63,140 bases of DNA from contig CBDESZ010000011.1 in assembly GCA_965242725.1 (NCBI GenBank), forward strand, positions 1-63,140, read 5' to 3'. This DNA is from Alkalispirochaeta sp. Lineage in GTDB: Bacteria; Spirochaetota; Spirochaetia; DSM-27196; Alkalispirochaetaceae. How positions within the stretch are numbered: position 1 is the first letter of the stretch; every line of letters begins with the position of its first letter. Positions 1-63,140 of the stretch are shown here, in pieces. The position numbers were made by a program, and so were the translations under genes. The notes under the pieces are model-generated. The model saw only the letters and a program-made list of their open reading frames with translations. It ran no database searches and was not told the DNA's origin.

Positions 1-740
1 TAGAGCAATCCCAGCCCCAGCAGCAGGGGAAAGACGGAATACATGGCTTCGTCACTCCCCGCTTGAACGATCTGCCCGATCATCAGGACGGCCAGAACCG
101 TTCCCAGGCCGGTCAGAATCACTCCCACGAGACCGTTCCCCCTGTACGTTCCGGAATAGAGAATATTCGGCATGGGAATTCTCGGGGGCTGCCACGTCCG
201 GAGTTGCCGCTCCCGGAGCGTATTCAGCAGTTCTCTCTTCTTTCTGTCCTGAATCCGGGGTGAGAAAAATCCAAAGAGAAACAGGACGATACCCATGGCG
301 GACGCCGCAATGCCGACGATCAGGGCATCCCGCTTTTCACCGGCCGCTTCGGCGGGGAAATAGTTCAGAGGGACATCTTCCTCTCCGCTGACCAGATAGA
401 GGGAAATGGAATCGCCCGCTTCCCAGCCGATATTCTCGTCCCAGGATACGATCTGCCCCTCCATTTCGTCCCCCTGCCACGTGTATCGCACCGTCCCGTA
501 GGTGTTTACATTCAAGGGGATGTGGGCGTGTTCCGGGTCGGTTGAATCGACGGGAATGTCTTCATACCCAAAGGGTCTCGACTTCTCCACCCTCAGATCC
601 GTTAATACCCCCTCCACCTCGTACACCTCGGGAGCGTTGGCGTACATAAGCGTACCCAGATAGAGTCCTCCAAAGAGAAACAGTGCTCCAATCACGCGAA
701 AGACACGATCCACGGAACTTGCAGTGCTTTTTCCGGTCAT
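1..740 (-). CDS. Hypothetical membrane protein, runs off the left edge (not in the ORF track)
   Basis: Manual translation from ATG 740: MTGKSTASSVDRVFRVIGALFLFGGLYLGTLMY... stays open to position 1, with several hydrophobic segments. Confidence 0.7.
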   Translation of the reverse strand, partial: MTGKSTASSVDRVFRVIGALFLFGGLYLGTLMYANAPEVYEVEGVLTDLRVEKSRPFGYEDIPVDSTDPEHAHIPLNVNTYGTVRYTWQGDEMEGQIVSWDENIGWEAGDSISLYLVSGEEDVPLNYFPAEAAGEKRDALIVGIAASAMGIVLFLFGFFSPRIQDRKKRELLNTLRERQLRTWQPPRIPMPNILYSGTYRGNGLVGVILTGLGTVLAVLMIGQIVQAGSDEAMYSVFPLLLGLGLL

Positions 741-870
741 ACTTGAATTGTACACCATTGCATGGCGTTTCAGGCACAGGCCGCCTGACAGAAGTGTGAC
801 TGTATCGCAGCCACCGGATTTACCGTCGCTTATGTCGATCGGCTGGAATCCCCCGTGTCACACCGAAACA

Positions 871-2736
871 TCACCCGAGCGGCACCCTGTGCAGAAGATA
901 GGGAACACACGCCGCCCCCCAGGCCTGGGGACGACACGCCACGGGGTACGTTACCGGTGGCGCGCCGGGCACGCGGGAGTAACCGGAAATGAGCTCAGGC
1001 ACCCCCTTGCTGCCCTGATTCACGGCAAGGTCGATAATTGCGTCCCGGATTAAGCACGCTTCCTGATGATAGCCGTATTTCTCCAGTCCCGCGGCAATCA
1101 GTGCGTTATCATGGGGCCACACCGAACCGTTGTGGTAGCTTACCGGGTTGTATCGCTTTTCCCCGGCACCGAGGGTTCGTATTCCCCAACCGGACCAGAG
1201 TTCGGGAGAGAAGAGGTTCCTTACCAGAATCGGCAGGGCCCGGTCGTCGACGATCTCCGAGATAAGAAGTTGCCCGGCGTTTGAGTTCTTCACCCGCAAC
1301 GGCTTCTTGTCGCCGTCAAGAGCCATTGCATACATACCAAGATCTTCCTGCCAGAAGGCATCGTGAAAGGCGCGTTTCAGAGATACCGCCTCCCGTTCCC
1401 AGGTTTCGGCACGTTCCTTGTCTCCCAGGGCTTCATAAAAACGCGCCGCCGCCCGGTACGCCCAGTATGCGTATCCCTGAAACTCGCAGGGCGCAACCGG
1501 TCCATGCGCCAGGGAGCCCACGGAGTGACTCATGGAATCGGATGAATCTTTCCACGACTGGGGAACAAGTTCGCCGTCCCGGGTTGCCCCGTACTCCAGA
1601 AATCCGTCCCCGTCCAGGTCCCCCTCGGTGCGAATCCAGTGGAGTGCGGCCTCCCACGTCTGCTTCAGTTCCCGGACGAGAGAGAGGTCACCGGTGGCCG
1701 CAAAGAGTTCGTCCAGCAGAATCACAAAGAGCGGTGTGGCATCGATACTCCCGTAAAAGGGGTAATGCGGCGCGGTACCTATGCGGCTGAGCTCGCCAAA
1801 TCGCATCTCGTGGATAATCTTTCCGGGCTCCTCGTTTCGGTATGTGTCTTTTTTCACGCCCTGATATGCGGCGAGGTATCTGAGAGTTCCCAGGGCGACA
1901 TCATTCCTGAAGGGGATCATCATAAACGCGGCGAGAATGGCATCCCGACCGAATACCGCCCCGTACCAGGGGACACCCGCAGCCGGGACCGGTCCGTGAG
2001 GAGTAAAAAGCAGCAGGGAGCGGAGGTCATCCAACGCTCGTGTCACAGCGGCTTCGGGATAGGTGTTCCTGGATCCCTTTGCGGCCACCGTGAAGGACGA
2101 TCGCCATTCCTGATACGAAATCGGGTCATCCCCGCTCTCACCAAGAAAGGGAGAGTCGATGCGAACCCGGCTGGTCAATGTCCGTCTTTCGCCGGGGGAC
2201 AAATCCAGATCCACGACGATCCGACCCTCGGCAATCGTGTCGGGCTGAGGGGTTACGAAAATCTCAGCGGCGAAGTCCAGCTGATCGGCGGCGTGATATC
2301 TGTATATCAGTCCGCTTTCGGTCTCGAGACGTTCAGGAGAATTCGTCGCCGACGGGGAAAACAATCCCCTGATGACAAAGACATCCGAGAAGTCCGCTTC
2401 CGTCAGAAGTGCGAGGGAGACCTTTTCCGGTTCCAGGGAGGTGTTCTCCACCGTAATTGTGTCCTCAAGTCCGGCAGGCTTCACGATAATACGTCTTTCA
2501 ATGGCAACCGATTGTGCGTCCCCCCGCATACGCGCGTGGTGGGTTACATAGCTGCTGCCGTCGGGGGACGCGGCGAAGAGCCGTTGGAAACCGTCTCCGT
2601 ACTCCCAGCGGTAACGACTGAGATATCGTGTATCCTGGCTGTACAGGCCGTGTTCCCGGGCGTGGGTGTACCCATCGGCATCGGAAACCAGAAACGTATA
2701 GTCCTCTTTCAGGACGATGCTGTTTTCAAGATTCAT
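871..2736 (-). CDS. Amylo-alpha-1,6-glucosidase / glycogen-debranching-enzyme family glycoside hydrolase
   Basis: GDE_N-like start (GLYSQDTRYLS), AAGVPWY..FGRDA, EEPGKIIHE, QSWKDS, YHNGSVWPHDN, ACRPQAW. Confidence 0.88.
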   Translation of the reverse strand: MNLENSIVLKEDYTFLVSDADGYTHAREHGLYSQDTRYLSRYRWEYGDGFQRLFAASPDGSSYVTHHARMRGDAQSVAIERRIIVKPAGLEDTITVENTSLEPEKVSLALLTEADFSDVFVIRGLFSPSATNSPERLETESGLIYRYHAADQLDFAAEIFVTPQPDTIAEGRIVVDLDLSPGERRTLTSRVRIDSPFLGESGDDPISYQEWRSSFTVAAKGSRNTYPEAAVTRALDDLRSLLLFTPHGPVPAAGVPWYGAVFGRDAILAAFMMIPFRNDVALGTLRYLAAYQGVKKDTYRNEEPGKIIHEMRFGELSRIGTAPHYPFYGSIDATPLFVILLDELFAATGDLSLVRELKQTWEAALHWIRTEGDLDGDGFLEYGATRDGELVPQSWKDSSDSMSHSVGSLAHGPVAPCEFQGYAYWAYRAAARFYEALGDKERAETWEREAVSLKRAFHDAFWQEDLGMYAMALDGDKKPLRVKNSNAGQLLISEIVDDRALPILVRNLFSPELWSGWGIRTLGAGEKRYNPVSYHNGSVWPHDNALIAAGLEKYGYHQEACLIRDAIIDLAVNQGSKGVPELISGYSRVPGAPPVTYPVACRPQAWGAACVPYLLHRVPLG

Positions 2737-2748
2737 AAAAGGTAATTC

Positions 2749-3774
2749 TCACTTTCTTCGGCGGGCGGTCGTCTGTCGCGCAATGAGATGTACCGGAAGT
2801 TTCACATGCCGCACGGGATCTCCTACCAGAGCCTCCTGAAGCAGCTCAATCGTTGCCTTTCCAATACCGCCGATATCCTGGCGAATCGTTGTCAGGTTTG
2901 CTCCGATTTCCGGCAGGTCGTCAAATCCGATCACGGAAATGTCCGACGGCACATGCAAACCCGCGTCATTGATTGCACCAATCGCTCCAAGGGCCATCTC
3001 ATCAGACATGGCGGCCACAGCTGAGAACTCCATGCCCCGTTCCAGCGCCTTCCGTACCGCCCGGTAGCCGCCAAGAGCGGTAAACTCTCCGTCAAGAATG
3101 TAGTCGGTGGAGTGCTCAACTCCGGCTTCATCCATCGCTAACCGAAATCCGTTGTAACGATCGTGGTACGCCTGATTATGCATAAAACCGGTGAGATGGA
3201 TGATCCGGGTATGTCCCAGTCTCAGGAGATGGCTCCCGGACTGGTATCCTCCATCATAGTCATCCGACATGATCCAGCGAACGCCGTCACAATGGCCCAG
3301 AAGAACAAAGGGTATATCCCCCTCGATAAGGTACGGTATCCGCGGATCGTCGTCGTGGGCGCCCATGAGGATCATGGCATCTGCCGTCCACTCGGGAAGA
3401 CCGGTCGGGGCGGTCGGTATCTCAATGAACTTGAGTCCCCGCTCCTGAATATCCCGGTTCAAATAATTCAAAAGCAGAACAAAGCCGAATGAGGTGATCC
3501 TGGGACTGCCGCTTCCGACGTTCAATCCGATGGTGGAACCCTGTCCGACTGCGAGCTCCCGGAAGACCATATCGGGTAAATAACCGACGGAGCGCATAGC
3601 CTGGAGGACCTTCTGCTTCGTGTCTTTATGGACGCCTGGACGGTTATTGGCGACGCGGCTTACCGTTCCGATTGACACACCGGCGACGCGGGCAACTTCA
3701 TCCATTGTTGCTTTTCGTTCTTCCTGGGGTTCATCCTGGGGTAGCATGTTCCTGTCCGCGTCGTTGTCAGTCAT
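2749..3774 (-). CDS. LacI family transcriptional regulator
   Basis: TMDEVARVAGVSIGTVSRV HTH; C-terminal VPSDISVIGFDD. Confidence 0.95.
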   Translation of the reverse strand: MTDNDADRNMLPQDEPQEERKATMDEVARVAGVSIGTVSRVANNRPGVHKDTKQKVLQAMRSVGYLPDMVFRELAVGQGSTIGLNVGSGSPRITSFGFVLLLNYLNRDIQERGLKFIEIPTAPTGLPEWTADAMILMGAHDDDPRIPYLIEGDIPFVLLGHCDGVRWIMSDDYDGGYQSGSHLLRLGHTRIIHLTGFMHNQAYHDRYNGFRLAMDEAGVEHSTDYILDGEFTALGGYRAVRKALERGMEFSAVAAMSDEMALGAIGAINDAGLHVPSDISVIGFDDLPEIGANLTTIRQDIGGIGKATIELLQEALVGDPVRHVKLPVHLIARQTTARRRK

Positions 3775-3789
3775 AATCGCTCCGATGGG

Positions 3790-4647
3790 TTACCCTTTGA
3801 TCGAACCGGCAAGGAGCCCCCGGGCAAAGTACTTCTGTAGACCAAAGAATACCCCAAGGGGCAGGATCATTGATATGAAAGCTGCCGCCGTTAACAGCTC
3901 CCAGTCCTGTCCCCGGGAACCAACCAGGTTGGCAATCTTCAGTGTAATTGGCCCCACATCCGGTGATCCGCCTAAAAATATAAGGGCGACGATCAAATCG
4001 TTCCATACCCAGAGGAACTGAAAGATAACGACCGAGGCGAAGGCCGGAATGGAGAGGGGCACAACGAGTCGAAAGAAGATCTGCCCGCTTGTAGCACCGT
4101 CGATCGCCGCCGAGTCAAAGAGGTCGCTCGGCATACCGGCGATGAAATTGTGCAGGATATAGATCATGAGGGGGAGGCCAAACCCGGTGTGGGCAATCCA
4201 TATCCCGAGAAAGGTACCGCTTATACCCAACTGGGTAAATATCCGATAGATCGGGATGAAAGCCATCTGGATCGGTACGACAAGCAGGCCCACCATGATG
4301 AGGAAGAGAAAATCCCTGCCGTAAAAGTCCATCCAGGCAAATGCATACGCGGCAAAACCTGCAATGAGAACTGGAATCACGGTAGCCGGAACGGATATAA
4401 AGAGGCTGTTAATAAAGGCCCGGCCAAGGCCCTGCCGGGTCATGACGGACACATAATTACTCATGGTGTACTGACTGAAGTCAAAAGGCGTCTGAAATAC
4501 GGTCCACCAACCGGATTGCACAACATCTCCGGGAAGCCGGAATGAGGTAACAAACAGGCCCAATGTCGGTAACAGCCACGCAATCGTTACACCTATGATC
4601 ACGATGTGAAGGGGACCTCGTCGGAGGAATAGTCTCAGTTGCTGCAT
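3790..4647 (-). CDS. aglG: Carbohydrate ABC transporter permease (alpha-glucoside AglG-like)
   Basis: LPTLGLFVTSFR..SGWW, EAA-like loop DSAAIDGA, FQFLWVWNDL. Confidence 0.85.
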   Translation of the reverse strand: MQQLRLFLRRGPLHIVIIGVTIAWLLPTLGLFVTSFRLPGDVVQSGWWTVFQTPFDFSQYTMSNYVSVMTRQGLGRAFINSLFISVPATVIPVLIAGFAAYAFAWMDFYGRDFLFLIMVGLLVVPIQMAFIPIYRIFTQLGISGTFLGIWIAHTGFGLPLMIYILHNFIAGMPSDLFDSAAIDGATSGQIFFRLVVPLSIPAFASVVIFQFLWVWNDLIVALIFLGGSPDVGPITLKIANLVGSRGQDWELLTAAAFISMILPLGVFFGLQKYFARGLLAGSIKG

Positions 4648-5516
4648 TATCGTTCCTCCCGTTGTCGCTGAAATCGCTTCACATTGGCAATCATGATCGG
4701 CAGCGTCAGAAACAGCAGTATCACCGCCAGGGAGCTGGCTCTGCCGAAGTGTTGAAACTTGAACATCTCTTTATACATGCGGTTTGCGATCACTTCTGTA
4801 TCGTAGTTCCCATTGGTCATCACATAGACGAAGTCGAAGATCTTCAACACAAACACGATCATCGTCGTTGAAACAACGGCGATCGTAGATCTCAGCAGGG
4901 GAAGAATAATCCGCCAGAAGATCTTCCACTCCGTTGCTCCCTCAACCCGGGCAGACTCTATAAACTGGGCCGGAATATTTTTGTACGCTCCTGAAATGAC
5001 CACCAGGCAGAAGCCGGTCCATATCCACGCGCCCACAAAAATAATGAAGAACGTGTTTATTCCCTGGATTGTGAGCCACGGTTGCGGCTCGCCTCCCAAC
5101 ATTTGAACAAACTTGTTCAGAAGACCGATCTGGGGACTCCCGGCGGGCTTCCAGGCGTATACAAACTTCCAAATGACCGATGCACCCACCATAGAAATCG
5201 CCATAGGCATAAAAAGAATCGACTTTGCCACCCATTCGTACCGCACACGGTCCATCAGCACCGCCATGATCAGACCGATAACGACCGTAAGCATTGTAAA
5301 AAACACCACCCAGAGGGCCATGTTTCGGAAGGAAATAAGCATCTTGCTGTCGGTGAATGCGTATCGGTAGTTAGCCAATCCGACGAAATTTTCGGAGCTC
5401 GCATCAAACAGGGAGAGTATGATCGTCTGTATGGCGGGGTAAACCAGCATAAACGTCAGCAACAATGCGGCCGGCGCTATGTACAACCACGGGGTGGTCT
5501 TATTGGTCATAATCAT
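4647..5516 (-). CDS. aglF: Carbohydrate ABC transporter permease (AglF-like)
   Basis: KSILFMPMAISMVGASVIWKFVY, ESARVEGA, LKIFDFVYVMTNG. Confidence 0.85.
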   Translation of the reverse strand: MIMTNKTTPWLYIAPAALLLTFMLVYPAIQTIILSLFDASSENFVGLANYRYAFTDSKMLISFRNMALWVVFFTMLTVVIGLIMAVLMDRVRYEWVAKSILFMPMAISMVGASVIWKFVYAWKPAGSPQIGLLNKFVQMLGGEPQPWLTIQGINTFFIIFVGAWIWTGFCLVVISGAYKNIPAQFIESARVEGATEWKIFWRIILPLLRSTIAVVSTTMIVFVLKIFDFVYVMTNGNYDTEVIANRMYKEMFKFQHFGRASSLAVILLFLTLPIMIANVKRFQRQREER

Positions 5517-5546
5517 ATCGTCTGGTCCTTCCGGTGGTAGACAACC

Positions 5547-5571
5547 ACGCGGGCCGCCGGGGCCCGCGGAT
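5547..5571 (-). terminator. Intercistronic stem-loop after the binding-protein gene
   Basis: CGCGGGCC...GGCCCGCG inverted repeat between the SBP and permease genes. Confidence 0.4.
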
Positions 5572-5581
5572 TGTCCCGCAT

Positions 5582-6844
5582 CTAGTACGCCTCGTCGGCG
5601 CTCTGTTCGATCATTTCCAGGACGTCGTCGAGATCCTGGCCGTTTACGTAATCCATTATCCCCGTCCAGAACGAACCGGAACCCACGGCGCTGGGCATCA
5701 TGTCCGATCCGTCGAAGCGAAATACCTCGGCCTCAGAGAGAATTTCCGCGGCTTTGCGCGTGATGGGATCGGGATAGATATCGAGAGAAACATTGGTATT
5801 TACCGCGAGCTTGCCGAGTTTCTGCGCCCAGATCTCCTGTGCTTCCGCGGAAGCGAGGAATTCTACCAGGGCCATCGCCTCGGGCGTGTCGTTGAACACA
5901 CTTACCAGGTCTCCTGCGCCAAGCAAGGGAGCACTGTCCTGTCCAGGTCCCGGCGGCAGCGTAAAGACCTGATAGTCCTCGGCTGCTTCCAAATCGGGAT
6001 TCTGGTTCTTGATGAAGCTCTGGATGAATGTGGCCTGACGGTGCATCAACGCCTGGGGCGGGTCCATAAACAACGCCGCCGGAGAATCGCCGAAGTTGGT
6101 TGTCAGCGCGCCTTTCGCGCCACCGTAGACCATATCCTCACGGCGTACTATGGCACCGAATACCTCCCACGCGTTTCGTACGGCATCGCTGGTCCATTCG
6201 ATTTCGTGATTGACCCACTGGTCGTACACATCGGGACCGGCGGTCCTGAGCATGATGTCCTCGATCCAGTCCGTCCCGGGCCAGCCGCTGGCGGAGCCGG
6301 ACTCGAGTCCAACCGCCCACGGCGTGTAACCGTCGCGAACCATTTGACGGCTCAGGTTCGTCAGCTCCTGCATCGTCTCGGGTACGTCGTATCCGTTTTC
6401 TTCAAATACCTTCGGATCGTACCAGACAAGAGACTTCAGGTCCGCCGAAAGGAAGAGTCCGTAGACATTTCCGTTTACACTGGCGAGATCCACGAACGCC
6501 TGGGGATGATCTGCCACGATGGAATCGTTCAAGCTGACCAAAGCTCCCTTCTCGGCAAATTCCTGCATTTGTCCCGGATTCGGGAGTGCGGAAACGTCCG
6601 GGGGATTGCCGGCCGCCACACGAGTGGTCAGGATCGTGGAAATGTCCCGTCCGATCGACTCAACCTGGACATCGATACCCGATTGTTCTTCAAACACCGC
6701 GATCGTATCCTCAAACGCCTGAAGCTCATCACCACTCCAGGTAACCGCCACTGAAACGGTTCCACCTTCTTCCTTGGCGCCGGTTGCAAACACCATGGGC
6801 GTCACAAGAAGCAATGCAATGAAAATAACGGGTAGTCTTTTCAT
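5582..6844 (-). CDS. aglE: Carbohydrate ABC substrate-binding protein (AglE-like)
   Basis: Start MKRLPVIF after a GGAGG RBS; KSLVWY, GLESGSASGWPGTDWIED, RFDGSDMMP motifs. Confidence 0.88.
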   Translation of the reverse strand: MKRLPVIFIALLLVTPMVFATGAKEEGGTVSVAVTWSGDELQAFEDTIAVFEEQSGIDVQVESIGRDISTILTTRVAAGNPPDVSALPNPGQMQEFAEKGALVSLNDSIVADHPQAFVDLASVNGNVYGLFLSADLKSLVWYDPKVFEENGYDVPETMQELTNLSRQMVRDGYTPWAVGLESGSASGWPGTDWIEDIMLRTAGPDVYDQWVNHEIEWTSDAVRNAWEVFGAIVRREDMVYGGAKGALTTNFGDSPAALFMDPPQALMHRQATFIQSFIKNQNPDLEAAEDYQVFTLPPGPGQDSAPLLGAGDLVSVFNDTPEAMALVEFLASAEAQEIWAQKLGKLAVNTNVSLDIYPDPITRKAAEILSEAEVFRFDGSDMMPSAVGSGSFWTGIMDYVNGQDLDDVLEMIEQSADEAY

Positions 6845-6869
6845 TCTCTCTTCCTCCTTTACAGATATA

Positions 6870-6915
6870 TGGAAAATCTTGCAAATTATTGTAACACCTC
6901 GCAACGGGAATGCAA
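6870..6915 (-). promoter_or_regulatory. Sigma70-type promoter with a possible LacI operator
   Basis: Minus strand TTGCAT-16-TACAAT (extended TG), followed by the imperfect palindrome TGCAAGATTTTCCA. Confidence 0.5.
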
Positions 6916-6949
6916 GTGAGAATTTGACCAATTTCGGCCGGAGTTTCAT

Positions 6950-7600
6950 TTACGGCGACGCTCACGGGATATCCGTTTCCGATTCCCTTCCCGATCGCGC
7001 TGAGATCGGGGTCAATGTCGTAATGCTGATATCCGAACCACTTCCCAGTCCGTCCCGTACCGGTCGTCACCTCGTTGACGAGAGCCTTGCCGCCGTCTTC
7101 CCGTACGATTGCAACGACATTCTGAATCATCGCCTTTGGAGCAAAACGAACGTACCCGGAAGCGCTCCCCGGTTCAAAAATGAACTCCGATACTCCTGAC
7201 GGTATCTGTTTCAACATGTCGCATGTATTCCTGCACCGCTCCTGCTCCCCGCAGGAACGGCACGCCGTCCAGTCAAGCTGGAACCATCCCCTTCTTCTAT
7301 CACTGACGGAGCTATAGGCACCGAGATAGGAGTCGGACAGAGTCATCGAGATTTCGTTTCCCGTAATTTGTTTCGCGATCTGCCGTCCAATCTCAATCGC
7401 ATCACTTCCGGAACAGAGAAATACACATTTCCCATCCTTCATTCCGACGATATCCAGGACACGCCTTGCGGCCAGATCCACAATGGGACTTGAGTAGCAG
7501 AATCCCGCCTGGACGACGGCGTCAGTCTGCTCGCGTATGGCGCTGTTTATTCATTCGTACCCGTGTCCAATTGTAGACGTATTCCATACACGGGAGTGTA
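6950..7600 (-). pseudogene. Class III (PLP) aminotransferase remnant
   Basis: VWNTSTIGHGYE*INSAIREQ (in-frame TGA), SGSDAIE, FIFEP, NEVTTGTGRTG, IGKGIGNGYP; truncated just after the PLP lysine. Confidence 0.75.
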
Positions 7601-7695
7601 CACGGTGATTGGCATGGCACCGATTGTTATCGTACGTACTGGTCGGCCGATGCTATCCGGGCATAACGGCGAAACTCGTTCGGGTGGTGACACCG

Positions 7696-8481
7696 TCAGG
7701 TAATCCGCGTCTGCAGCCGCCCCGACGCAACCATAGTGACGTATCCGGAGACGATGACGCTTTTCATACTGGATCTGCTTCCCTGTACTCTGACCGACAT
7801 TTCACTCGGTCGACCCACGAAAGATCCCTGTCGTATCGTCGTCTCTGTCTCAACTTCCAGGTAGGAATGGTGGCACAAGTATGCGGCCGTCGGTCCGGCG
7901 GCGCTGCCGGTCGCGATATCCTCAACCGTTCCGGCGTTGTCCCACGTTCGACCTTCCCTTTCGTCCACGTCATAGACGTAGACAAACTTCGCACCGAACT
8001 GAGACAGAAACTCCTCAAAACCGGGAATGGCGATCGCGCTCCTGTCGAGCCCCGTTTTAAGAGGAACAATCAAGTACGGAAGTCCCGTGGAGACAACCTG
8101 CATTGGAAGATCAGGATGCAGGTCGGCTTCCGTAAGGGAGAGACTTCCGGCGATCTCTTTATACCGGGTCCGGTCGATTACGGGACCGAGCACAGGTCGG
8201 GGCTGTTCCATTGAGCTGCGGAACCTTCCCGGCCCGACCTTCTCGGTTACCACGGAAATCCGCCCGGCAGGGACGTTCAGCCTCCAGGTTTCCCTGTCTC
8301 CAGTCGAGTGGAGATCATGCAGGACCGCCGCGCCGCCCAGCAACGGATGTCCCGCAAAATCGAGTTCTTCTTCCATCGTGAAAATCCGTGCCTCGTATTG
8401 ATTGTGTCCACGGAGACTCGACAGAAACAGCGACTCGAACTGCCGTGTTTCCACGGCAATGCTTTGCATCAGTTCCCGCAT
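7696..8481 (-). CDS. PhzF family isomerase, apparently lacking the N-terminal ~30 aa
   Basis: RIFTMEEELDFAGHP, VVSTGLP, EDIATGSAAG, QGSFVGRPS; no DVF..GN N-terminus found in frame upstream. Confidence 0.8.
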   Translation of the reverse strand: MRELMQSIAVETRQFESLFLSSLRGHNQYEARIFTMEEELDFAGHPLLGGAAVLHDLHSTGDRETWRLNVPAGRISVVTEKVGPGRFRSSMEQPRPVLGPVIDRTRYKEIAGSLSLTEADLHPDLPMQVVSTGLPYLIVPLKTGLDRSAIAIPGFEEFLSQFGAKFVYVYDVDEREGRTWDNAGTVEDIATGSAAGPTAAYLCHHSYLEVETETTIRQGSFVGRPSEMSVRVQGSRSSMKSVIVSGYVTMVASGRLQTRIT

Positions 8482-8600
8482 GCAGTAACTGTAGCGTATT
8501 TTGGAATCTTCGGCACGGACTTCGGATACACAAGGGACCCCGTAATCATTCCTGCCGCGTCAGCACTACCGGGTGGAACCAATGTCGCCGCACACATCGC

Positions 8601-9215
8601 TTACACGCCCGCCGGCTTTGTAAATACCGCCGCGCGGAAAGGTCCTTCGGAGAATGACGGCTGTTCCGCCGGCTCGAATCCGGCAGACACGACGGCGGCG
8701 GTCCATTCCTCGGGAGATTTCAGATTGAGATACCGCACAAACGTCTTACCCTCAACCTCCATTTCATGCAGCCCGTTGTAGGTACCGCTCATGAACACTG
8801 AAAGGAAGGCTCCACCGGGTCGGAGGATTCGAAGCAAGTTCTTGAATATCGATACGAGCTCTTTGTCGGTAAAATGGAACAGGACCGCCGCTTCAACGAT
8901 TCCGTCAAATGATTCTTCCGGGAAGTCGAGTTTCCGAATATCCATATTGAGAAATGTCGCCCACGGTACATACTCTCTCGCAATGTCCAGGGAAGCTGTG
9001 CTGAGGTCGATACCGGTCACTGTCGCGCCGAGGTTGACCAGTCTTTTTGATTCGGTACCCGGACCGCATCCGAGGTCAAGAACGGCGGGGTTACCCGGCA
9101 AGCGCCGTAATAAGTTTTGGAGGAGCGGAAGCAGCAGATCATTTGTCTTCCACTCATCAAAATAGGCTCGCACATGTGAGTCGTAGAACTCGATTGTCTT
9201 TTCGGTATTCATCAT
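8601..9215 (-). CDS. Class I SAM-dependent methyltransferase
   Basis: VLDLGCGPG, TGIDLS, FDGI, LRPGG. Confidence 0.88.
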   Translation of the reverse strand: MMNTEKTIEFYDSHVRAYFDEWKTNDLLLPLLQNLLRRLPGNPAVLDLGCGPGTESKRLVNLGATVTGIDLSTASLDIAREYVPWATFLNMDIRKLDFPEESFDGIVEAAVLFHFTDKELVSIFKNLLRILRPGGAFLSVFMSGTYNGLHEMEVEGKTFVRYLNLKSPEEWTAAVVSAGFEPAEQPSFSEGPFRAAVFTKPAGV

Positions 9216-9318
9216 GCACCCCGTTCGTGCGATCCCGTTGCCGCCGCCGAGGATCAACCCGCCTTTTTTTTTCAGTCTATCATATTCCCGCAATAGGATC
9301 GTTTTGATATTCTACCCG

Positions 9319-10233
9319 GTGATACATCCTGCCGTTATCAATCAGCATTCAAAAGCGGTGCTCCAGGCGATCGTGGTTACCCTTCTCTGGTCGTCGTCCT
9401 GGATACTGGTCAAGTATGGTCTCGATGCAATCCCTCCGTTGACGTTTGCGGGATTACGTTACTCAATCGCGTTCCTCGTTCTGATCCCATTTGCCATGCG
9501 GTCCCCTTCCCGGACGGGGTTGAAGAAGCTCGGGGCCAAAGGCTGGGGAATCCTGGTCGTTCTCGGGATCGTATTCTACTCATTCACCCAGGGAGCGCAG
9601 TTCGTCGCGCTTTCCTATCTTCCGGCACAGGTCACGAGTCTTTTTCTGAGTTTCACGCCGATTGCCGTTGCGATCGGTTCCGGCATTTTTCTGAATGAGA
9701 AACCCCGCCTGGTTCAGTTCGCCGGGACGTGCGGGTATCTTGTCGGCGCTTTCCTGTTTCTCCTGCCCCTGTCCGGTTCATCGGGCCGGATTGTCGGTTT
9801 TGTCGTGGCGGGGATCGCCGTTCTGTCAAATGCGACCGCTTCGATTCTCGGTCGATATGTAAACCGCTCCCTTGGACTGTCCCCGATTATTGTGACCACA
9901 ACGACGATGGGCATAGGCGGCATCATCCTGCTGGTCGGAGGCATTTCGGCACAGGGTTTCCCCGCTCTTTCCCGGGAGCACTATCTCATCATTCTGTGGC
10001 TGTCGATTATCAACACCGCCTTCGCCTTTACCATGTGGAATGCATCACTTGTTCATCTCTCCGCGCTTGAATCAAGTCTCATTAACAACACGATGTTAAT
10101 TCAAATAGCGATTCTCGCATGGGTATTTCTGGGCGAATCCCTGAACGGCCGCCGGATTCTCGCCCTTGGAATTGCGGCGATATCTATCGCCGTTGTCCAG
10201 CTGTTTTCTCCGCGACGATCATGCCGATACTGA
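9319..10233 (+). CDS. DMT/EamA family transporter (start uncertain)
   Basis: LLWSSSWILVKYGL..IPPLTFAGLRY; about 10 TM helices; FLGE motif. Confidence 0.88.
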   Translation: MIHPAVINQHSKAVLQAIVVTLLWSSSWILVKYGLDAIPPLTFAGLRYSIAFLVLIPFAMRSPSRTGLKKLGAKGWGILVVLGIVFYSFTQGAQFVALSYLPAQVTSLFLSFTPIAVAIGSGIFLNEKPRLVQFAGTCGYLVGAFLFLLPLSGSSGRIVGFVVAGIAVLSNATASILGRYVNRSLGLSPIIVTTTTMGIGGIILLVGGISAQGFPALSREHYLIILWLSIINTAFAFTMWNASLVHLSALESSLINNTMLIQIAILAWVFLGESLNGRRILALGIAAISIAVVQLFSPRRSCRY

Positions 10234-11405
10234 AGGTGATGACGGGATTGCGCGTTCGGGCCTCTGTCCCGTTTCCGGCTGTGATTCTTCTCTTTGCAGG
10301 CGCCGTTGGCGGATTTTCCACCGATCATGCGGCGGTTCAAACGGCGGAACCGGACGCAGGCGCAGCCGGCAATGGTACCGTCGCTGCTCGCGAGGTACTC
10401 GAAGCGTTTGCAGATCCCGAGGCGGTGTGGGGAGCGGGCATTGAGGCGGAGATCGAACGGGCTTACCGTGAAACCTTCAGAACCTACATGATAGACCGCA
10501 GAATCATGACCCTTCGCATGCCCTTTGCCCAGAACTTCGAGCGACAGGAACTCGCCGGTACGGAGCTTGTCATTGAAGGAGACGGCAAGGCTGATCCGCA
10601 CTTCCTCTGGACGCGCATAGACTCGATCCTTGAATCCCCGGACTTCCGGGGCTATCTCGAAGCGTTGCGCGACGGCAGGGAGAAAGTCGTGATTTTCGAC
10701 TTGCCAACCCAGACGTGGCGCGTTTCACGGGAGCTTTTCGACATAGCCGGGATGAAGACCGGGGCGTATCGTGGTCTTCCCCATCGTCCCTATGTCTATG
10801 TCACCGGGAACGGCGCCGACGCGACGGACATCTACAACTATCTCTACAGCGTGGGCCGTGTCGGCATGGATTGTTCCGGCTTTGTCTGGCACATCCTTTC
10901 TTCCGTGGCCGAATCCCGGGGCGTCGACCTCGGCAGAATACTCGCCCGTACCCTCGGGGTGCGGGACGGGAAAAACGCGTCATTTTACGCGGGCACTCAG
11001 TTCTTCGACTCCGAAAGCCGGCAGCTCATCCAGGTGGCCGACGAGATTCGCAATCTCCGACCCGGGGACGTCATGCTCTTTCGAAGTCGCGACGGCCGGG
11101 CGGGCCACTCCGCGGTCATTCAATCCATTGACTTTGAACGCGGCGTGGTCCGCTACCTGCAGAGCACGGACGAGGCCCCCCAGGAGACGCGGGGGGTTCA
11201 TGAGTCATTTATCTACTTCGATCCCGACCACCCGGAGACGCGATTGAACGATCCTTCCCTTCAGTGGAGCCAGATGCGGTTCGCCCCGTTTCCCGGCGAG
11301 TACGCCTCGGCGTTCTCAAACGACGGCGAGCGGTACCGGGCCGACTTTGGAGCAGGGGGCGGAAAGGTAGTTCGACTCACGGCGATGGAAGGTCTCTTTC
11401 GGTAG
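10221..11405 (+). CDS. Secreted NlpC/P60-like (papain-fold) putative peptidoglycan endopeptidase
   Basis: Signal-like N-terminus, GMDCSGFV (Cys), LRPGDVMLF, GHSAV (His). Confidence 0.65.
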   Translation: MPILKVMTGLRVRASVPFPAVILLFAGAVGGFSTDHAAVQTAEPDAGAAGNGTVAAREVLEAFADPEAVWGAGIEAEIERAYRETFRTYMIDRRIMTLRMPFAQNFERQELAGTELVIEGDGKADPHFLWTRIDSILESPDFRGYLEALRDGREKVVIFDLPTQTWRVSRELFDIAGMKTGAYRGLPHRPYVYVTGNGADATDIYNYLYSVGRVGMDCSGFVWHILSSVAESRGVDLGRILARTLGVRDGKNASFYAGTQFFDSESRQLIQVADEIRNLRPGDVMLFRSRDGRAGHSAVIQSIDFERGVVRYLQSTDEAPQETRGVHESFIYFDPDHPETRLNDPSLQWSQMRFAPFPGEYASAFSNDGERYRADFGAGGGKVVRLTAMEGLFR

Positions 11406-13467
11406 TGCAATAGAAGGGGTAACGCGCCTCGTTACCCGGCAGAATCAGCCTCCCCTGCTCTTCAAAGTGCCACTGTTCTGCTGCGTCCGAGAGCGCGGAG
11501 ACCAACTCGGCGCCGATGAGCAGCTGCCGCCGGTACTTGCGCGTGAGGCCGCAGAGCCGGCGCGCATAGGTGACGGGGGAGCCGGTTGCCCGATATCCAT
11601 CGATCGGCGAGAGATAGAAGATAAGCTCGCCGATGTCGACACCGCAATGCACGGAAACCCCCTCACCGGAGCATGCCAAAAGGAGCTCCTCAAGCGCCAG
11701 ATATGCGTGCCGGGCCAGTCGTGCATCGACCGACCATTGCCGGTGCTCCGGGCTCTCGCCTCCTGCCGGGGGAGTCTCAAAACAGGCAATGACTGTATTC
11801 CCCTCTTCACCCAGCACCGTGCCGCCGAGAGTCCGTATCCGGCGGGAGATCGCCCGGTGAAACGACTCCGTCTCGGTCGCCTCGCCGCCATCGGGCCCCG
11901 TATCAGGCTCCATGACGACAACCACGGCGCGCCGGCGACCTCTCGTTCCCTTCGGAATGCCTCCCCGTCGGAGTGTCCGCTTCAGAAGCGGCCGGGGGAG
12001 ACGATCTGCGGCACGACCCGTGAGCGCACGCTCGACGCTCCATTGCGAGAGGAGCGCCCCAAGGATCACGGCGACCGCCGAGCCGATGAGCACGGTCGCA
12101 ATCGAGGCGGGATCGATCCATATATCCGCCGACAGGAACAGGGCGGGGAAGATCCCCGCTCCCGCCAGCAGGGCCGCCGGCAAAACGGCAATCGCCGTGG
12201 CGGCGTGAAAGGGCGCAAGGATGAGCGCCACGAGGAGGCCCGCGGCGGTAAGGAGAAGAACCCGTTTCCAACCGATCGGTGCCATCAAATAGGTATCCAC
12301 AAGGACGCTGTTGAGAGCGACTGCACGTCCGTCACCGACGGCGTCTTCGAAAATCACAAAGGAGCCGCCGACGGCCCCGGCAATTTCGTTCCGCAACGCC
12401 ATGACCGACACGTAGTCTTCCCGTAACGCGGCAAAGGCGGTTGAGAGCTCCTGCGTCATCGCACCGATCTGAGCGGTGCGTTCTTCCTGGAGCTCCCCTC
12501 CATCCGCGGTGCCGGGCTGTCGGACCAGCTGTTCGACCAGCCGCGCCTCCCGCTCTTCGCTGAGGAGCGTCGCCACCGCCGTAAAGTAACCATCCGCCGT
12601 TTCCCTCCACGCCGTCGCACGGTCCTCGGTGGGACGACGGTAGAATGCTTCTCGGAGCGACTCGACATGATCCCCCATGATCCCGGGGCGGCTCCGCGGG
12701 TCGATGTCCTCAAAGTAGCCCGCCTCATCGAGCGCCGACAGTCCCGTCTCCAATCGATTTACAAGGAATATGTAGCGTGTCAGCGACGCGTACGGAAGGC
12801 GGCGGAACGGGAGCTCTCGCCCATCCCCGGGACCGAGCGGGACGGCCAAGGCGGAGGAGAACTCCGGCAGGGAGATCCCCATGCGGGACAGCTCCGTTCC
12901 GAGACGATCGCCGCTGAACACTTCAATCATCCTCTCAACGGACAGAGCGGCACTATCGGAGCTCCGCTGCAGCTCCTCCCGGATTCGCGCCTCGCTGTCC
13001 GCAACGAGCCGGCGCAGTTGCGCGACAAAACGATCGGCATCCTCCGGTCTGATGGAGCCCAGGCGGATAGCCTCGAAAAGCTCTGCGACGTTTTCATCGA
13101 TGAGGTTAAACTCCTCATCCAGTCGCGAGTCGACCCCGGAGGGGATTGCGGAGTCGCGGGTTGCGGGCTCGGGGCCCGCTGCCTCGGGGCTCGCCGAACC
13201 GTCCCGACCAAGCCACGCCGACGGGAGCAGCGCCCGCTCCGCGCCCAACTCCGCCAGAGTCCAGATGACTTCGATCGGCGGAGGAAGCGACGGGTCGCGC
13301 TCTGGAGACTCTATCAGCAGGAGCTCCCGCGCCACCGGCGGCGCCTCTCTCACCCTCATCAGCGCATCGAAGTAGACACCCTCCGGCGAGGGCGTGTCCC
13401 CGCCTGGCAGGAGGGACAGGGCGACGGAGACGACGAGTGCGAAAAGTATGCGCAACAGCTGGTTCAT
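11377..13467 (-). CDS. Membrane protein with CHASE2-like region and a degenerate class III adenylate/guanylate cyclase domain
   Basis: N-terminal TM, YFDALMR..RELLLI, 3-TM block, GGTVLGEEGNTVIACF, HCGVDIG, GSPVTYARRL. Confidence 0.6.
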   Translation of the reverse strand: MNQLLRILFALVVSVALSLLPGGDTPSPEGVYFDALMRVREAPPVARELLLIESPERDPSLPPPIEVIWTLAELGAERALLPSAWLGRDGSASPEAAGPEPATRDSAIPSGVDSRLDEEFNLIDENVAELFEAIRLGSIRPEDADRFVAQLRRLVADSEARIREELQRSSDSAALSVERMIEVFSGDRLGTELSRMGISLPEFSSALAVPLGPGDGRELPFRRLPYASLTRYIFLVNRLETGLSALDEAGYFEDIDPRSRPGIMGDHVESLREAFYRRPTEDRATAWRETADGYFTAVATLLSEEREARLVEQLVRQPGTADGGELQEERTAQIGAMTQELSTAFAALREDYVSVMALRNEIAGAVGGSFVIFEDAVGDGRAVALNSVLVDTYLMAPIGWKRVLLLTAAGLLVALILAPFHAATAIAVLPAALLAGAGIFPALFLSADIWIDPASIATVLIGSAVAVILGALLSQWSVERALTGRAADRLPRPLLKRTLRRGGIPKGTRGRRRAVVVVMEPDTGPDGGEATETESFHRAISRRIRTLGGTVLGEEGNTVIACFETPPAGGESPEHRQWSVDARLARHAYLALEELLLACSGEGVSVHCGVDIGELIFYLSPIDGYRATGSPVTYARRLCGLTRKYRRQLLIGAELVSALSDAAEQWHFEEQGRLILPGNEARYPFYCTTERDLPSP

Positions 13468-13625
13468 ACGAATCACGAAGATAAGGATACACCATGTCGG
13501 TGAATGGCGGGTGCAACATGGGTGTAACTCACGACCCATGGCGTAAGGTCTTTGAAATGCGGCGAAGATACCGAAAATGAATTATTATGTAGATGAGATT
13601 ATCCGGACGTGGGTGGGAGAACAGT

Positions 13626-14216
13626 ATGAAACAAAAAGCGATCCAGGTACTGATTCTTGTTGCTTTGATTCCGTTCGTCATGACTTCACTCACGGGGTGC
13701 CAGAAGCCCCCGGAGGAAGAGATGTCCGCCGCACGTCAGGCGGTGGAAGACGCCGGGGCACAACCCGACGTCCGTCGATACGCCCTGCAGTCTCTCGAGA
13801 GGGCGCGGCAGCTGCTGTCGGAAATGACCTCCGCCGCGGAGAATCGGGAGTACGATTCCGCCCGGTCCCTCGCTCTTGAGGCCACCGACGCAGCCGGAAA
13901 GGCCGTTCAGGATGCGGCAAACGCCAGGGAACGGGCCCGGAACGCCGCTGAAGAGGCCGTTACCGCCGCCGCCGCCGCCCTCGAGGAAGCGCGCAGCGTC
14001 CTTGATAACGCCCGTAATGTGCGAGGCATACGTTTTGACTTCAACGTTGCCCGCAGAGAAATCGAGGCGGGCGCCGAGGCAATAGCATCCGCCGGGGCGG
14101 ACATGCAAAACGAGTCGTTCCCGGAGGCCCAGAAAAAAGCCGAGGACGCTCGGGCGTCCATTTCCGATGTCATCCGTCGAATCTCCGAGGCGGTGCAGGC
14201 GGCGTCCCGCAAATAG
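13626..14216 (+). CDS. Lipoprotein, DUF4398-like alanine-rich helical
   Basis: Lipobox SLTGC followed by KPPEEEM..A..A. Confidence 0.75.
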   Translation: MKQKAIQVLILVALIPFVMTSLTGCQKPPEEEMSAARQAVEDAGAQPDVRRYALQSLERARQLLSEMTSAAENREYDSARSLALEATDAAGKAVQDAANARERARNAAEEAVTAAAAALEEARSVLDNARNVRGIRFDFNVARREIEAGAEAIASAGADMQNESFPEAQKKAEDARASISDVIRRISEAVQAASRK

Positions 14217-14230
14217 GCAAGAGCAGCCCG

Positions 14231-14254
14231 TGCCCGCGCTATGGGGCGCGGGCA
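14231..14254 (+). terminator. Stem-loop after the lipoprotein gene
   Basis: TGCCCGCGC...GCGCGGGCA. Confidence 0.45.
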
Positions 14255-14322
14255 ACTTCGCACCGGCATTTTGTACAGTCTCGCAGGTCGAAATGGATAA
14301 TTATTTTCCCAAGGAGTACTCC

Positions 14323-15114
14323 ATGGAAATCGTTGATCTTACTCCCGAGTACGAAGGGTCGTACTTTTCCTGCCTGGAAGAGTGGTCCCCGGAGATGCAG
14401 GAAGCCGGCGATCACAAGGAGAACTGGTACCGGCGCATGAAACCCCGGGGCCTTCGGGTCAAGCTCGCAATTGATGGAACGACGCCGGCCGGAATGATCC
14501 AGTACACGCCGATCGGGAACGCCCTAATCGAGGGCGAAAACCTGTACTACACCTACTGTATCTGGGTGCATGGGCATAAAGAGGGACAGGGCAACTACCA
14601 GAAACGGGGTATCGGAACCGCGCTGTTGCGCGCAGCCGAGGGGGATGTCAAACAACTTGGCGGCAACGGACTGGTCGTCTGGGGATTGTCCATTCCCGTC
14701 TTCATGCGCGCGTCCTGGTTCCGCAAACAGGGGTACACAAAAGTCGACCGCATGGGGCCGATGGAATTGCTCTGGAAACCCTTTTCCGACGATGCCGTAC
14801 CACCCCGATTCATACACAACAGGCGGACTCCGGAGTCGGTGACCGACAGAGCCGTCGTGACATGCCTTATATCCGGTTGGTGCCCCGCCGCCAACATCGT
14901 CTTCGAGCGAGCTCGACGGGCGGCGGAGGAGCTTGGCCCGGGTGTCGAGTATCGAACCGTCGATACCACCGACCGCTCAGTCGCGCTGGAATGGGGCGAT
15001 ACCGATGCCGTCTTTGTGGATCAGAAACGGGTCTCCACGGGTCCGCCGGCGAGCTATAAAAAGGTACGGAAGACGATCGAAAAGCGGTTGAAACGCATCG
15101 GTTCCGCAGGTTGA
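14323..15114 (+). CDS. GNAT family acetyltransferase (YoaP-like C-terminus)
   Basis: ATG 14323 after AAGGAG; GMIQYTP, CIWV, QKRGIGTALL, WFRKQGY, GWCP. Confidence 0.82.
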   Translation: MEIVDLTPEYEGSYFSCLEEWSPEMQEAGDHKENWYRRMKPRGLRVKLAIDGTTPAGMIQYTPIGNALIEGENLYYTYCIWVHGHKEGQGNYQKRGIGTALLRAAEGDVKQLGGNGLVVWGLSIPVFMRASWFRKQGYTKVDRMGPMELLWKPFSDDAVPPRFIHNRRTPESVTDRAVVTCLISGWCPAANIVFERARRAAEELGPGVEYRTVDTTDRSVALEWGDTDAVFVDQKRVSTGPPASYKKVRKTIEKRLKRIGSAG

Positions 15115-15146
15115 GTGACGCGGGACGGGTCGCGCCGGAAATTCTG

Positions 15147-15174
15147 TTGACCTTTACGGTGACGGCCTTATACT
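15147..15174 (+). promoter_or_regulatory. Sigma70-type promoter
   Basis: TTGACC-16-TATACT just upstream of ATG 15182. Confidence 0.45.
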
Positions 15175-15181
15175 GGAGAAT

Positions 15182-15812
15182 ATGAGTCAGATACTTCCCT
15201 TTTCCTTTGACATACGGAGTGCAGCTTTTCTTGTCGTTGACATGCAAAACGATTTTGTTCGCTCAAATGCTCCCCTGGGCGTTCCGGATGCTCTGGGGAC
15301 GGTGGACCCGATTAACCGTGTGCGACGGAAGTTTCGTTCCCAGAACCGACCGGTGATTTTCACACGTTTCGTCGCGGGACCCGAGGAAAGTCTACTGTGG
15401 ACATGGTCACCCGAGATCAGGGAACCGACCAATTGCTGCAAGCTGGGATTCACCCGTTACTATGAGGATATCCGGGCGGAGCGGGAAGTGGTGGCGATCA
15501 TCGACGAGCTCGAAAAAGGACAGTCAGGACATCGAAATTGACAAGTACTGGTATGGAGCATTTCACCGCACCAATCTGGAAGACGTCCTCGCTTCATACG
15601 GGGTCGACACGGTCGTCGTCGCCGGAACGGTGACCCAGATCTGTGTGGAGGAAACCGCACGGCAGGCGTTTCATCACGGGTACAAGACGATAGTCCTTTC
15701 CGATTGCGTCTCGTCCTTCGATCCGCAACTCCACGACGCGACTCTGAAAAATCTGAACATGAAATTCGGCGCCGTCATGAGTTCCAGGGACTTTACGGAG
15801 CTGACGGGGTAG
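15182..15812 (+). CDS. Isochorismatase-family cysteine hydrolase, split by a +1 frameshift in the A-run at ~15513-15517
   Basis: VVDMQNDF in ORF 15182; IDKYWYGAF and TQICVEETAR in ORF 15462; removing one A joins them. Confidence 0.85.
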
Positions 15813-15851
15813 ATTTTCGGCGGAAATGCCCCCGACAATCGTCGGGCGGCT

Positions 15852-16556
15852 CTACAATCCCAGATATGCTTTCCGCACGAGATCGGAACCGAGAAGCTCG
15901 GTACCACTCCCCTCGCTCACAATTCTACCGGTTTGCAGCACGTATGCGTGGTCTGCCACATACAGAGAACGCTCCACGTTCTGTTCGACCAGGAGTATGG
16001 TTGTACCTTCGGCACTCAATCGCTGGAGGACATCAAAAATGAGGTTTACGTAAACCGGCATTACCCCCAGAGATGGTTCATCAAGCATGAGGACCTTTGG
16101 TTCCGACATGAGTCCTCTTGCTATCGCAAGGACTTGCTGCTCGCCCCCGCTCATGGTGCCGCTAATCTGTTTCCGTCGCTCCTTCAGGAGTGGAAACGTA
16201 TCGAATATCCTGGCGAGCCGGTGATTGACCACTTCCTTGCCCTTTGTACCGAACGCGCCGAGTCGAAGGTTTTCCTCAACGGTCAATCGAGTAAAAAGAC
16301 GGCGTCCTTCGGGGACGAGGGAGATTCCTCTTCGGGATACTTCATGGGCCGGCAATCCGGCGATATCCGAACCTTCAAAAAGGATTGATCCACCGCTCGG
16401 TGCCTGATGCCCCATTACGGTCCTCAGCAATGATGACTTGCCGGCTCCGTTGCTGCCGACTATTGAGGTGATCGTGCTCTCCTGAAGCGCCACCGAGACA
16501 TCGTCTATTGCCACCGCGGCGCCGTAGCGGACCTGAAGATTCTGCACCTTAAGCAT
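15852..16556 (-). CDS. livF: Branched-chain-amino-acid-type ABC ATP-binding protein
   Basis: GSNGAGKSS, VPEGRRLF, MSGGEQQ, LDEPSLG, LLVEQN. Confidence 0.92.
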   Translation of the reverse strand: MLKVQNLQVRYGAAVAIDDVSVALQESTITSIVGSNGAGKSSLLRTVMGHQAPSGGSILFEGSDIAGLPAHEVSRRGISLVPEGRRLFTRLTVEENLRLGAFGTKGKEVVNHRLARIFDTFPLLKERRKQISGTMSGGEQQVLAIARGLMSEPKVLMLDEPSLGVMPVYVNLIFDVLQRLSAEGTTILLVEQNVERSLYVADHAYVLQTGRIVSEGSGTELLGSDLVRKAYLGL

Positions 16557-17298
16557 CGTACGCTTCTCCTCCCAGGTACGCCTTGATCACCACGGGATCA
16601 TTGACCACGGCATCAGGGCTTCCCTCAGAGATGAGACGCCCCTGGTCAAGGACAATGACCTTTCCGGAGACCGACATGACCGCCTCAAGAACGTGTTCTA
16701 TCAGTACGACGGTAATCCCCTTGCGGTTAATCTCACGAACGAGCTCCACCGACTCTTTTACTTCCGCCGGTGTGAGACCTGCCATCGTCTCATCCAGCAT
16801 GAGGACCTCCGGTCTTGTCGCGAGGGCTCGGCCGATTTCAAGGCGCTTCCGTTCAGCGAGGGTCAAATCGGTCAGAGGTACATCCCGTCGATGGGCAAGT
16901 CCCATTTGCTGAAGCAGCAATTCCGCCCGGCTCACCGCATCGTGATATGAATGATCCCGAACCAACGCGCCGATTGCCACGTTATCGATCGCCGTCAGAC
17001 CTTTGAGGGGCTCCGTCTCCTGAAATACGAGCGCGAGTCCCAGTTTACAGATCCGGTGAGCCGGAAGCGCGGTAATATCCTTGCCTCTGAGAAATATCCG
17101 TCCGGAGTCGGGTTGACGACGACTACCTTCGGGACGAACCCCGCAGATCATCTTGAAAAGCGTCGATTTGCCGGCCCCATTGGGTCCGATAATCGAGACG
17201 ATTTCGCCGGAATGGACATCAAAGGAGATGTTCTCGTTTGCGACAATCCCCCCGAAGTGCTTACTGACCTCCCGGACCTGCAACAAAGACTCGCTCAT
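16549..17298 (-). CDS. livG: Branched-chain-amino-acid-type ABC ATP-binding protein
   Basis: GPNGAGKST, LDETMAGL, LIEH, DPVVIKAYLG. Confidence 0.92.
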   Translation of the reverse strand: MSESLLQVREVSKHFGGIVANENISFDVHSGEIVSIIGPNGAGKSTLFKMICGVRPEGSRRQPDSGRIFLRGKDITALPAHRICKLGLALVFQETEPLKGLTAIDNVAIGALVRDHSYHDAVSRAELLLQQMGLAHRRDVPLTDLTLAERKRLEIGRALATRPEVLMLDETMAGLTPAEVKESVELVREINRKGITVVLIEHVLEAVMSVSGKVIVLDQGRLISEGSPDAVVNDPVVIKAYLGGEAYDA

Positions 17299-18275
17299 GA
17301 CATACCCTCGTGACGCAGTCTCAGTCGCGCGCGTATTTTTGTCAGCATACGCCTGGATGAAGGAAGAATTCCCTCGGGCAGAAAGATGACGAGCAGTACT
17401 ATGACGACACCAAGTGCCGCCCGATGGACAAACGGAAACCGACTCCACAGCGTTTCCGCAAGAATCATGAAGACCACCGGTCCAACAACTGGTCCCATGA
17501 CGGTGGCAAGACCTCCGAATACCGTCATCATGATAATATTCAAAGTAATTCCGATATCGAACGCTGTTCTGGGATCGATGAACGCCACATTCAGCACATA
17601 AATACCACCCGCCAGCGCCGGAAAAATCGCAGAAAGGATAAATGCCTGGGTTTTCTTCCAGGTGGTCCGAATACCGAGGGACTCGGCCGCCAACTCATTG
17701 TTGTTGATGGCAATCAATGATTTCATGAATCGGGTTTCACGGAAGATTCTCATTCCGGCAACAACAAAGAACGCCAATAACGCCATCATCAGATATGCGC
17801 TGTCCACGCGAACCAGCGGTCTCAGGTATATGCCGCCACCGCCGCCGGTGATGCCGCGAAAGTACCCAACCAGGACACGGACCGTTTCCGCCAGGGCCAG
17901 CATCGAAATTGCGAAGTATACTTCCGAGAGTTTAAGAACCGGATAACTGATGATCGCGCAGAACAGCGCGGTACCCACCCCCGCACCGAGAAGCGCCAGG
18001 GGCCAGGGGACGTTAAGACGCACGATAAGAACCGCCGTTATATACGCGCCCAGACCCCAGAATACTACGTGGCCAAACGAGACATATCCGGTAATGCCGG
18101 AAATGATATTCCAGCTGGAGCAGAGAACGACATACATCGCGATTGCCATAAGGAGAGACTGATAATAGGGAGAGCCGATAAAGTAGTAGAGAATGATAGC
18201 GACAAAGGCTGCGCCAAAGCCGATCCTGTTCCAGATATCCAGAGCTCGGAAGTTAATCAAAAGGTCTTTCCACAT
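17295..18275 (-). CDS. livM: Branched-chain-amino-acid-type ABC permease
   Basis: SWNIISGITGYVSFGH, YFAISMLA, AAESLGI. Confidence 0.9.
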   Translation of the reverse strand: MWKDLLINFRALDIWNRIGFGAAFVAIILYYFIGSPYYQSLLMAIAMYVVLCSSWNIISGITGYVSFGHVVFWGLGAYITAVLIVRLNVPWPLALLGAGVGTALFCAIISYPVLKLSEVYFAISMLALAETVRVLVGYFRGITGGGGGIYLRPLVRVDSAYLMMALLAFFVVAGMRIFRETRFMKSLIAINNNELAAESLGIRTTWKKTQAFILSAIFPALAGGIYVLNVAFIDPRTAFDIGITLNIIMMTVFGGLATVMGPVVGPVVFMILAETLWSRFPFVHRAALGVVIVLLVIFLPEGILPSSRRMLTKIRARLRLRHEGMS

Positions 18276-19129
18276 TACGAACCTCCGAGTATCCCTTTAG
18301 GCCTGAAAAGCAGTGTCCCGATAATCGCGATAAACGCGACGGCGGCAGATATCTGAGAATCAAAGAGGTAGGCTATGATCTGTTCCAGTTCGCCTATGAT
18401 CAGCCCGCCAAGAAGAGCACCAAGGAAATTGCCCATCCCGCCGAGTACGGTCACCGCAAAGGCTTTTAGAATGAATTGTTGCCCTACCAGGGGATTGAAT
18501 GGAAAGATCGTGCTTGCCAGGTTGCCCGCGGTAGCCGCCAGGGCAGTCCCCAGACCGAACACTATAAGGTAAATACGACTGGAGTTGATTGCACACTGCT
18601 CGGCCATCTCCTTGTCAAACGCTACCGCCCGAATAGCCATTCCGATCCGGGTCTTCTGCAGAAAAAGGAACATTCCCATTGAAATTGTCAGTGCCACGAT
18701 GCCCGCTATTGCTCTGGGTCTCGAAACAAAAACACCGCCGAACTCAAAGCTTCCGCTGAGGTACTCTACGATCCGCATTTCGCCGGACCAGACCAGAACT
18801 GAAACGTTGATGATAAAGATGGACACGCCGAACGCGAGAAGCAGCGACATGAGCTCCGGTGCATTGACAACGTGTTTGATTACGACAAGGTATATCAGCG
18901 CGCCCAGGAGAAAGAATCCCGGAGCAATAACAAGGATTCCCAGAATGGGAGGTCCGCCGAAGAGAGGGAAAAAATAGTACGTGGCAAAGGCGCCAAGCAT
19001 CAGAAACTCGCCGTGGGCGAGATTGACGATTCGCATTACCCCCCAAATGAGAGTAAGCCCGCCGGCAAGAAGTGCATAAATGGAGCCGGTTATGAATCCG
19101 CTGATAAGTATGCTAAGTAGATCCTGCAT
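18275..19129 (-). CDS. livH: Branched-chain-amino-acid-type ABC permease
   Basis: GLTLIWGVMRIVNLAHGEF, GMAIRAVA, VLGGMG. Confidence 0.92.
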   Translation of the reverse strand: MQDLLSILISGFITGSIYALLAGGLTLIWGVMRIVNLAHGEFLMLGAFATYYFFPLFGGPPILGILVIAPGFFLLGALIYLVVIKHVVNAPELMSLLLAFGVSIFIINVSVLVWSGEMRIVEYLSGSFEFGGVFVSRPRAIAGIVALTISMGMFLFLQKTRIGMAIRAVAFDKEMAEQCAINSSRIYLIVFGLGTALAATAGNLASTIFPFNPLVGQQFILKAFAVTVLGGMGNFLGALLGGLIIGELEQIIAYLFDSQISAAVAFIAIIGTLLFRPKGILGGS

Positions 19130-19157
19130 CTGATTTCCTTTTTTCAAGCCAGGAAAC

Positions 19158-19190
19158 TCCGGCGGATGACCTGCAGGCTACCCGCCGGAC
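19158..19190 (-). terminator. Intercistronic stem-loop after the SBP gene
   Basis: TCCGGCGG...CCGCCGGA. Confidence 0.4.
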
Positions 19191-19199
19191 GATATCACG

Positions 19200-20399
19200 T
19201 TAGCGTCGATTCCAGGGCGGCGTTGGAAAGATGAGCTCTCCTTCTGCATCCGCTTCCGGCCAGACGACAACACGACGACCGTTCTGGATCTGGATTACAA
19301 ACATCTCCTTGCCTTTTTGTGCCCCAGTCTCCGGGTCGACATTGTACGTACCGAAGACTGTCGTCGTCTCAAGGGTACGCAACGCCTCGGCAATGGCGTC
19401 GTCGTCGATCCTGCCAACCTGCTCTATTGCAGCCTGGACGACCTGACACAGTCCGTAGGCGGTAGCTACGTCCTCGACGGGCTCCTCACCATATTCCGCA
19501 ACGTAATCGTCATAGAATCGGTTGAATCCCGGCAGGTAGGTCATCGTCGGTTCCCATTCCGTGGTACCTAAGATGTACTCCGCATCCGCTCCCAGGACCC
19601 GCACAAATTCCGGATCTACAGGAGCGATAGTGAAGTAGAAGGCCTTGGGGTTCAGACCAACCTCTTTGGATTGCCGGATCAACTGGATGGCGTCCTCGCC
19701 GCCGGTACCTCCCACAATCATATCCGGTTGTGACGCGCGGAATCGGGTAAGAAGGGCGGTAAAGTCTGCCGTATCGGCGTCATACGCTTCGTGACCAACG
19801 ACTTCGATCCCAAGTTCCTCAGCATTCTGGACGGCAGCGTCGCCAAATCCTGTCGTATACGTCATATTTGCAAATGGTATGGCAACAGAAGAAACCTGGT
19901 CGGCCAGAAGTCTCATTGCAATACCCACATAGTCATAACTCGAGGGGAGCAACCCGTTTACATACTGGTACCCCCGACCCCAGATCGCGTCGAGTGTTGC
20001 ACCTCCGGTCACGATCGGTTTTCCGTACCGCTCCGCTACGGTGGTAGCCGGCATTGTCATGTCGTCGCTCCAGGGAGCCAGAAGCGCGTCAACTTCATCC
20101 TGGTTTATCAGCCGCTCGTACAGCCGGGCCGTTGTCGTCGGATCGGACTGATCGTCGTAGATTTTCAGCTCCACCGGTCGGCCAAGGATACCGCCATCCT
20201 CGTTTACATGCTTTGCCCACAAAAGGTATCCCCGGTTGTTGTACTCGCCCGCATCGGATCCCCATCCGGTAAGCGGCAAGGCGCCGCCGAATACGATCGG
20301 CCCCTCATCCTCCATTTCCCCACTTCCGGTAGCAAATGCGCCGGTTGCAAGGAAAGCCAACATGACAATGAGAAGAAGTGTTGTCTTCATGATTCTCAT
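19200..20399 (-). CDS. Amino acid/amide ABC substrate-binding protein (LivJ-like)
   Basis: Signal FATGSGE, VNEDGGILGRPVEL..YDDQSDP, C-terminal VVWP..P.PPW. Confidence 0.9.
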   Translation of the reverse strand: MRIMKTTLLLIVMLAFLATGAFATGSGEMEDEGPIVFGGALPLTGWGSDAGEYNNRGYLLWAKHVNEDGGILGRPVELKIYDDQSDPTTTARLYERLINQDEVDALLAPWSDDMTMPATTVAERYGKPIVTGGATLDAIWGRGYQYVNGLLPSSYDYVGIAMRLLADQVSSVAIPFANMTYTTGFGDAAVQNAEELGIEVVGHEAYDADTADFTALLTRFRASQPDMIVGGTGGEDAIQLIRQSKEVGLNPKAFYFTIAPVDPEFVRVLGADAEYILGTTEWEPTMTYLPGFNRFYDDYVAEYGEEPVEDVATAYGLCQVVQAAIEQVGRIDDDAIAEALRTLETTTVFGTYNVDPETGAQKGKEMFVIQIQNGRRVVVWPEADAEGELIFPTPPWNRR

Positions 20400-20446
20400 A
20401 TGCGCCTCCTCTTAACGGTTTTTCTTCGGAGCGAACCGCCCCGATT

Positions 20447-21085
20447 TCAGCCGGAACTCAGGCATCTCAACAGCTCATCGCTCGAGATCAGTCGACCGTA
20501 TTTCATTCCGATACGTCGCAGGCTGCTGTCTAGAAATTCCCTGTCGAAATATCCAACGGCATCGGTAACCAGGAATACCTTGTATTGTCTGTCAAATGCA
20601 CCGGTGACCGTGTCGTCCACACAGAATGGCACTGCACATCCGAGGATAATCAAATGAGAAATCCCGCGCGCCCGGAGAATGCTTTCCAGGTTGGTCTCGT
20701 AAAAGCCGCCGTAGCTGTACTTCTCAACAATCTCTTCACCCTGGACCGGATATATTTCGTCGATTACGTCGTGACCTTCGGCTTCTCGCTGGATTTCCTC
20801 GTAATACCGCCGCTCGCCTTTCCAACACGCCCGCGTGTCGGGATGCAACGGTTTTGACCACGTCCATATCAGAGTTTCTTCCGGACCCGCGGTAAATTTA
20901 AGAAAGACAACAGGAACCGACGCCGTGCGGCATCCCTCAACTATCTTCCTGGCCTGGGGGATAACCTCGTTACAGCCGGGCAAATAAAAAGGAGCTCCCT
21001 TTCGTACAAAATCATTCTGCATGTCCACCACAATGAGAGCTGCCCGGGAACGGTCGAGATTGAAAGGACTACTTTTTTCACTCAT
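20447..21085 (-). CDS. Isochorismatase-family cysteine hydrolase
   Basis: VVDMQNDF, EKYSYGGF, PFCVDDT (D-K-C triad). Confidence 0.9.
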   Translation of the reverse strand: MSEKSSPFNLDRSRAALIVVDMQNDFVRKGAPFYLPGCNEVIPQARKIVEGCRTASVPVVFLKFTAGPEETLIWTWSKPLHPDTRACWKGERRYYEEIQREAEGHDVIDEIYPVQGEEIVEKYSYGGFYETNLESILRARGISHLIILGCAVPFCVDDTVTGAFDRQYKVFLVTDAVGYFDREFLDSSLRRIGMKYGRLISSDELLRCLSSG

Positions 21086-21174
21086 AGTTACCGTCCTTCA
21101 CATCTATATCCTACCCCCTTGCCGGGTATCCCTCTTTGCAGATTTGGAGAAGGAGGCTTTGCAAAATCGGCAGG

Positions 21175-22047
21175 TCACACAGGCGGGGGCGGTGGTTTGA
21201 TTGGTCTCCCGTCGTGGTCAAGCACCCATTGTCGGGGAGTTCGTCCGCAGAGTTTCTTGAACGTACGGTAAAACGTAGAGAGATCCTCAAAACCGCTTGA
21301 GAATGCCGCGCCGACTATGGAGGATTGTCCGGAGGCCAATAACTTGCACGCGTGCCTGATGCGTCTCTTCTGCAGCCACGGAACAAAGGTCATCCCCGTA
21401 ATCTCTCGAAACAACTCGGAGAAACGACGAACCGATAGTGCACTTTCCCTCGCAGCTTGCTGTACCGACCAGTGTTCATATATCCGGCTTTCGATTTCGG
21501 CTATTACCGAGCGTATGCGCGATGATGCGGTCTGCCCCGTTTCCGTGGTCAGGAGATCATGGATAGCCAGGAGGGTCTCATCGACCTGCGCAAACAGGGC
21601 AAGGCGATTTCTCGGCAGCTCTGCGAGTTGCTGGAGACTCATAAGTTTTCGCCAGTGATGATTCAGGTCATCGATTTCGTGTTTAGTCTGCGGTTGGACA
21701 ACCCAGGGGCAGTTGGCCACGATACTCTCCCAGACGGAACGTCGGTCAATTGAAGAGGAAAGAAAGGTCTGCGACAGACAGAGAAGAAGAATCGTCGAGC
21801 CAGTCTCATCCCGAACCTGGTGTCTGATGTTCGCCGGAACGCAACTGTATGCACCTTCCGAAACGGTAAGACGTTCTCCCGAGTCTCCCAGAACCAGGTC
21901 AATCCGGCCACGAACTACGTGAAATATTTCATTGTACGGATCCAGACTCGGGACCATGTGAAATTCGGGACTATGAAGGCTTTCGGTCACGAGAACACCG
22001 GAAGACGGCAGCACGATTCGGACCGGTGATGATGACGACACCAACAA
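21175..22047 (-). CDS. AraC family transcriptional regulator
   Basis: Cupin N-terminus; SVRRFSELF..TG, GFEDLSTFYRTFKK..G.TP. Confidence 0.92.
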   Translation of the reverse strand: MLVSSSSPVRIVLPSSGVLVTESLHSPEFHMVPSLDPYNEIFHVVRGRIDLVLGDSGERLTVSEGAYSCVPANIRHQVRDETGSTILLLCLSQTFLSSSIDRRSVWESIVANCPWVVQPQTKHEIDDLNHHWRKLMSLQQLAELPRNRLALFAQVDETLLAIHDLLTTETGQTASSRIRSVIAEIESRIYEHWSVQQAARESALSVRRFSELFREITGMTFVPWLQKRRIRHACKLLASGQSSIVGAAFSSGFEDLSTFYRTFKKLCGRTPRQWVLDHDGRPIKPPPPPV

Positions 22048-22179
22048 CCTCCTTTTTCTGCCAAAATCACTATAGTATAACTGTGAACCGCCATCGGTTT
22101 CACGGGTATATGAAAATTAGAGAGGATGGTACTACCGGGACGGCCCGCGGGACGGGGTGTACATGCGCTGATCGGCGGA

Positions 22180-23370
22180 TCACCGTCCGGGAAGCACGTA
22201 CGTTTTCAGGGGAGGAAAGCCGTTGAAGCTCACCGAGCTGTAGCTGTAGGTATAGGCGCCGGTGGTGAAGACGTAGACGCGATCACCCGTGGCGAGGGTG
22301 TCGGGCAATTCGTACTTGTAGTCCTGGTAGAGGACGTCCATGCTGTCGCAGGTCGGGCCGGCGAGTATCACGGGCTGCGCGATTCCCGTGCGCTCGGTGT
22401 ATATGGGGTACTTGATGAGCTCTCCCATCGTCTCAAGCATTCCGCCGAAGAGTCCGACGTCCAGATAGACCCACCGAAAGGGCGACACCTCGGACTTGCG
22501 GGAGGTCATCACCACCTCCGAGACGATCACCCCCGCATCGCCGACGATGGCGCGGCCTGGTTCGACGATGATCTGCGGCACCTCGTTCCCGAAACTGGAC
22601 CGGAGGTATTCGGCGATGGCCCGGGCGTACACCTCGATGTCGGGGGTGGGCTCGAGATAGTTGGCAGGGAATCCCCCTCCGAGATTGATCAACCCGAGGT
22701 TGATGGCGTGGTCGCGTTTCAGCGTCTCAAAGAGGTATGCGCATTTGGAGATCGCGTCGCCCCACTGGCCGATATCGCGTTGCTGGGAGCCGACGTGAAA
22801 GGAGAGCCCCCAGGGTGTCAGACCAAGGTCGCGCGCGAGAAGCGCGAGGCCCACCGTCACTTCAAGATGGGATCCAAACTTTCGTGAGAGCGGCCAGTCC
22901 GCCCCTTTGCCTTCAGTCAGCAGTCTGAAGCACACGCGGCAGCCCGGCGCACTCGCAGCCAGTTTGCGGAGATCCTCCTCGCAGTCGGTAACGTACAGGT
23001 CGACGCCGCGGTCGTGGAAATAGGCGACGTCGCGCTCCTTCTTGATCGTATTGCCGTAACTGATTCTCGCGGCGGGTACTCCCAGTGACAGGACCTGGTC
23101 GAGCTCGTACGGCGTTGCCACGTCGAAACTGGACCCGAGCTCTTTCAGGAGCAGAAGCACCTGGTCCATTGGATTGGCCTTGACCGCATAGTGCACCGTG
23201 GCAAAGGGCAGCCGGGACCTGAAGGTGTTGAACGCACGCTCCACAACTTCGAGATCCACGACGAGGAACGGCGTCTCGAGATTGGCAGAGAATGTCGCGA
23301 TTCGCCTCAGGCGCTCGGCCGGCATGAATCGCTCTACCGGGAAACTATACTGCTTAAGGACCTCGTTCAT
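22180..23370 (-). CDS. Fold-type III PLP ornithine/lysine decarboxylase
   Basis: HYAVKANP, FDVA, LSRKFG, SFHVGSQ, EPGR, GPTCDS, GAYT. Confidence 0.92.
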   Translation of the reverse strand: MNEVLKQYSFPVERFMPAERLRRIATFSANLETPFLVVDLEVVERAFNTFRSRLPFATVHYAVKANPMDQVLLLLKELGSSFDVATPYELDQVLSLGVPAARISYGNTIKKERDVAYFHDRGVDLYVTDCEEDLRKLAASAPGCRVCFRLLTEGKGADWPLSRKFGSHLEVTVGLALLARDLGLTPWGLSFHVGSQQRDIGQWGDAISKCAYLFETLKRDHAINLGLINLGGGFPANYLEPTPDIEVYARAIAEYLRSSFGNEVPQIIVEPGRAIVGDAGVIVSEVVMTSRKSEVSPFRWVYLDVGLFGGMLETMGELIKYPIYTERTGIAQPVILAGPTCDSMDVLYQDYKYELPDTLATGDRVYVFTTGAYTYSYSSVSFNGFPPLKTYVLPGR

Positions 23371-23485
23371 GTACGCGGTCGTCCGGTGCGGCACCGGACT
23401 GTCCACCACAAAATTTATACAGCGGATCGTGCAAAATCAAGCGGCGTCGATCCCGCCTTCACTAGCCCCGAGACGATACAACCCG

Positions 23486-24463
23486 CTATCGTTCTGCCTT
23501 CTTACCTACCGCGACGGCGAGGATGATAATGATTCCCCGAATGATCATCTGCTGGCTTACCGTGAGACCAGCTATAATGAGCCCGTTGTTTATCACCCCC
23601 ATGAGAAGTGATCCCATAATGGCGCCTACTACCGAGCCGGCTCCGCCGGAGAGCGAAGTGCCTCCAATGATAACCGCCGCAATTACCGAGAGCTCGTCCC
23701 CTTCTCCAAAAGTGAACCGGCCCGCCTGCATGCGCCCGGCGTAGAGAATCCCGGCGAGACTCGCGGCAATTCCAGAGATCGTGATCACCAGGAGTTTGAT
23801 ATTTCTGGTATTTACACCTGTATACGTAGCAGCCTGCTCGTTACCTCCGGTCGCGAGTACTCGTTTGCCGTAGGGTGTATGATTTAGCGTGTAATGGCCG
23901 ATCGCACCGATCACGATAGTCCAGAACAGGAGAATCGGTACGCCGAGGATATCACCCGAACCAAAGATGAAGTTGAAGCCTGGACTCAGGATCGGCACCG
24001 CAGCAGTGTTGGTGATCCACATGGCAAAACCCCGAGCGATGCTCATCATGCCGAGAGTGACAAGGAACGACGGTATACGTAAGCGAGTTATTATTAAGCC
24101 ATTGGTGCCGCCTACGATTGTGCCGACACCGAGACCGACAATCAGGCTCACCAGAATGCTGCCGGTCGCGTTGACCGTGAGGGCGGTGACAAGGGCGGCC
24201 ACAGCCGTGGTCGAGCCCACCGAGAGATCGATCTGCCCCGTTGCGATCACAAAGGTCATTGCAACCGCCATGATCGAAATCATCGCGGTCTGGCGGGCGA
24301 TGTTGAGGACGTTTGGAAGAGTCGAAAACCCCCGCTCCCGCAGTACGACCGCGAAGAAGATGAACACGACAACAAAGGCAACGTAGACGATGTACTTCTG
24401 CCAGTCGAACTGACGCAGGATTGTTCTGAACCCGACTGTGTCAGGCTTCGTGCTGGATTTCAT
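23486..24463 (-). CDS. Monosaccharide ABC permease (RbsC-like)
   Basis: GQIDLSVGS, IPSFLVTLG, GGNEQAA, ELSVIAAVIIGGTSLSGG. Confidence 0.93.
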   Translation of the reverse strand: MKSSTKPDTVGFRTILRQFDWQKYIVYVAFVVVFIFFAVVLRERGFSTLPNVLNIARQTAMISIMAVAMTFVIATGQIDLSVGSTTAVAALVTALTVNATGSILVSLIVGLGVGTIVGGTNGLIITRLRIPSFLVTLGMMSIARGFAMWITNTAAVPILSPGFNFIFGSGDILGVPILLFWTIVIGAIGHYTLNHTPYGKRVLATGGNEQAATYTGVNTRNIKLLVITISGIAASLAGILYAGRMQAGRFTFGEGDELSVIAAVIIGGTSLSGGAGSVVGAIMGSLLMGVINNGLIIAGLTVSQQMIIRGIIIILAVAVGKKAER

Positions 24464-25937
24464 GTTGTATCCTTTCCTCATCCAGATCTTCGGTGTTTCG
24501 GATAACCTTGGTGATACGACCGTTATGCATAACGAGTATGCGGTCGCACATCGCGATAAGTTCGGGGATCTCTGAGCTTACAACAAGCACGCCATGACCC
24601 GCGTCCGAATAGGCGCGAATGAACTCCAATACCTGAACCTTTGCCCCGATGTCTACTCCGGCTGTCGGTTCGTCAAGCAGCAGGAGTTCCGGTTCTCGGG
24701 TGAGCCATTTCGCGATTACCACTTTCTGCTGATTCCCGCCGGAAAGCAACGAAATTTTCCTGTCGATACCCTCTGTCTTTACGTTGTAGCGACTTATCGC
24801 CTCTCGAGTAAATCTCCGGGCAGCGCGATGCACGACCTTACCCATCCGTGTGAAGCGACTGATGTTGGGTAACGTCAGGTTTTCAAGTACCGAGTGACGG
24901 AGCACGAGACCCTTGAGTCTACGGTCGTCCGGAACGAGGGCAATACCGGCTTCCATTGCATCGGCAACGGATCCGATTGTCCTGTCGACACCATTGATGG
25001 TCACACTGTTAGTGCCAGGCGTGAGTCCGAAGAGCGTCTCCAGTATCTCAGTCCGGCCACTCCCCATGAGTCCGGCAATGCCAACGACCTCTCCGCGGTG
25101 CACTGTTATATCTGCCGGTTCTACGGGGACCGGGGTATCGACCTGGAGCCCCGTAACCGAAAAGAGAACCTCGGGATTGGTGTCCCGATGCCGGTAGCGA
25201 TATCCCTCCCCCGCTTCCCGGCCGATCATGTCGGTTATGACCTGCCTGATATCGGTCTCACCGGCGGCGCGTGTTGATACTATCTTGCCGTCCTTGAGGA
25301 CGGTAATACTGTCTGCGATCCGGAATATCTCTCCCATGCGGTGTGAGATATATACGATGGAAACGCCGTTTTCCTTGAGCCTGCGGATCAATTCAAACAA
25401 CGTGTAGGTCTCCTTATCCGAGAGGGACGCGGTCGGCTCATCCATAATCAGTATTCGCGCGTTTGTTGCGAGAGCTTTCGCGATCTCGACGAGCTGGGAA
25501 TCCCCGACCGTCAGATGCGAAACCTTCTCGTCCGGAGAGAGTTTGAGACCCAGAGACTCCAGTAGCTTGCTGGCACGTCGACGTTGCTCGCGGTCATCCA
25601 CGTGAATACCGCCACGGGTAAGTTCACAGCTCAGGAAAATATTCTCCGCTATCGTCATGGTCGGAATGAGACTGAGCTCCTGGAATATCATTCCGATCCC
25701 CGCCTCCCGAGCGTCTCCAAATCCTTTGAAATGGACCGCCTCGCCATGAACCCGCACTTCGCCGCCGTCGATGGTGTAGACCCCGGTGAGAATCTTCATC
25801 AAGGTCGACTTGCCCGCTCCATTGCCGCCCACGAGGGCTCGGACCTCACCTTCCTCCAGGGAAAAGTCGACGTCCTCGAGAACGGTTACGCCGCTGAACT
25901 GCTTAAACACCCCCGACATGTAAACAGCTTGTTTCAT
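24441..25937 (-). CDS. Monosaccharide ABC ATP-binding protein (RbsA-like, tandem NBD)
   Basis: GGNGAGKST, MDEPTASL, LSGGNQQKV, LDEPTAGVDIGAK. Confidence 0.94.
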   Translation of the reverse strand: MKQAVYMSGVFKQFSGVTVLEDVDFSLEEGEVRALVGGNGAGKSTLMKILTGVYTIDGGEVRVHGEAVHFKGFGDAREAGIGMIFQELSLIPTMTIAENIFLSCELTRGGIHVDDREQRRRASKLLESLGLKLSPDEKVSHLTVGDSQLVEIAKALATNARILIMDEPTASLSDKETYTLFELIRRLKENGVSIVYISHRMGEIFRIADSITVLKDGKIVSTRAAGETDIRQVITDMIGREAGEGYRYRHRDTNPEVLFSVTGLQVDTPVPVEPADITVHRGEVVGIAGLMGSGRTEILETLFGLTPGTNSVTINGVDRTIGSVADAMEAGIALVPDDRRLKGLVLRHSVLENLTLPNISRFTRMGKVVHRAARRFTREAISRYNVKTEGIDRKISLLSGGNQQKVVIAKWLTREPELLLLDEPTAGVDIGAKVQVLEFIRAYSDAGHGVLVVSSEIPELIAMCDRILVMHNGRITKVIRNTEDLDEERIQHEIQHEA

Positions 25938-25955
25938 ATGCTGCCTTCCGGAATA

Positions 25956-25988
25956 CCGGCGGGCGCGGGTTGAACCCGCGCCACCGGC
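25956..25988 (-). terminator. Stem-loop between the dehydrogenase and ATPase genes
   Basis: CCGG..GGCGCGGGTT-G-AACCCGCGCC..CCGG. Confidence 0.45.
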
Positions 25989-26001
25989 GTATCCGGCGTG
26001 C

Positions 26002-27168
26002 CTAGACGGCCACCCAGGATGCTTCGTCGTTCAGGCGCGTCACCGCGTCACAAATGCGCGCGATCGCATAGCCGTCCTCAAAGTTGGGGGACGGTTCGCT
26101 ATCTTCGACGATTGCCTTCATGAAATCGTGGCACTCCACGATCTTGGTGTCCGAGTAGCCGATCCCAAGAGCAGGGATGGGCCAGAGCGCATGGCCTTCG
26201 GGATGCGCAGCGCCGGTATAGATCGTTCGGAAACCACGACGGTCCCCGGGATCATCGGCATAGCACACCTGAAGCTCGTCTCGCCGCTCGTAGTTAAACG
26301 CTATGCTTCCCTTCTCTCCATGGATCTCGAGGGTAATGTAGTTGTTTCTGCCCCAGGCGTTCCGGGTCGCCTCGATACTTCCCACCGCTCCCGAAGCGAA
26401 CTTGCAGAGGAAAGACGCCTCGTCATCCACGTCCACCTTGCCGAGTCGCGTCCGGTCCTGAACTTGCACGGTACCGAGTTTGTCAGTGCCCCCGCTTTGT
26501 AGCGGCCGCTCGTGGATGTAGGTCTTCAGAAAGCCCGTCACGTGGGTTATATCACCCGCAAGGAAGCGGGCAATGTCTATCACGTGCGTCGCTATGTCTC
26601 CCAGCGCCCCGGACCCGGCCACGTCTTTCCTGAACCTCCACGAAAGCGGAGACGACGGAGAGGCAGACCAATCCTGGAGATAGGTGGCCCGGAAGTTCCG
26701 GATGGCGCCGATCTCTCCCTTTTCGATAATCTCCTTTGCGAGGAGAATCGCCGGAGTACGTCGATAGTTAAAGGCGAGCATGTGCTTCTTCCCGCTCGCC
26801 GCCGCCGCCTCGTGCATCGTTTTAGCTTCGTCCGCCGTTCGTGCGATCGGCTTTTCCGAGAACACGTGTTTACCCTGGCGGAACGCTTCTACAGCAATCG
26901 CGAGATGGAGATCGTTCGGCGTCGAGATATCGACAATGTCTATGTCCGGGTCGCCAACGGCAGCTTTCCAGTCGGTTCCGTAACGGCGGAACCCAAAGCG
27001 GGAAGCCGCGTCCCTTGCCGTACTCTCATCCACATCGACCAGCAACTCTCGGACGGGCATTGCCGGCGCGGGCCAATAGCACATGGGCATTGTGGCATAC
27101 GCCATTGAGTGCGCCTTGCCCATGAAACCTGCGCCGATCAGGGCGATCTTCAATTCTCTCATATTCAT
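26002..27168 (-). CDS. lgdA: Gfo/Idh/MocA oxidoreductase, probable levoglucosan dehydrogenase
   Basis: GFMGKAHS.AY..MPM.YWPAPA, PLSWRF, ERPLQSGG, EATRNA.GRNNYIT, FNYERRDELQV, RRGFRT.YTG.AHP, LWPIPALGIGY..TKI match the characterised LGDH sequence as I recall it. Confidence 0.85.
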   Translation of the reverse strand: MNMRELKIALIGAGFMGKAHSMAYATMPMCYWPAPAMPVRELLVDVDESTARDAASRFGFRRYGTDWKAAVGDPDIDIVDISTPNDLHLAIAVEAFRQGKHVFSEKPIARTADEAKTMHEAAAASGKKHMLAFNYRRTPAILLAKEIIEKGEIGAIRNFRATYLQDWSASPSSPLSWRFRKDVAGSGALGDIATHVIDIARFLAGDITHVTGFLKTYIHERPLQSGGTDKLGTVQVQDRTRLGKVDVDDEASFLCKFASGAVGSIEATRNAWGRNNYITLEIHGEKGSIAFNYERRDELQVCYADDPGDRRGFRTIYTGAAHPEGHALWPIPALGIGYSDTKIVECHDFMKAIVEDSEPSPNFEDGYAIARICDAVTRLNDEASWVAV

Positions 27169-27188
27169 TTCTCCCGTTGCTAGGTGCA

Positions 27189-28325
27189 TCAGTCCTTATA
27201 CGCTTCCCGCACGACGTCGGGCGCTTCCACGCTGTAAACCTCGATATAGGCGTCGAGCACATTCTGGTGCGTTACCGCCAGGGCCGGCACGGCCACATAG
27301 TCCGGCGCCTCTTTGCCAAGAAGAGCGTAGGCGGCGAGGATCGCTTCAGAAACACCCTGGTGATAGGGAAGCTGTGCTCCCAGCCCCTTGATGAGACCCT
27401 GAGCCGCGATTTCCCGGGCTGCGTTGTTGCCCAGGTCAATGGTCGTGATCACCAGATCATTTCGTCCGGCGTTGCGCGCCGAAGCGACCACAGATTCTGC
27501 GGGGACGTCCCAGACCGCAAAGATGCCGTCAATATCCGGATAGCGAGTCAGCATGGCGTCGGCAACCTCGCTCACCCGATTGGGATCGTTGAATCCGGCA
27601 CGGTCCACAATCGTGATACCGGGATACTCAGATGCAATCGTGGCCTCGAAAGCCTCCACTCGTTGGTTGGTCACGAAGAAATCCGCGTCAAAGTACACCA
27701 CACCTATGTTACCGCGCCCGCCAAGCTCCTCCGCCATGATGTGAGCAGCCGCCACGCCGTTACCGTAGTTGTCCGCGGAGACTACGCTCACGTAGTCTTT
27801 GCCGGGGCTCATGCCTGCGGCTACATTGTCCATAAAGACGATATGGACACCCGCATTTGCCGCACGACGGAACGCCGGGGCCGTAGACACCGGATCGACC
27901 GGGATACTGATGATAATGTCGGGAGAAAGCGCCATAATTGTCTCGATATCGGAAACCTGTTTCTCAGCGGAAAACTGCGCGTCCGTCACTGCGCGCACAT
28001 TGATGTTTAGTCGCGCAAACGTGTCCTCCAGACCTCGTAGTTGGGCGGAGGACCAGTCGTTCCCGGCGTAGTGAAAGGCGATCGCCGCTGTAGCATTCAT
28101 CTCCTGTACCTGAGCAACCTCGGTCGCGGTAAGACTGAGCTCCGAAGCAGGCGTTGCCTCTTCGCCGTTCGGACCGGTGCTCTGTATCTCCCCCACCGTT
28201 CGAACCTCTACCGAGATTGCCTCCGCCGGTGCGATCGGGACTTCCTCCTGGGCGCCACCGGCAAATGCGAAAGCCAGGCCGAACAACGTCAGCATCGTTA
28301 CGATTACCAATAACCTTGTGTTCAT
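27189..28325 (-). CDS. Sugar ABC substrate-binding protein
   Basis: Signal FAGGAQEE; STGPNGE.A, HYAGNDWS.AQ, VSADNYGNG, GIFAVWDVPA. Confidence 0.9.
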   Translation of the reverse strand: MNTRLLVIVTMLTLFGLAFAFAGGAQEEVPIAPAEAISVEVRTVGEIQSTGPNGEEATPASELSLTATEVAQVQEMNATAAIAFHYAGNDWSSAQLRGLEDTFARLNINVRAVTDAQFSAEKQVSDIETIMALSPDIIISIPVDPVSTAPAFRRAANAGVHIVFMDNVAAGMSPGKDYVSVVSADNYGNGVAAAHIMAEELGGRGNIGVVYFDADFFVTNQRVEAFEATIASEYPGITIVDRAGFNDPNRVSEVADAMLTRYPDIDGIFAVWDVPAESVVASARNAGRNDLVITTIDLGNNAAREIAAQGLIKGLGAQLPYHQGVSEAILAAYALLGKEAPDYVAVPALAVTHQNVLDAYIEVYSVEAPDVVREAYKD

Positions 28326-28369
28326 AAGAACCTCCTTACTATTCTTTGCCGCCATGCGGCCGAGTGCCG

Positions 28370-29179
28370 TTATTGAACGAGCTTGCGCACCTGGGTGTAC
28401 GCCTTTATGACACCCAGCTCGGGTTGGCCCGAGTACCCGTCGATTTCCACTGCGAGATCGCGGTGCTTTCCGTCGGACCCGAGCACCTCCAGGAGTGCCG
28501 GAAAGTCGATCTCACCATCGCCGGGCGGACAGAAGCGCCCTTCCGCAACGTCCTTGAGATGGACGTAGGGGACCCGATCCAGATGTCGCCGAACCACGTC
28601 GACTACATCGCTTCCGCCCGCATGGATGTGGCCGGTATCAGGACAGAGTTTTATACGCGAGTTCTCCATGATTGCATCGATCTCGTCCGATGTCTCAACG
28701 ATTGACCCCAGATGCGGATGGTAGAGCGCCGTAAGCCCATGATCCGTGGCAATTCGATCAGCCTCGTCGAGGACGGAAGCCATTTTGGAAATAAGTTGGA
28801 TTCGATCTGTCTCCATCACGGCGCCCCCGCCTATAACCAGGTACGTCGCACCGTGGGTACTAGCGACCTGGCATACCGTTTCGATCTTTTTCAGGTCCTC
28901 GGACACCACCTCCGAAAAGACAAAGGTTCCGCCGGTGTAGACCGCGCCCAGGGTGATATCGTGCGCGTCAAGCAGATCGGAGAGTTCTTGCGGCTTGTTA
29001 CGGTATTCCATAACCGTTCCATCAAACATTTCGAGATAGTCATAACCGGCTGCCTTTGCAAACGCCACCACCGACGGCAGGTCGCAGGGGGTCAGGTAAT
29101 AGGACTCCCGTACAGACGTCGCGGCTGCCGGATGTGCCACTACGTCGCCCCACACATTGATCATCAGTCCCAGTTTCAT
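28370..29179 (-). CDS. Sugar phosphate isomerase/epimerase TIM-barrel (LgdB-like 3-keto-glycoside lyase/hydratase)
   Basis: WG.VV.HP...TSV, EMFDG, YHPHLG, CPDTGH, HLKD; first gene of the lgdA operon. Confidence 0.75.
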   Translation of the reverse strand: MKLGLMINVWGDVVAHPAAATSVRESYYLTPCDLPSVVAFAKAAGYDYLEMFDGTVMEYRNKPQELSDLLDAHDITLGAVYTGGTFVFSEVVSEDLKKIETVCQVASTHGATYLVIGGGAVMETDRIQLISKMASVLDEADRIATDHGLTALYHPHLGSIVETSDEIDAIMENSRIKLCPDTGHIHAGGSDVVDVVRRHLDRVPYVHLKDVAEGRFCPPGDGEIDFPALLEVLGSDGKHRDLAVEIDGYSGQPELGVIKAYTQVRKLVQ

Positions 29180-29242
29180 AGAATCCTCCCCGGTTTGATC
29201 GTCGCGCCACCATGCCAGGTGAACCGGCGCCAGTTACCTATT

Positions 29243-29259
29243 AGCGACTACCGTGCCAA
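29243..29259 (-). promoter_or_regulatory. Sigma-54 (-24/-12) promoter of the sugar operon
   Basis: Minus strand TTGGCACGGTAGTCGCT (GG-N10-GC), ~65 bp upstream of ATG 29179, next to a sigma54 activator gene. Confidence 0.8.
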
Positions 29260-29444
29260 GTTCAATGAAATTCGCGGACTCTGGTGTCATACCGCACCTG
29301 CATGCTTTACAACGAACTGGATAAGTAGTTATCTCAAAACTAATTACCTGCAATGACGATCTATGGGGATTTATCAACATGGCGAGACATCGTGGTGCAA
29401 ACAAGGCCGCCGTACACGGTGCAGAATGAGCGGTTCCGTCTGAA

Positions 29445-29465
29445 AGTGTCCAGTTTTCGGACACT
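29445..29465. promoter_or_regulatory. Palindromic putative enhancer (UAS) for the NtrC-type regulator
   Basis: AGTGTCC-N7-GGACACT perfect arms, ~190 bp upstream of the sigma54 promoter. Confidence 0.6.
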
Positions 29466-29471
29466 CGCCGG

Positions 29472-29499
29472 TTGACAACTGATCGATCTGAGATATCAT
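29472..29499 (+). promoter_or_regulatory. Sigma70-type promoter of the regulator/kinase pair
   Basis: TTGACA-16-TATCAT. Confidence 0.6.
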
Positions 29500-29514
29500 C
29501 GTTGGACATTATGG

Positions 29515-30846
29515 ATGGCCTCCATGACCGGACGAATTCTTATAGTTGACGACAATACAAAGCTCTGCGAGACACTCGCCGCCACGATTCGCTTTCGCGG
29601 CTACAAGGCAGACTGGGTCCATACCGTCGAAGACGCAAAGGAAGTGCTGCTTCACACCGAGGTAGATGTGATGCTCCTCGACGTCAGGCTCGGAGATGAG
29701 AGCGGACTGCCCCTTCTCGAGTATTGCACAAAGAGCAAACACGCCGTCAGCGTGGTGATGATCACAGCTTTCGGCACGATTGAGCTCGCTATGGATTCCA
29801 TGCGTAAGGGCGCCTTCGATTTCATTCAGAAGCCGATCAAGACTCCCCAGATGATGGAGGTGATCGAGAGAGCGCTAAAGCGTCGACGGCTGAATGACGT
29901 CTCCCACTCCCGAGGTGAGGGCCCGCTCATCGTCACGCGTAATCACGAAATGCGAAATCTTATCGAAAAGATAGAGGCAATAGCGGCAACCGAACTCCCG
30001 GTACTCATCTGTGGCGAAACGGGCGTCGGTAAAGAGCTCATCGCCGAACATATTCACCGCTCCTCAGCGAGACGAAGCAAAGTCCTCTCCAAAGTCAACT
30101 GCGCGGCGCTCTCGGAAAGCCTGCTCGACAACGAGCTTTTCGGTCACGAGAAGGGAGCGTACACCGGGGCCGATAGACTCTATCAGGGCATATTCGAGCA
30201 GGCCAACGGCTCCACGGTGTTTCTTGATGAGTTGGGTGACATGTCGCTTGCCATTCAGGCCAAAATCCTGCGGACCATACAGAATCGTGAAATCCGTCGG
30301 CTCGGTGGCAACGGCGTCATTCATGTGAACGTTCGTTTCCTCGGAGCAACGAACAAGAGCCTTGAGCAACTTATGGAGAGTGGAGAGTTTCGCCGGGACC
30401 TCTACTTTCGGCTTAGCGCCGGGATGTTCAATATTCCCTCCCTCCGCGAGCGCAGGGAAGACATCGCGCCTCTCGCTCAGTCGTTTGTGGATTCCTATAA
30501 CCGGGCAAACGATACGGAGTTTGTGCTCGGGGATAGCATAAAGGCGTTCTTCCAGACGTATCACTGGCCCGGAAACGTCCGGGAGCTGCAAAATGTAGTG
30601 AGCTTCGCGTGCGCTCTCTCCCGGACGCAAGAACTCGAGCCGCGAGACCTTCCTCCCTATCTCCACAAAAGCGGCAGGGGCAATACTTCTCTTCTGGAAA
30701 AGAGCGAACGGCAGACGATAGCGGCGACCTTGCGCGAGTACAACTACAATAAGGCTAAAGCTGCCAAGGCGCTTGGTATTAGCAGAACCACGCTCTACGC
30801 CAAGATGGAAAAGTATGGAATCGTCATCAAAGCTCGGCTTGAGTGA
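29515..30846 (+). CDS. Sigma-54-dependent response regulator (NtrC/AtoC family)
   Basis: Receiver (ILIVDD, LLD, QKP), GETGVGKE, ELFGHEKGAYTGA, WPGNVREL, Fis-type HTH LGISRTTLY. Confidence 0.96.
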   Translation: MASMTGRILIVDDNTKLCETLAATIRFRGYKADWVHTVEDAKEVLLHTEVDVMLLDVRLGDESGLPLLEYCTKSKHAVSVVMITAFGTIELAMDSMRKGAFDFIQKPIKTPQMMEVIERALKRRRLNDVSHSRGEGPLIVTRNHEMRNLIEKIEAIAATELPVLICGETGVGKELIAEHIHRSSARRSKVLSKVNCAALSESLLDNELFGHEKGAYTGADRLYQGIFEQANGSTVFLDELGDMSLAIQAKILRTIQNREIRRLGGNGVIHVNVRFLGATNKSLEQLMESGEFRRDLYFRLSAGMFNIPSLRERREDIAPLAQSFVDSYNRANDTEFVLGDSIKAFFQTYHWPGNVRELQNVVSFACALSRTQELEPRDLPPYLHKSGRGNTSLLEKSERQTIAATLREYNYNKAKAAKALGISRTTLYAKMEKYGIVIKARLE

Positions 30847-32677
30847 AAACTCGTTGCTCGCCGTTGAGGATGTCTCCTTGATCTTCAACGCCCGGGCGGG
30901 GCTGCACCATGTGGACCTGCACCTTGAAAGAGGCCGGATCTACGCGCTCTTCGGGGAGCACGGATCGGGCAAGACCACCCTGTGTGAGGTGCTCGCCGGC
31001 CTTGCGCAACCACAATCGGGGTCGGTTCGAATACACGGGAAGCCGACCCAGGGCTACACCTACGCCCGCGCTACCACGGCGGGTGTGCTGTTTGTTGATC
31101 AGGACGTGCTCCTCAACGAGAACATCACCGTCAACGATTTCTTCAACCTTCAGAATGCAGGTTACTTTCGTCACTTGTTCAGTTATCGCGGGCGGAACGC
31201 CAGGAAGGTAGGCAGGTTTCTCGACGATTACGGAATCGATATCTCTCCCACTGCTCTCATACGCAAGCTACCGATTCAGCAGCGCGTGCTCATATCCATC
31301 TTCCAGCGAATCTATCATGAACCGCTTGTGCTGATTCTGGATGAGAGCATCGACAAGCTTACCCTCGACAACAAGCGACTCGTCTATCGCGCGCTCCTGC
31401 GACTCCGGAAAGAGGGAAAGGCGGTCCTGCTGGCGACCCACGACACCCGGGATGTGTATGGTCTTGCCGATACCGTAGTCATCATGCGGGCCGGGGAAAT
31501 TGTCCTGCGCGAGTCGGTGAACCACATAGACGAGCTGAGTATCATTCGGATCGCCTATACCCAGGCCATGCAGGATAGCCGCGCCGGACGCTCAAACGCC
31601 GATTTCTACAGCCTGCTCAAGTTCAACCAGGCGATTCTCGAGCGCCTGCCGGTGGGGCTACTCATCCTCGACTACCGGGGTGTAGTTAAAAACGCCAACG
31701 CATCGTGTGAGCAGTTCTTTGGGGAGGACTCACTCAACGATAGAACCGTGGACGACCTCTTTGCCGGCAATCCGGCACTTCTCGACCGCCTTCGGAAGGG
31801 ATTTGAAAGTCGCACCGGCGTCTCTCTCATTGGCGTAACCTTTCAGATGGGAAGCGGCTACCTGACCCTCAACGTCGTCACCTACCCGGTGGTAGATGGA
31901 GATCACCTGCTCGGGCACGTCCTGATCCTCAGTGACGTCACCGAGCAGGAATTCCTCCGACAGAAGATCATCGTTTCAGAAAAGATGGCCGGCGTCGGGC
32001 TCCTTGCCGCCGGTGTCGCCCACGAGATTAACAATCCTCTGGAGGTTGTCATGAGCAGCTTGGACGCGATTAGACTCACCTCCTCGGAGGAGGACAAAGC
32101 CAAGTACCTTTCCTATATAGAGGAAGAGATTGACCGGATATCCAGGATCGTCGCCAATCTGGTCTCCTATGGCCGTACGGAACGCGACAATGGTGCCGTT
32201 GACACGATTTCCGTTGTACGGGAGGTCATCGCTTTGGTCGAACCCTACGCCCAGGCGCACTCAACGGAAGTCACGGTGGAGCTCCCGGATACCCCCCTTC
32301 CCCTCGTCGCCGTTAACGCTGCGGAGCTCAAGCAGGTTCTGCTTAACGTCCTCAAGAACTCCGTTCACGCCATCACCCATGAGAGGGGTCACATCCGAGT
32401 AATAGTCGCCCCCTCGAATGGACTTGATCGTATCCAAATCACTGTCGACGATAACGGGACGGGCATCGCTGAGGAGGCGCTGCAACAAGTTTTCATGCCC
32501 TTCTACAGCGCCGGACCACATGGCGGGTCGGGACTCGGCCTCTATATCTGTTACCAGATTCTCGAGAAACACGGCGGCTCGATCGAGTTCGTGAATAAGC
32601 GTTTGGGAGCGCGGTGCGTCATCGAGTTGCCCGCGGCGACTCTCACGGCGCGCCATGACAACTCATCCTCTATGTGA
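30839..32677 (+). CDS. Hybrid ABC-ATPase / PAS / sensor histidine kinase
   Basis: Walker A GEHGSGKTT, Walker B LILDE, LATH; PAS-like ILERLPVGLLILD..NAN; HisKA AAGVAHEINNPL; HATPase LLNVLKNS, DNGTGI, GSGLGL. TTG start assumed (ORF opens at 30773). Confidence 0.88.
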   Translation: MSENSLLAVEDVSLIFNARAGLHHVDLHLERGRIYALFGEHGSGKTTLCEVLAGLAQPQSGSVRIHGKPTQGYTYARATTAGVLFVDQDVLLNENITVNDFFNLQNAGYFRHLFSYRGRNARKVGRFLDDYGIDISPTALIRKLPIQQRVLISIFQRIYHEPLVLILDESIDKLTLDNKRLVYRALLRLRKEGKAVLLATHDTRDVYGLADTVVIMRAGEIVLRESVNHIDELSIIRIAYTQAMQDSRAGRSNADFYSLLKFNQAILERLPVGLLILDYRGVVKNANASCEQFFGEDSLNDRTVDDLFAGNPALLDRLRKGFESRTGVSLIGVTFQMGSGYLTLNVVTYPVVDGDHLLGHVLILSDVTEQEFLRQKIIVSEKMAGVGLLAAGVAHEINNPLEVVMSSLDAIRLTSSEEDKAKYLSYIEEEIDRISRIVANLVSYGRTERDNGAVDTISVVREVIALVEPYAQAHSTEVTVELPDTPLPLVAVNAAELKQVLLNVLKNSVHAITHERGHIRVIVAPSNGLDRIQITVDDNGTGIAEEALQQVFMPFYSAGPHGGSGLGLYICYQILEKHGGSIEFVNKRLGARCVIELPAATLTARHDNSSSM

Positions 32678-32723
32678 GAACATAGCGGACTGGACGGTGC
32701 ACCCTGACGGACCGTTCGGACGC

Positions 32724-34463
32724 CTACCGTAACCGCCCCTCCAGGGAGTACTCCGCCGCGGAATCATGGAGATACAGCGGCCGTACCTGGATAAAGTATT
32801 CTCCCGGTTCAAGATATTCTTCGATCTTGGCGTTCATGCCGTACCCGTCATCATCGCTGGAACGGATTTCCATCATGGACGCGTCGAAAAGCGTCATATA
32901 GGTGTCCACGTCCCCATAGGTTTCCACCGTCACCAGCTGACGCGCCGGTACATCGACCGTCTCGCCCGCGGGACCGGGAACCATGACGTGCGCCCAGTCG
33001 ACGTCGGACTCCGACGAGAAGGTATGCCGCTGGGGAGGATCGTTGAACGTCAACGGTGATGCGGTTTCGGCGGTGTTGTCCGGTTCGAAATCATCGTGCT
33101 GCAGCACAATCTGCTGGAGATGCAATGCGTAATCCCCCTCGGACCCGCCTCCGAAGCTGCCGACCTTGAGAAATCCGCCGGCCCCGTCGAGGGTGACTAC
33201 CAGTCTGGCGTTCCCTCCTTCGCCGCCGTCGTCGTTGTAGGCGATCTCCGTTCCCGCATCATCATAGAGGGTCATCGTCGTATCGAGATTCCCCGTCGTG
33301 TAGGCGACCACGGCACCGGTTTCGGCGGCATCGGCGGCATCGTCGCCGTCGCTCGGGGGAGAAAGTTCGGCGATCAATTCGGCGGAAATTCGATACCAGT
33401 CGCTGTCGCCGTTCGGTCGAATACTCCCGTATATCGGAAAGGAGTCGCCTGTAAGGAGCGTCGCGGTGTATCGGTCGTTATTGGGTTCCATGGAATCGAC
33501 GGCCAATCGGGAACGCTGGATGTACAGTTCGTAGGAACCCCGGGTGGAGGAGGAAAAGCCGCGGACCTTCACCCAATACCGTCCGCCGGCGGTGACGGGA
33601 ATGGAAACCGAGGCGTTCATGCTGTCTGCGTCGTCATTTTCGGTGATGAGGAGCCCTGGATCGTCCGGTCCGTATACCTCGATGTACGTATCGGTCGAAC
33701 CGGCGGTATAGATCCGCACCGCATCGATCATCTCACCGTCGCCACCGGAGATGACCGGCGCTCCACCGGCAGCTTCCGCCAGGAAGGTGAACCAGTCCTC
33801 GTCACCGTCGGTCTCGAAGGACAAGTTCTGATGATGCGAGTCCAGCGCCACTGCCCGCGCCTGGGACGCCGTATTCGGTACATCACCGTCGCCATCAAAG
33901 GCGGCGCCCCCGGACTGGACGGCGACCGCGGCGGATTGCCGAAGCGCGCCCGTCACATCGGTGGTCAACGGTGCCGAGACGCGCCCACCGACGAGAATAC
34001 GCCCTGCGCCGTCGTGGATCTGCAGGGAAAACAACACCCTTTCCGCACCGAAACCGGCGCGGACCCGTACCGTCAGGAGGGAGTTGGCGGCCGCGCCTAT
34101 TTCGCCCTGTCCGATATTCCCGATGGAAGCACGGTCGCTCAGAACCGCCACGTCCACCCGACTGCGCAATGATTCGGCGGCAATGAGCAGTTCTTCTTCA
34201 ATAATGCTCTCCATGAGATCGGCGATTCGCGGTGTCGTTCCGTCGACGGAAATTTCACCTACGTGAACGGCGATTCCCCCGGGAGGGAGCGGCTGGTCCA
34301 ATTGGGCCACCGCGTCCGGAAAAAGGCGACCGGCGGTCGCCCCGATATTCTCGACGAAATCGATAACCGGGTCCGCGGTCTCCTGCGCACTCACCGGCGC
34401 GGCGTACACTGCCATCACCAGCAAACCAATAAGGATTTTTCCATGAATAGATGTCGGGTTCAT
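32724..34463 (-). CDS. Secreted protein with three PPC-like (pre-peptidase C-terminal) repeats
   Basis: Signal peptide; repeats of (E)PN....A...D.DW...T.G..DT...LY/F....NDD....NA. Confidence 0.72.
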   Translation of the reverse strand: MNPTSIHGKILIGLLVMAVYAAPVSAQETADPVIDFVENIGATAGRLFPDAVAQLDQPLPPGGIAVHVGEISVDGTTPRIADLMESIIEEELLIAAESLRSRVDVAVLSDRASIGNIGQGEIGAAANSLLTVRVRAGFGAERVLFSLQIHDGAGRILVGGRVSAPLTTDVTGALRQSAAVAVQSGGAAFDGDGDVPNTASQARAVALDSHHQNLSFETDGDEDWFTFLAEAAGGAPVISGGDGEMIDAVRIYTAGSTDTYIEVYGPDDPGLLITENDDADSMNASVSIPVTAGGRYWVKVRGFSSSTRGSYELYIQRSRLAVDSMEPNNDRYTATLLTGDSFPIYGSIRPNGDSDWYRISAELIAELSPPSDGDDAADAAETGAVVAYTTGNLDTTMTLYDDAGTEIAYNDDGGEGGNARLVVTLDGAGGFLKVGSFGGGSEGDYALHLQQIVLQHDDFEPDNTAETASPLTFNDPPQRHTFSSESDVDWAHVMVPGPAGETVDVPARQLVTVETYGDVDTYMTLFDASMMEIRSSDDDGYGMNAKIEEYLEPGEYFIQVRPLYLHDSAAEYSLEGRLR

Positions 34464-34702
34464 GTCATTGAGTATAGACCAAAATGGCTGTTCTTTACCG
34501 ACATATGCGACTGTTACAGGGGGTCATTTTTTACAGCGAATCAAATGTTCTTTTGATATACCCCACTTTGTCTATCACATGCTTATGCTGCATGAGATCC
34601 ATAGACGACCGGAGTCTCGTAGCCTGGCGGCGTATTGAACGCCCCTACCGGAACGGAAGAGCTCTCCGCGATGCATCTTCTTGCGAGGTCATGGTATAGG
34701 TA

Positions 34703-34966
34703 TTACATCCCGTGATACACGTCCTGGCGGTGCCCGATCCGCACCACCATAACTCGTAATTGATCGTCTTCAATGGTATACAACACACGGTAATTACCGA
34801 CTCGAATCCGCCAGATATCCGTAGTTTCGCCTTTGAGTTTCTTCACCCCATTCGGTCGTGGTTCGGTGGCGAGTGCTTCAATTGCCCGGAACACTCGCCT
34901 TCGGTCACGAGTATCGTGTTTACGGAATTCTTTCTCGGCCCGTCGTTCAAAACGAACGTTAAAAAC
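34703..34966 (-). CDS. relE: RelE/ParE family toxin
   Basis: FNVRFERRAEKEF...PRPNGVKKLKG..WRIRVGNYRVLY..VVRIGHRQDVY; first canonical start is only at 34894. Confidence 0.85.
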   Translation of the reverse strand, partial: VFNVRFERRAEKEFRKHDTRDRRRVFRAIEALATEPRPNGVKKLKGETTDIWRIRVGNYRVLYTIEDDQLRVMVVRIGHRQDVYHGM

Positions 34967-35171
34967 CGAGATTTGCCTTCACTTCATCGAGTGAAACGAA
35001 CTCAGGGTCCTTCAGTCGCCGCTCTACCTCGAGGACATCTTCCGCTTCCTCAATCAGATCCGCGATGCGCTCATATGCCTCAATTGTCAGTACTACGTGC
35101 GTCGGGTTCCCCTTCGCGTCGGTGAGAATCTGGCGGTCGTTTATCGATGCATTCGCTTTCGCCTTACCCAT
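34959..35171 (-). CDS. Putative type II antitoxin
   Basis: Small acidic protein (ILTDAKGNPTHVVL.IEAYE..EEAED..VSLDEVK) overlapping the start of the toxin. Confidence 0.75.
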   Translation of the reverse strand: MGKAKANASINDRQILTDAKGNPTHVVLTIEAYERIADLIEEAEDVLEVERRLKDPEFVSLDEVKANLGF

Positions 35172-35301
35172 TAGTATGAGTATACTCTCCCTTCCGCTTC
35201 CCATGAACTGTTCTCCGATATCTTTGTCGTGAAGGCGAATAAGAGTCAATTTCACCGCTGCCTTCCCGACCTGTTGTTCCTTCGCCGTCCGCTCCGGGCG
35301 G

Positions 35302-36837
35302 TTACACGCCTGCCGCCGCCAGCGCCGCGTTTATACCGTCCACTGCAGAGCTCATGATTCCTCCCGCGGCGCCGCTGCCCTCACCGGCGATCCAGACTCC
35401 CGGAATGGAAGCGACCTCGCCGGAGGCTTCCCGGACGACCCGCACCGCAGCGGAGGTGGTTGTCTCCATTCCCAGGATCAGTCCCGTCTCATAGCCGCGC
35501 AGTTTGCGTGAGAACTCGGAGAGTCCCTCGGAAAGCGCCTGCAACAGCCACTGAGGGTACAGAAGGCGGTAGTCGCTGGGGACCACCTCGAAGGGGTGGC
35601 TGGAACGAGGCAGCGTATCGGGAATCGCGCCGGTCCCGAGGCAGGAAGGAAGCGTCGCCGGCACCCGATGGGTGCCCACCAGATCACACGCGCGAGCTTC
35701 CAGCTCTTCCAGGCGCCCAAGTACTTCAAGAGGGGTGCGCGCCTCCGGAAAGATCTCCTCCGGTTGAAGAGCGGCCACCACTGCGGCATTTGACCACCCT
35801 CCGTCCCGGCGGTAGTTGGATACACCATTTACCATATTGAGCCCGGGACGCCAGGCGGCGGGGATCACCGAGCCGCCGGGACACATACAGAACGAGTAGA
35901 CACCCCGTCCTGTCGACGTTTTGGCGGTAAGGCGGTACTCCGCCGCTTTCAGGCCGGGGATCTCGCTGCGGCCCCACTGGGCCGTATTGATCACCTCCCG
36001 GGGGTGCTCCACCCGCACACCGAGGGCAAATCCTTTCGTTTCAAGGAGTGCACCCTGGGCGGCGAGGCTGCGCAACAGGGGCAGGGCGCTGTGCCCCGGA
36101 GCGAGAATGGTTCGTTCCGCCGGAACCTCGCCGTCCCCGAACCGGACTCCCACGCACCTGCGATTCCGTATGATGAGCTCCCTGACCTCCGTGTGGAAAC
36201 GGATTTCCACACCCCGCGACTGGAGATCCTTCCGGGCGGCAATCACGAGATGGTAGAGGTTGTCACTGCCGATGTGGGGATGGGCAAGCCACTGGATCTC
36301 CGGCGGAGCTCCATACTGCACGTACCGCGCCGTGACATACTCCCGCTCCCGGGAGATCTGTTTGGACCGGCTGGTAAGCTTGCCGTCGGAGAAGGTACCC
36401 GCCCCGCCCTCTCCAAATGCGTAATTGGATCGGGGAGCGAGGGGACCACCGGTCTCAAAGTTCGCGATATCCCGCTTTCGCTCTTCCACCGGTGGACCCT
36501 GTTCCAGAAGTGTAACCCTCCAGCCCGCCCGGTTGAGGATGTCCGCGGCAAAAAAACCCGCGGGACCGGAACCGACCACGACCGCCCGTCCCGCGTCGCC
36601 TTTTCGGACGACCGGCAGCACCCGTTCCGGTTCCAGAGGCGCCGGCGGTGTTCCAAGGGCGATCCGATAGTTCCAGCGGATATCGGGCTTGTATCGTGCG
36701 TCCAGGCTCTGCCGGATGATGCGAAACGGTCCGCCGCCGCCGCTTTTCCGGGCGACCGCCCGCTTTAATTCTTCCGGGGATGCCTCTGCCGGGAGGGTAA
36801 TTTCGATTTGGCTCCCGATGGAGCTGATTCTTTTCAT
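35302..36837 (-). CDS. Uncharacterised FAD-dependent dehydrogenase (COG2509-like)
   Basis: VVGSGPAG, FGEGGAGTFSDGKL, PHIGSD, GVRVEHP, SFCMCPGG, GEGSG.AGGIMSSAVDG. Confidence 0.9.
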   Translation of the reverse strand: MKRISSIGSQIEITLPAEASPEELKRAVARKSGGGGPFRIIRQSLDARYKPDIRWNYRIALGTPPAPLEPERVLPVVRKGDAGRAVVVGSGPAGFFAADILNRAGWRVTLLEQGPPVEERKRDIANFETGGPLAPRSNYAFGEGGAGTFSDGKLTSRSKQISREREYVTARYVQYGAPPEIQWLAHPHIGSDNLYHLVIAARKDLQSRGVEIRFHTEVRELIIRNRRCVGVRFGDGEVPAERTILAPGHSALPLLRSLAAQGALLETKGFALGVRVEHPREVINTAQWGRSEIPGLKAAEYRLTAKTSTGRGVYSFCMCPGGSVIPAAWRPGLNMVNGVSNYRRDGGWSNAAVVAALQPEEIFPEARTPLEVLGRLEELEARACDLVGTHRVPATLPSCLGTGAIPDTLPRSSHPFEVVPSDYRLLYPQWLLQALSEGLSEFSRKLRGYETGLILGMETTTSAAVRVVREASGEVASIPGVWIAGEGSGAAGGIMSSAVDGINAALAAAGV

Positions 36838-36969
36838 GGTGTCGAGAAGGGAATCTCGATACCTCCTTTTGCCTCGTCTTATACGACGAAAAAGCATCGT
36901 TGGATAGTATCCCGTCGCGTCGCCGCTGTTGTTATGCCGCGTTCCTTCGCAGTTATTCAATAGCTTCAT

Positions 36970-37172
36970 CAGTGGACGGTTGATGCAGATAGTTTTCTTC
37001 CAAGACGTCGGAAACGCGGATTCACGGGGACCGGGTGGTACCGAAAGGAACGGCGATGCACATCGTGGGGAGGACGCCTCAGGAGCTTCACTCCAACAAT
37101 AGGACCAGGGTAGCGGATTGAGGCCCAGTCTAATTCACCGCTAAACCTATATTGACAAAGGGGGCCACTTCA
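36970..37172 (+). mobile_element. Possible degraded IS3-family right end
   Basis: Fragments WYRKERRCTS and GRTPQELH resemble an IS3 transposase C-terminus; the end ...TTGACAAAGGGGGCCACTTCA resembles an IS3 IRR ending in CA. Confidence 0.35.
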
Positions 37173-37253
37173 ACGGTACGAGCCGGTCAGGCGGGCGCTG
37201 TTAGCGTGTTTGGCGGTGCTTTGTGACAGCCTCATTATACGGCGGCGTTGCCA

Positions 37254-38186
37254 CTATGTGATAAGACCGATTACCGCAGGAAGAACTATTAAACCTGGGA
37301 TGATGAACAATATTAAACGCGCCCACCCGCGCCAGAAATGTATTCTCCAACGTGACTTACCGTACTCGATCTCCGTTTTAGGAGACACCATCGATATGAA
37401 CGCAAGCAGAATCAAAGTGAGTCTGACCAAGGCCAGTGTTCGCAACGATGCATTCTCTCCGTCATCCGAAGTGTCGGCGTCATATCTAGCATGTAGGCGA
37501 GCCATTAAGACAATCAACTGACGTGAGTCAGAGTCCGTGATCTCATCCTGCGAGAGAATAGAACGCATGTCTTCCCGGATTAGTGCACGATCACCCCCTC
37601 CATCGACCAATTCGAGTGTCATCAAAAGAACGGTCGGAATCATGAAAGCTGCATAAAACCAATAACGAAGTCGCTGCCATCCGCTAACCAACAGCGACTC
37701 TCGATACTCACCGATCCACGAGTTGATTTTGTCCATACAGAATCGCTTTTCGTCTTCGCCCACGCCGTAGAAGTCGATTTTGAGTCCACCACCGCGATAG
37801 GAATAGAACGCAACCGTAACACTCGTACTTCGAAACGAAGCAGTACATGACAATGACTCCGCCTTCGAATCTTGAAGAGACAAATCTGACAATACTTCGC
37901 TAAGTGTTGCGCCTGTGATCTTCTTGCCGCCGGAAAGGTTGAGGATGCTTTCAAGTTGGTATCGCTCGCGTTCTTCCTTCAAGCCAGCTGAGATGTGCGC
38001 TTCGATTTCATCCTGCTCGTCGTTGTAGCGTTGCCAATAGTCTGCGAGCTCGACGCGTCGTTTCTCGTGCTCCTTGTCCCCAATTGTCTCAAATATCGCT
38101 GCCATTATCTCGTCGAGCACACGAGCCGAGCCTCTTGTTACGTAAAAGGGGCCATATTCATGATAATGGTTTGGCGTCTGAATCAT
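37254..38186 (-). CDS. Hypothetical membrane protein (lower GC, three C-terminal TM segments)
   Basis: 310 aa ORF with hydrophobic helices in the C-terminal half; no recognisable motif. Confidence 0.65.
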   Translation of the reverse strand: MIQTPNHYHEYGPFYVTRGSARVLDEIMAAIFETIGDKEHEKRRVELADYWQRYNDEQDEIEAHISAGLKEERERYQLESILNLSGGKKITGATLSEVLSDLSLQDSKAESLSCTASFRSTSVTVAFYSYRGGGLKIDFYGVGEDEKRFCMDKINSWIGEYRESLLVSGWQRLRYWFYAAFMIPTVLLMTLELVDGGGDRALIREDMRSILSQDEITDSDSRQLIVLMARLHARYDADTSDDGENASLRTLALVRLTLILLAFISMVSPKTEIEYGKSRWRIHFWRGWARLILFIIPGLIVLPAVIGLIT

Positions 38187-38236
38187 AAGGACAACATGTT
38201 ACTACGAAACAGAAGGTGACGCACGGGGTAGTCGCC

Positions 38237-38395
38237 GTCTAACGATGAGTTCTCCCGCCGACTCCGGCCCGGAGTGAAGCGGTGGGATTGGGGTGTTGAT
38301 TGCACGAGTCAGAACTCCGGATTCTGGATCAAACATCCCGAATTTCTGCAATCAAACGTGATAAAGGAACGTACGGTGAAACGACCGCATTATAT
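38237..38395 (-). repeat. attC-like imperfect hairpin between two accessory genes
   Basis: Minus strand ends in GTTAGAC (GTTRRRY); internal IR TTGATTGCA 38296-38304 / TGCAATCAA 38347-38355; inverse core degenerate (ATATAAT). Confidence 0.35.
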
Positions 38396-38404
38396 GGATG
38401 GTTT

Positions 38405-39664
38405 TCATCGTGGCAGTTTCGCTGGCGTGTAATTCGTAAAACTGTATCGTTGTAGCCCGTTATGGCTAATGTCGAAATACTTTCCGGTAAACTCCTTGTC
38501 GAGACTTGGGATCTTCCGGCCGAAGTTATTTCGGTCTTGCACCTTGAACGCACCTGCGGGTAAAGAAAACAGGACGTAGTCATCTGCAACCAACCGAATA
38601 CCACGGACCGTACGCGCAAAGTCTAGGTTAGTTTCGAAATAGATCATCGTGTTTTCTATGGCTGAAATACTCGGAAAAGGTCCGTCGTCAAATACGCGTG
38701 CAAGGAGCTGGATGCTCTGCAGGTTGGTGACAGGAGCCGACAAGTGGAAAACCGGTTGGTCGATAAGCGCCTCATACCTGAAGTCACCGATTGGACCTAC
38801 GCGAGACGTCTGATGGATGATTCTGTTTCCCGGTTCGGCCCAGACGGTGGTCGTAATGTTAATGAAATTTTGCTTAGTACTCCCGGACATGTGCACTGGA
38901 CTACCAGGAGTGCCCGCAATCGACAACGATGGGTTACCACCGTCAACTCTCCGACGAACATCTACGATTCTCATGATAAAAAAGAAATCGGAAAGATCGG
39001 TTTGGGACATCGGTCGGAGAAAATCAATCTGAAGTAGAAGTGCATTGAGGGCTTTTTGGCTCTCGGCGATAAACTCTATTCGGTTGATGCGGGAATCGAG
39101 TGACTTTAAGCCCGATGAAACGACCTGTTGGATTTCGGTTCCAAAACTGGCAAAAAACGCAAGTTGCTCTTCATCTCGCATCGTTATTCTGAGGTACTGA
39201 AGACGTATTGCGAATCCAGCAGGAGAACCATCAAGAAGTTGCCGAATTCTTTCGCGATAAAAAATGTCAGCAGAGGTAATTCCACTCGAATGGGCGTTGG
39301 CGATGAGACTTGCCACCTCATTCGGAGTCAGGTCGACGTTAGTAAGAAAAACAAACGCTTCGAGATCTGGATTTGCTTCGAGAGCGCGTTTAAGGTCATC
39401 TTCGAATTTCCTCTTGATGTATGTTTTATCATCCGATCCGTCATTCGGAGAATTCCGGAAACCGACCGCTGCGTAACAAACATGTCCATCGAACCGGCAC
39501 TCGATATCGCGACCACCATCGGGTCCACCTCGTGGGCGCCGTGGTTTGACTTCAGTAAATCTTGGATCCAACGTAAGCACGGCAGCGGAGAGACGTTCCC
39601 GATCGGTTTGATTACCATCTAGGTAAGTCCTTAGTCTTTCGTCGGTCAGTTTTGGATCGCTCAT
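38405..39664 (-). CDS. Protein with an N-terminal restriction-endonuclease-like (PD-(D/E)XK) domain and an unknown C-terminus
   Basis: ERL..AVL, PRGGPDGGRDI, FVFLTNVDLT, IFYRERIR. Confidence 0.6.
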   Translation of the reverse strand: MSDPKLTDERLRTYLDGNQTDRERLSAAVLTLDPRFTEVKPRRPRGGPDGGRDIECRFDGHVCYAAVGFRNSPNDGSDDKTYIKRKFEDDLKRALEANPDLEAFVFLTNVDLTPNEVASLIANAHSSGITSADIFYRERIRQLLDGSPAGFAIRLQYLRITMRDEEQLAFFASFGTEIQQVVSSGLKSLDSRINRIEFIAESQKALNALLLQIDFLRPMSQTDLSDFFFIMRIVDVRRRVDGGNPSLSIAGTPGSPVHMSGSTKQNFINITTTVWAEPGNRIIHQTSRVGPIGDFRYEALIDQPVFHLSAPVTNLQSIQLLARVFDDGPFPSISAIENTMIYFETNLDFARTVRGIRLVADDYVLFSLPAGAFKVQDRNNFGRKIPSLDKEFTGKYFDISHNGLQRYSFTNYTPAKLPR

Positions 39665-39851
39665 CTATCTACCTAGAACAATCTAATTGAATGGTTTTAA
39701 TTTCGTCAGTACATCCATATAACATCTTCCACTCCCCACTCTTCAGTATAATACCCCGTATCATGTCCAATCCCGCCGTACCATTTTCGTCTCTTTGTCA
39801 TAGTCTGAAGTTCCACTCACAAAATCCACACCCCATACACCCGCCGCCACA

Positions 39852-39960
39852 CAAACCCGCCCCACACCGCCGCGAGGCGCCGGTCCCCGGGGCAGATCGA
39901 CTGACGGATCACTGGCCCGAATTGCGGCCCCCGCGCAAACCCGCCCCACACCGCCGCGAG
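39852..39960 (+). repeat. Two-copy 25-bp direct repeat CAAACCCGCCCCACACCGCCGCGAG
   Basis: Exact copies at 39852-39876 and 39936-39960. Confidence 0.85.
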
Positions 39961-39981
39961 ATGCGGCCCCGCCCGCACTTC

Positions 39982-40740
39982 TCACAATCGCGACGCCCCC
40001 TCCCCCGCCACCACCTCCACAAGAAACGGCATCGCCCCTACCTTGGGCGGTTTATCAGGTCGGCGGACGTAGCGGCGGCTGGAGACGAGGATGCGGTAGC
40101 GTCCCGGGAAGAGGGATGGGGGAACGCGGCAGTGGACGTGGTTGCTGCCGGTCCTCGTGTAGAGCTCGGCCCGGACCGCGGTTTTTGGAATCGTAAAGGA
40201 ACCGGTCGCCGTCTCCGGCGGCGCAAACCAGACGCCTTCATCGGCGCCGGCCGCGTTGAAGGTTAGGTTCATACCGGTGACGCCCACGATATGTCCCGCC
40301 GTGACGACATGGAGCTCCTGCTTTGCCTCCAGGTCGGTCACGCCGTATACGGCGGGTGCACCGCGGTGTACGGTCGGCTGCGTGTCGATATGAAGTTGCC
40401 GGCGAATCTTCTCCTGGATGGACCGGGAGGGGAGAAACTTCAAAAAGGCGCGATCCGCGGAAATCTCCGGTTCACGGCGCCCGGCGCGGTGCATTCCCTT
40501 CACGTGTACGGCAAATGATCCAAAGGGAGTCCTCACGCGCATGCCGTCCGCGGCAAAGTAAATGAGCATCGCCTCAAAGCGCGCCATCACCGCCCGCATG
40601 TCCGTCTCGGAGAGGGCGGTATCCATCGCCATAAACTGCAGCAGTTCCGGATATTCCACGACCCGCCGATGTACAACCCGCGGCCGGAGCGTCCTGCCGC
40701 CGTCAAAGGTATTGTTCTGCAATGCAACCTGCAACGCCAT
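39982..40740 (-). CDS. HU-like DNA-binding domain plus C-terminal Ig-like (DUF4469-like) domain protein
   Basis: DTALSETDMRAV...DGMRVRTPFGSF HU-like segment; G..VGVTG.NL.F..A.DEGVWF and PGRYRI in the C-terminus. Confidence 0.6.
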   Translation of the reverse strand: MALQVALQNNTFDGGRTLRPRVVHRRVVEYPELLQFMAMDTALSETDMRAVMARFEAMLIYFAADGMRVRTPFGSFAVHVKGMHRAGRREPEISADRAFLKFLPSRSIQEKIRRQLHIDTQPTVHRGAPAVYGVTDLEAKQELHVVTAGHIVGVTGMNLTFNAAGADEGVWFAPPETATGSFTIPKTAVRAELYTRTGSNHVHCRVPPSLFPGRYRILVSSRRYVRRPDKPPKVGAMPFLVEVVAGEGASRL

Positions 40741-41119
40741 ACACGCCTCCTTGCCGGTCTCCGGGAATGCACGCGCATCGGTGATACATATTTATTATTA
40801 TTCTATACTGAACTTCGTTCTGTGGAGAATAAATTTATTTTCTTCCAAAGACTAAGAACCTGCACGTAGCGCGTGCCAATCCGGCACAAATAACGCGCTG
40901 GCCCGGCACATTACTTGTGCCGTCTTCGCACACGCAATGTGCCAAAACAAAATCACCGGAAGAATTTAAATTTCCTCGCAGGGAATCAAACAATCCACCG
41001 ACAGGAAATGAAAAATTCCCCGCCGCAATGGGCTACCCCTCTCCCGGTCCACGATCTGCCGCACGGCGTTCCAAAAAAGCGTTGTTGTCTCCCCGATACA
41101 CGGCCGATACAATCACCTC

Positions 41120-41911
41120 ATGGCTCACCATGAACGTCCTCCGGAGGGCGCTTCAGCCCGCGTCGACGCACATGCCCTGCGCACCGCCCTGAAGGAGCAC
41201 GCCTCCGCGGAACACGCTGAGCACCACGCCCGCTTTTTCAAGACGGGACCCGGCGGCTACGGCGAGGGCGATAAATTTCTCGGAATCCGCGTGCCCGAGC
41301 TGCGCGCGGTGGCACGGCAATTCCGGACGCTGAGCCTTGCCGATACAGAGGAGCTCCTCCGCGATCCCTGTCACGAGTGCCGCCTGACGGCACTGTTCAT
41401 CCTCATCGACAGATACAAACGGGGCGACGCCGCGCAAAAGAACGAGGTGGTGACGCTCTACCTCAACAACCTCGATTGGGTAAACAACTGGGACCTCGTG
41501 GACGAGTCGGCGCCGAAGATCCTCGGAGCGGCATTGCTGGCGGAATACAGCGGAACGGGCGTACCCGAGGTGCTGTGGGAGCTCGCACGGTCGGGATCAC
41601 TCTGGCGGGAACGCATTGCAATGCTCGCCACCCTCGCCTTTATCCGCTCGGGGATATACACGCCCACCCTGGAACTCGCCGACCGCCACCTCCATCACCC
41701 CCACGACCTCATGCACAAGGCGGTGGGATGGATGCTCAGGGAGGTGGACAAGCGCGACGGTGAAGCGGAACGGAGCTTTCTGCTGAAGCCGGGCACGGCC
41801 GGGGCCGGCGATGCCCCCCGCTACAAAACGATGCCCCGGACGACGCTGCGCTACGCCATCGAGCGCTTTCCCGAGGAGGAACGCAAACGCTACCTCACCG
41901 GGACGGCGTGA
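41120..41911 (+). CDS. DNA alkylation repair protein (AlkD-like HEAT fold)
   Basis: FFKTGPGGYGEGDKFLG, NNWDLVD, LMHKAVGWMLRE, MPRTTLRYAIERF. Confidence 0.9.
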   Translation: MAHHERPPEGASARVDAHALRTALKEHASAEHAEHHARFFKTGPGGYGEGDKFLGIRVPELRAVARQFRTLSLADTEELLRDPCHECRLTALFILIDRYKRGDAAQKNEVVTLYLNNLDWVNNWDLVDESAPKILGAALLAEYSGTGVPEVLWELARSGSLWRERIAMLATLAFIRSGIYTPTLELADRHLHHPHDLMHKAVGWMLREVDKRDGEAERSFLLKPGTAGAGDAPRYKTMPRTTLRYAIERFPEEERKRYLTGTA

Positions 41912-41954
41912 TACCAGCAGACCGGCAGCTATCCCCGGTGAGTCAACATGTTGA

Positions 41955-41996
41955 TTGACATATTCGGCGTCGCAGGTATAATTATAGATTATCGAT
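41955..41996 (+). promoter_or_regulatory. Consensus promoter with operator copy 1
   Basis: TTGACA-16-TATAAT, then ATAGATTATCGAT at 41984-41996. Confidence 0.8.
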
Positions 41997-42038
41997 AATG
42001 TATAATTTGAAGTGCCAATGTGATCAGGGAGAACAGAA

Positions 42039-42989
42039 ATGAAACTTGAAGGAATAAACCACGTCGCAATTATCGGAACGGGGATGATCGGTTCGAGCCA
42101 GGCGGCACTCTTTACGGGTAACGGGTACAAGACCACGATGTATGCGCGGAGCGACGAGAGTGCGGCACGAGGCATACAGCGATATGAAGGTTTCTTTGAT
42201 GTTCTCCTTGAAAAGGAACTCGTTTCCAAAGAAGAGGCGAAACGGTGCAGACGGTACCTGCATACGACACAGGATTACAAGGATATCGCGGACGCGGATT
42301 TCATTATTGAATGCGTTCCCGAGGATCTGGAGTTAAAGTACCGCGTCTACGGTGAAATTGAGAAACATTGTACAAACTTCAAGGCCGTGATATCCACGAC
42401 GTCCGCAAAATCGGCCGATGACCTGGCCAAAGGATTTACCCGTCACAAGGACAAGATCATGGTCGCCCACCCCTTTTATCCGCCCCACCTTATTCTATTT
42501 GTGGAAATCGTAAAGGGGACGGAAACCTCGGCCGAGGCGGTACAGTTTGCCTACGACATACTTGAATCATGCGGACGAAAACCCATCATCGCAAATAAAA
42601 GTGTCCCCGGTTTTGTTGCCAACCGGTTACAGCACGCCCTCGTACGGGAAGCGGCGTATATGGTTGATCAGGGTATCGCTTCCGCCGCGGACGTCGATAA
42701 GGCGCTGATGCACAGCTTTGCTCCGCGATATTCCGTTGTGGGACTCTTTGAACACCAGGACGCGGCCGGTCTCGACATGGTGAAGAGTATTCAGGACTAT
42801 CTCGTACCCAGCCTGTGTTCCTCCACAAAGACGCCGGATCTCATCACCGGACACGTGAAAAAGGGCGAGCTCGGAATGAAGACCGGAAAGGGAATCCACG
42901 ACTGGACGCCGGAAAAACAGAAAGCCTTTCATGAGAAAGCCGCGGCGCCGTATTTCAAGTTTTTCAACTGGGATATTCCCGCCGAATAA
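42039..42989 (+). CDS. 3-hydroxyacyl-CoA dehydrogenase family NAD oxidoreductase
   Basis: IIGTGMIG, IIECVPED..LK, HPFYPPHL, PGFVANRLQHA, GMKTGKG. Confidence 0.9.
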   Translation: MKLEGINHVAIIGTGMIGSSQAALFTGNGYKTTMYARSDESAARGIQRYEGFFDVLLEKELVSKEEAKRCRRYLHTTQDYKDIADADFIIECVPEDLELKYRVYGEIEKHCTNFKAVISTTSAKSADDLAKGFTRHKDKIMVAHPFYPPHLILFVEIVKGTETSAEAVQFAYDILESCGRKPIIANKSVPGFVANRLQHALVREAAYMVDQGIASAADVDKALMHSFAPRYSVVGLFEHQDAAGLDMVKSIQDYLVPSLCSSTKTPDLITGHVKKGELGMKTGKGIHDWTPEKQKAFHEKAAAPYFKFFNWDIPAE

Positions 42990-43086
42990 TACCGCCTCAT
43001 CGCCGCATCAGCGTCCGGTCGTAGTACGGTTTGCCCGTGGCGTCGTACAGACCGACGCCACAGACCCGTTCACGCCGGCGTCTACC

Positions 43087-44163
43087 TTAATCCGGGTTTG
43101 GTACGACGTAGTCGCGGATCATTGAAACCAGCTCATCATAGCTGGCGGTGAAAGAACGCAATGTCCGTGCCGTCGCCCCGTAGGAGTCAAACTCGCGTGT
43201 CGTCATACCATCCGGCTCCCAGGCGCGCTGGAAATCGGGGAACTTCGATAGAAGTCGATCGAGAAAACGGGGCGGGACCGGTCTGTCAATCAGATCCTGT
43301 ACGGGGACGTCCGATTCATTGAACCGCACCGCCCACTTATACGGTATGGTCACAACCAGATCTCCACCGATGAACTCCGACCAGTGATAGTGGTTACGGT
43401 ACGCTGCAGCCATAAGGCGAGAGCGATATTTTCGTTCACGGAAGATTCGGTATGCCCGTTTCATCACCGCAACGCCCGCCCATTCCAGGCATTCCGGGTC
43501 CACGATGATGTCGTCTCTGGAGGCGACAACCTTCAGCCAGTCGTCTACACGCCCGACCATCACCACACAGTTGGCAGATATGTTGTCGATCGATTTCCCC
43601 TCGCGCAGGCGACGATCCAGTCCTCGTTCAACCGCCTCTGCAGCGGCGATTACCTGGGATACGCTGAACGAGACGGTGGCGGTTATACTCACCCCGTGAT
43701 AGGTCGCTTCTTCAGCGGCGGCGATCCCCGCCGCCGTCGCCGGCAGCTTGACGGTAATGTTGTCGGCCAGCCCATGGAAATGGACCGCCTGTTTCACCAT
43801 TGTGTCACTGTCGCGGAAATCACGCGGGTCCACCTGGATCGCGATGCGCCCTTTTTTACCGTTGTGGGCGTCGTAGACCGGTTTGAGCATTGCCGCTCCC
43901 CCTTGCGCAACCCGCTCAATCATTTCCCAGGCAATCGCCGTTTCCGAGGCGGTTGGCTTCTGTGCCGCCGCCTGATGAATGGGCCTGTCCCACACGTCTA
44001 TTTGCTCGCGTAATACGGCGTGCACTATCGTTGGGTTGGTCGTCGCTCCGGTCGCGCCGTGTTCCAGTGCGTACGTGAGATGGTCGGTGTTACAGGTATC
44101 GCTCCAATAGTCGGTTGCGGTGGTTTCGACCATCGTTAACAATGCGCTCTTTCCTTTTTTCAT
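43087..44163 (-). CDS. Transaldolase family protein
   Basis: YWSDT, GATTNPTI, NITVKLPAT..GI (Schiff-base Lys), TVSFS..Q, VGRVDDW. Confidence 0.88.
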   Translation of the reverse strand: MKKGKSALLTMVETTATDYWSDTCNTDHLTYALEHGATGATTNPTIVHAVLREQIDVWDRPIHQAAAQKPTASETAIAWEMIERVAQGGAAMLKPVYDAHNGKKGRIAIQVDPRDFRDSDTMVKQAVHFHGLADNITVKLPATAAGIAAAEEATYHGVSITATVSFSVSQVIAAAEAVERGLDRRLREGKSIDNISANCVVMVGRVDDWLKVVASRDDIIVDPECLEWAGVAVMKRAYRIFRERKYRSRLMAAAYRNHYHWSEFIGGDLVVTIPYKWAVRFNESDVPVQDLIDRPVPPRFLDRLLSKFPDFQRAWEPDGMTTREFDSYGATARTLRSFTASYDELVSMIRDYVVPNPD

Positions 44164-44170
44164 GGTTCTT

Positions 44171-46240
44171 TCAGCCCTTTAATATGTGGTGAACACGATC
44201 GCAGATGCCTTGCGGATCGAGTCCGAATCGCTTGATCAGTTGGTCATAGGTTGCCGAGTGAATGTACTGGTACCGACCGTCCTCTGTAGAAGTGTCGATT
44301 GTCACGATCTGACTGGAATCGAACGATCCGGTACGTCGGAGCAGCATGTGCGCAAGCTGACTGCGAATAAACCCGTTGTTTTGTTCGGCGATGACGATGA
44401 GGCCGGACCCGGCGAGGCGTTCCAGGAGAAAGTCCTCATCAAACGAGGCCATGTCTACCACCTCCGCCGAGATTCCCCGGTCGGCCAGAAGCTGTGCGGC
44501 CGCCACGATCTCATGGACGCCACGACCGCTGGAAACGAGGCACACGTCGCTTGATGAATCGCCGGAGAGGACGTCCGCGCGACCAAACTCAAATTCGTAC
44601 CCCCGTTTATGGAGTACCGCCGAGCCTGAACGCATGATACGTACGTATGTAAGGCCACGGTCACCGGCCATGATCCAGCGCATGACACCAACCAGCTGGT
44701 TGGGGCAGGAAACATCGATCATCTTCAGACCTGCGATACCCCCGAAGATGATCACATCGTCATTCCCCATATGGGTCGCGCCGTTAACCCTGGTCTCAAA
44801 GTTGGACGCCGTTGCCAGAAAGGTCAGGTCCAACCCATGGCCGTCGGAGAGCCAGCCGTCGGCGGCGGCGATTGCTTCTAGGCGTTCCTGTTGGCCGACG
44901 GCAATCCGGCGGAGCACCTTCCAGTCAAAAAACGGGCAGAATGTGCTCACCCACGCGTTATACCCCAGGGCAGCATACGCTTCGCCGACGCACATCATAT
45001 TGGATTCCGCGACGCCCACGTTGAGGCCGCGCTCCTGGTCGACGGCGCCGACGCCGCCGGCGAGTCCGCTGGTAGATCCCAGGTCGGCGTCTACGGATAC
45101 CACGCGCTCGTCCCGGGCAAATATGTTCATGCACGCTGCTATGACGTCACCGGCGGCGGCGCTCGTCCCGACGTCATAAGAGGGAAGTGCCGATGGGTCG
45201 TACCGGATCGATTTATTCCGGGGCGGTACTCGCTTCGTGCGGGTTTTTGGTTCAACTGCGTCGACGACTGATCCCTTCACCCGGAGGTTCATCGCCTCAG
45301 CCCTTCGGTACAATTCATCGGCCACAACCGTATGACCGCGCTCTTTCAAATCCGAGAGAAAGGACGTAAAGGCGGTAACACGGGCATCACGGCGATGTTC
45401 CTGAAGTGTGTACTCCGTTTCAAAGGTCGCCTTACCGAGAGTGACCTTGTGTTTATTCAATCCGGCGGCAAATGCGCCGTGGCCCTTCCGGGTATTGCAG
45501 ACGATGGCGGTAGGCCGTCCGTCTCGTGGATCCTGAAGAAAACTCTCAAGCGCATTGGTGACGGCGCTGTAGCTCGTCCCGTCGATGGACAGGACACGCC
45601 ATCCAAAGGACTCGATTTCCCGCGGGAGATTATCCATGGAAAAGAGCAGTTGGGCGGAGTCATCGAGTTGTCCTTCATTCTTGTCGATCAGTACGCAGAA
45701 GTTATCGAGCCGTTTTTGCGGCGCATACATGATCGCCTCCCACGCGACACCTTCCTGCAATTCTCCATCGCCGGTCACACAAAACACGTTAAAGGCGGGG
45801 TCACGTCGACCTGCAATCGCAAGGCCCTGAGCGACGGCCAGACCCTGTGCGAGCGGTCCCGTCGCTATTTGAACCCCTGGTAATAACGGTCCCGGGTGGC
45901 CGTTCAGTATGCTCTCAACGGATCTCGAGTTTTCCAGAATGGCCGGATCAATATAGCCAAGATCCGCGTAAATCGATGCCAATGCGGCTACCGCGTGCCC
46001 TTTGCTCAAAACAAACACGTCCTGACCGATCCGTGTCGGATCCTCGATATCCAGCTCCATAAACCCGCCGTAAAACAGGCTCACCATCGGAATCGTCGCC
46101 GAGAATGCGCCGCCGATATGGATACCCTGATCCACGGCGGTAAATCCCTGTTTCAGGACCGAAAGACGAATATCGGAGTCCTTGATTTTCAGCAGGTGCT
46201 CCACGCCTTGTACGAGTAGTTGTGTGTCGTTATGTTCCAT
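44171..46240 (-). CDS. Single-chain transketolase family ThDP enzyme
   Basis: HIGGAFS, FVLSKGHA, LNGHP, GDGELQEG..WEA, NVGVAESNM, NGATHM. Confidence 0.9.
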   Translation of the reverse strand: MEHNDTQLLVQGVEHLLKIKDSDIRLSVLKQGFTAVDQGIHIGGAFSATIPMVSLFYGGFMELDIEDPTRIGQDVFVLSKGHAVAALASIYADLGYIDPAILENSRSVESILNGHPGPLLPGVQIATGPLAQGLAVAQGLAIAGRRDPAFNVFCVTGDGELQEGVAWEAIMYAPQKRLDNFCVLIDKNEGQLDDSAQLLFSMDNLPREIESFGWRVLSIDGTSYSAVTNALESFLQDPRDGRPTAIVCNTRKGHGAFAAGLNKHKVTLGKATFETEYTLQEHRRDARVTAFTSFLSDLKERGHTVVADELYRRAEAMNLRVKGSVVDAVEPKTRTKRVPPRNKSIRYDPSALPSYDVGTSAAAGDVIAACMNIFARDERVVSVDADLGSTSGLAGGVGAVDQERGLNVGVAESNMMCVGEAYAALGYNAWVSTFCPFFDWKVLRRIAVGQQERLEAIAAADGWLSDGHGLDLTFLATASNFETRVNGATHMGNDDVIIFGGIAGLKMIDVSCPNQLVGVMRWIMAGDRGLTYVRIMRSGSAVLHKRGYEFEFGRADVLSGDSSSDVCLVSSGRGVHEIVAAAQLLADRGISAEVVDMASFDEDFLLERLAGSGLIVIAEQNNGFIRSQLAHMLLRRTGSFDSSQIVTIDTSTEDGRYQYIHSATYDQLIKRFGLDPQGICDRVHHILKG

Positions 46241-46275
46241 TTTCGGCGAACCTCCGTATGAGACTTGGTGTTGTT

Positions 46276-48522
46276 TTATCCATGCAACGCTTCCCAAATG
46301 CGCTGCGGTGTAAGGGGAAGATCTCTTATTACGGCCCCGGTAGCCGCATACACGGCAGACGCTATCGCGGGTGATACGACGAGAATACCGCCCTCGGCAG
46401 CGCCCTTGGCGCCGTATGGTCCGGGACCGTCACCGTTTTCCACGTGGAGCGATATTAATTCACGGGGGATATCCTTGGTGGTGGGTATACGGTAGTCCAA
46501 TGCTCCAAGGTTTCGGACACGTCCCATCTCATCCATGATGTACTGTTCCATGACGGTGTGTCCGATGCCCTGGACCGCTCCGCCGTCATCCTGCATCGCC
46601 ACGTGTTGAGCGTTGAGTGCCCGCCCGATATCGGCAACCGTAACCAGCTTGTGCAACACCATCACGCCCGTTTCACGGTCAACTTCAACTTCCACGGCGG
46701 TACATGTGACTTCGTAAAAGGCTGGGGTTCCGTTCAGCGCGTGGGACTCATCAAACTCTTTCCGGGCGGAACCGGTGCCGATAACCTCACCCTTTATCCG
46801 GTGGAAGCGTTCACCTACAACCTCGCCGAAGGTCTTTCGTTCACCGTCGACCTCAATAGTACCCGGCTCGACGATTGTCGCCGTCTTCCCATAGTACTCA
46901 GTCGCGATTTCCGCTACCTGTCGCGCGACATCGCGTGACGCCCTCAGGATTGCATTGCCCATGAAAACCGCCGACCGGCTGGCAGACGTCTGCAAATCAA
47001 AGGGCACACCCTGGGTATCACCCATGACGACCGTCACGCGGTCCGGCGAAATACCCAGCTCGTACGCCACAATCTGGGCGTAAATAGTCCGCGCTCCCTG
47101 ACCCATGTCGGAGGTTCCCGCGTGTACCGTTGCGCTCCCGTCGTAGTGCAGACGGACTATAGAATAGGAGGCACCGGTTGTCGGCCCGAATTTCAGTCCC
47201 AACGCCAATCCGCGCCCGCGCCCCGGCACAAGCGGTTCTCCCCAGCCGATCGCTTCCGCTCCCTTGCGAAGGGTCTGTTCCCAACGACCGTCGGCAGGTG
47301 GATCGTTGGGCATGAAGAGCTCTCCGTATTCGGGTAAATTCTTCAAGCGCAGTTCAACCGGATCGATACCCAGTTCGCGGGCGCCGGCGTCGATTTGGCA
47401 TTCCACGGGCCAACTCATTTGGGGAAGGCCGAATCCGCGCATGGCGGTGCTTGGCACCGTATTGGAAAAGACCCCGCGTGCGAGGACACGCAGGTTTGGT
47501 ACCCGGTAGGGACCGCCGGCACCGGCGTAACTTCCTTTGACGATGAGACGACCGGCGATGTCCTCGTACGCGCCGATCAGGTAGTTGATCTCCACGTCCT
47601 GGAAAACAAGCATGCCGTCTCGTCGGAAGCCGGTGGTGATATGAGCTTCCGCAGACGTACGACGTGCCGCCTGAAAGCTCTCCTCCAGGGTAAGCTCCAA
47701 TCGAAGAGGTCGGCCGATTTTTAACGATAAATAGGCGAGTAACGGTTCATACTTGGCGTGCTGTTTACCCCCGAATCCTCCACCAGGATCGGGAGCAATC
47801 ACCCGTACGCGGGAGAGCGGCATATCGAGAAACTCCGCAATAACCCGTTGCAGGTAGTTGGGGTGCTGAATCGCGCTATAGACGGTTATTCCGTCTCGCG
47901 TGGGTTCTACCGCGTAGGCAAACGGCTCAATCGCAAACTGGGTCATCATCGGGAACGTATAGTCGTTCTCCAGAATCACGTCCGCTTCCGCCGCGTCGAC
48001 GTTTCCCCATCCGTAGTGCCACTCGTTCAGGATATTGGAGTTTTTGAATGGGCTATCCCGTCGAAGCGAGGGATCCTGCACCAAAGGGGCATCAGGTGAC
48101 AGGGCGTCCGCCACCGTATACACCCCGGGCAGCTCCTCATAGTCCACCTTCACCGCAGCCGCTCCCTGCGCAGCCGTCCAGACGGTATCGGCGGCAACGA
48201 TCGCTACCGGTTCACCGTGAAAGGCTGTTTCGTCGACGGCCAGAATCGGTCGATCCTTATGTGCCGGACCAAACCGTTGTACCGTTGCCGGGAGATCCTT
48301 GCCGGTCAATACGGCACGTACACCGGGAATCTGCAACGCGGCACTCACGTCAACACGGTTGATCCGGGCTCTTCCACAGTTCAGATGGACCAACTTTGTA
48401 TGGAGTATATTCGGTATTTTGATATCGCCGACGTACCGGTATGCGCCGGCTACACGCTCCCAGCCACCGACGCGGTTTATCGGGCTTCCGATTCCACCGG
48501 CACCCGCTTCAACGCTACTCAT
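46276..48522 (-). CDS. Xanthine dehydrogenase family molybdopterin-binding subunit
   Basis: PGGGFGGK, TAMRGFG, DMGQG, SASRS, GPYGAKGAAE. Confidence 0.93.
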   Translation of the reverse strand: MSSVEAGAGGIGSPINRVGGWERVAGAYRYVGDIKIPNILHTKLVHLNCGRARINRVDVSAALQIPGVRAVLTGKDLPATVQRFGPAHKDRPILAVDETAFHGEPVAIVAADTVWTAAQGAAAVKVDYEELPGVYTVADALSPDAPLVQDPSLRRDSPFKNSNILNEWHYGWGNVDAAEADVILENDYTFPMMTQFAIEPFAYAVEPTRDGITVYSAIQHPNYLQRVIAEFLDMPLSRVRVIAPDPGGGFGGKQHAKYEPLLAYLSLKIGRPLRLELTLEESFQAARRTSAEAHITTGFRRDGMLVFQDVEINYLIGAYEDIAGRLIVKGSYAGAGGPYRVPNLRVLARGVFSNTVPSTAMRGFGLPQMSWPVECQIDAGARELGIDPVELRLKNLPEYGELFMPNDPPADGRWEQTLRKGAEAIGWGEPLVPGRGRGLALGLKFGPTTGASYSIVRLHYDGSATVHAGTSDMGQGARTIYAQIVAYELGISPDRVTVVMGDTQGVPFDLQTSASRSAVFMGNAILRASRDVARQVAEIATEYYGKTATIVEPGTIEVDGERKTFGEVVGERFHRIKGEVIGTGSARKEFDESHALNGTPAFYEVTCTAVEVEVDRETGVMVLHKLVTVADIGRALNAQHVAMQDDGGAVQGIGHTVMEQYIMDEMGRVRNLGALDYRIPTTKDIPRELISLHVENGDGPGPYGAKGAAEGGILVVSPAIASAVYAATGAVIRDLPLTPQRIWEALHG

Positions 48523-48988
48523 CGGTAACGGCTCCTCTGACCGCGTCAACAATACGGGCGTAACCGGTGCAGCGACACAAGTTACCTGACAACCCTTCGC
48601 GAATCTCGTCCGGCGTCGGATCGGGATTGTTCAACAACAGATAGTGAGCTGCCACAACCATTCCCGGCGTACAGAAGCCGCATTGTACCGCCCCCGCATC
48701 AAGAAAGGACTGCTGTAATCGTGCGCCCGCCGGAGTCGCTGAGACACCCTCTATGGTGGTTACGTCCCAGCCATCCGCTTCCGCCGCAAGAATAAGACAG
48801 GTATTTACCGCGTCGCCGTTTACAATGGCAGAGCAGGCACCGCATTCTCCCTCGCCACAGCAGCGCTTGCTGCCGATCAGATCGAGGGTATCCCGCAGAA
48901 AGGAAAGCAGTGTGAGATGGGGTGGGACCTCCCGATGGAATGTCTCACCGTTGACGGTAAGTGTGATCGGTATGAGCTGGTCGGCCAT
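48515..48988 (-). CDS. Xanthine dehydrogenase family 2Fe-2S subunit
   Basis: CGEGECGAC, QCGFCTPG, GNLCRCTGY. Confidence 0.95.
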   Translation of the reverse strand: MADQLIPITLTVNGETFHREVPPHLTLLSFLRDTLDLIGSKRCCGEGECGACSAIVNGDAVNTCLILAAEADGWDVTTIEGVSATPAGARLQQSFLDAGAVQCGFCTPGMVVAAHYLLLNNPDPTPDEIREGLSGNLCRCTGYARIVDAVRGAVTDE

Positions 48989-49905
48989 TACACTTCCCCG
49001 TCCGTAAAATCGGCAAGACGTTGATGAGCGGACGCGAGGACCCGCCGACCGATTGCCAACAGCATCGCCGTCCGATACGCCGCACTCGCACGGACGTCGT
49101 CTATCGGACTGGTTTCAGCAATCAGCGACGCCAGCGCCGCATCGCGCCGTTCAGGGGATACCGCTGGATCAGCCAATGCGCCGCTCGTGTCGCGGACAGT
49201 TATCGGTGTCGGCCCGACCGCGCCAAAGGCAAATGTCACCGTACCGTCGCTTTGTATCAGACACGCCATGTTGATTGAGGCGAGATCGACTCCGTGCCGG
49301 CGGGTAAGGCGCCCGAACGCCGCGCCGTGTGGAGTTTTCTGTAATGGCAGGGTAATCGAAACGATCAATTCATACGGTTTGCGGATGGTCTTTCCCGGCC
49401 CCAGAAAAAACTCGTCCAACCGGACATCCCGTGATCCCTTCGGTCCGACAAGTGTTACGACGGCTCCGTGAACGAGCATAGGAGGGACGGTGTCGGCTGC
49501 GGGGGAGGCGTTACCGATATTTCCCGCCAGAGTCGCACGATTTCGAATTTGAATGGAACCGACGGTAGAAGTCGCGTCAACGAGCGCCGGAAACCGTTGT
49601 TGAATTTTCCGGTCACGGAGAAGCCGCGCAAGGACAACGCGGCCGCCGATTGTAACGTGGTCCTCTTTCCAGGTAACGGCGTCGCTAATATCACATACAC
49701 CCTTAATATCGATGATCGCCGCGGGGACAATCTGCATTTTCTGAAACCGTACCAACAGGTCGGTACCACCGTTCAGAACTCGTGCGTCCGAGCCGTAACG
49801 TTCCAGTATCGCTATGGCCTCCGAAAGGGACTCCGGCCGCTCAAAGTGTAGCTCGTTCAAGTCTTCTCTCCCGGGCCGTTCATTCAAACGTTGATCATTC
49901 TGCAC
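48988..49905 (-). CDS. Xanthine dehydrogenase family FAD-binding subunit
   Basis: GGTDLL, GSIQIRNRATLAGN..NASPAAD, PIDDVRASAAYR. Confidence 0.94.
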   Translation of the reverse strand: MQNDQRLNERPGREDLNELHFERPESLSEAIAILERYGSDARVLNGGTDLLVRFQKMQIVPAAIIDIKGVCDISDAVTWKEDHVTIGGRVVLARLLRDRKIQQRFPALVDATSTVGSIQIRNRATLAGNIGNASPAADTVPPMLVHGAVVTLVGPKGSRDVRLDEFFLGPGKTIRKPYELIVSITLPLQKTPHGAAFGRLTRRHGVDLASINMACLIQSDGTVTFAFGAVGPTPITVRDTSGALADPAVSPERRDAALASLIAETSPIDDVRASAAYRTAMLLAIGRRVLASAHQRLADFTDGEV

Positions 49906-49942
49906 TGCAGAAAAGGATCACCCCACCTCGCAGGCCCGTATT

Positions 49943-49984
49943 ATCGATTATCGATAGATTACCACCGATTATGTGGTGTGTCAA
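49943..49984 (-). promoter_or_regulatory. Promoter with operator copy 2
   Basis: Minus strand TTGACA-17-TAATCT; ATCGATTATCGAT at 49943-49955. Confidence 0.75.
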
Positions 49985-50042
49985 CAGAGACTTGAGTAGG
50001 AGATAAAAAGCGGATACCGTATATTCCTTGAAAGAGGTGCCA

Positions 50043-50714
50043 ATGAATCAGGAGACAGTCTACGCAACGTTGGATACCATGCTCGCACAACCCCGCCTCC
50101 GGAATCTCCTTACAACGGTCCGCTCTGCGTTTGAAGCTCAGGGAAGTATCGGTCACGGCTGGGAGCACGTGCGTCGTGTTATTGTAAACGCCGCGTGGAT
50201 CGGTCCGCTGGAACATGCCGATATGGATATCGTGATGCCTGCGATAATTCTTCATGATATCGGTTTCATCACGAATCCTGATGAACCCAAAAAGCATCCG
50301 GAACACGGCGCGCGGGAGTGTCGCCGTTTTCTTGACGGGTGGACCGAGGATCAACAGGAACAGATTTCACAATGTATTCTCAAACACAAAGCGGCGTATC
50401 CCGGTTACGGCGGCCTTGAACCGGCGACACGTGAAGAAAAGGTCGTCTGCGACGCCGATCAATTGGATAAGTTCGGTTGGATCGGCGTCACTCAGATGGT
50501 AAAGGTATACGTAGAGTATGGCATCAATGGATTGGAGCGTTACAAGCACCTTTCCGGTATCGTAGAAGGCTTACGTCATTTGAGTGAGATCCGCCTTTAC
50601 ACGGAAACCGGCAGACGTATTGCCGCGGAACGATCCGAACCTGACCATTTAGCCACCGCCCGCGCCCTGGAGAATGAACTGGCACTCTCGGAAAACTGGC
50701 GCGAACCGGTTTAA
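50043..50714 (+). CDS. HD domain metal-dependent phosphohydrolase
   Basis: GHGWEHVRRV, ILHDIG, H..HG, DADQLD. Confidence 0.88.
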   Translation: MNQETVYATLDTMLAQPRLRNLLTTVRSAFEAQGSIGHGWEHVRRVIVNAAWIGPLEHADMDIVMPAIILHDIGFITNPDEPKKHPEHGARECRRFLDGWTEDQQEQISQCILKHKAAYPGYGGLEPATREEKVVCDADQLDKFGWIGVTQMVKVYVEYGINGLERYKHLSGIVEGLRHLSEIRLYTETGRRIAAERSEPDHLATARALENELALSENWREPV

Positions 50715-50722
50715 GAATATAC

Positions 50723-51421
50723 CTATTCGTCCTCGTTTTTTTCGGGATCGTCGGAATCCTTTGATTCGAGACTCTCGACGATCGGTTTACCCACACTCTC
50801 TATATGTTGCCTGATCGCTTCTGCCGCCTTATCAGGATCACGGGTCTGCAACACCTCTAACAGCTCAAGATGCCGCTCCGCGATTTCTACCGGGTCCATC
50901 TTGGAAATACTTCCAGTCATCAACGAATAGCTGCCGAATTGCAGGTTGTCGTAAATGCGCAGGATCAGCTTATTACCGGACTCTCGGATCAGCGTCTTGT
51001 GGAACTCGATATTGAGCATGGTTCGGTGGGGAATATTTCCCTGCCGACCCGCTTCTACCATTTCATCTACAATCTGCTTCAGTTCTTCTATCTGCTCGTC
51101 GGTAATCTTGGGCGCAAGCTGCCGGATCGAAAGAGATTCGAGGGCCGCACGCACGGTGTAGACTTCCCAGAGATCCTGTTTGGTAAACGATCGTACCGAA
51201 ATCCCCTTGAACGGCTCACTTTCAAGGAAGCCCATCGCAATGAGGCTGCGCAGCGCCTCTCGTATCGTCGTCTGGCTGACGTTGAGCTCTTTGGCAAGAG
51301 TGCTTTCCACAATCTTGTCGCCGGGCTTGTAACGACGATAGAAAATATCTTCGATGAGCTGTTCTTTGATTTGCTCGCTTATTACAACTCTGAAGTTATT
51401 CTTTTTATTCGATCGGGGCAT
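50723..51421 (-). CDS. GntR (FadR/FCD) family transcriptional regulator
   Basis: PGDKIVE..LAKELNVSQTTIREAL, RAALE, NIEFH, ERH. Confidence 0.94.
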   Translation of the reverse strand: MPRSNKKNNFRVVISEQIKEQLIEDIFYRRYKPGDKIVESTLAKELNVSQTTIREALRSLIAMGFLESEPFKGISVRSFTKQDLWEVYTVRAALESLSIRQLAPKITDEQIEELKQIVDEMVEAGRQGNIPHRTMLNIEFHKTLIRESGNKLILRIYDNLQFGSYSLMTGSISKMDPVEIAERHLELLEVLQTRDPDKAAEAIRQHIESVGKPIVESLESKDSDDPEKNEDE

Positions 51422-51513
51422 AAACCCGCCTTTTTCCATGTTTGATGGAAATATCATTACGTAAACCCGACTGTTTTTCAATAGATCGGGTTCCTGGTCA
51501 TATCGGCCTCATG

Positions 51514-51548
51514 AAAAAACACCGACGCCCGCGGACGGACGCCGGTGC
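51514..51548 (-). terminator. Probable intrinsic terminator after the PEP-utiliser gene
   Basis: Imperfect hairpin CACCG..CG/CG..CGGTG followed by a T-run on the minus strand. Confidence 0.5.
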
Positions 51549-51595
51549 CCGACAAATGAAACTTCCGTTATTGACCCGCGAAGTATCAGTCAATA

Positions 51596-53290
51596 CTACT
51601 TGAGGATCGTAACAACCCCATTGTCACCATCGACCCGGATTTTATCGCCGGTCTTGATTTCCCGTGTGGCACTTCCGGTACCCACAACCCCCGGAATCAT
51701 GAACTCCCGTGCTACCACCGCGGAATGCGAAAGCACACCACCCGAATCGGTAACTACCGCTTTGATCTTGCTGAAGACCACGACCCAGGCAGGATTGGTC
51801 ATAATACAGACCATGATCTCGTCCTGCTTGACCTCGTCGAATTGAGCCGGGCTGGTCACGATACGCGCGATACCCTCGACGACGCCGGGGGATGCACCCA
51901 GACCCTTTACCTCGCCTTTTATTGCCGCGGGGCCGGACTCCCGTTCAAACTTTTCGGGATACCCCCAAAGCGTATGGTATGGTTCCTGGTACATGTTCCA
52001 TTCGGTGACCGTACCTACCCAGTCTTTCGGCTGTAGTTTTTTGGCCTTCTCGATTGCTGCCTTGGCATCGGCGATGGTCTTTCGACCGGGGTAGTTTTTG
52101 GGGTCTCCCACATATCGTCGCAATTGCTCGTATTCGAGCATCATGATGTCTTCAGGATCGTCCAGCATGCCCTCTTTCACCATTTTGCGCGCAACCCGAA
52201 GCAATACCAGGCGCATTCGGGCAAAGGTGCCTTGATCCATATAAAAGTGATGGTCCGGTGTAAGCGGGAACATACGGAGGTGCAGATCAAGCGCATCTTC
52301 AAACTCTTTCTTTTCTTCCGCCGAGCGATTGGCAAGCTGTTTGCGCATCCAGGCAATCGCGTCGTCCTGTTCTTTAATCGATTTGTCGTATACCGCGTTG
52401 TAGTCAAAATCGGATGCGAGGTAGTTGTTGATCTGGTCGTATATCTGCGTCTGGTCCTCAACGTACAACGGGAACACGTACTCGTGGGTATAAATTGCTT
52501 TGTAGCCGAACTCTTTCGCATACGCCCGTACCGCCGCGATGAAATCCTTGCCTTTGGCCGTTTTTTCCAACTCCGGCTCGATGTCCGACGGTTTTTTTGC
52601 TTTGTCAAATACCGCTTTGAGCTCAGGATCCCGTTTCGCCTTCTCTTTGAGCTGCCATAATCCCTTAAGACTATCCCAGTTGCGATCAGCGCGGCTCACA
52701 TTGACCTTGCCGAGCGTATCGGGGTTGACGTCCGGAATGAGTTTGTTGACAACTCCCACAAAACCCATAGAGGCGGTAAACTGCGCCCAGTTCAGTATCC
52801 AGTGGAGTCGAAAATGACGTTCCTGGATATCGATGGCCTCTTCCAGATATATCATCAGCTCTTGCAGCGTCGCATGTTCCGCATCAAAGTTGTCTATGTA
52901 CTCGAAATTGCGGAGAATTTCCGGCAGATAGCGTTCCTTCCACCACGTCATGAAATTTGTGGCGTACGTCGGCATGATCCAGCCGTAGTACTTTCCGGCT
53001 TCATCAACGTCCTTCTGCGCGCGGGGCACGATCGCGGTATAGAGATAACCGTTGATTCGCTTACCAAGCCACTTCTGGCCTGAATCTACATCGAAACGTT
53101 TAAACAGGTATTCACACGTGGGCCCCCACCATCCGTCAAGACTGAAATACATCGGTGACACGGGAAACGGAACGTGGTTGTCATCATAGAACCAGAACAG
53201 TTTCTTTTCGTCTTCGTTCTCCCATTTCACCGGGAATTTATCGTCGCCGTGAAAAGTCGCCAGTACCTTGCTGGAATCATGAATCGCCAT
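51596..53290 (-). CDS. PEP-utilising enzyme with a phospho-His swivel domain (no ATP-grasp domain)
   Basis: C-terminal GASPGVVEGIAR, MTNPAW, VVTDSGGVLSHSAVVAREFMIPGVVG, VDGDNG; large helical N-terminal region like the substrate domain of rifampin phosphotransferase or phenylphosphate synthase alpha. Confidence 0.88.
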   Translation of the reverse strand: MAIHDSSKVLATFHGDDKFPVKWENEDEKKLFWFYDDNHVPFPVSPMYFSLDGWWGPTCEYLFKRFDVDSGQKWLGKRINGYLYTAIVPRAQKDVDEAGKYYGWIMPTYATNFMTWWKERYLPEILRNFEYIDNFDAEHATLQELMIYLEEAIDIQERHFRLHWILNWAQFTASMGFVGVVNKLIPDVNPDTLGKVNVSRADRNWDSLKGLWQLKEKAKRDPELKAVFDKAKKPSDIEPELEKTAKGKDFIAAVRAYAKEFGYKAIYTHEYVFPLYVEDQTQIYDQINNYLASDFDYNAVYDKSIKEQDDAIAWMRKQLANRSAEEKKEFEDALDLHLRMFPLTPDHHFYMDQGTFARMRLVLLRVARKMVKEGMLDDPEDIMMLEYEQLRRYVGDPKNYPGRKTIADAKAAIEKAKKLQPKDWVGTVTEWNMYQEPYHTLWGYPEKFERESGPAAIKGEVKGLGASPGVVEGIARIVTSPAQFDEVKQDEIMVCIMTNPAWVVVFSKIKAVVTDSGGVLSHSAVVAREFMIPGVVGTGSATREIKTGDKIRVDGDNGVVTILK

Positions 53291-53313
53291 ACTGCCTCCT
53301 GATATGAATAATA

Positions 53314-53361
53314 ATCGATAATCGATATTTGAATGATCACCTGCGAATCACGTTCTGTCAA
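53314..53361 (-). promoter_or_regulatory. Promoter with operator copy 3
   Basis: TTGACA (minus strand, 53356-53361); ATCGATAATCGAT at 53314-53326. Confidence 0.72.
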
Positions 53362-53771
53362 GAAAAAACACCCCGATCACGTGTTCTCGGCGTATGGCCG
53401 GAACAGGACGTGGGAAGGTCCCGTCGCATCGACATCACGAGAAGGGAGAGATATGGCTGTCTGAATACTATGGAGAAGGAAAGAGTGTCGGTACCGGTCA
53501 GGTATGTTTCGAATGGTTTCGAGGGCTGAGTCGATGAGCTTCAGGCACTTTGTCACCGATAGCCCCCCCGGAACTATAGGGGGTCGGAAGACCACAACCC
53601 GTTTTACTGCAGGATGCGTAGTACTGGAAACACAGTATAGGTGCAGCTATACCGGCAGTCATCCCGCAGTAACAATTCCCGCGTCGGACGACGAACGTCC
53701 GCGCATCCGTCTCTCTTCAAAGGTCTTCCGCCCCGCCTACGTCCACGTTCTTTTGGTGGTCAGGCCGGTGG

Positions 53772-54677
53772 TCAGACCAACCCTTCGCTTTGCAGAATCT
53801 TCTCTACCTCGTCCCACAGCAGCTGCGGGTCCCGGGCGCGCACCATGTAGTACGGTTTATCTTTGGCAAAACGGCTCACAAAATCTCCCCGTGCGGCCCG
53901 AAGTTCGTCGGTATCAACGATTGGCATCACAATCCCACCGGGGGAAAGTAACTGGTTAAGACCAAAGTAGTTCATCACGCTGTGATACGTCTGGTATTCC
54001 CGTTCAAACTCTTTCATGGGAATCACCTTTGTATCAAAATGTCCGTCCATACCGGGCATGATAACGAGGTCCACCGGGGCTTCACCTTCAAATGGAATAA
54101 ACTCCGGCTCCTTGTCAAAAAACTTGCGGACGCCTTCATCCTGACTCGGCAGGTCTGCGCGCTCCGTCCCCTTGGATCGAGGTCCTACATATACGTTCTT
54201 TGAGCCCGCGATAACCAGGCCGTCATCATCGGTTACCGTAGTCTCCGTTGATATGAGCAGGGCACCGCGACGACACCCCTCTATCTGGCCCATACTTTTT
54301 CCGTGGTTGTTTTCGCCACCGAGAAAGAGGATTGTCTTGTCTTTAAAACGCACCGAGGAAGAATGGAACGGATGTATGCCCTCCATATCCATTCGCGAGG
54401 CAAGCATCGTCACGACAATCTTATTGAGCTCACCCTGTTCCCATGCTCCTGACATTAACAGCTGGTTATTCTCGTATTTAATACCCTTTTTTTTACTCCC
54501 GCGATCCCAGATAACGTCCGGTTTTGTTTTCTGTACGTCCGAACGCACACTCACCGATGCCAATCGGTAATTGACAAAGTGCATGTCCTGTAAGACATGA
54601 TCCATATCGCCGGGTGACGTCACGTCGATTCTCAAAACTGCGTTACCACTGAGGATCTCTTCACTCAGAATACCCAT
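53772..54677 (-). CDS. Hypothetical protein with an HprK/PEPCK-like P-loop
   Basis: HPFHSSSV......LFLGGENNHGKS pattern; AAGGAG RBS. Confidence 0.6.
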   Translation of the reverse strand: MGILSEEILSGNAVLRIDVTSPGDMDHVLQDMHFVNYRLASVSVRSDVQKTKPDVIWDRGSKKKGIKYENNQLLMSGAWEQGELNKIVVTMLASRMDMEGIHPFHSSSVRFKDKTILFLGGENNHGKSMGQIEGCRRGALLISTETTVTDDDGLVIAGSKNVYVGPRSKGTERADLPSQDEGVRKFFDKEPEFIPFEGEAPVDLVIMPGMDGHFDTKVIPMKEFEREYQTYHSVMNYFGLNQLLSPGGIVMPIVDTDELRAARGDFVSRFAKDKPYYMVRARDPQLLWDEVEKILQSEGLV

Positions 54678-54691
54678 CGTTGTTCTCCTTC

Positions 54692-55768
54692 TTATTGTTC
54701 CAAATTCGGTTTGACCGCTATCTTCAGAGATTTTTCTTTGCGTTTTTCAAATATATCAAGTGCCTTGGCAAACTCATTCAAAGGGAACCTGTGCGTTAAC
54801 AGTGATTCGATACCAAGGTCATTCTCTTCAACCATTCGTATTGCCTGTTCGAGGGTGTTCGGGTTTGCCCGGCATCCAACCAGATCGATTTCTTCGAGAA
54901 CCAGTTTTTTAACCGGCAGGACCGCATCGCCCTCGGGGGGAATACCCACCATTGCAATACGCCCTCCTTTTGCAACGGCATCACAGGCGGTCCGAGTACC
55001 GGCGGGCGTCCCTGTGCATTCCAGCACACGGGGAGCTCCGCGCCCTCCGGTAAGTTCCAGAACGCGCTCCAGCACCGGCTCGGTGCGGTAATTGATCGGT
55101 ATGGCCCCGAGCTTCTCGGCTATCTCCAACCGGAAACCACTGCCGGTGGCGATGACCTTTCCCGCTCCCATGTGCCGCGCCAATACGATACCGAAAAGGC
55201 CCTGTGGCCCGGTGCCGTTGATCAGAATATCCTCACCCGCCTTGAGCCCGGACCGTTGCACCATGTGGAGTGCAATGCTCAGGGGATCCATCATCGCGGC
55301 GAGATCAAAGCTCATGTTGTCGGGAATGTGAGCAACGCTTTTTATGGTTGTACTGATGTACTGCGCGTACGCTCCCTGGGTTGTATGCCCGTACTGGCGG
55401 TGATTGAGATCGTGATTACCGTAGTTGCGACAGAGTGTGAATCGGCCGGATAGACACATGTCGCAGTATCCGCACCCGGAATGACTGATCCCGCACACCC
55501 GGTCACCGGCAGAAAACCCAAACCCGCCGGCAAGGGGATCGGCTTCAACGACCACACCGGCCCACTCGTGACCCGGTATAAACGGATACCCCGGTGGCCA
55601 AAAACCGGGAAAATCACCGTTGATGATGTGCGGATCGGTACCACAAATCGTGACACTTTCCACCCGGCACAGGAGCTCATACGGCCCCGGTTTCGGTGTT
55701 GCCACCTCTACCAGTGAGAAATCGCGCGGGCCGCTGAGTTGAATCGCCTTCATCGTTTTCGGAATCAT
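54692..55768 (-). CDS. Zinc-dependent alcohol/polyol dehydrogenase (MDR)
   Basis: ICGTDPH, PGHEWAG, CGYCDMC..G...C, GTGPQG. Confidence 0.93.
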   Translation of the reverse strand: MIPKTMKAIQLSGPRDFSLVEVATPKPGPYELLCRVESVTICGTDPHIINGDFPGFWPPGYPFIPGHEWAGVVVEADPLAGGFGFSAGDRVCGISHSGCGYCDMCLSGRFTLCRNYGNHDLNHRQYGHTTQGAYAQYISTTIKSVAHIPDNMSFDLAAMMDPLSIALHMVQRSGLKAGEDILINGTGPQGLFGIVLARHMGAGKVIATGSGFRLEIAEKLGAIPINYRTEPVLERVLELTGGRGAPRVLECTGTPAGTRTACDAVAKGGRIAMVGIPPEGDAVLPVKKLVLEEIDLVGCRANPNTLEQAIRMVEENDLGIESLLTHRFPLNEFAKALDIFEKRKEKSLKIAVKPNLEQ

Positions 55769-56805
55769 CGTGTCTCCTTTTCGTTCCAATGGACCATCGG
55801 TAAACCAGGTACCGGGGCGCGGAAGTACGGAATACGTGTGCCCTTGAGGGATCCGATATAGACCGTTCCCAGATCGGGACCACCAAACGTCACGCTTGCC
55901 ATCCACGGGGCAATGCCGCGTCCCGTCTTGAAGAGCAACTCAGAGGTGACGGATTTCTGGAAAAAGGCCTCGTCGAGCTGTCTGACCAGATCCGGATCAC
56001 CCTCGTCAAGCAGGGTGATGTGTTCGCCGTCCGGTGTGATCACCCACAACTTGTCGGAATACACATGTGTTCCCCATAGATTTCCGTAATCGTCAAAGGC
56101 AATCCCGTCCGGAAACGCTCCCGGACCAAGCCGGGACGGGCCGTATACCTCGCGGTCTCTCAGGTCGCCGTTTTTATCAACACGGTACCGCAACACGTTT
56201 CCACCCGTAGTCTGAACGACATACAGGTACTCTTCGTTGCGATCCATGCGTACCTCGTTTGTAAAATGCAGACCGTCGGCAACGATGTGGATTCCCCGTT
56301 GGTCGAAGCGAGCGATGTACCCATCGTCCAGATCAGGGACCAGGGCATCTATCCAATTCTTTACTTTCGTTGTAATGGTGATCCAGATCCGGTCTTTGGA
56401 GTCTCGTAAAACAAAATTGACTTTACCGATCGGTGTACCATCGATGGTATCAAAGAGCACCGTTGTCTCACCGGTGCGCGACATCTGCTCCAATCTATCT
56501 GTTCCGAAATTGGAAATAAGGATGTCACCGTTACGGGCAAAGGCAAGACCGTTCGGCAGCGTTCCGGCGGTGAAGCGAGACACTTCGTCAGCACTTGCGG
56601 TGAAATTCTCAGAAAGCTTCTGGGTCACTATTGACTGCGATCCGTCAGGTGATATCCGCATCACCCCGCCGCGCGCGTCCGCCGACCACAGCGTTCCATC
56701 GGGTTCCGCGAGAATACACTCCGGACGTTGCAGGTTTGAACCGATATAACCTACCTGGTCCGGCGAAATCTCGAAATCCTTGATCGGGTTTCTTGCCTTG
56801 CTCAT
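55765..56805 (-). CDS. SMP-30/gluconolactonase family beta-propeller
   Basis: RPECIL, PNGLAF, FTNEV, FPDGIAFD, ASVTFGGPDL.TVY. Confidence 0.9.
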   Translation of the reverse strand: MSKARNPIKDFEISPDQVGYIGSNLQRPECILAEPDGTLWSADARGGVMRISPDGSQSIVTQKLSENFTASADEVSRFTAGTLPNGLAFARNGDILISNFGTDRLEQMSRTGETTVLFDTIDGTPIGKVNFVLRDSKDRIWITITTKVKNWIDALVPDLDDGYIARFDQRGIHIVADGLHFTNEVRMDRNEEYLYVVQTTGGNVLRYRVDKNGDLRDREVYGPSRLGPGAFPDGIAFDDYGNLWGTHVYSDKLWVITPDGEHITLLDEGDPDLVRQLDEAFFQKSVTSELLFKTGRGIAPWMASVTFGGPDLGTVYIGSLKGTRIPYFRAPVPGLPMVHWNEKETR

Positions 56806-56810
56806 TCTCA

Positions 56811-57209
56811 CTACCTCTGGAATGAATCGGTTTCCTCAAAGGGCACGTTCTCGTACATTTTGTAGTTATCAAGACCCGTCGGCGGGGCAAAAAAGCAGGC
56901 CACTTTCATTTCTTCCTCACCGGTATTTCGGATCATATGTACCTGCGCCTGTTCAAAGAGCACCGCCGTTCCCGTTTTCATCGACCGAATTTCGCCCTCC
57001 ACCCACGCTTCGCCTTCACCGGAAACGATATAAATGAGCTCTTCCCCCTCGGGATGGGAGTGAGCCGGTTGGACCGTCTCCCCGGGCATCACCCGGATCA
57101 CGCAGCTGGAAAGAAAACGCGGCTGCAACGTTTTTTCGTCGGCAATCCACCGGATGAATCGTCCGGGTATGCGTTTTTCTTCGACCTCGGACTCATGAAC
57201 AAGTTTCAT
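56811..57209 (-). CDS. Cupin domain protein
   Basis: PAHSHPEGEELIYIVSGEG, VHMIRNTG. Confidence 0.92.
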   Translation of the reverse strand: MKLVHESEVEEKRIPGRFIRWIADEKTLQPRFLSSCVIRVMPGETVQPAHSHPEGEELIYIVSGEGEAWVEGEIRSMKTGTAVLFEQAQVHMIRNTGEEEMKVACFFAPPTGLDNYKMYENVPFEETDSFQR

Positions 57210-57224
57210 TTCCGCACCTCTATT

Positions 57225-57271
57225 ATCGATAATCGATAATTAAATGTATCATTGAGGGGACCGCCTGTCAA
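57225..57271 (-). promoter_or_regulatory. Promoter with operator copy 4
   Basis: Minus strand TTGACA-17-TACATT; ATCGATAATCGAT at 57225-57237. Confidence 0.78.
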
Positions 57272-57302
57272 TAAATACCGACGACGCATGACGCAGGATC
57301 CA

Positions 57303-58173
57303 CTATTTCTTCATCGAAGCGGTCATCCGCTGATACAGGGCGTTAACGTTGTTCTCGATAACGTGGTCGAGCATGTATTCCTGTCCGATGTCGACGTTGA
57401 AGCGTTTTCCGAAATCGGCATTTGCTTTGGCGAGACATTCTTCCTTTGTCCAGCCTTTTGCCACACCCACGGCGATAGCCGTTTTCCCATTCCATGAGAA
57501 AAGCTCTCTGTACGTAGAGTTGCTCTTTACCGCACACGTCTCCATGACCGGGAATCACGATATCCGCGTCGAGACCCATTAATCGTTCCAGCGACTCAAT
57601 CCACTGACGAATGTCGGAGACGTACAACCACGTCTGGCACCCATTAAAAACGGTGTCCGACGCAAAAACGACGCGTTCTTCCGGCACATAGACTGCCAGC
57701 TCACCCGGTGTGTGTCCCGGGGTACTGAGCAGCTCAAAGGTGGTTTCACCAACCTTCAGGGTCGTATCACCGGTGATAATCGTGTCCGGTCGATTGGGGT
57801 CTTCAAAATAGGTCTTCTCGTCCGGAAAAATGGAAATACCGTCCGGATCGTCCGTAGGCATCGCTTCCTTTGCATATTCAAAAGGGTTGATTTCCGGCGA
57901 CACCGTCATGAAATTGTCGGCGGTAACCTGGTGAGCTATCACATGTTCCGCCGACTTGAAATAGTAGTTACCAAAAATATGGTCAATGTGATATTCCGTA
58001 TTAATCAGATACCGGATCGGTCCGTGCTTTTCCGCTTCTTCACGCATTTTCACTGCGTGCGTTGGTAGTTGTGGTGTATCGATCACTACCACACCGTCGC
58101 TCGTGACGACGTATCCCGGATTACATCCGCGGATTTTTGTTTCTGCAAATACATTCTTCGTTACTTGTTGCAT
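57303..58173 (-). CDS. MBL-fold metallo-hydrolase (cyclase-like), +1 frameshift near 57487
   Basis: VIDTP, NTEYHIDH..GN, TPGHT, PGHG; C-terminus continues in ORF 57303-57545 (KTAIAVGVAKGW). Confidence 0.85.
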
Positions 58174-58202
58174 CGTCTATACTCCTCGAAAAATCTGTTC
58201 CT

Positions 58203-58242
58203 ATCGATAATCGATTATTATCCAGGACGTAACAATTGTCAA
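58203..58242 (-). promoter_or_regulatory. Promoter with operator copy 5
   Basis: Minus strand TTGACA then an AT-rich -10; ATCGATAATCGAT at 58203-58215. Confidence 0.75.
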
Positions 58243-58298
58243 CCTGTCGAACATCGTCTCACCGGTTCCATTACGATTCTCCGACGGCGAGTTTCTTC

Positions 58299-58362
58299 TT
58301 GACATTATCCACAACCGGGCTGAATATGGTTTATATCGATTATCGATTACCGATAATCAATT
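58299..58362 (+). promoter_or_regulatory. Promoter with extended operator copy 6
   Basis: TTGACA at 58299; ATCGATT ATCGATT ACCGATA ATCAATT at 58335-58362. Confidence 0.75.
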
Positions 58363-58489
58363 TACTATTGGTCTTTGGTTCAATCGTGGTTGCATTCGTA
58401 AATAGCTGAAAAAGGAGGTTTTCGGGAGGTCTAGGACGTATTCACCGCAAGAATCGAGGTCAGTTTCAGATTTATTCAGGGAGGTGTAT

Positions 58490-59790
58490 ATGAAATCAAT
58501 CAGAAAATCTATTTTGGTTGGGTTGGGTGTCCTTTTGATGACGGCCGTGGTATTTGCCGGTGGTCAGGGGGAATCAGGTGATCAGGCGGCTGGACCGATC
58601 AAAGTCGGTCACTTGACGTATCATACCGGCGCTTTTGCGGATGTAGGCCCGTGGTTTGACGGTATCACTGAAGTTACCATTCAGATGATAAACGAAGACC
58701 CTCCGCTCGGTCGACCTCTGACCGCAATTCATCAGGATATTGGTACAGTTGGTGAAGCTCAGGCTGCGCGAAAACTGGTCGAACGAGACCGTGTACAGGT
58801 CCTGCTTAACCCGGCACACGAGTACATTTCTTATCGGGACTGGATGCTCCTGTGGCAAAAAGACAATAACGGCCCCTTAATGCCCTCAGTCCACGGTGGT
58901 GGTATCCGGGGTGATATCGGCGGATCCCCTGATGAACCGATTATGCGGGGAGCCCCGATGGATTCCGGACAAGCCGTGGCAGCAGTTATCAAGGCGAAAG
59001 ACGAAGGTTCACAGCGAGTGGTCATCGTGGCGAGTGAAATCGAAGGTAGCCAGATGCAGCTTGCGGCGGCACTTCATGCCGCAGATGAGATCGGATTGAA
59101 TGTAATCGACTCATTCAGTTTTCAACCGGAGCTCGCCTCCTATAGATCAGAAGTAGCGAGAATTGCCCAGTCCAACCCCGATACGGTATTGGTTTTCAGC
59201 CAGGCGCAGGATGGCGGTACGATCGTCAAACAAGCGGCTGAATCGGGTCTCTCAGTCCTTATCATAGGGACAACCGAGTGGCTTGGTGAAGCGTTTCCCG
59301 ACACCGCGACCTATGACGCGATGGCGCAACACAAGAACGTCTGGATTTCCGGTTTCAGTTATGTTGAAGGTCCCGCGTACGATTTCTACGAACCGTATTG
59401 GACGGAATCTGAATATGCTGATCTTCAACCGGCATCCAACTCCTACAACATCCAGTACTGGGACGTCCTGACGGTCACGGCTCTGGCAATCGAGTTGGCC
59501 GGCTCCCTGGATGCCAACGATTGGGTCCCGGCGGTTCGTTCGGTCCTCAATGCCTCCTGGTCGCAAAGTCTACACCTATCCGGAAGCATTGGCGGCAATC
59601 CGGGCGGGAGAAGAGATCGATTACGATGGTCCCCACAGGGCGTATTTGAGTACGGTCCTACCGGCATGGTTTCCGGTCTCTACGGCGTTTTTTGAATGGC
59701 GCCCGGGACACGAACTGGCGGAAGTGGCGCGAGTCGACGGACAACGCGTACTCCAACTGGACCAGGGGTGTATATTAATACTCCTTCGTA
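58490..59790 (+). CDS. Branched-chain-type ABC substrate-binding protein, several frameshifts in the 3' end (end approximate)
   Basis: Signal FAGGQGE; PPLGRPL, SYRSEV; C-terminal parts alternate between ORFs 58484 and 59511 (PPGRKVYTY..AL.AIRAGEEIDYDG). Confidence 0.82.
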
Positions 59791-59820
59791 ACGTAATCGT
59801 CAGTTTCTATAATGACGTGC

Positions 59821-59852
59821 AAGGTAGCCTCCGTTGGAGGCTACCTTTTTTT
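59821..59852 (+). terminator. Rho-independent terminator
   Basis: AAGGTAGCCTCC-GTT-GGAGGCTACCTT followed by a T-run. Confidence 0.85.
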
Positions 59853-59915
59853 GCGTCTATCCGGTGAGCAATTGTAGATGGGATGTGTGGGATGTGTGGA
59901 ATCGAATAAGACGTA

Positions 59916-60609
59916 TTAGATACGGTATCCTTCTATAACCGTTTCCAATGAGCAGTTGGTGGCGTCATCAATCATGAAGATCTTCCCCAGACTCAGTATC
60001 ATCACACGGTCGGATATCTCAAGGGCTTTGGCGGCATTTTGCTCTGCAAGCATGACGCTTACGTTTTTCTTTTCGTGAATTTCCTTGATTTTCTCAAAAA
60101 AATTATCGACGTACAGCGGTGACAACCCGGAGGTGGGCTCGTCCAGAAGCAGCAGCGCCGGGTCCTGCATCAGCGCCCGACCGACGGCAACCATTTGCGC
60201 TTCTCCCCCGCTGAGGGTGCCGGCTTTTTGATTCAGGCGCGCTACAATATCAGGAAACAGTTCATAGACCTCTTCCAGTCGTTCCTGTTTCGGTCGTTTT
60301 CCTACAAGGCTTCCGATCGAAAGGTTTTCGGAAACGGAGAGATCGGGGAAAATGTGATATTCCTGCGGAACCATCGCCAGGACCCCTGGCCGCGAGCATA
60401 TGCGATTCGACATTTGTTACATCTTCGCCACGAAAATGGATTTCGCCGCTTTTCAACGGCAGTAATCGGGCGATCGTTTTCATAAGCGTACTCTTCCCGG
60501 CGCCGTTTGCACCAAGTACGGCGTAAATCTCGTGCTTAACCTCAAATGTCAAATTATGAAGAACAGTCACTTCACCGTAGCCGCTGGAAATTTCGTTTAC
60601 ACTAAACAT
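59916..60609 (-). CDS. livF: LivF-type ABC ATP-binding protein, frameshifted at ~60385
   Basis: GANGAGKST in ORF 60262-60609; LSGGEAQM, LDEPTSGL, AEQN in ORF 59916-60413. Confidence 0.85.
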
Positions 60610-60611
60610 GG

Positions 60612-61370
60612 CTCTTACCTATATATTTTTCTACTACCGTCTCGTGACTTCGAATTTCATCCACCGTCCCTTGTATCTGAATTTCGCCCTCCGCCATAAA
60701 ATGGACATACTCGGAAAACATTCCAGATCAAGTCCAGATCGTGTTCGACAATGAGAATAGACATTCCTTCTTTGGCCTTCTGCTTCATCAACTCCATCAC
60801 CTTTTCCGTCTGGTCAATCGGCAATCCGACGGTCGGTTCATCCATGAGAAGAAATTTCGGCTTCAGGAGAAGACAACGGATGATATCGAGTAATTTTTTC
60901 TCTCCTGCTGAAAGGGCATTACCTTGTGGGTCCTCAAATCGGAAATAGTCGAGGTAATACGCTATCTCATCCTTCACTTCCCCGCGCAGTCGGTCGTCTG
61001 CTTTGCCGAGTCTCCAGAAGTGCTCGTACTTCTCAGACGCCAGAGATAGGAGCATGGAATCCATAATACTCAGATTGACAAAATCCTGAATTATCTGGGT
61101 TGTCCGTATTACGCCGAGTCGTGCTATCTCGTCCAGGCTGTACGCCGAAACATCGATATCTTCACCATTTTCACAGAAGATGACCTGTCCGGTATCGGGA
61201 GTGAGTTTACGCGTAATGACGCTCATCAACGTCGTCTTTCCCGCCCCGTTTGGTCCTATGAGTCCTTCGATACCGTGCCGACCCAACGTCAGCTCAGGAA
61301 TGTTGACAACCTTCCTGCCGCTGAAACTCTTGGTGACATTCTTTATTTGGAGTTTTCCATCGCTTTTCAA
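60612..61370 (-). CDS. livG: LivG-type ABC ATP-binding protein, frameshifted C-terminus (end approximate)
   Basis: GPNGAGKTT, LSAGEKK, MDEPTVGL, IVEHD. Confidence 0.83.
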
Positions 61371-61387
61371 TTATGCACCCCTCTCAA

Positions 61388-62289
61388 TCAGGACTCGGTC
61401 TGTTGTCGCGACCGATGCGTACCACCAAGAATACCCATTGGTCTGAACATAAAGACCAGGATCAGCAGCAGCCCATACAGCATCAATTTTACGACCGGAA
61501 CGAGCTGTGCCGCCTCCGGTGGTATAGGAACAAAAGTCTCTATGAGAATGTCAAAGATGCCGACCGTAACGACCGCGCCGATCATCCCGCCCAGGACATG
61601 CCGCCGTCCACCAAGCACCAGCGCGATCCAGACGGTAAAGGTCACACCCGGACCAACCATGCGGGGTACGAGAAAATGGACGCCGCCGGCATTAAGGGCA
61701 CCGAGAAGACCGATGACCGTAGACGTAGCGGTGAAGAACACCAATTTCTCGCGTACGGTATACTTGCCGAGTCCCCGTGCCATAACCTCGTTATTCTGAA
61801 TCGCCAACAGAAGCCGGCCGTAGGGTGAGCGTTCCAATCGATGGGCATACCAGATCAAAGCACCGGTGGACGATGATCAAAATGAGTAAATACACGATAT
61901 CGGAATACCGTCCGACTTCAACAGGAAACGGAACAGAAACCGATCCCCACAACACCCTTGGTCAGCCATTTTCTCTGTGGTGATGAGGTACTGAATGATC
62001 GTCGCAAAACGCAAGCGTCGAAACGAGAATTGATTGCGGGTCGAGCTCCAGAATCATCTTTCCCAGCAGCCACGCCAGGACGCCGGTCATAATGGTCGCG
62101 GCGAGCAATGCCGGAAGATACGGCACATTGTACTGCAGGAGTAACACCGCGAAGGGCGTACATACCAAAGCCCCAGAATCCCACGAAACCGAAGTTCACA
62201 ATACCGACCACACCAAACTGAAGGTGAAGTACCGTTGCCATCGCGACGTACATAACCAGAATACTTATCGAAAATATGAAATAGGACAT
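61388..62289 (-). CDS. livM: LivM-type ABC permease, several frameshifts
   Basis: LQFGVVGIVNFG (62289 ORF); SPYGRLLLAI, ALVLGG, FRPMGILG (61858 ORF). Confidence 0.8.
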
Positions 62290-62292
62290 ACG

Positions 62293-63140
62293 TCAGCTCC
62301 GCACCTTCTTGTACTTCAAGATCACCATGAAGACGGCAAGGACGATGATCTGGCCGTACAACGGCTCGGTGATGAGCGTCATTCCCGCGACAACAATGCC
62401 TGCGGCAACACCGGTTGCCAGGGCGCCGCGAACGTTTCCCACGCCACCGACTATGGATATCATGATAATTATCAGGATCTGTCGCCATCCAAGGAGATAG
62501 TTCACAAACGAAAAACACGCCGAAGAAGACGCCCGCGAGGCCGCCCGAAACTCCCGCGATGAACCAGATCAGGATAGACACCTTGGTGGGATTGATTCCA
62601 CTCACACGGGCGAGTTCCTCGTTGTTCGCGAGGGCACGCATCATCTCCCCGTAATTTGTATGATAGATGAACAGATAGAGAGCTACCGCCGTCACCGCGA
62701 CCAGTACGAGCGCGACGACTTGCACGCTGGTTACACCGACTCCCAGAATATGGAGATACCGGGGAGCGGCACCTTCAAACTGGTAGAGCCGACTGCCGAA
62801 GAACAGTCGCGATCCATACCGAAGAAAGAAGGACAGTCCAACCGAGAGAATAATCATTTCCGTCGGACCGACGCCACGTCTGAGAGAGGGCCGGTATACC
62901 AGTAAATAGGTAATAACGCTGAGACAGCCGGTGAGCAGTGCCGCCGGTATGATTGAAGAATAGAACCCAAGCCCCAGGACCGTGTTAATCAGGACGGCAA
63001 AATACGCACCAAAGGTCAGATTTTCCGCAAACGCTACGTTTATAAAACCATTTAAATAATAGACAAGCGTGAATCCGGCCGCCGCGAGAATAAGCGGCGC
63101 CGCTTCGAAAAGTCCCAGAATCAAAGCATTTGAAATGAAC
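62293..63140 (-). CDS. livH: LivH-type ABC permease, frameshifted; start at or beyond the window edge
   Basis: GFTLVY..GFINVA, GEMMRALA..ELARVSGIN; C-terminus IVGGVGNVRGAL in ORF 62293-62505. Confidence 0.8.

Follow-up and report, generated by a model that had tools for sequence, protein, structure and literature searches.

A soluble sensor kinase in which a single ATP-binding domain of the sugar-pump type occupies the usual sensor position is encoded within the window, the whole 63,140-nucleotide stretch of Alkalispirochaeta DNA analysed here. In one reading frame, a complete ABC nucleotide-binding domain (NBD) is joined by a short variable linker to a PAS domain followed by an intact HisKA/HATPase_c core, and the frame overlaps the end of an NtrC-type activator gene (Table 1). 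The kinase probably reads the adjoining sugar pump. Our best overall explanation, to which we give slightly less than an even chance, is that of an NBD-input kinase in a sigma-54 circuit, with docking on the permease. The kinase family is large and apparently unstudied; no paper describing the NBD-PAS-kinase architecture was found in the literature searched, in agreement with an earlier reading of the sequence alone, which knew of no characterised example.

Gene structure and domain architecture

ORF analysis shows the frame from 30773 to 32677 on the forward strand to be open without interruption. The most likely start is the ATG at 30815, since the N-terminus that it gives matches the length of the homologues. 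The sequence-only reading had begun the gene at 30839; the continuity of its frame stands, and the TTG at that position is in frame and possible, but the upstream ATG is likelier. From this ATG the ORF overlaps the stop of the regulator (30846) by 32 nt, and an overlap with that stop had likewise been noted. The features of the locus are collected in Table 1.

Table 1. Features of the kinase locus, in positions of the window
Feature	Coordinates	Strand	Basis or remark
Single permease gene	23486..24481	-	Pfam BPD_transp_2
Tandem-NBD (CUT2) ATPase of the transporter	24441..25937	-	Two ABC_tran domains
GFO/IDH/MocA oxidoreductase	26002..27189	-	Pfam
Periplasmic sugar-binding protein	27189..28355	-	Pfam Peripla_BP_4; N-terminal hydrophobic signal peptide
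Xylose-isomerase-like TIM-barrel enzyme, first operon gene	28370..29179	-	Pfam AP_endonuc_2
Sigma-54 type -24/-12 element of the ABC operon	29243..29258	-	TGGCAC-N5-TCGCT
Candidate activator-binding palindrome, GTGTCC-N7-GGACAC	29446..29464		Read by eye
NtrC-type sigma-54 activator (REC + AAA+ + HTH_8), predicted cognate response regulator	29515..30846	+	Pfam, translation
NBD-PAS-histidine kinase gene	30815..32677	+	620 aa; alternative start TTG 30839
ABC NBD, residues 13-248	30851..31558	+	Pfam ABC_tran, NCBIfam alignment, AF2, Foldseek
Low-confidence NBD-PAS tether, residues 251-270	31565..31624	+	AF2 pLDDT, column identity
PAS domain, residues 271-374	31625..31936	+	Weak Pfam, homologue matches, modelled fold
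DHp (HisKA) helices, residues 376-452, phospho-acceptor H403	31940..32170	+	Pfam HisKA
Catalytic ATP-binding (CA) domain, residues 464-607	32204..32635	+	Pfam HATPase_c

Pfam places ABC_tran at residues 30-178 (PF00005; E 2.9e-19, score 70.5 against a cut-off of 25), HisKA at 396-456 (E 2.2e-11) and HATPase_c at 503-607 (E 3.3e-22), the latter two also above cut-off. Residues 271-378 match PAS_8, PAS and PAS_4 only weakly, below cut-off; the model has a PAS fold in this region, and homologues give stronger PAS_4 and PAS matches. The AF2 model contains a complete NBD fold, with RecA-like core and helical subdomain, over residues 13-248, where the pLDDT is mostly 86-96, and Foldseek aligns it with LptB (TMt 0.85-0.86) and with 1gaj (0.78). 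In the tether the pLDDT falls below 50. Mean column identity is 0.27 in its variable part, residues 251-259, and 0.71 at residues 260-279; a conserved PAS N-cap helix begins at about residue 260.

The NBD carries a Walker A motif (GEHGSGKTT, residues 47-55), a Q-loop glutamine (Q96), a Walker B motif (LILDE, residues 173-177, with D176 and E177) and an H-loop histidine (H209), and it reads LPIQQ at residues 152-156, where the LSGGQ signature is expected. Across all 32 aligned sequences, the kinase core has an invariant H403 with its flanking AHEINNPLE and invariant CA boxes (N511, N515, D546, G548, G550, F563 and G573-L574-G575). By its H, N, G1, F and G2 boxes the protein qualifies as a HisKA-class kinase, and autophosphorylation and phosphotransfer are predicted. 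No transmembrane helix was found in the kinase: the highest 19-residue Kyte-Doolittle mean is 1.35, and the domains occupy the whole chain. On all of these points (the set of NBD, PAS-like segment and whole HisKA/HATPase core by Pfam and model, the NBD motifs with their degenerate signature, and the lack of a membrane helix) the sequence-only reading proved accurate.

A large family with a conserved fusion

The same architecture recurs widely. Among the database matches listed, 109 of 120 clusters carry ABC_tran together with kinase domains in proteins of about 600-650 aa. A family-specific query (residues 215-390) returned, among 1.84 billion, 243 representatives at E<=1e-3, of which 110 reach E<=1e-10; full-length layout is seen in 175 of the 254 proteins matching this query, with Walker A present in 169 of the 175. 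The names given by the sources of the clusters include Treponema, Spirochaetes, Desulfomarina, Spartobacteria and KSB3. A genome may hold up to 3 paralogues, each adjoining its own CUT2 operon, and in one locus (L012) two modules lie back to back. A contig scan with the full alignment tracked a generic kinase pattern, and of its 80 loci only 4 belong to the family (L001, L002, L012 and L036).

These counts bear on whether the fusion is real. The sequence-only reading had named an assembly chimera, or absence of the fusion from relatives, as what would tell against it, and had called for a check across the NBD-PAS junction. The fusion does recur in relatives, if patchily. Independently assembled Logan contigs from two runs of one sample, which may be the source of this DNA, cover the entire kinase gene with 0 differences, and the base composition is even across the gene, without a break. 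With every kinase box invariant as well, we reject a chimera, and the chance that the gene is either a chimera or a decaying, functionless fusion is negligible. A soil-metagenome run (X4) yielded only three short pieces, of 34-151 nt.

Origin of the NBD and loss of its signature

The kinase NBD is best explained, on sequence comparison, as a descendant of a CUT2 sugar-transporter ATPase, and of its N-terminal half in particular. NCBIfam aligns kinase residues 10-260 to positions 1-246 of CUT2 ATPases (RbsA, XylG, AraG, YtfR type), which is to say along the full length of the domain to their first half, with CUT2 equivalog scores that are all far below cut-off (for example 116.5 against 850 for YtfR). 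Unlike those ATPases, which have a tandem-NBD layout of about 500 aa, the kinase has one ABC_tran domain only, and PAS-DHp-CA stands in place of the second NBD. In a quick, rather than careful, maximum-likelihood search, all 32 kinase NBDs fall together (SH-aLRT 100), and their group joins among CUT2 NBD1 sequences, separately from an NBD2 group (support 99); the join to NBD1 itself has a support of only 85.

Among the 32 aligned sequences, K53 is conserved in 32, Q96 in 30, D176 in 31, E177 in 30 and H209 in 29. The serine position of the signature is occupied by S in 11, N in 11 and T in 5, and the second-glycine position by S in 18, Q in 6, P in 5 and G in 2. The SALD-like D-loop after Walker B is absent from the family, in which a conserved L-E-K-L-S is found instead. 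In the alignment, Walker A, Q-loop, Walker B and H-loop are therefore the elements kept, and the LSGGQ signature and D-loop those lost, by the family. Variability within the NBD is highest in the helical subdomain (mean column identity 0.43), the part that ABC ATPases turn towards the permease. One of the 32 sequences (P0112) is without the Walker A glycines, the Walker B D-E and the H-loop His and keeps the architecture.

This pattern makes it very improbable that the NBD powers transport through the permease as a functional ATPase, with signalling as a side effect. Such a role would account for the conservation of the Walker A, Q-loop and H-loop motifs and of the Walker B glutamate, but the signature glycine survives in only 2 of 32 sequences, the D-loop is lost, and the annotated operons each have an ATPase of their own.

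The probable sigma-54 circuit and its conservation

The kinase very probably phosphorylates the adjacent NtrC-type activator, which in turn would activate the divergent sugar ABC operon from its sigma-54 promoter. The regulator matches Response_reg (residues 8-117), Sigma54_activat (139-302) and HTH_8 (394-434) in Pfam, and its translation shows D56, a GAYTGA loop and the Walker A motif GETGVGKE. By Pfam, the operon, from 29179 to 23486 on the reverse strand, encodes a CUT2-type sugar ABC transporter; as a guess from its GFO/IDH/MocA and TIM-barrel enzymes, the substrate may be of the inositol, polyol or ketose type. Its ATPase, one of about 14 tandem CUT2 ATPases in the genome, has its best NCBIfam matches in xylose, multiple-sugar, arabinose and ribose ATPases, with the signatures LTVGD in NBD1 and LSGGN in NBD2 and with R for K in the Walker A of NBD2. 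The -24/-12 element sits 64 nt ahead of the operon start and has GG and GC at the canonical spacing, with 2 mismatches against the consensus. The divergent sugar ABC operon with a sigma-54 promoter described by the sequence-only reading is thus borne out, for the promoter at the level of a sequence match. The genome also has rpoN (403.8 bits against a cut-off of 277). The candidate palindrome lies about 190 nt upstream of the -24 element; the repeat search, at its length threshold, did not report this 6+6 palindrome.

The related loci repeat the arrangement. The survey of homologous domains and neighbourhoods that the sequence-only reading had proposed gave, besides the 109 clusters above, an NtrC-type activator as the gene immediately preceding the kinase in 20 of 21 related loci; in the remaining one, a contig end cuts the locus. 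A link to sugar ABC operons, on which that reading depended, was found in 19 of the 21, in that a CUT2 ATPase lies within the stretch; the two exceptions are without upstream flank. In all 14 annotated loci (L093-L106), Pfam identifies a binding protein, an ATPase, one permease and sugar enzymes. In three loci (L103, L105 and L109) the neighbouring ATPases match only as single NBDs, as Pfam confirms for L103 and L105. In 17 of 22 loci a -24/-12 match with <=2 mismatches is found, either immediately before the ABC operon or within the divergent gap, and two further loci have 3-mismatch sites at the expected place; in several loci the position was judged by eye against over-extended ORF calls. 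The total of such matches, 49 against 44.8 in shuffled sequence, shows no enrichment, and therefore only the position of the sites is informative. The circuit is well supported because the activator, the CUT2 operon and the promoter element each recur at these frequencies.

How the kinase may sense the pump

For the sensing step, we tentatively favor docking of the two NBDs of a kinase dimer on the permease, with the state of the transporter passed to the kinase core. A cytoplasmic dimeric kinase would use its single CUT2-derived NBD as input, joined through the variable linker to PAS-DHp-CA, and the two NBDs would sit on the cognate permease dimer, at its coupling helices, as ATP-binding, poorly hydrolysing stand-ins for the true ATPase. 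Docking of the sugar-loaded binding protein, or transporter occupancy, would alter the spacing or the release of the NBDs, and the conserved helix ahead of the PAS domain would relay this change to the kinase core.

The sequence-only reading had proposed docking on the permease, or else binding to the RbsA-like ATPase, and complex prediction weakly favors docking. The NBD (residues 1-262) with two permease copies scores 0.50 (runs of 0.42, 0.51 and 0.50), against 0.01 for the best control; the runs share >= 58% of contacts, with a partner pLDDT of >= 76. Of 157 solved complexes, 116 pass the mark that this result passes, as do 2 of 215 mismatched pairs; the passes at a score of 0.60 or below comprise only 18 of the 157 solved complexes and both of the passing mismatches. 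The prediction used our own alignments, in a job that differs from the calibration. Since NBD-permease complexes have already been solved, the pass may reflect likeness only.

Several observations weigh against docking. The complex prediction yielded no interface. The annotated neighbouring operons all have their own ATPase, and therefore the kinase NBD is not needed by the transporter and would face competition for the permease. The variable, low-confidence NBD-PAS linker looks more like a tether than like a rigid transmitter of signals. Transporter conformations are normally coupled to ATP-driven closure of the NBDs, which should be impaired where the signature and D-loop are lost. Finally, the regulon alone accounts for the conserved neighbourhood, and physical contact is not required.

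The last of these points also fits an alternative that we consider unlikely, if worth serious thought, in which the NBD never contacts a transporter and is instead a cytoplasmic nucleotide-binding module, sensing ATP/ADP or energy state, or an ATP-dependent dimerisation module, that gates the kinase, while the PAS domain, with the imported sugar or a metabolite as its ligand, provides sugar specificity. Retention of the nucleotide-binding motifs with loss of the signature that completes hydrolysis would be expected of a domain that binds nucleotide without acting as an enzyme, the PAS core varies among paralogues (mean column identity 0.43) as ligand-specific pockets do, and a flexible tether suits a regulatory appendage. 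However, this leaves unexplained both the CUT2 NBD1 origin of the input domain and its strict tie to CUT2 operons rather than to other sugar systems. The permease-facing helical subdomain is retained and is the most variable part of the NBD, and P0112, which has lost the nucleotide motifs and kept the architecture, argues against nucleotide sensing as a universal role.

It is more improbable still that the kinase NBD pairs with the transporter ATPase, in a mixed NBD dimer or by surface binding, and reports ATPase cycling. The canonical signature of the neighbouring ATPase is on NBD2, which has R for K in its own Walker A, so that an NBD1-like domain with an intact Walker A would be the natural partner for such an NBD2-type signature; and the single-NBD ATPases of L103, L105 and L109 can only dimerise in trans, so that mixed dimers become conceivable. 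Against this, the tandem NBD1 and NBD2 are covalently joined and presumably pair together, and the kinase family has a remodelled D-loop, an element of the dimer interface.

Docking on the permease, if correct, can be extended to a broader and somewhat doubtful proposal. Here an ABC motor domain would have become a signal input, and kinase dimers would replace the ATPase on some permease dimers, giving dedicated, non-transporting "sensing transporters". These would read binding-protein docking from the cytoplasmic side and induce the pump's own sigma-54 operon, with each paralogue matched to its own pump.

Comparison with known systems

BceS, a membrane kinase, is a polypeptide separate from the permease BceB, with which it makes contact, and it acts with an OmpR-type regulator. 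The kinase described here is, in contrast, soluble, has a covalent NBD and is paired with a sigma-54 activator and a binding-protein-dependent sugar importer; the two transmembrane helices of the Bce type were not found in it (peak 19-residue hydropathy 1.35). What the two share is a kinase and an ABC transporter in the induction of the transporter's own genes: as described in a review, the kinase of the flux-sensing BceRS-BceAB modules in Firmicutes, without a ligand sensor of its own, reads the ABC transporter and induces its genes (PMC6978683). The same review presents PstSCAB-PhoU-PhoR/PhoB of E. coli as a PAS kinase without a periplasmic sensor that is controlled by an ABC importer via PstB (PMC6978683). 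The Pst system needs the PhoU adaptor and a membrane-anchored PhoR, whereas here the ATPase-like domain is within the kinase, and the Pfam matches in the window and in the 14 annotated related loci include no PhoU family member.

The sequence-only reading had taken the separate polypeptides of BceS-BceAB and PhoR-Pst as the established state of affairs; to these must be added kinases fused to a transporter part, for which CbrA and CrbS are precedents. CbrB is also a sigma-54 activator. In CbrA and CrbS a transporter part is covalently joined to a PAS-type sensor kinase, as in our protein, but that part is a whole membrane symporter transporting histidine, and here it is only the cytoplasmic ABC motor domain. 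No SLC5 or STAC domain N-terminal to the kinase was found, there being no Pfam match and no transmembrane helix. An SLC5 symporter domain fused to the kinase is described for both CbrA (PMC7096432) and CrbS (PMC5715377).

The kinase and regulator also resemble AtoS/AtoC in combining a PAS kinase with a sigma-54 activator. AtoS is a membrane protein without an NBD, whereas the kinase here has an NBD and no membrane segment. Its C-terminal 340 residues match the AtoS model (E 1.7e-62) and the regulator matches the AtoC model (E 7.4e-103), both far below the equivalog cut-offs, and therefore this is likeness and not membership. In Treponema denticola, AtcS is called a "unique histidine kinase" and is described as a membrane kinase that lacks a sensing domain (PMC12070737); it is unrelated. 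The same paper describes Hpk2/Rrp2 of T. denticola as a PAS kinase with a predicted sigma-54 activator (PMC12070737).

Implications

A few systems, namely Bce, Pst/PhoU/PhoR, DctA/DcuS and CbrA, are known to sense through a transporter, and we rate the NBD-kinase as adding a new form of such sensing to two-component signalling. In the known systems either the partners are separate or an entire membrane protein is fused, and this makes the coupling surface difficult to locate. The candidate coupling element here is a soluble and well-understood ABC NBD, and since it is joined directly to the kinase, the reading of an ABC importer by a kinase becomes directly testable. This attachment is found in at least about a hundred sequence clusters from several phyla. 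Even if the NBD turned out to be a nucleotide-binding regulatory module and no more, it would represent a new class of kinase input domain. Reading of the pump by the kinase would also explain how organisms with many CUT2 pumps induce individual pumps without membrane sensors.

Kinase Gene and Domain Architecture

The kinase lies in a single uninterrupted frame at 30773–32677 (+) of the window. The TTG at 30839, taken as its start in the sequence-only reading, is in frame, but ATG 30815 is the most plausible start, giving 620 amino acids, since the predicted N-terminus then agrees in length with those of the homologues and the gene overlaps the regulator stop (30846) by 32 nt. The proposed architecture, an ABC nucleotide-binding domain (NBD) joined to a PAS segment and a HisKA/HATPase core without a membrane helix, is borne out by Pfam and by an AlphaFold2 model built on a 32-sequence alignment (mean pLDDT 78, pTM 0.45). 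Foldseek likens the N-terminal part to whole ABC ATPases (LptB, TMt 0.85–0.86) and the C-terminal part to PAS/LOV kinases, and no membrane helix is seen in the kinase, the top 19-residue hydropathy mean being 1.35. The kinase boxes (H403, N511, N515, D546, G548, G550, F563, and G573–G575) are invariant in the 32-sequence alignment, and kinase activity is therefore to be expected. Mean column identity is 0.43 in both the helical subdomain (97–170) and the PAS core, 0.27 in the tether (251–259), 0.71 in the PAS N-cap helix (260–279), and 0.65 in DHp.

Features of the kinase (residues counted from ATG 30815) and of the adjacent regulatory region (window positions)
Feature	Position	Strand	Source or remark
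Activator, REC + sigma-54 AAA+ + HTH_8	29515–30846	+	Pfam
-24/-12 element TGGCAC-N5-TCGCT	29243–29258	-	64 nt ahead of first operon gene
Perfect 6+6 palindrome GTGTCC-N7-GGACAC	29446–29464		Between regulator gene and sigma-54 promoter; by eye only
ABC_tran	residues 30–178		Pfam, 70.5 bits vs cut-off 25
PAS	residues 271–378		Pfam, weak matches
HisKA	residues 396–456		Pfam
HATPase_c	residues 503–607		Pfam
Complete NBD	residues 13–248		AlphaFold2 model
Low-confidence stretch	residues 251–270		AlphaFold2 model
PAS fold	residues 271–374		AlphaFold2 model
DHp helices	residues 376–452		AlphaFold2 model
CA domain	residues 464–607		AlphaFold2 model

The Fusion and Its Family

An assembly chimera is ruled out by the even composition along the gene, by the joint occurrence of ABC_tran and kinase domains in 109 of the 120 best database clusters, the window's own included (about 600–650 aa, 28–39% identity), and by Logan contigs from two runs that cover 30600–32700, across the NBD–PAS junction, in one piece with zero differences, both runs being of one sample that is possibly the source of this DNA. 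With the family-specific linker-PAS part (residues 215–390) as query, 243 representatives among 1.84 billion are found at E ≤ 1e-3 and 110 at E ≤ 1e-10, mostly of about 600–625 aa with the match at about 205–395. The full layout is present in 175 of 254 matching proteins, with Walker A in 169 of the 175; the remainder are mostly fragments or multi-PAS proteins. Database names read only "ATP-binding cassette domain-containing protein" or describe the parts. Six proteins of 360–470 aa (P0126, P0132, P0106, P0141, P0144, and P0146) carry the family linker-PAS and H-box without Walker A, with the match starting at residues 19–84; they are either contig-end fragments or NBD-less forms.

Full-length homologues occur in 12 of 40 related genomes (17 genes, up to three per genome), with identity never above 35%, even within the genus. 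Near-full-length matches were found in at least 11 genomes of a 300-genome phylum sample, a lower bound since four candidates were scored per genome. The window's own genome holds one kinase copy versus about 14 tandem CUT2 ATPases. Two homologues (G002:C64:33009–34841 and G320:C2:14728–16554) each have one in-frame stop inside the match (TGA and TAA), and may be pseudogenes or sequencing errors.

Origin and Motifs of the NBD

Kinase residues 10–260 align to positions 1–246 of CUT2 sugar ATPases in NCBIfam (YtfR, LsrA, AraG, MglA, XylG, and RbsA), all far under the equivalog cut-offs. A quick maximum-likelihood tree, the careful search being unfinished, was built from 32 kinase NBDs, 12 NBD1 and 12 NBD2 sequences of neighboring tandem ATPases, two single-NBD ATPases, and one outgroup. 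All kinase NBDs cluster together (SH-aLRT 100), their long branch attaching among the NBD1 sequences with a support of only 85; NBD2 forms a separate group (support 99). This grouping suggests that the kinase NBDs arose once, from an NBD1-type domain, and that PAS-DHp-CA takes the place of NBD2.

Across the 32 family sequences, the Walker A lysine (32), Q-loop Q (30), Walker B D (31) and E (30), and H-loop H (29) are retained. The signature is lost, its serine position being S in 11, N in 11, and T in 5, with the second glycine kept in two, and a conserved L-E-K-L-S replaces the D-loop. The signature position reads LPIQQ in the window kinase, compared with LTVGD (NBD1) and LSGGN (NBD2) in the ATPase of the transporter. 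From this motif pattern, nucleotide binding by the NBD appears possible, but two copies of it would apparently not form a complete canonical hydrolytic sandwich. One aligned family member, P0112 (alignment A1, row 29), placed on a very long branch in the quick tree, keeps the full architecture although its NBD has lost the P-loop (Walker A) glycines, the H-loop His, and the D-E order of Walker B.

Activator, Promoter, and Conserved Neighborhood

The activator carries D56, a GAYTGA loop, and an intact Walker A, and rpoN was found in the genome. The divergent operon encodes, in order, a TIM-barrel sugar enzyme, a Peripla_BP_4 binding protein with a signal peptide, a GFO/IDH/MocA oxidoreductase, a tandem-NBD CUT2 ATPase, and a single BPD_transp_2 permease. 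The palindrome, about 190 nt further upstream of the -24/-12 element, is a candidate activator-binding site. By Pfam, an Orn/DAP/Arg decarboxylase gene (22180–23409, -), an odd companion of a sugar operon, comes next after the permease on the same strand, followed by an AraC-type regulator with a cupin domain (21175–22047, -).

The predicted linkage to sugar ABC operons holds in the relatives. Across 21 related loci (17 from the related genomes plus L001, L002, L012, and L036), 20 have an activator homologue immediately upstream and in the same orientation, the exception (L100) beginning at the kinase, and a CUT2-type ATPase lies inside the stretch in 19, L097 and L100 being without upstream flank. 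Pfam annotation of 103 ORFs in 14 loci (L093–L106) shows the same set in each, namely, a binding protein, an ATPase (tandem except in L103 and L105), one permease, and sugar enzymes, which include aldose epimerase, GFO/IDH/MocA, TIM barrel, FGGY kinase, and DAO. With GG and GC fixed and ≤2 mismatches allowed, a -24/-12 match is seen right before the ABC operon or inside the divergent gap in 17 of 22 loci, position being judged in several against tblastn starts as ORF calls were over-extended; L101 and L002 have three-mismatch sites in place. Overall, there is roughly one match in every 8 kb, and their number shows no enrichment (49 vs 44.8 shuffled), so the signal is one of position; by our arithmetic, the chance of a match in a given 100-nt stretch of one strand is about 0.6%. 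A circuit in which the kinase acts on the activator, and the activator in turn on the sigma-54 promoter of the neighboring CUT2 operon, is a well-supported inference from family knowledge and this conserved context.

In L012 (4995–11737), two oppositely oriented NBD-kinase/activator modules adjoin back to back, and on the outside of each lie a CUT2 ATPase and a permease of its own. This arrangement shows directly that complete modules are duplicated or brought together next to each other. In L103 (12304–17625) and L105 (12442–17523), the transporter has a single-NBD ATPase (266–271 aa) and a longer permease (415–419 aa), and a methyl-accepting chemotaxis protein gene follows the transporter genes; in L105, a TRAP transporter (DctP/DctM) is also encoded on the downstream side of the kinase.

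Elsewhere in the window, a 579-aa protein convergent with the kinase (32724–34463, -) has a C-terminal PPC (pre-peptidase) domain as its only Pfam domain, its first ∼500 residues matching no Pfam family. A 165-aa ORF (59916–60413, -) beside 60657–61370 (-) matches only positions 54–137 of the ABC_tran profile, and could be an ATPase that is truncated or frameshifted, or else the product of a mis-called start, within a Liv-type operon. ORFs of 428, 720, 310, 419, and 252 aa in 10119–13539 and 37254–40740 have no Pfam match at E ≤ 1e-6.

Mode of Sensing

We favor, as plausible, a mode in which a kinase dimer would dock its two NBDs onto the permease dimer, where they would take the position of the transporter ATPase without hydrolysing ATP. 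The input domain is specifically a CUT2 NBD1 derivative with the complete fold and helical subdomain retained, the family is tied to CUT2 operons with every paralogue beside its own pump, and the single permease gene of each operon implies that the permease is a symmetric dimer, which a kinase dimer could match. Complex prediction with NBD residues 1–262 and two permease copies weakly supports the docking that the sequence-only reading had proposed, as evidenced by a score of 0.50 (runs 0.42, 0.51, and 0.50) versus 0.01 for the best control, in a job unlike the calibration and with its own alignments. In that calibration, 116 of 157 solved complexes passed the mark, as did 2 of 215 mismatched pairs; with a score no higher than 0.60, only 18 of the 157 passed, together with both of these mismatches. 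The runs share at least 58% of contacts, with partner pLDDT of at least 76. The prediction gave scores but returned no interface, and the score may reflect likeness only, since NBD–permease complexes are already solved.

Three points argue against docking: each operon already has an ATPase of its own, the tether is flexible, and ATP-driven closure should be weaker with the signature lost. The principal alternative is that the NBD acts as a nucleotide-binding or dimerising regulatory module and the PAS domain senses the imported sugar. Second, the kinase NBD could pair with the transporter's ATPase, whose canonical signature is on NBD2.

Relation to Known Systems

Transporter-coupled sensing gives the system a functional likeness to Bce modules and Pst-PhoU-PhoR (PMC6978683), and CbrA (PMC7096432) and CrbS are comparable as transporter-fused kinases. 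The kinase system belongs to none of these, since its kinase is not transmembrane, unlike that of Bce modules, and has no SLC5 domain such as that of CbrA/CrbS, and since Pfam shows no PhoU in the window or in the 14 annotated loci. The full-text literature searched, with most subscription journals outside its coverage, yielded no description of an NBD-fused kinase, in agreement with the earlier statement that no characterised example was known. The family is real and conserved, apparently uncharacterised, and represents a variant form of transporter-coupled two-component signalling.

Follow-up and report, generated by a model that had tools for sequence, protein, structure and literature searches.

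A co-regulated dikinase and Mo hydroxylase gene cluster in Alkalispirochaeta sp. with a candidate PEP-dependent phosphate donor

Gene content and extent of the cluster

The window, i.e. the whole stretch of DNA analysed here (63,140 nucleotides), is the entire contig C11 of an Alkalispirochaeta sp. genome (G000; 4.3 Mb, 92% completeness), and the cluster genes occupy positions 42039-63140. The genes and families named in an initial annotation of this region are all present as stated (Pfam, NCBIfam), but the extent of ~21 kb given there missed a part of the cluster. The end of C11 overlaps positions 1-362 of contig C7 at 98%, so the cluster extends for ~8 kb more onto C7, which adds an MFS gene, a second Mo trimer and a gene for a protein here called PpdX. 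In another genome of the same genus (G183), the second Mo trimer and the MFS gene lie on a single contig in unchanged order. Positions below refer to C11 unless marked C7.

41984-41996, operator, one-mismatch copy, upstream of the 3HCDH-family gene
42039-42989, plus strand, 3HCDH-family NAD oxidoreductase (Pfam)
43087-44163, minus strand, transaldolase-family Schiff-base enzyme (TAL), non-canonical (residue check)
44171-~46240, minus strand, transketolase-family ThDP enzyme (TK), non-canonical (residue check)
46276-48522, minus strand, molybdopterin subunit (MoL) of a xanthine-oxidase-family hydroxylase, 'type A' (Pfam, NCBIfam)
48515-48988, minus strand, 2x[2Fe-2S] subunit of the Mo trimer (Pfam)
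48988-49905, minus strand, FAD subunit of the Mo trimer (Pfam)
49943-49955, operator between the divergent FAD and HD genes
50028-50714, plus strand, HD-domain phosphohydrolase, H...HD...D motif intact (Pfam)
50723-51481, minus strand, GntR/FCD regulator (Pfam)
51596-53290, minus strand, PEP-swivel 'H' subunit of a two-component small-molecule dikinase
53314-53326, operator upstream of H
53772-54677, minus strand, orphan P-loop protein (GxxxxGKS; zero Pfam matches)
54692-55768, minus strand, Zn-dependent alcohol/polyol dehydrogenase (Zn-ADH; Pfam, NCBIfam)
55765-56805, minus strand, SMP-30/gluconolactonase-family lactonase (Pfam)
56811-57209, minus strand, cupin (Pfam)
57225-57237, operator upstream of the cupin operon
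57309-58173, minus strand, MBL-fold hydrolase, TExHxDH motif, assembly frame break near 57482
58203-58347, two operators (58203, 58335) between the divergent MBL and SBP genes
58484-59774, plus strand, LIV-type substrate-binding protein (SBP), assembly frame breaks near its end
59916-63140, minus strand, ABC ATPases and permeases, carrying on into C7
C7:398, operator
C7:477-1670, MFS gene
C7:1691-5343, second Mo trimer
C7:5399-7738, PpdX
C7:7821, operator

The frame breaks in the MBL, SBP, ATPase 1 and permease genes are single surplus bases, missing at 11 places from contigs assembled from runs on the same sample (depth 2-2.8, one sample only). For the breaks covered, the ABC and MBL frameshifts are thus assembly errors, which rules out a decaying cluster on these grounds; the breaks in ATPase 2 and in a C7 Mo subunit fall outside this comparison. 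A same-sample contig spanning 46744-56193 has zero differences from C11.

A shared operator and conservation across genomes

A 13-bp palindrome, ATCGAT-W-ATCGAT, occurs in seven exact copies genome-wide (~0.6 expected in 4.3 Mb), every one of them inside the cluster. The exact C11 copies start at 49943, 53314, 57225, 58203 and 58335, with the one-mismatch copy at 41984; every transcription unit of the cluster carries the palindrome, and an exact match is absent from the rest of the genome. The copy upstream of H (53314) is also present in G183. The co-regulation proposed in the initial annotation is supported by this shared operator, ATCGATWATCGAT, for which the GntR/FCD regulator is a likely candidate binder, and operator and regulator together provide a handle for finding the inducer.

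Related loci were surveyed (98 loci, including 66 'long' loci of at least 12 kb), and cluster members recur, in changed order, in Spirochaetia (10 genomes besides G000) as well as in further phyla, as had been anticipated for a catabolic cluster with co-occurring members. The cluster is real, co-regulated and conserved. A Mo trimer or an AOR adjoins H in 61/66 long loci (Spirochaetia, Chloroflexota, Acidobacteriota and others), the AOR replacing or accompanying the Mo trimer in 11 of the 98 loci. The MBL gene (17 loci) and a cyclase-family gene (34 loci) are mutually exclusive across the 98 loci. A PF04199 cyclase has been hypothesised to open 2,3,6-trihydroxypyridine; the pAO1 PKC is not among the best 40 of 153 plasmid matches of the cluster cyclase.

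The best PDB match of MoL is the alpha subunit of 4-hydroxybenzoyl-CoA reductase (4-HBCR), a reductase, and its best plasmid matches (38%) are Variovorax Mo clusters. In a FastTree phylogeny, type-A MoL is weakly placed next to Variovorax Mo clusters with maleamate-pathway-like neighbours. The conserved gene set showed no genes for an omega-amidase or the maleamate pathway. Among the conserved neighbours no oxygenase gene was observed. Plasmid searches with MBL, TAL and TK found no characterised neighbours, and for the SBP (intact G183 copy) no PDB relative was found at E<=1e-5.

A dikinase H subunit and its candidate phosphate donor

H consists of an RPH-like substrate domain and a C-terminal His-swivel, without an ATP-grasp domain, as expected of a dikinase H subunit. 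Its catalytic His522 lies in TDSGGVLSH, which fits the motif T/SxxGGxxxH, and is invariant across 50 rows of the alignment. In the tree, H forms its own clade (support 100/100), separate from PpsA/CreH/HpeH-like rows, to which identity is ~25-27%. The clade also includes proteins of the anaerobes Moorella, Thermococcus, Tepidanaerobacter and Zestosphaera; cultured organisms with a clade member are Thermomicrobium roseum DSM 5159 and Moorella thermoacetica Y72. The cluster family takes the dikinase and Mo module into anaerobes and archaea, which suggests that a widespread heterocycle is degraded along an oxygen-independent route not described so far.

Although an I subunit is found in 50/66 long related loci, a PEP-synthase-type ATP-grasp I subunit was not found in searches of G000 (92% complete), G183 and G374. 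Locus L007 has an ATP-grasp gene at the junction of the FAD and HD genes, where G000 has no gene. The phosphotransferase in G000 is thus half of an enzyme whose usual ATP-grasp partner was not found, a point that the initial annotation had overlooked. All three I-less genomes retain HD, FAD and H in frame together with the operators (H of G374 is split over two contigs), and all three are PpdX-positive.

PpdX combines a His domain and a PEP-binding barrel, with the PPDK barrel and His motifs intact, and a fused, winged-helix-like C-terminal domain of ~200 aa that spans residues 575-779 and recurs beside H-type genes. The His of the His domain is His121. ATP-grasp is missing from 7/7 spirochaete PpdX copies and from the 120 best relatives, which sets them apart from single-chain PPDK. 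The protein is found in 6/11 H-bearing against 0/390 other Spirochaetia genomes, counts that are not independent since these genomes are related, and the operator lies 53-96 nt upstream of ppdX in 7/7 genomes, two of which carry it on contigs separate from the cluster. PpdX may therefore phosphorylate H from PEP. It is, however, no strict replacement of I, since both occur together (with I intact) in G012, G070, G196 and G402. Outside the spirochaetes, PpdX was found in 0/46 H genomes tested, and PpdX-like proteins are common in Acidimicrobiia. Neither donor was found in G154, where the cluster is broken (HD and FAD truncated, type-A MoL not found), nor in G420, a small and fragmented MAG.

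A third donor type, comprising ATP-grasp, His and the PpdX-type C-terminal domain, lies beside H in L110 and L121, and L119 has an ATP-grasp and His fusion whose gene is cut at the contig end; these three loci had been considered as PpdX carriers and were rejected as ATP-grasp and His fusions. A more far-reaching reading, held at somewhat below even odds, is that the H clade comprises plug-in phosphotransferases with interchangeable donors, PEP being used via PpdX in these spirochaetes, and that the C-terminal domain serves generally to couple truncated PPDKs with H-type enzymes.

Atypical transketolase and transaldolase

TK keeps the ThDP and catalytic residues (H26, H66, H100, D155, H261, E411, H473 and R520, E. 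coli TktA numbering). In all seven cluster TKs, however, R358 is lost, H461 is replaced by A and D469 by N, so that R520 alone is kept of the acceptor-binding residues R358, H461, R520 and D469; the TK encoded on C6 of this genome has all canonical residues. TAL keeps the Schiff-base Lys K132 as well as D17, N35, R181 and R228 (E. coli TalB numbering), but E96 is Q and F178 is M in 11/11 family rows, which matches the acid-base pair of neither TAL (E96/F178) nor FSA (Q/Y), and S226 is A or G in 11/11 (A here). The initial annotation had read the two enzymes as C2/C3 transfer, pointing to a polyol or sugar part of the substrate. With canonical phosphate-binding or acid-base residues missing from TK and TAL, such a sugar-phosphate reading is doubtful, and a pentose-phosphate feeder is rejected; both genes are also accessory (10/66 long loci each). 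The substrate may carry a polyol side chain. In nature, these atypical subfamilies may carry out ketol transfer on substrates without a phosphate group, which is of biocatalytic interest.

Relation to known systems

The closest precedent for the core is the 3hpd cluster of Ensifer adhaerens HP1 (HpdA1-4 with orf9/orf10), in which conversion of 3-hydroxypyridine to 2,5-DHP by the Mo dehydrogenase depends on a PEP-utilizing mobile subunit together with a PPDK-like gene, both dikinase genes being essential for ring hydroxylation in a role left open (bioRxiv 10.1101/2020.01.08.898148). Both clusters combine a xanthine-oxidase-family Mo dehydrogenase, a PEP-utilizing subunit, a GntR regulator and an ABC transporter, a likeness at the level of gene families. 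Unlike 3hpd, the cluster is without a PPDK_N (orf9-type) gene, and the SRPBCC subunit (HpdA3) and the O2-dependent maleamate genes hpdBCDE were not found in the window or C7:1-8000; beyond 3hpd, it has two type-A Mo trimers, MBL, lactonase, P-loop protein, atypical TK/TAL and PpdX. That no named pathway fits, as first proposed, holds for the set as a whole, which was unmatched in literature searches, but not for this dikinase and Mo dehydrogenase core. As the core was already known, what is new here is the I-less genomes carrying PpdX; no paper on the cluster family or PpdX was found in the open-access literature.

Two-component small-molecule dikinases include HpeHI/AcvAB, CreHI (with the HD phosphatase CreD) and PpsAB, whose H subunits share the motif T/SxxGGxxxH (PMC12167813). 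The present system resembles HpeHI, CreHI and PpsAB in the RPH-like domain and His-swivel of H and in the adjoining HD phosphohydrolase, for which a CreD-like role is suggested, but differs in the low identity, the separate clade and the I subunit not found in G000. Further, partners of the known systems are carboxylases or a P450, whereas here they are Mo hydroxylases. HpeH by itself exchanges phosphate among aryl substrates. An HD gene also flanks creHI-like genes in L087.

Dihydroxyacetone kinase DhaKLM phosphorylates a small molecule with PEP as the source and passes the phosphate along a His relay. PTS Enzyme I can phosphorylate rifampicin in vitro (PMC13099321). VadK (Rv1127c) is a truncated PPDK with the operon partner Rv1126c (PMC13400623). 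PpdX is, like VadK and PTS Enzyme I, PPDK-derived with one catalytic end missing, but unlike VadK it retains the opposite half (His and PEP barrel) and a fused domain of ~200 aa. This C-terminal domain may be Rv1126c-like.

Proposed pathway and alternatives

From the observations on which genes are present and recur together, the operator they share, the altered residues and the I subunit not found, we infer the substrate class and every reaction of a GntR-controlled, oxygen-independent catabolic regulon for a hydroxylated heterocycle of the 3-hydroxypyridine or 3-hydroxypyranone type, in which H is most likely charged by PpdX, a reading that we hold at a probability of about one half. The substrate would be imported by the ABC and MFS systems, and H would phosphorylate its ring hydroxyl through His522, as suggested by HpeHI, CreHI and PpsAB. 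Because no ATP-grasp I was found in G000, the co-regulated PpdX is the most likely source of the phosphoryl group (PEP <-> His~P <-> aryl-O-P). One or both type-A Mo hydroxylases would then insert water-derived oxygen beside the ring heteroatom, in line with 3hpd genetics. Of the ring hydroxylation and phosphorylation first proposed, hydroxylation after phosphorylation stands as the best model, while C2/C3 transfer as a sign of a sugar phosphate does not. The phosphate could be taken off by HD or recycled by H, and the lactam or lactone opened by MBL and the SMP-30 lactonase, a cyclase-family hydrolase replacing MBL in other phyla. Redox adjustment by Zn-ADH and 3HCDH-family enzymes and cleavage of an unphosphorylated keto-acid by the atypical TK and TAL would complete the route. 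Against this reading count the reductase match of MoL, the missing omega-amidase and maleamate genes, the distant relationship of H to characterised dikinases and the distribution of PpdX outside the spirochaetes.

The same pathway could run with PpdX reversed or in a side branch, recovering product phosphoryl as PEP for energy conservation or forming a split PEP synthase with I, while H of G000 would receive its phosphoryl group from the P-loop protein or, in trans, from some other dikinase, or losing I has crippled the pathway. This is less likely, though the strongest of the alternatives: I is intact in 4/7 PpdX genomes, the P-loop protein (34/98 loci) is encoded in every spirochaete locus except L008, and a full PPDK as well as an ATP-grasp protein of 998 aa are encoded in G000. 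On the other hand, the three I-less genomes have kept H, HD, FAD and operators as described above, whereas in G154, with neither donor found, HD and FAD are truncated and type-A MoL was not found, and the covered frame breaks of G000 are assembly errors. A non-aromatic substrate is a slightly weaker candidate, at about one chance in four: here, a sugar-derived lactone, enol or keto-acid (reductone, furanone or inosose-like) would be handled by Mo/W enzymes acting as aldehyde oxidoreductases, and the dikinase would phosphorylate an enol or alcohol for elimination or trapping. The lactonase, the polyol-type Zn-ADH and TK/TAL fit such a substrate, as do the AOR that some loci have in place of the Mo trimer or next to it, the SDR of related loci, which is most like gluconate 5-dehydrogenases, and a TAL paralogue (57%) in an inositol/sugar-like region of C31 in G000. 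The sugar-acid-like genes are, however, accessory (10-15/66 long loci, against 61/66 for H with Mo/W), the transporter is LIV-type rather than sugar-type, and the sole genetically tested H, I and Mo module acts on 3-hydroxypyridine.

Anaerobic degradation of vitamin B6 (pyridoxine or 4-pyridoxate) is improbable. Vitamin B6 has a 3-hydroxypyridine ring whose C6 is free, MBL, SDR and AKR families are found in its pathways, and the best PDB match of the 3HCDH gene is FHMPC dehydrogenase (4om8, 124 bits), but hydroxybutyryl-CoA DH follows at 122 bits, and the best NCBIfam models, PRK06129 and FHMPC_DH, score 177-178 bits against cut-offs of 347 and 500 (FHMPC_DH 177 against 500). Moreover, 4-pyridoxolactonase is missing among the 22 PDB matches of MBL, pyridoxal 4-dehydrogenase is not among the best 60 of 161 SDR matches, and the 3HCDH gene is found in 4/98 loci only (the clusters of G196, G154, L092 and L097); orthologues of the three B6 enzymes were thus not recovered and the B6 pathway was set aside as weak. 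A chance island of unrelated catabolic genes, to which the differing accessory genes and gene order among phyla might point, is highly improbable and largely refuted by the single operator on every transcription unit, and the members recur together in other genomes.

If the PpdX-charged heterocycle regulon is correct, PpdX would make a small-molecule kinase that runs on PEP, works independently of the PTS and targets a heteroaromatic hydroxyl, and, its relay being reversible, product phosphoryl could go back to pyruvate, so that activating the ring anaerobically would cost less ATP. The dependence of HpdA on a dikinase and the reason for phenolic catabolism starting with phosphorylation are open questions in the literature, and the I-less PpdX genomes offer a small in-vitro system on whether such kinases can use PEP. 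A profile comparison found no similarity between the P-loop protein and PpdX; the fold predicted for the P-loop protein from an alignment-based model (single-sequence prediction had a pLDDT of 36) is PEPCK/HPr-kinase-like, with PEPCKs as best matches at a TM of ~0.47.

Extent and regulation of the cluster

Contig C11, which in its entirety is the window, belongs to a 4.3-Mb metagenome-assembled genome (G000; completeness 91.8%) whose closest relatives carry the label Spirochaeta. Gene calls and family profiles recovered every catabolic gene listed in the initial annotation, each in the family stated. The C11 terminus (361 nt) and C7:1-362 share 98% identity, and contig C7 continues the cluster with an MFS gene, a second xanthine-oxidase-family hydroxylase trimer (Mo trimer; 44-56% identity with the one in the window) and a 779-aa PPDK-like ORF, here named PpdX (C7:5399-7738). 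A genome of the same genus, G183, carries the same order on one contig: second trimer, MFS, ABC, MBL, cupin operon, dikinase subunit H (substrate domain and His-swivel), GntR, HD phosphohydrolase, first trimer, transketolase (TK) and transaldolase (TAL), with PpdX ~6.5 kb past TAL. The frame breaks in the MBL, the substrate-binding protein, one ATPase and the permeases are single extra bases, absent at 11 places from other contigs (four low-depth runs of one sample, probably the source sample). Since one same-sample contig covers 46744-56193 with zero differences, the FAD/HD junction lacking an ATP-grasp gene is real.

The initial annotation had proposed co-regulation, and the palindrome ATCGAT-W-ATCGAT bears this out: it occurs exactly seven times in the genome, always on the C11/C7 cluster, against ~0.56 copies expected from hexamer frequency. 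Allowing one mismatch gives 10 matches genome-wide.

Operator copies in G000
C11:49943, exact
C11:53314, exact
C11:57225, exact
C11:58203, exact
C11:58335, exact
C7:398, exact
C7:7821, exact
41984, one mismatch, before the 3HCDH gene
an overlapping copy, one mismatch
a copy within a C4 gene, one mismatch

Intergenic alignments show the operator kept in G183, and among the related loci scanned it was found in most spirochaete loci and was absent from L073, L075, L081/82 and the Acidobacteria locus L033. The cluster is a real, well-defined regulon, and we infer that its putative GntR regulator binds the operator. Just upstream lie an AlkD-like DNA alkylation repair gene, an HU-Ig domain gene and two lower-GC ORFs of 419 and 310 aa without a Pfam match (41120-41911, 39982-40740, 37254-39664). 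Four Acidobacteria loci likewise have an AlkD-like gene in the vicinity of H, probably by chance.

Conserved core and putatively exchangeable enzymes

With H as query, 53 related loci were found among GTDB representatives and 80 in metagenomes, and H was present in 11 of 401 Spirochaetia genomes, G000 included. The pooled set of 98 loci comprises the 53, the top 37 of the 80 metagenome loci (L092-L128), T. roseum, which has a compact version of the cluster, and eight spirochaete regions, less L096 (duplicate of L007); a few genomes give two loci and related loci are not independent. The neighbourhood analysis suggested in the initial annotation yielded a conserved core of H plus a Mo trimer or AOR, with a trimer or AOR present in 61 of the 66 loci spanning 12 kb or more. 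The other genes in these 66 were ATP-grasp subunit I (50), SDR (33), a second HD type (30), cyclase (29), P-loop (24), Zn-ADH (15), MBL and cupin (14 each), TK, TAL and lactonase (10 each) and 3HCDH (3). No locus of the 98 combined MBL (17) with cyclase (34) or held both HD types, and this mutual exclusivity suggests that each pair represents swapped enzymes for the same step.

In a 21-row tree, H falls in a clade with 100/100 support that excludes PpsA and the CreH- and HpeH-like rows (25-27% identity to H); proteins of this clade are named from Moorella, Thermococcus, Zestosphaera, Bathyarchaeia, Tepidanaerobacter, Bacillus and Acidimicrobiia. Several accompanying features were also observed. 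A distinct type B clade of Mo subunits (32-35% to the window; L071:10526-12859, L069:15091-17487, L083:6780-9113) adds to or substitutes for type A in several spirochaetes. Tm-1-like (UPF0261) genes accompany the cluster in 7 of 98 loci from Chloroflexota, T. roseum and one spirochaete (L060:12493-14596; L008, L011, L012, L013, L015, L016), joined in L060 and L008 by a PEP-hydrolase-like TIM-barrel gene. Carboxyl-transferase genes adjoin it in three spirochaete genomes (L066:4706-10974, L069:4469-6004, L077:12767-15731), two with an aldehyde dehydrogenase and G183 with a decarboxylase-beta-like membrane gene, possibly representing a downstream acyl-CoA decarboxylation step.

Phosphoryl donor

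Known two-part dikinases include HpeHI, CreHI and PpsAB, and HpeH alone transfers phosphate from aryl to aryl (PMC12167813). Searched with a Chloroflexota I subunit (E<=1e-25), five of 59 distinct H-bearing genomes gave no match (G000, G183, G374 (=G401), G154 and G420); some of the 54 positive genomes may hold complete PEP synthases instead of free-standing I subunits. The G154 cluster is broken (HD without residues 1-103, FAD without 1-104, type-A large Mo subunit not found), and in G420, a small MAG, H lies at the end of a contig. The remaining three carry PpdX.

PpdX consists of a His domain, a PEP/pyruvate barrel with canonical PPDK motifs and a C-terminal extension of ~200 aa, winged-helix-like, with no ATP-grasp; PF01326 was absent from all 120 of its best relatives, many from Acidimicrobiia. 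Among 401 Spirochaetia genomes, six have the extension, each of them one of the 11 bearing H; it is also present in G402, and in 0 of 46 non-spirochaete H genomes. PpdX sits directly beside the cluster in G000, G012 and G196 and nearby in G183; in G070, G374 and G402 it is found on another contig. The operator stands 53-96 nt upstream in all seven (four exact, three with one mismatch). In L110 and L121 an ATP-grasp and His protein next to H carries this extension as a fusion, in L121 with an upstream operator. Diaphorobacter encodes the extension as a gene of its own, flanked by an H-type gene and a truncated PPDK, and in Rhodococcus pyridinivorans it belongs to a comparable catabolic cluster.

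The boldest claim these data allow is that PEP is the phosphoryl donor here, to which we give a probability of about 0.4. PEP would serve H in the spirochaetes lacking I, and the extension, a putative adaptor, would couple alternative phosphoryl donors to H. DhaKLM is a precedent for a PEP donor. Further precedents are EI, by which rifampicin is phosphorylated in vitro (PMC13099321), and VadK, which retains the half of PPDK opposite to that in PpdX (PMC13400623). Counting against the donor and adaptor roles, both I and PpdX occur in G012, G070, G196 and G402, and the orphan P-loop protein (53772-54677), with a predicted PEPCK/HPrK-like fold, is another candidate donor for H.

Searches of the open-access literature turned up no account of a PpdX-type protein. 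At least 305 proteins make up the family, with Acidimicrobiia contributing many and Desulfosarcina ovata one. The ~200-aa domain, free or fused and often annotated MarR, also lies beside PEP-utilizing genes and truncated PPDKs (L180:6227-10111, L182:1352-11653, L179:6177-8558, L181:7436-8558) in plasmid catabolic clusters of Diaphorobacter, Rhodococcus and Methylibium with Rieske oxygenases, P450 and a mutase.

Substrate class

HpdA, the Mo dehydrogenase of Ensifer adhaerens HP1, forms 2,5-dihydroxypyridine from 3-hydroxypyridine only when orf9 (PPDK-like) and orf10 (a PEP-utilizing mobile subunit) are also present; its authors detected no intermediate and leave the role of orf9/orf10 open (bioRxiv 10.1101/2020.01.08.898148). 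Opening of trihydroxypyridine has been hypothesised for a PF04199 cyclase (PMC6214936). The HP1 precedent and the LIV-type transporter favour a 3-hydroxypyridine-like or 3-hydroxypyranone-like ring as substrate, as do the cyclase/MBL swap and a tree that weakly links the type-A large Mo subunit to Variovorax Mo clusters (95 SH-like, no outgroup). The Variovorax neighbours are presumably maleamate-like genes. A sugar-derived enol or lactone is a possible alternative substrate. Vitamin B6 as the substrate found no support in orthology (structure, NCBIfam and SDR/MBL comparisons).

The initial annotation had counted C2/C3 transfer among the features suggesting a substrate with a polyol or sugar part. 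The TK and TAL families stand, and the residues differ from E. coli TktA, TalB and FsaA: all seven cluster TKs keep ThDP and catalytic residues and R520, lose R358 and carry H461 to A and D469 to N. In each of the 11 TAL-family rows the Schiff-base Lys, R181 and R228 are conserved, with Q96/M178 and A or G at 226. The TK on C6 of G000 is canonical. Given these changes, and the roles we take the residues to have, the alignments suggest that both enzymes probably act on unphosphorylated keto-acids, a role compatible with ring-opened products and equally with a polyol side chain. On C31 of G000, where the exact operator was not found, a second Q96/M178 TAL-family gene (57%; L059:16163-17251) lies near inositol/sugar-type genes and a split TK.
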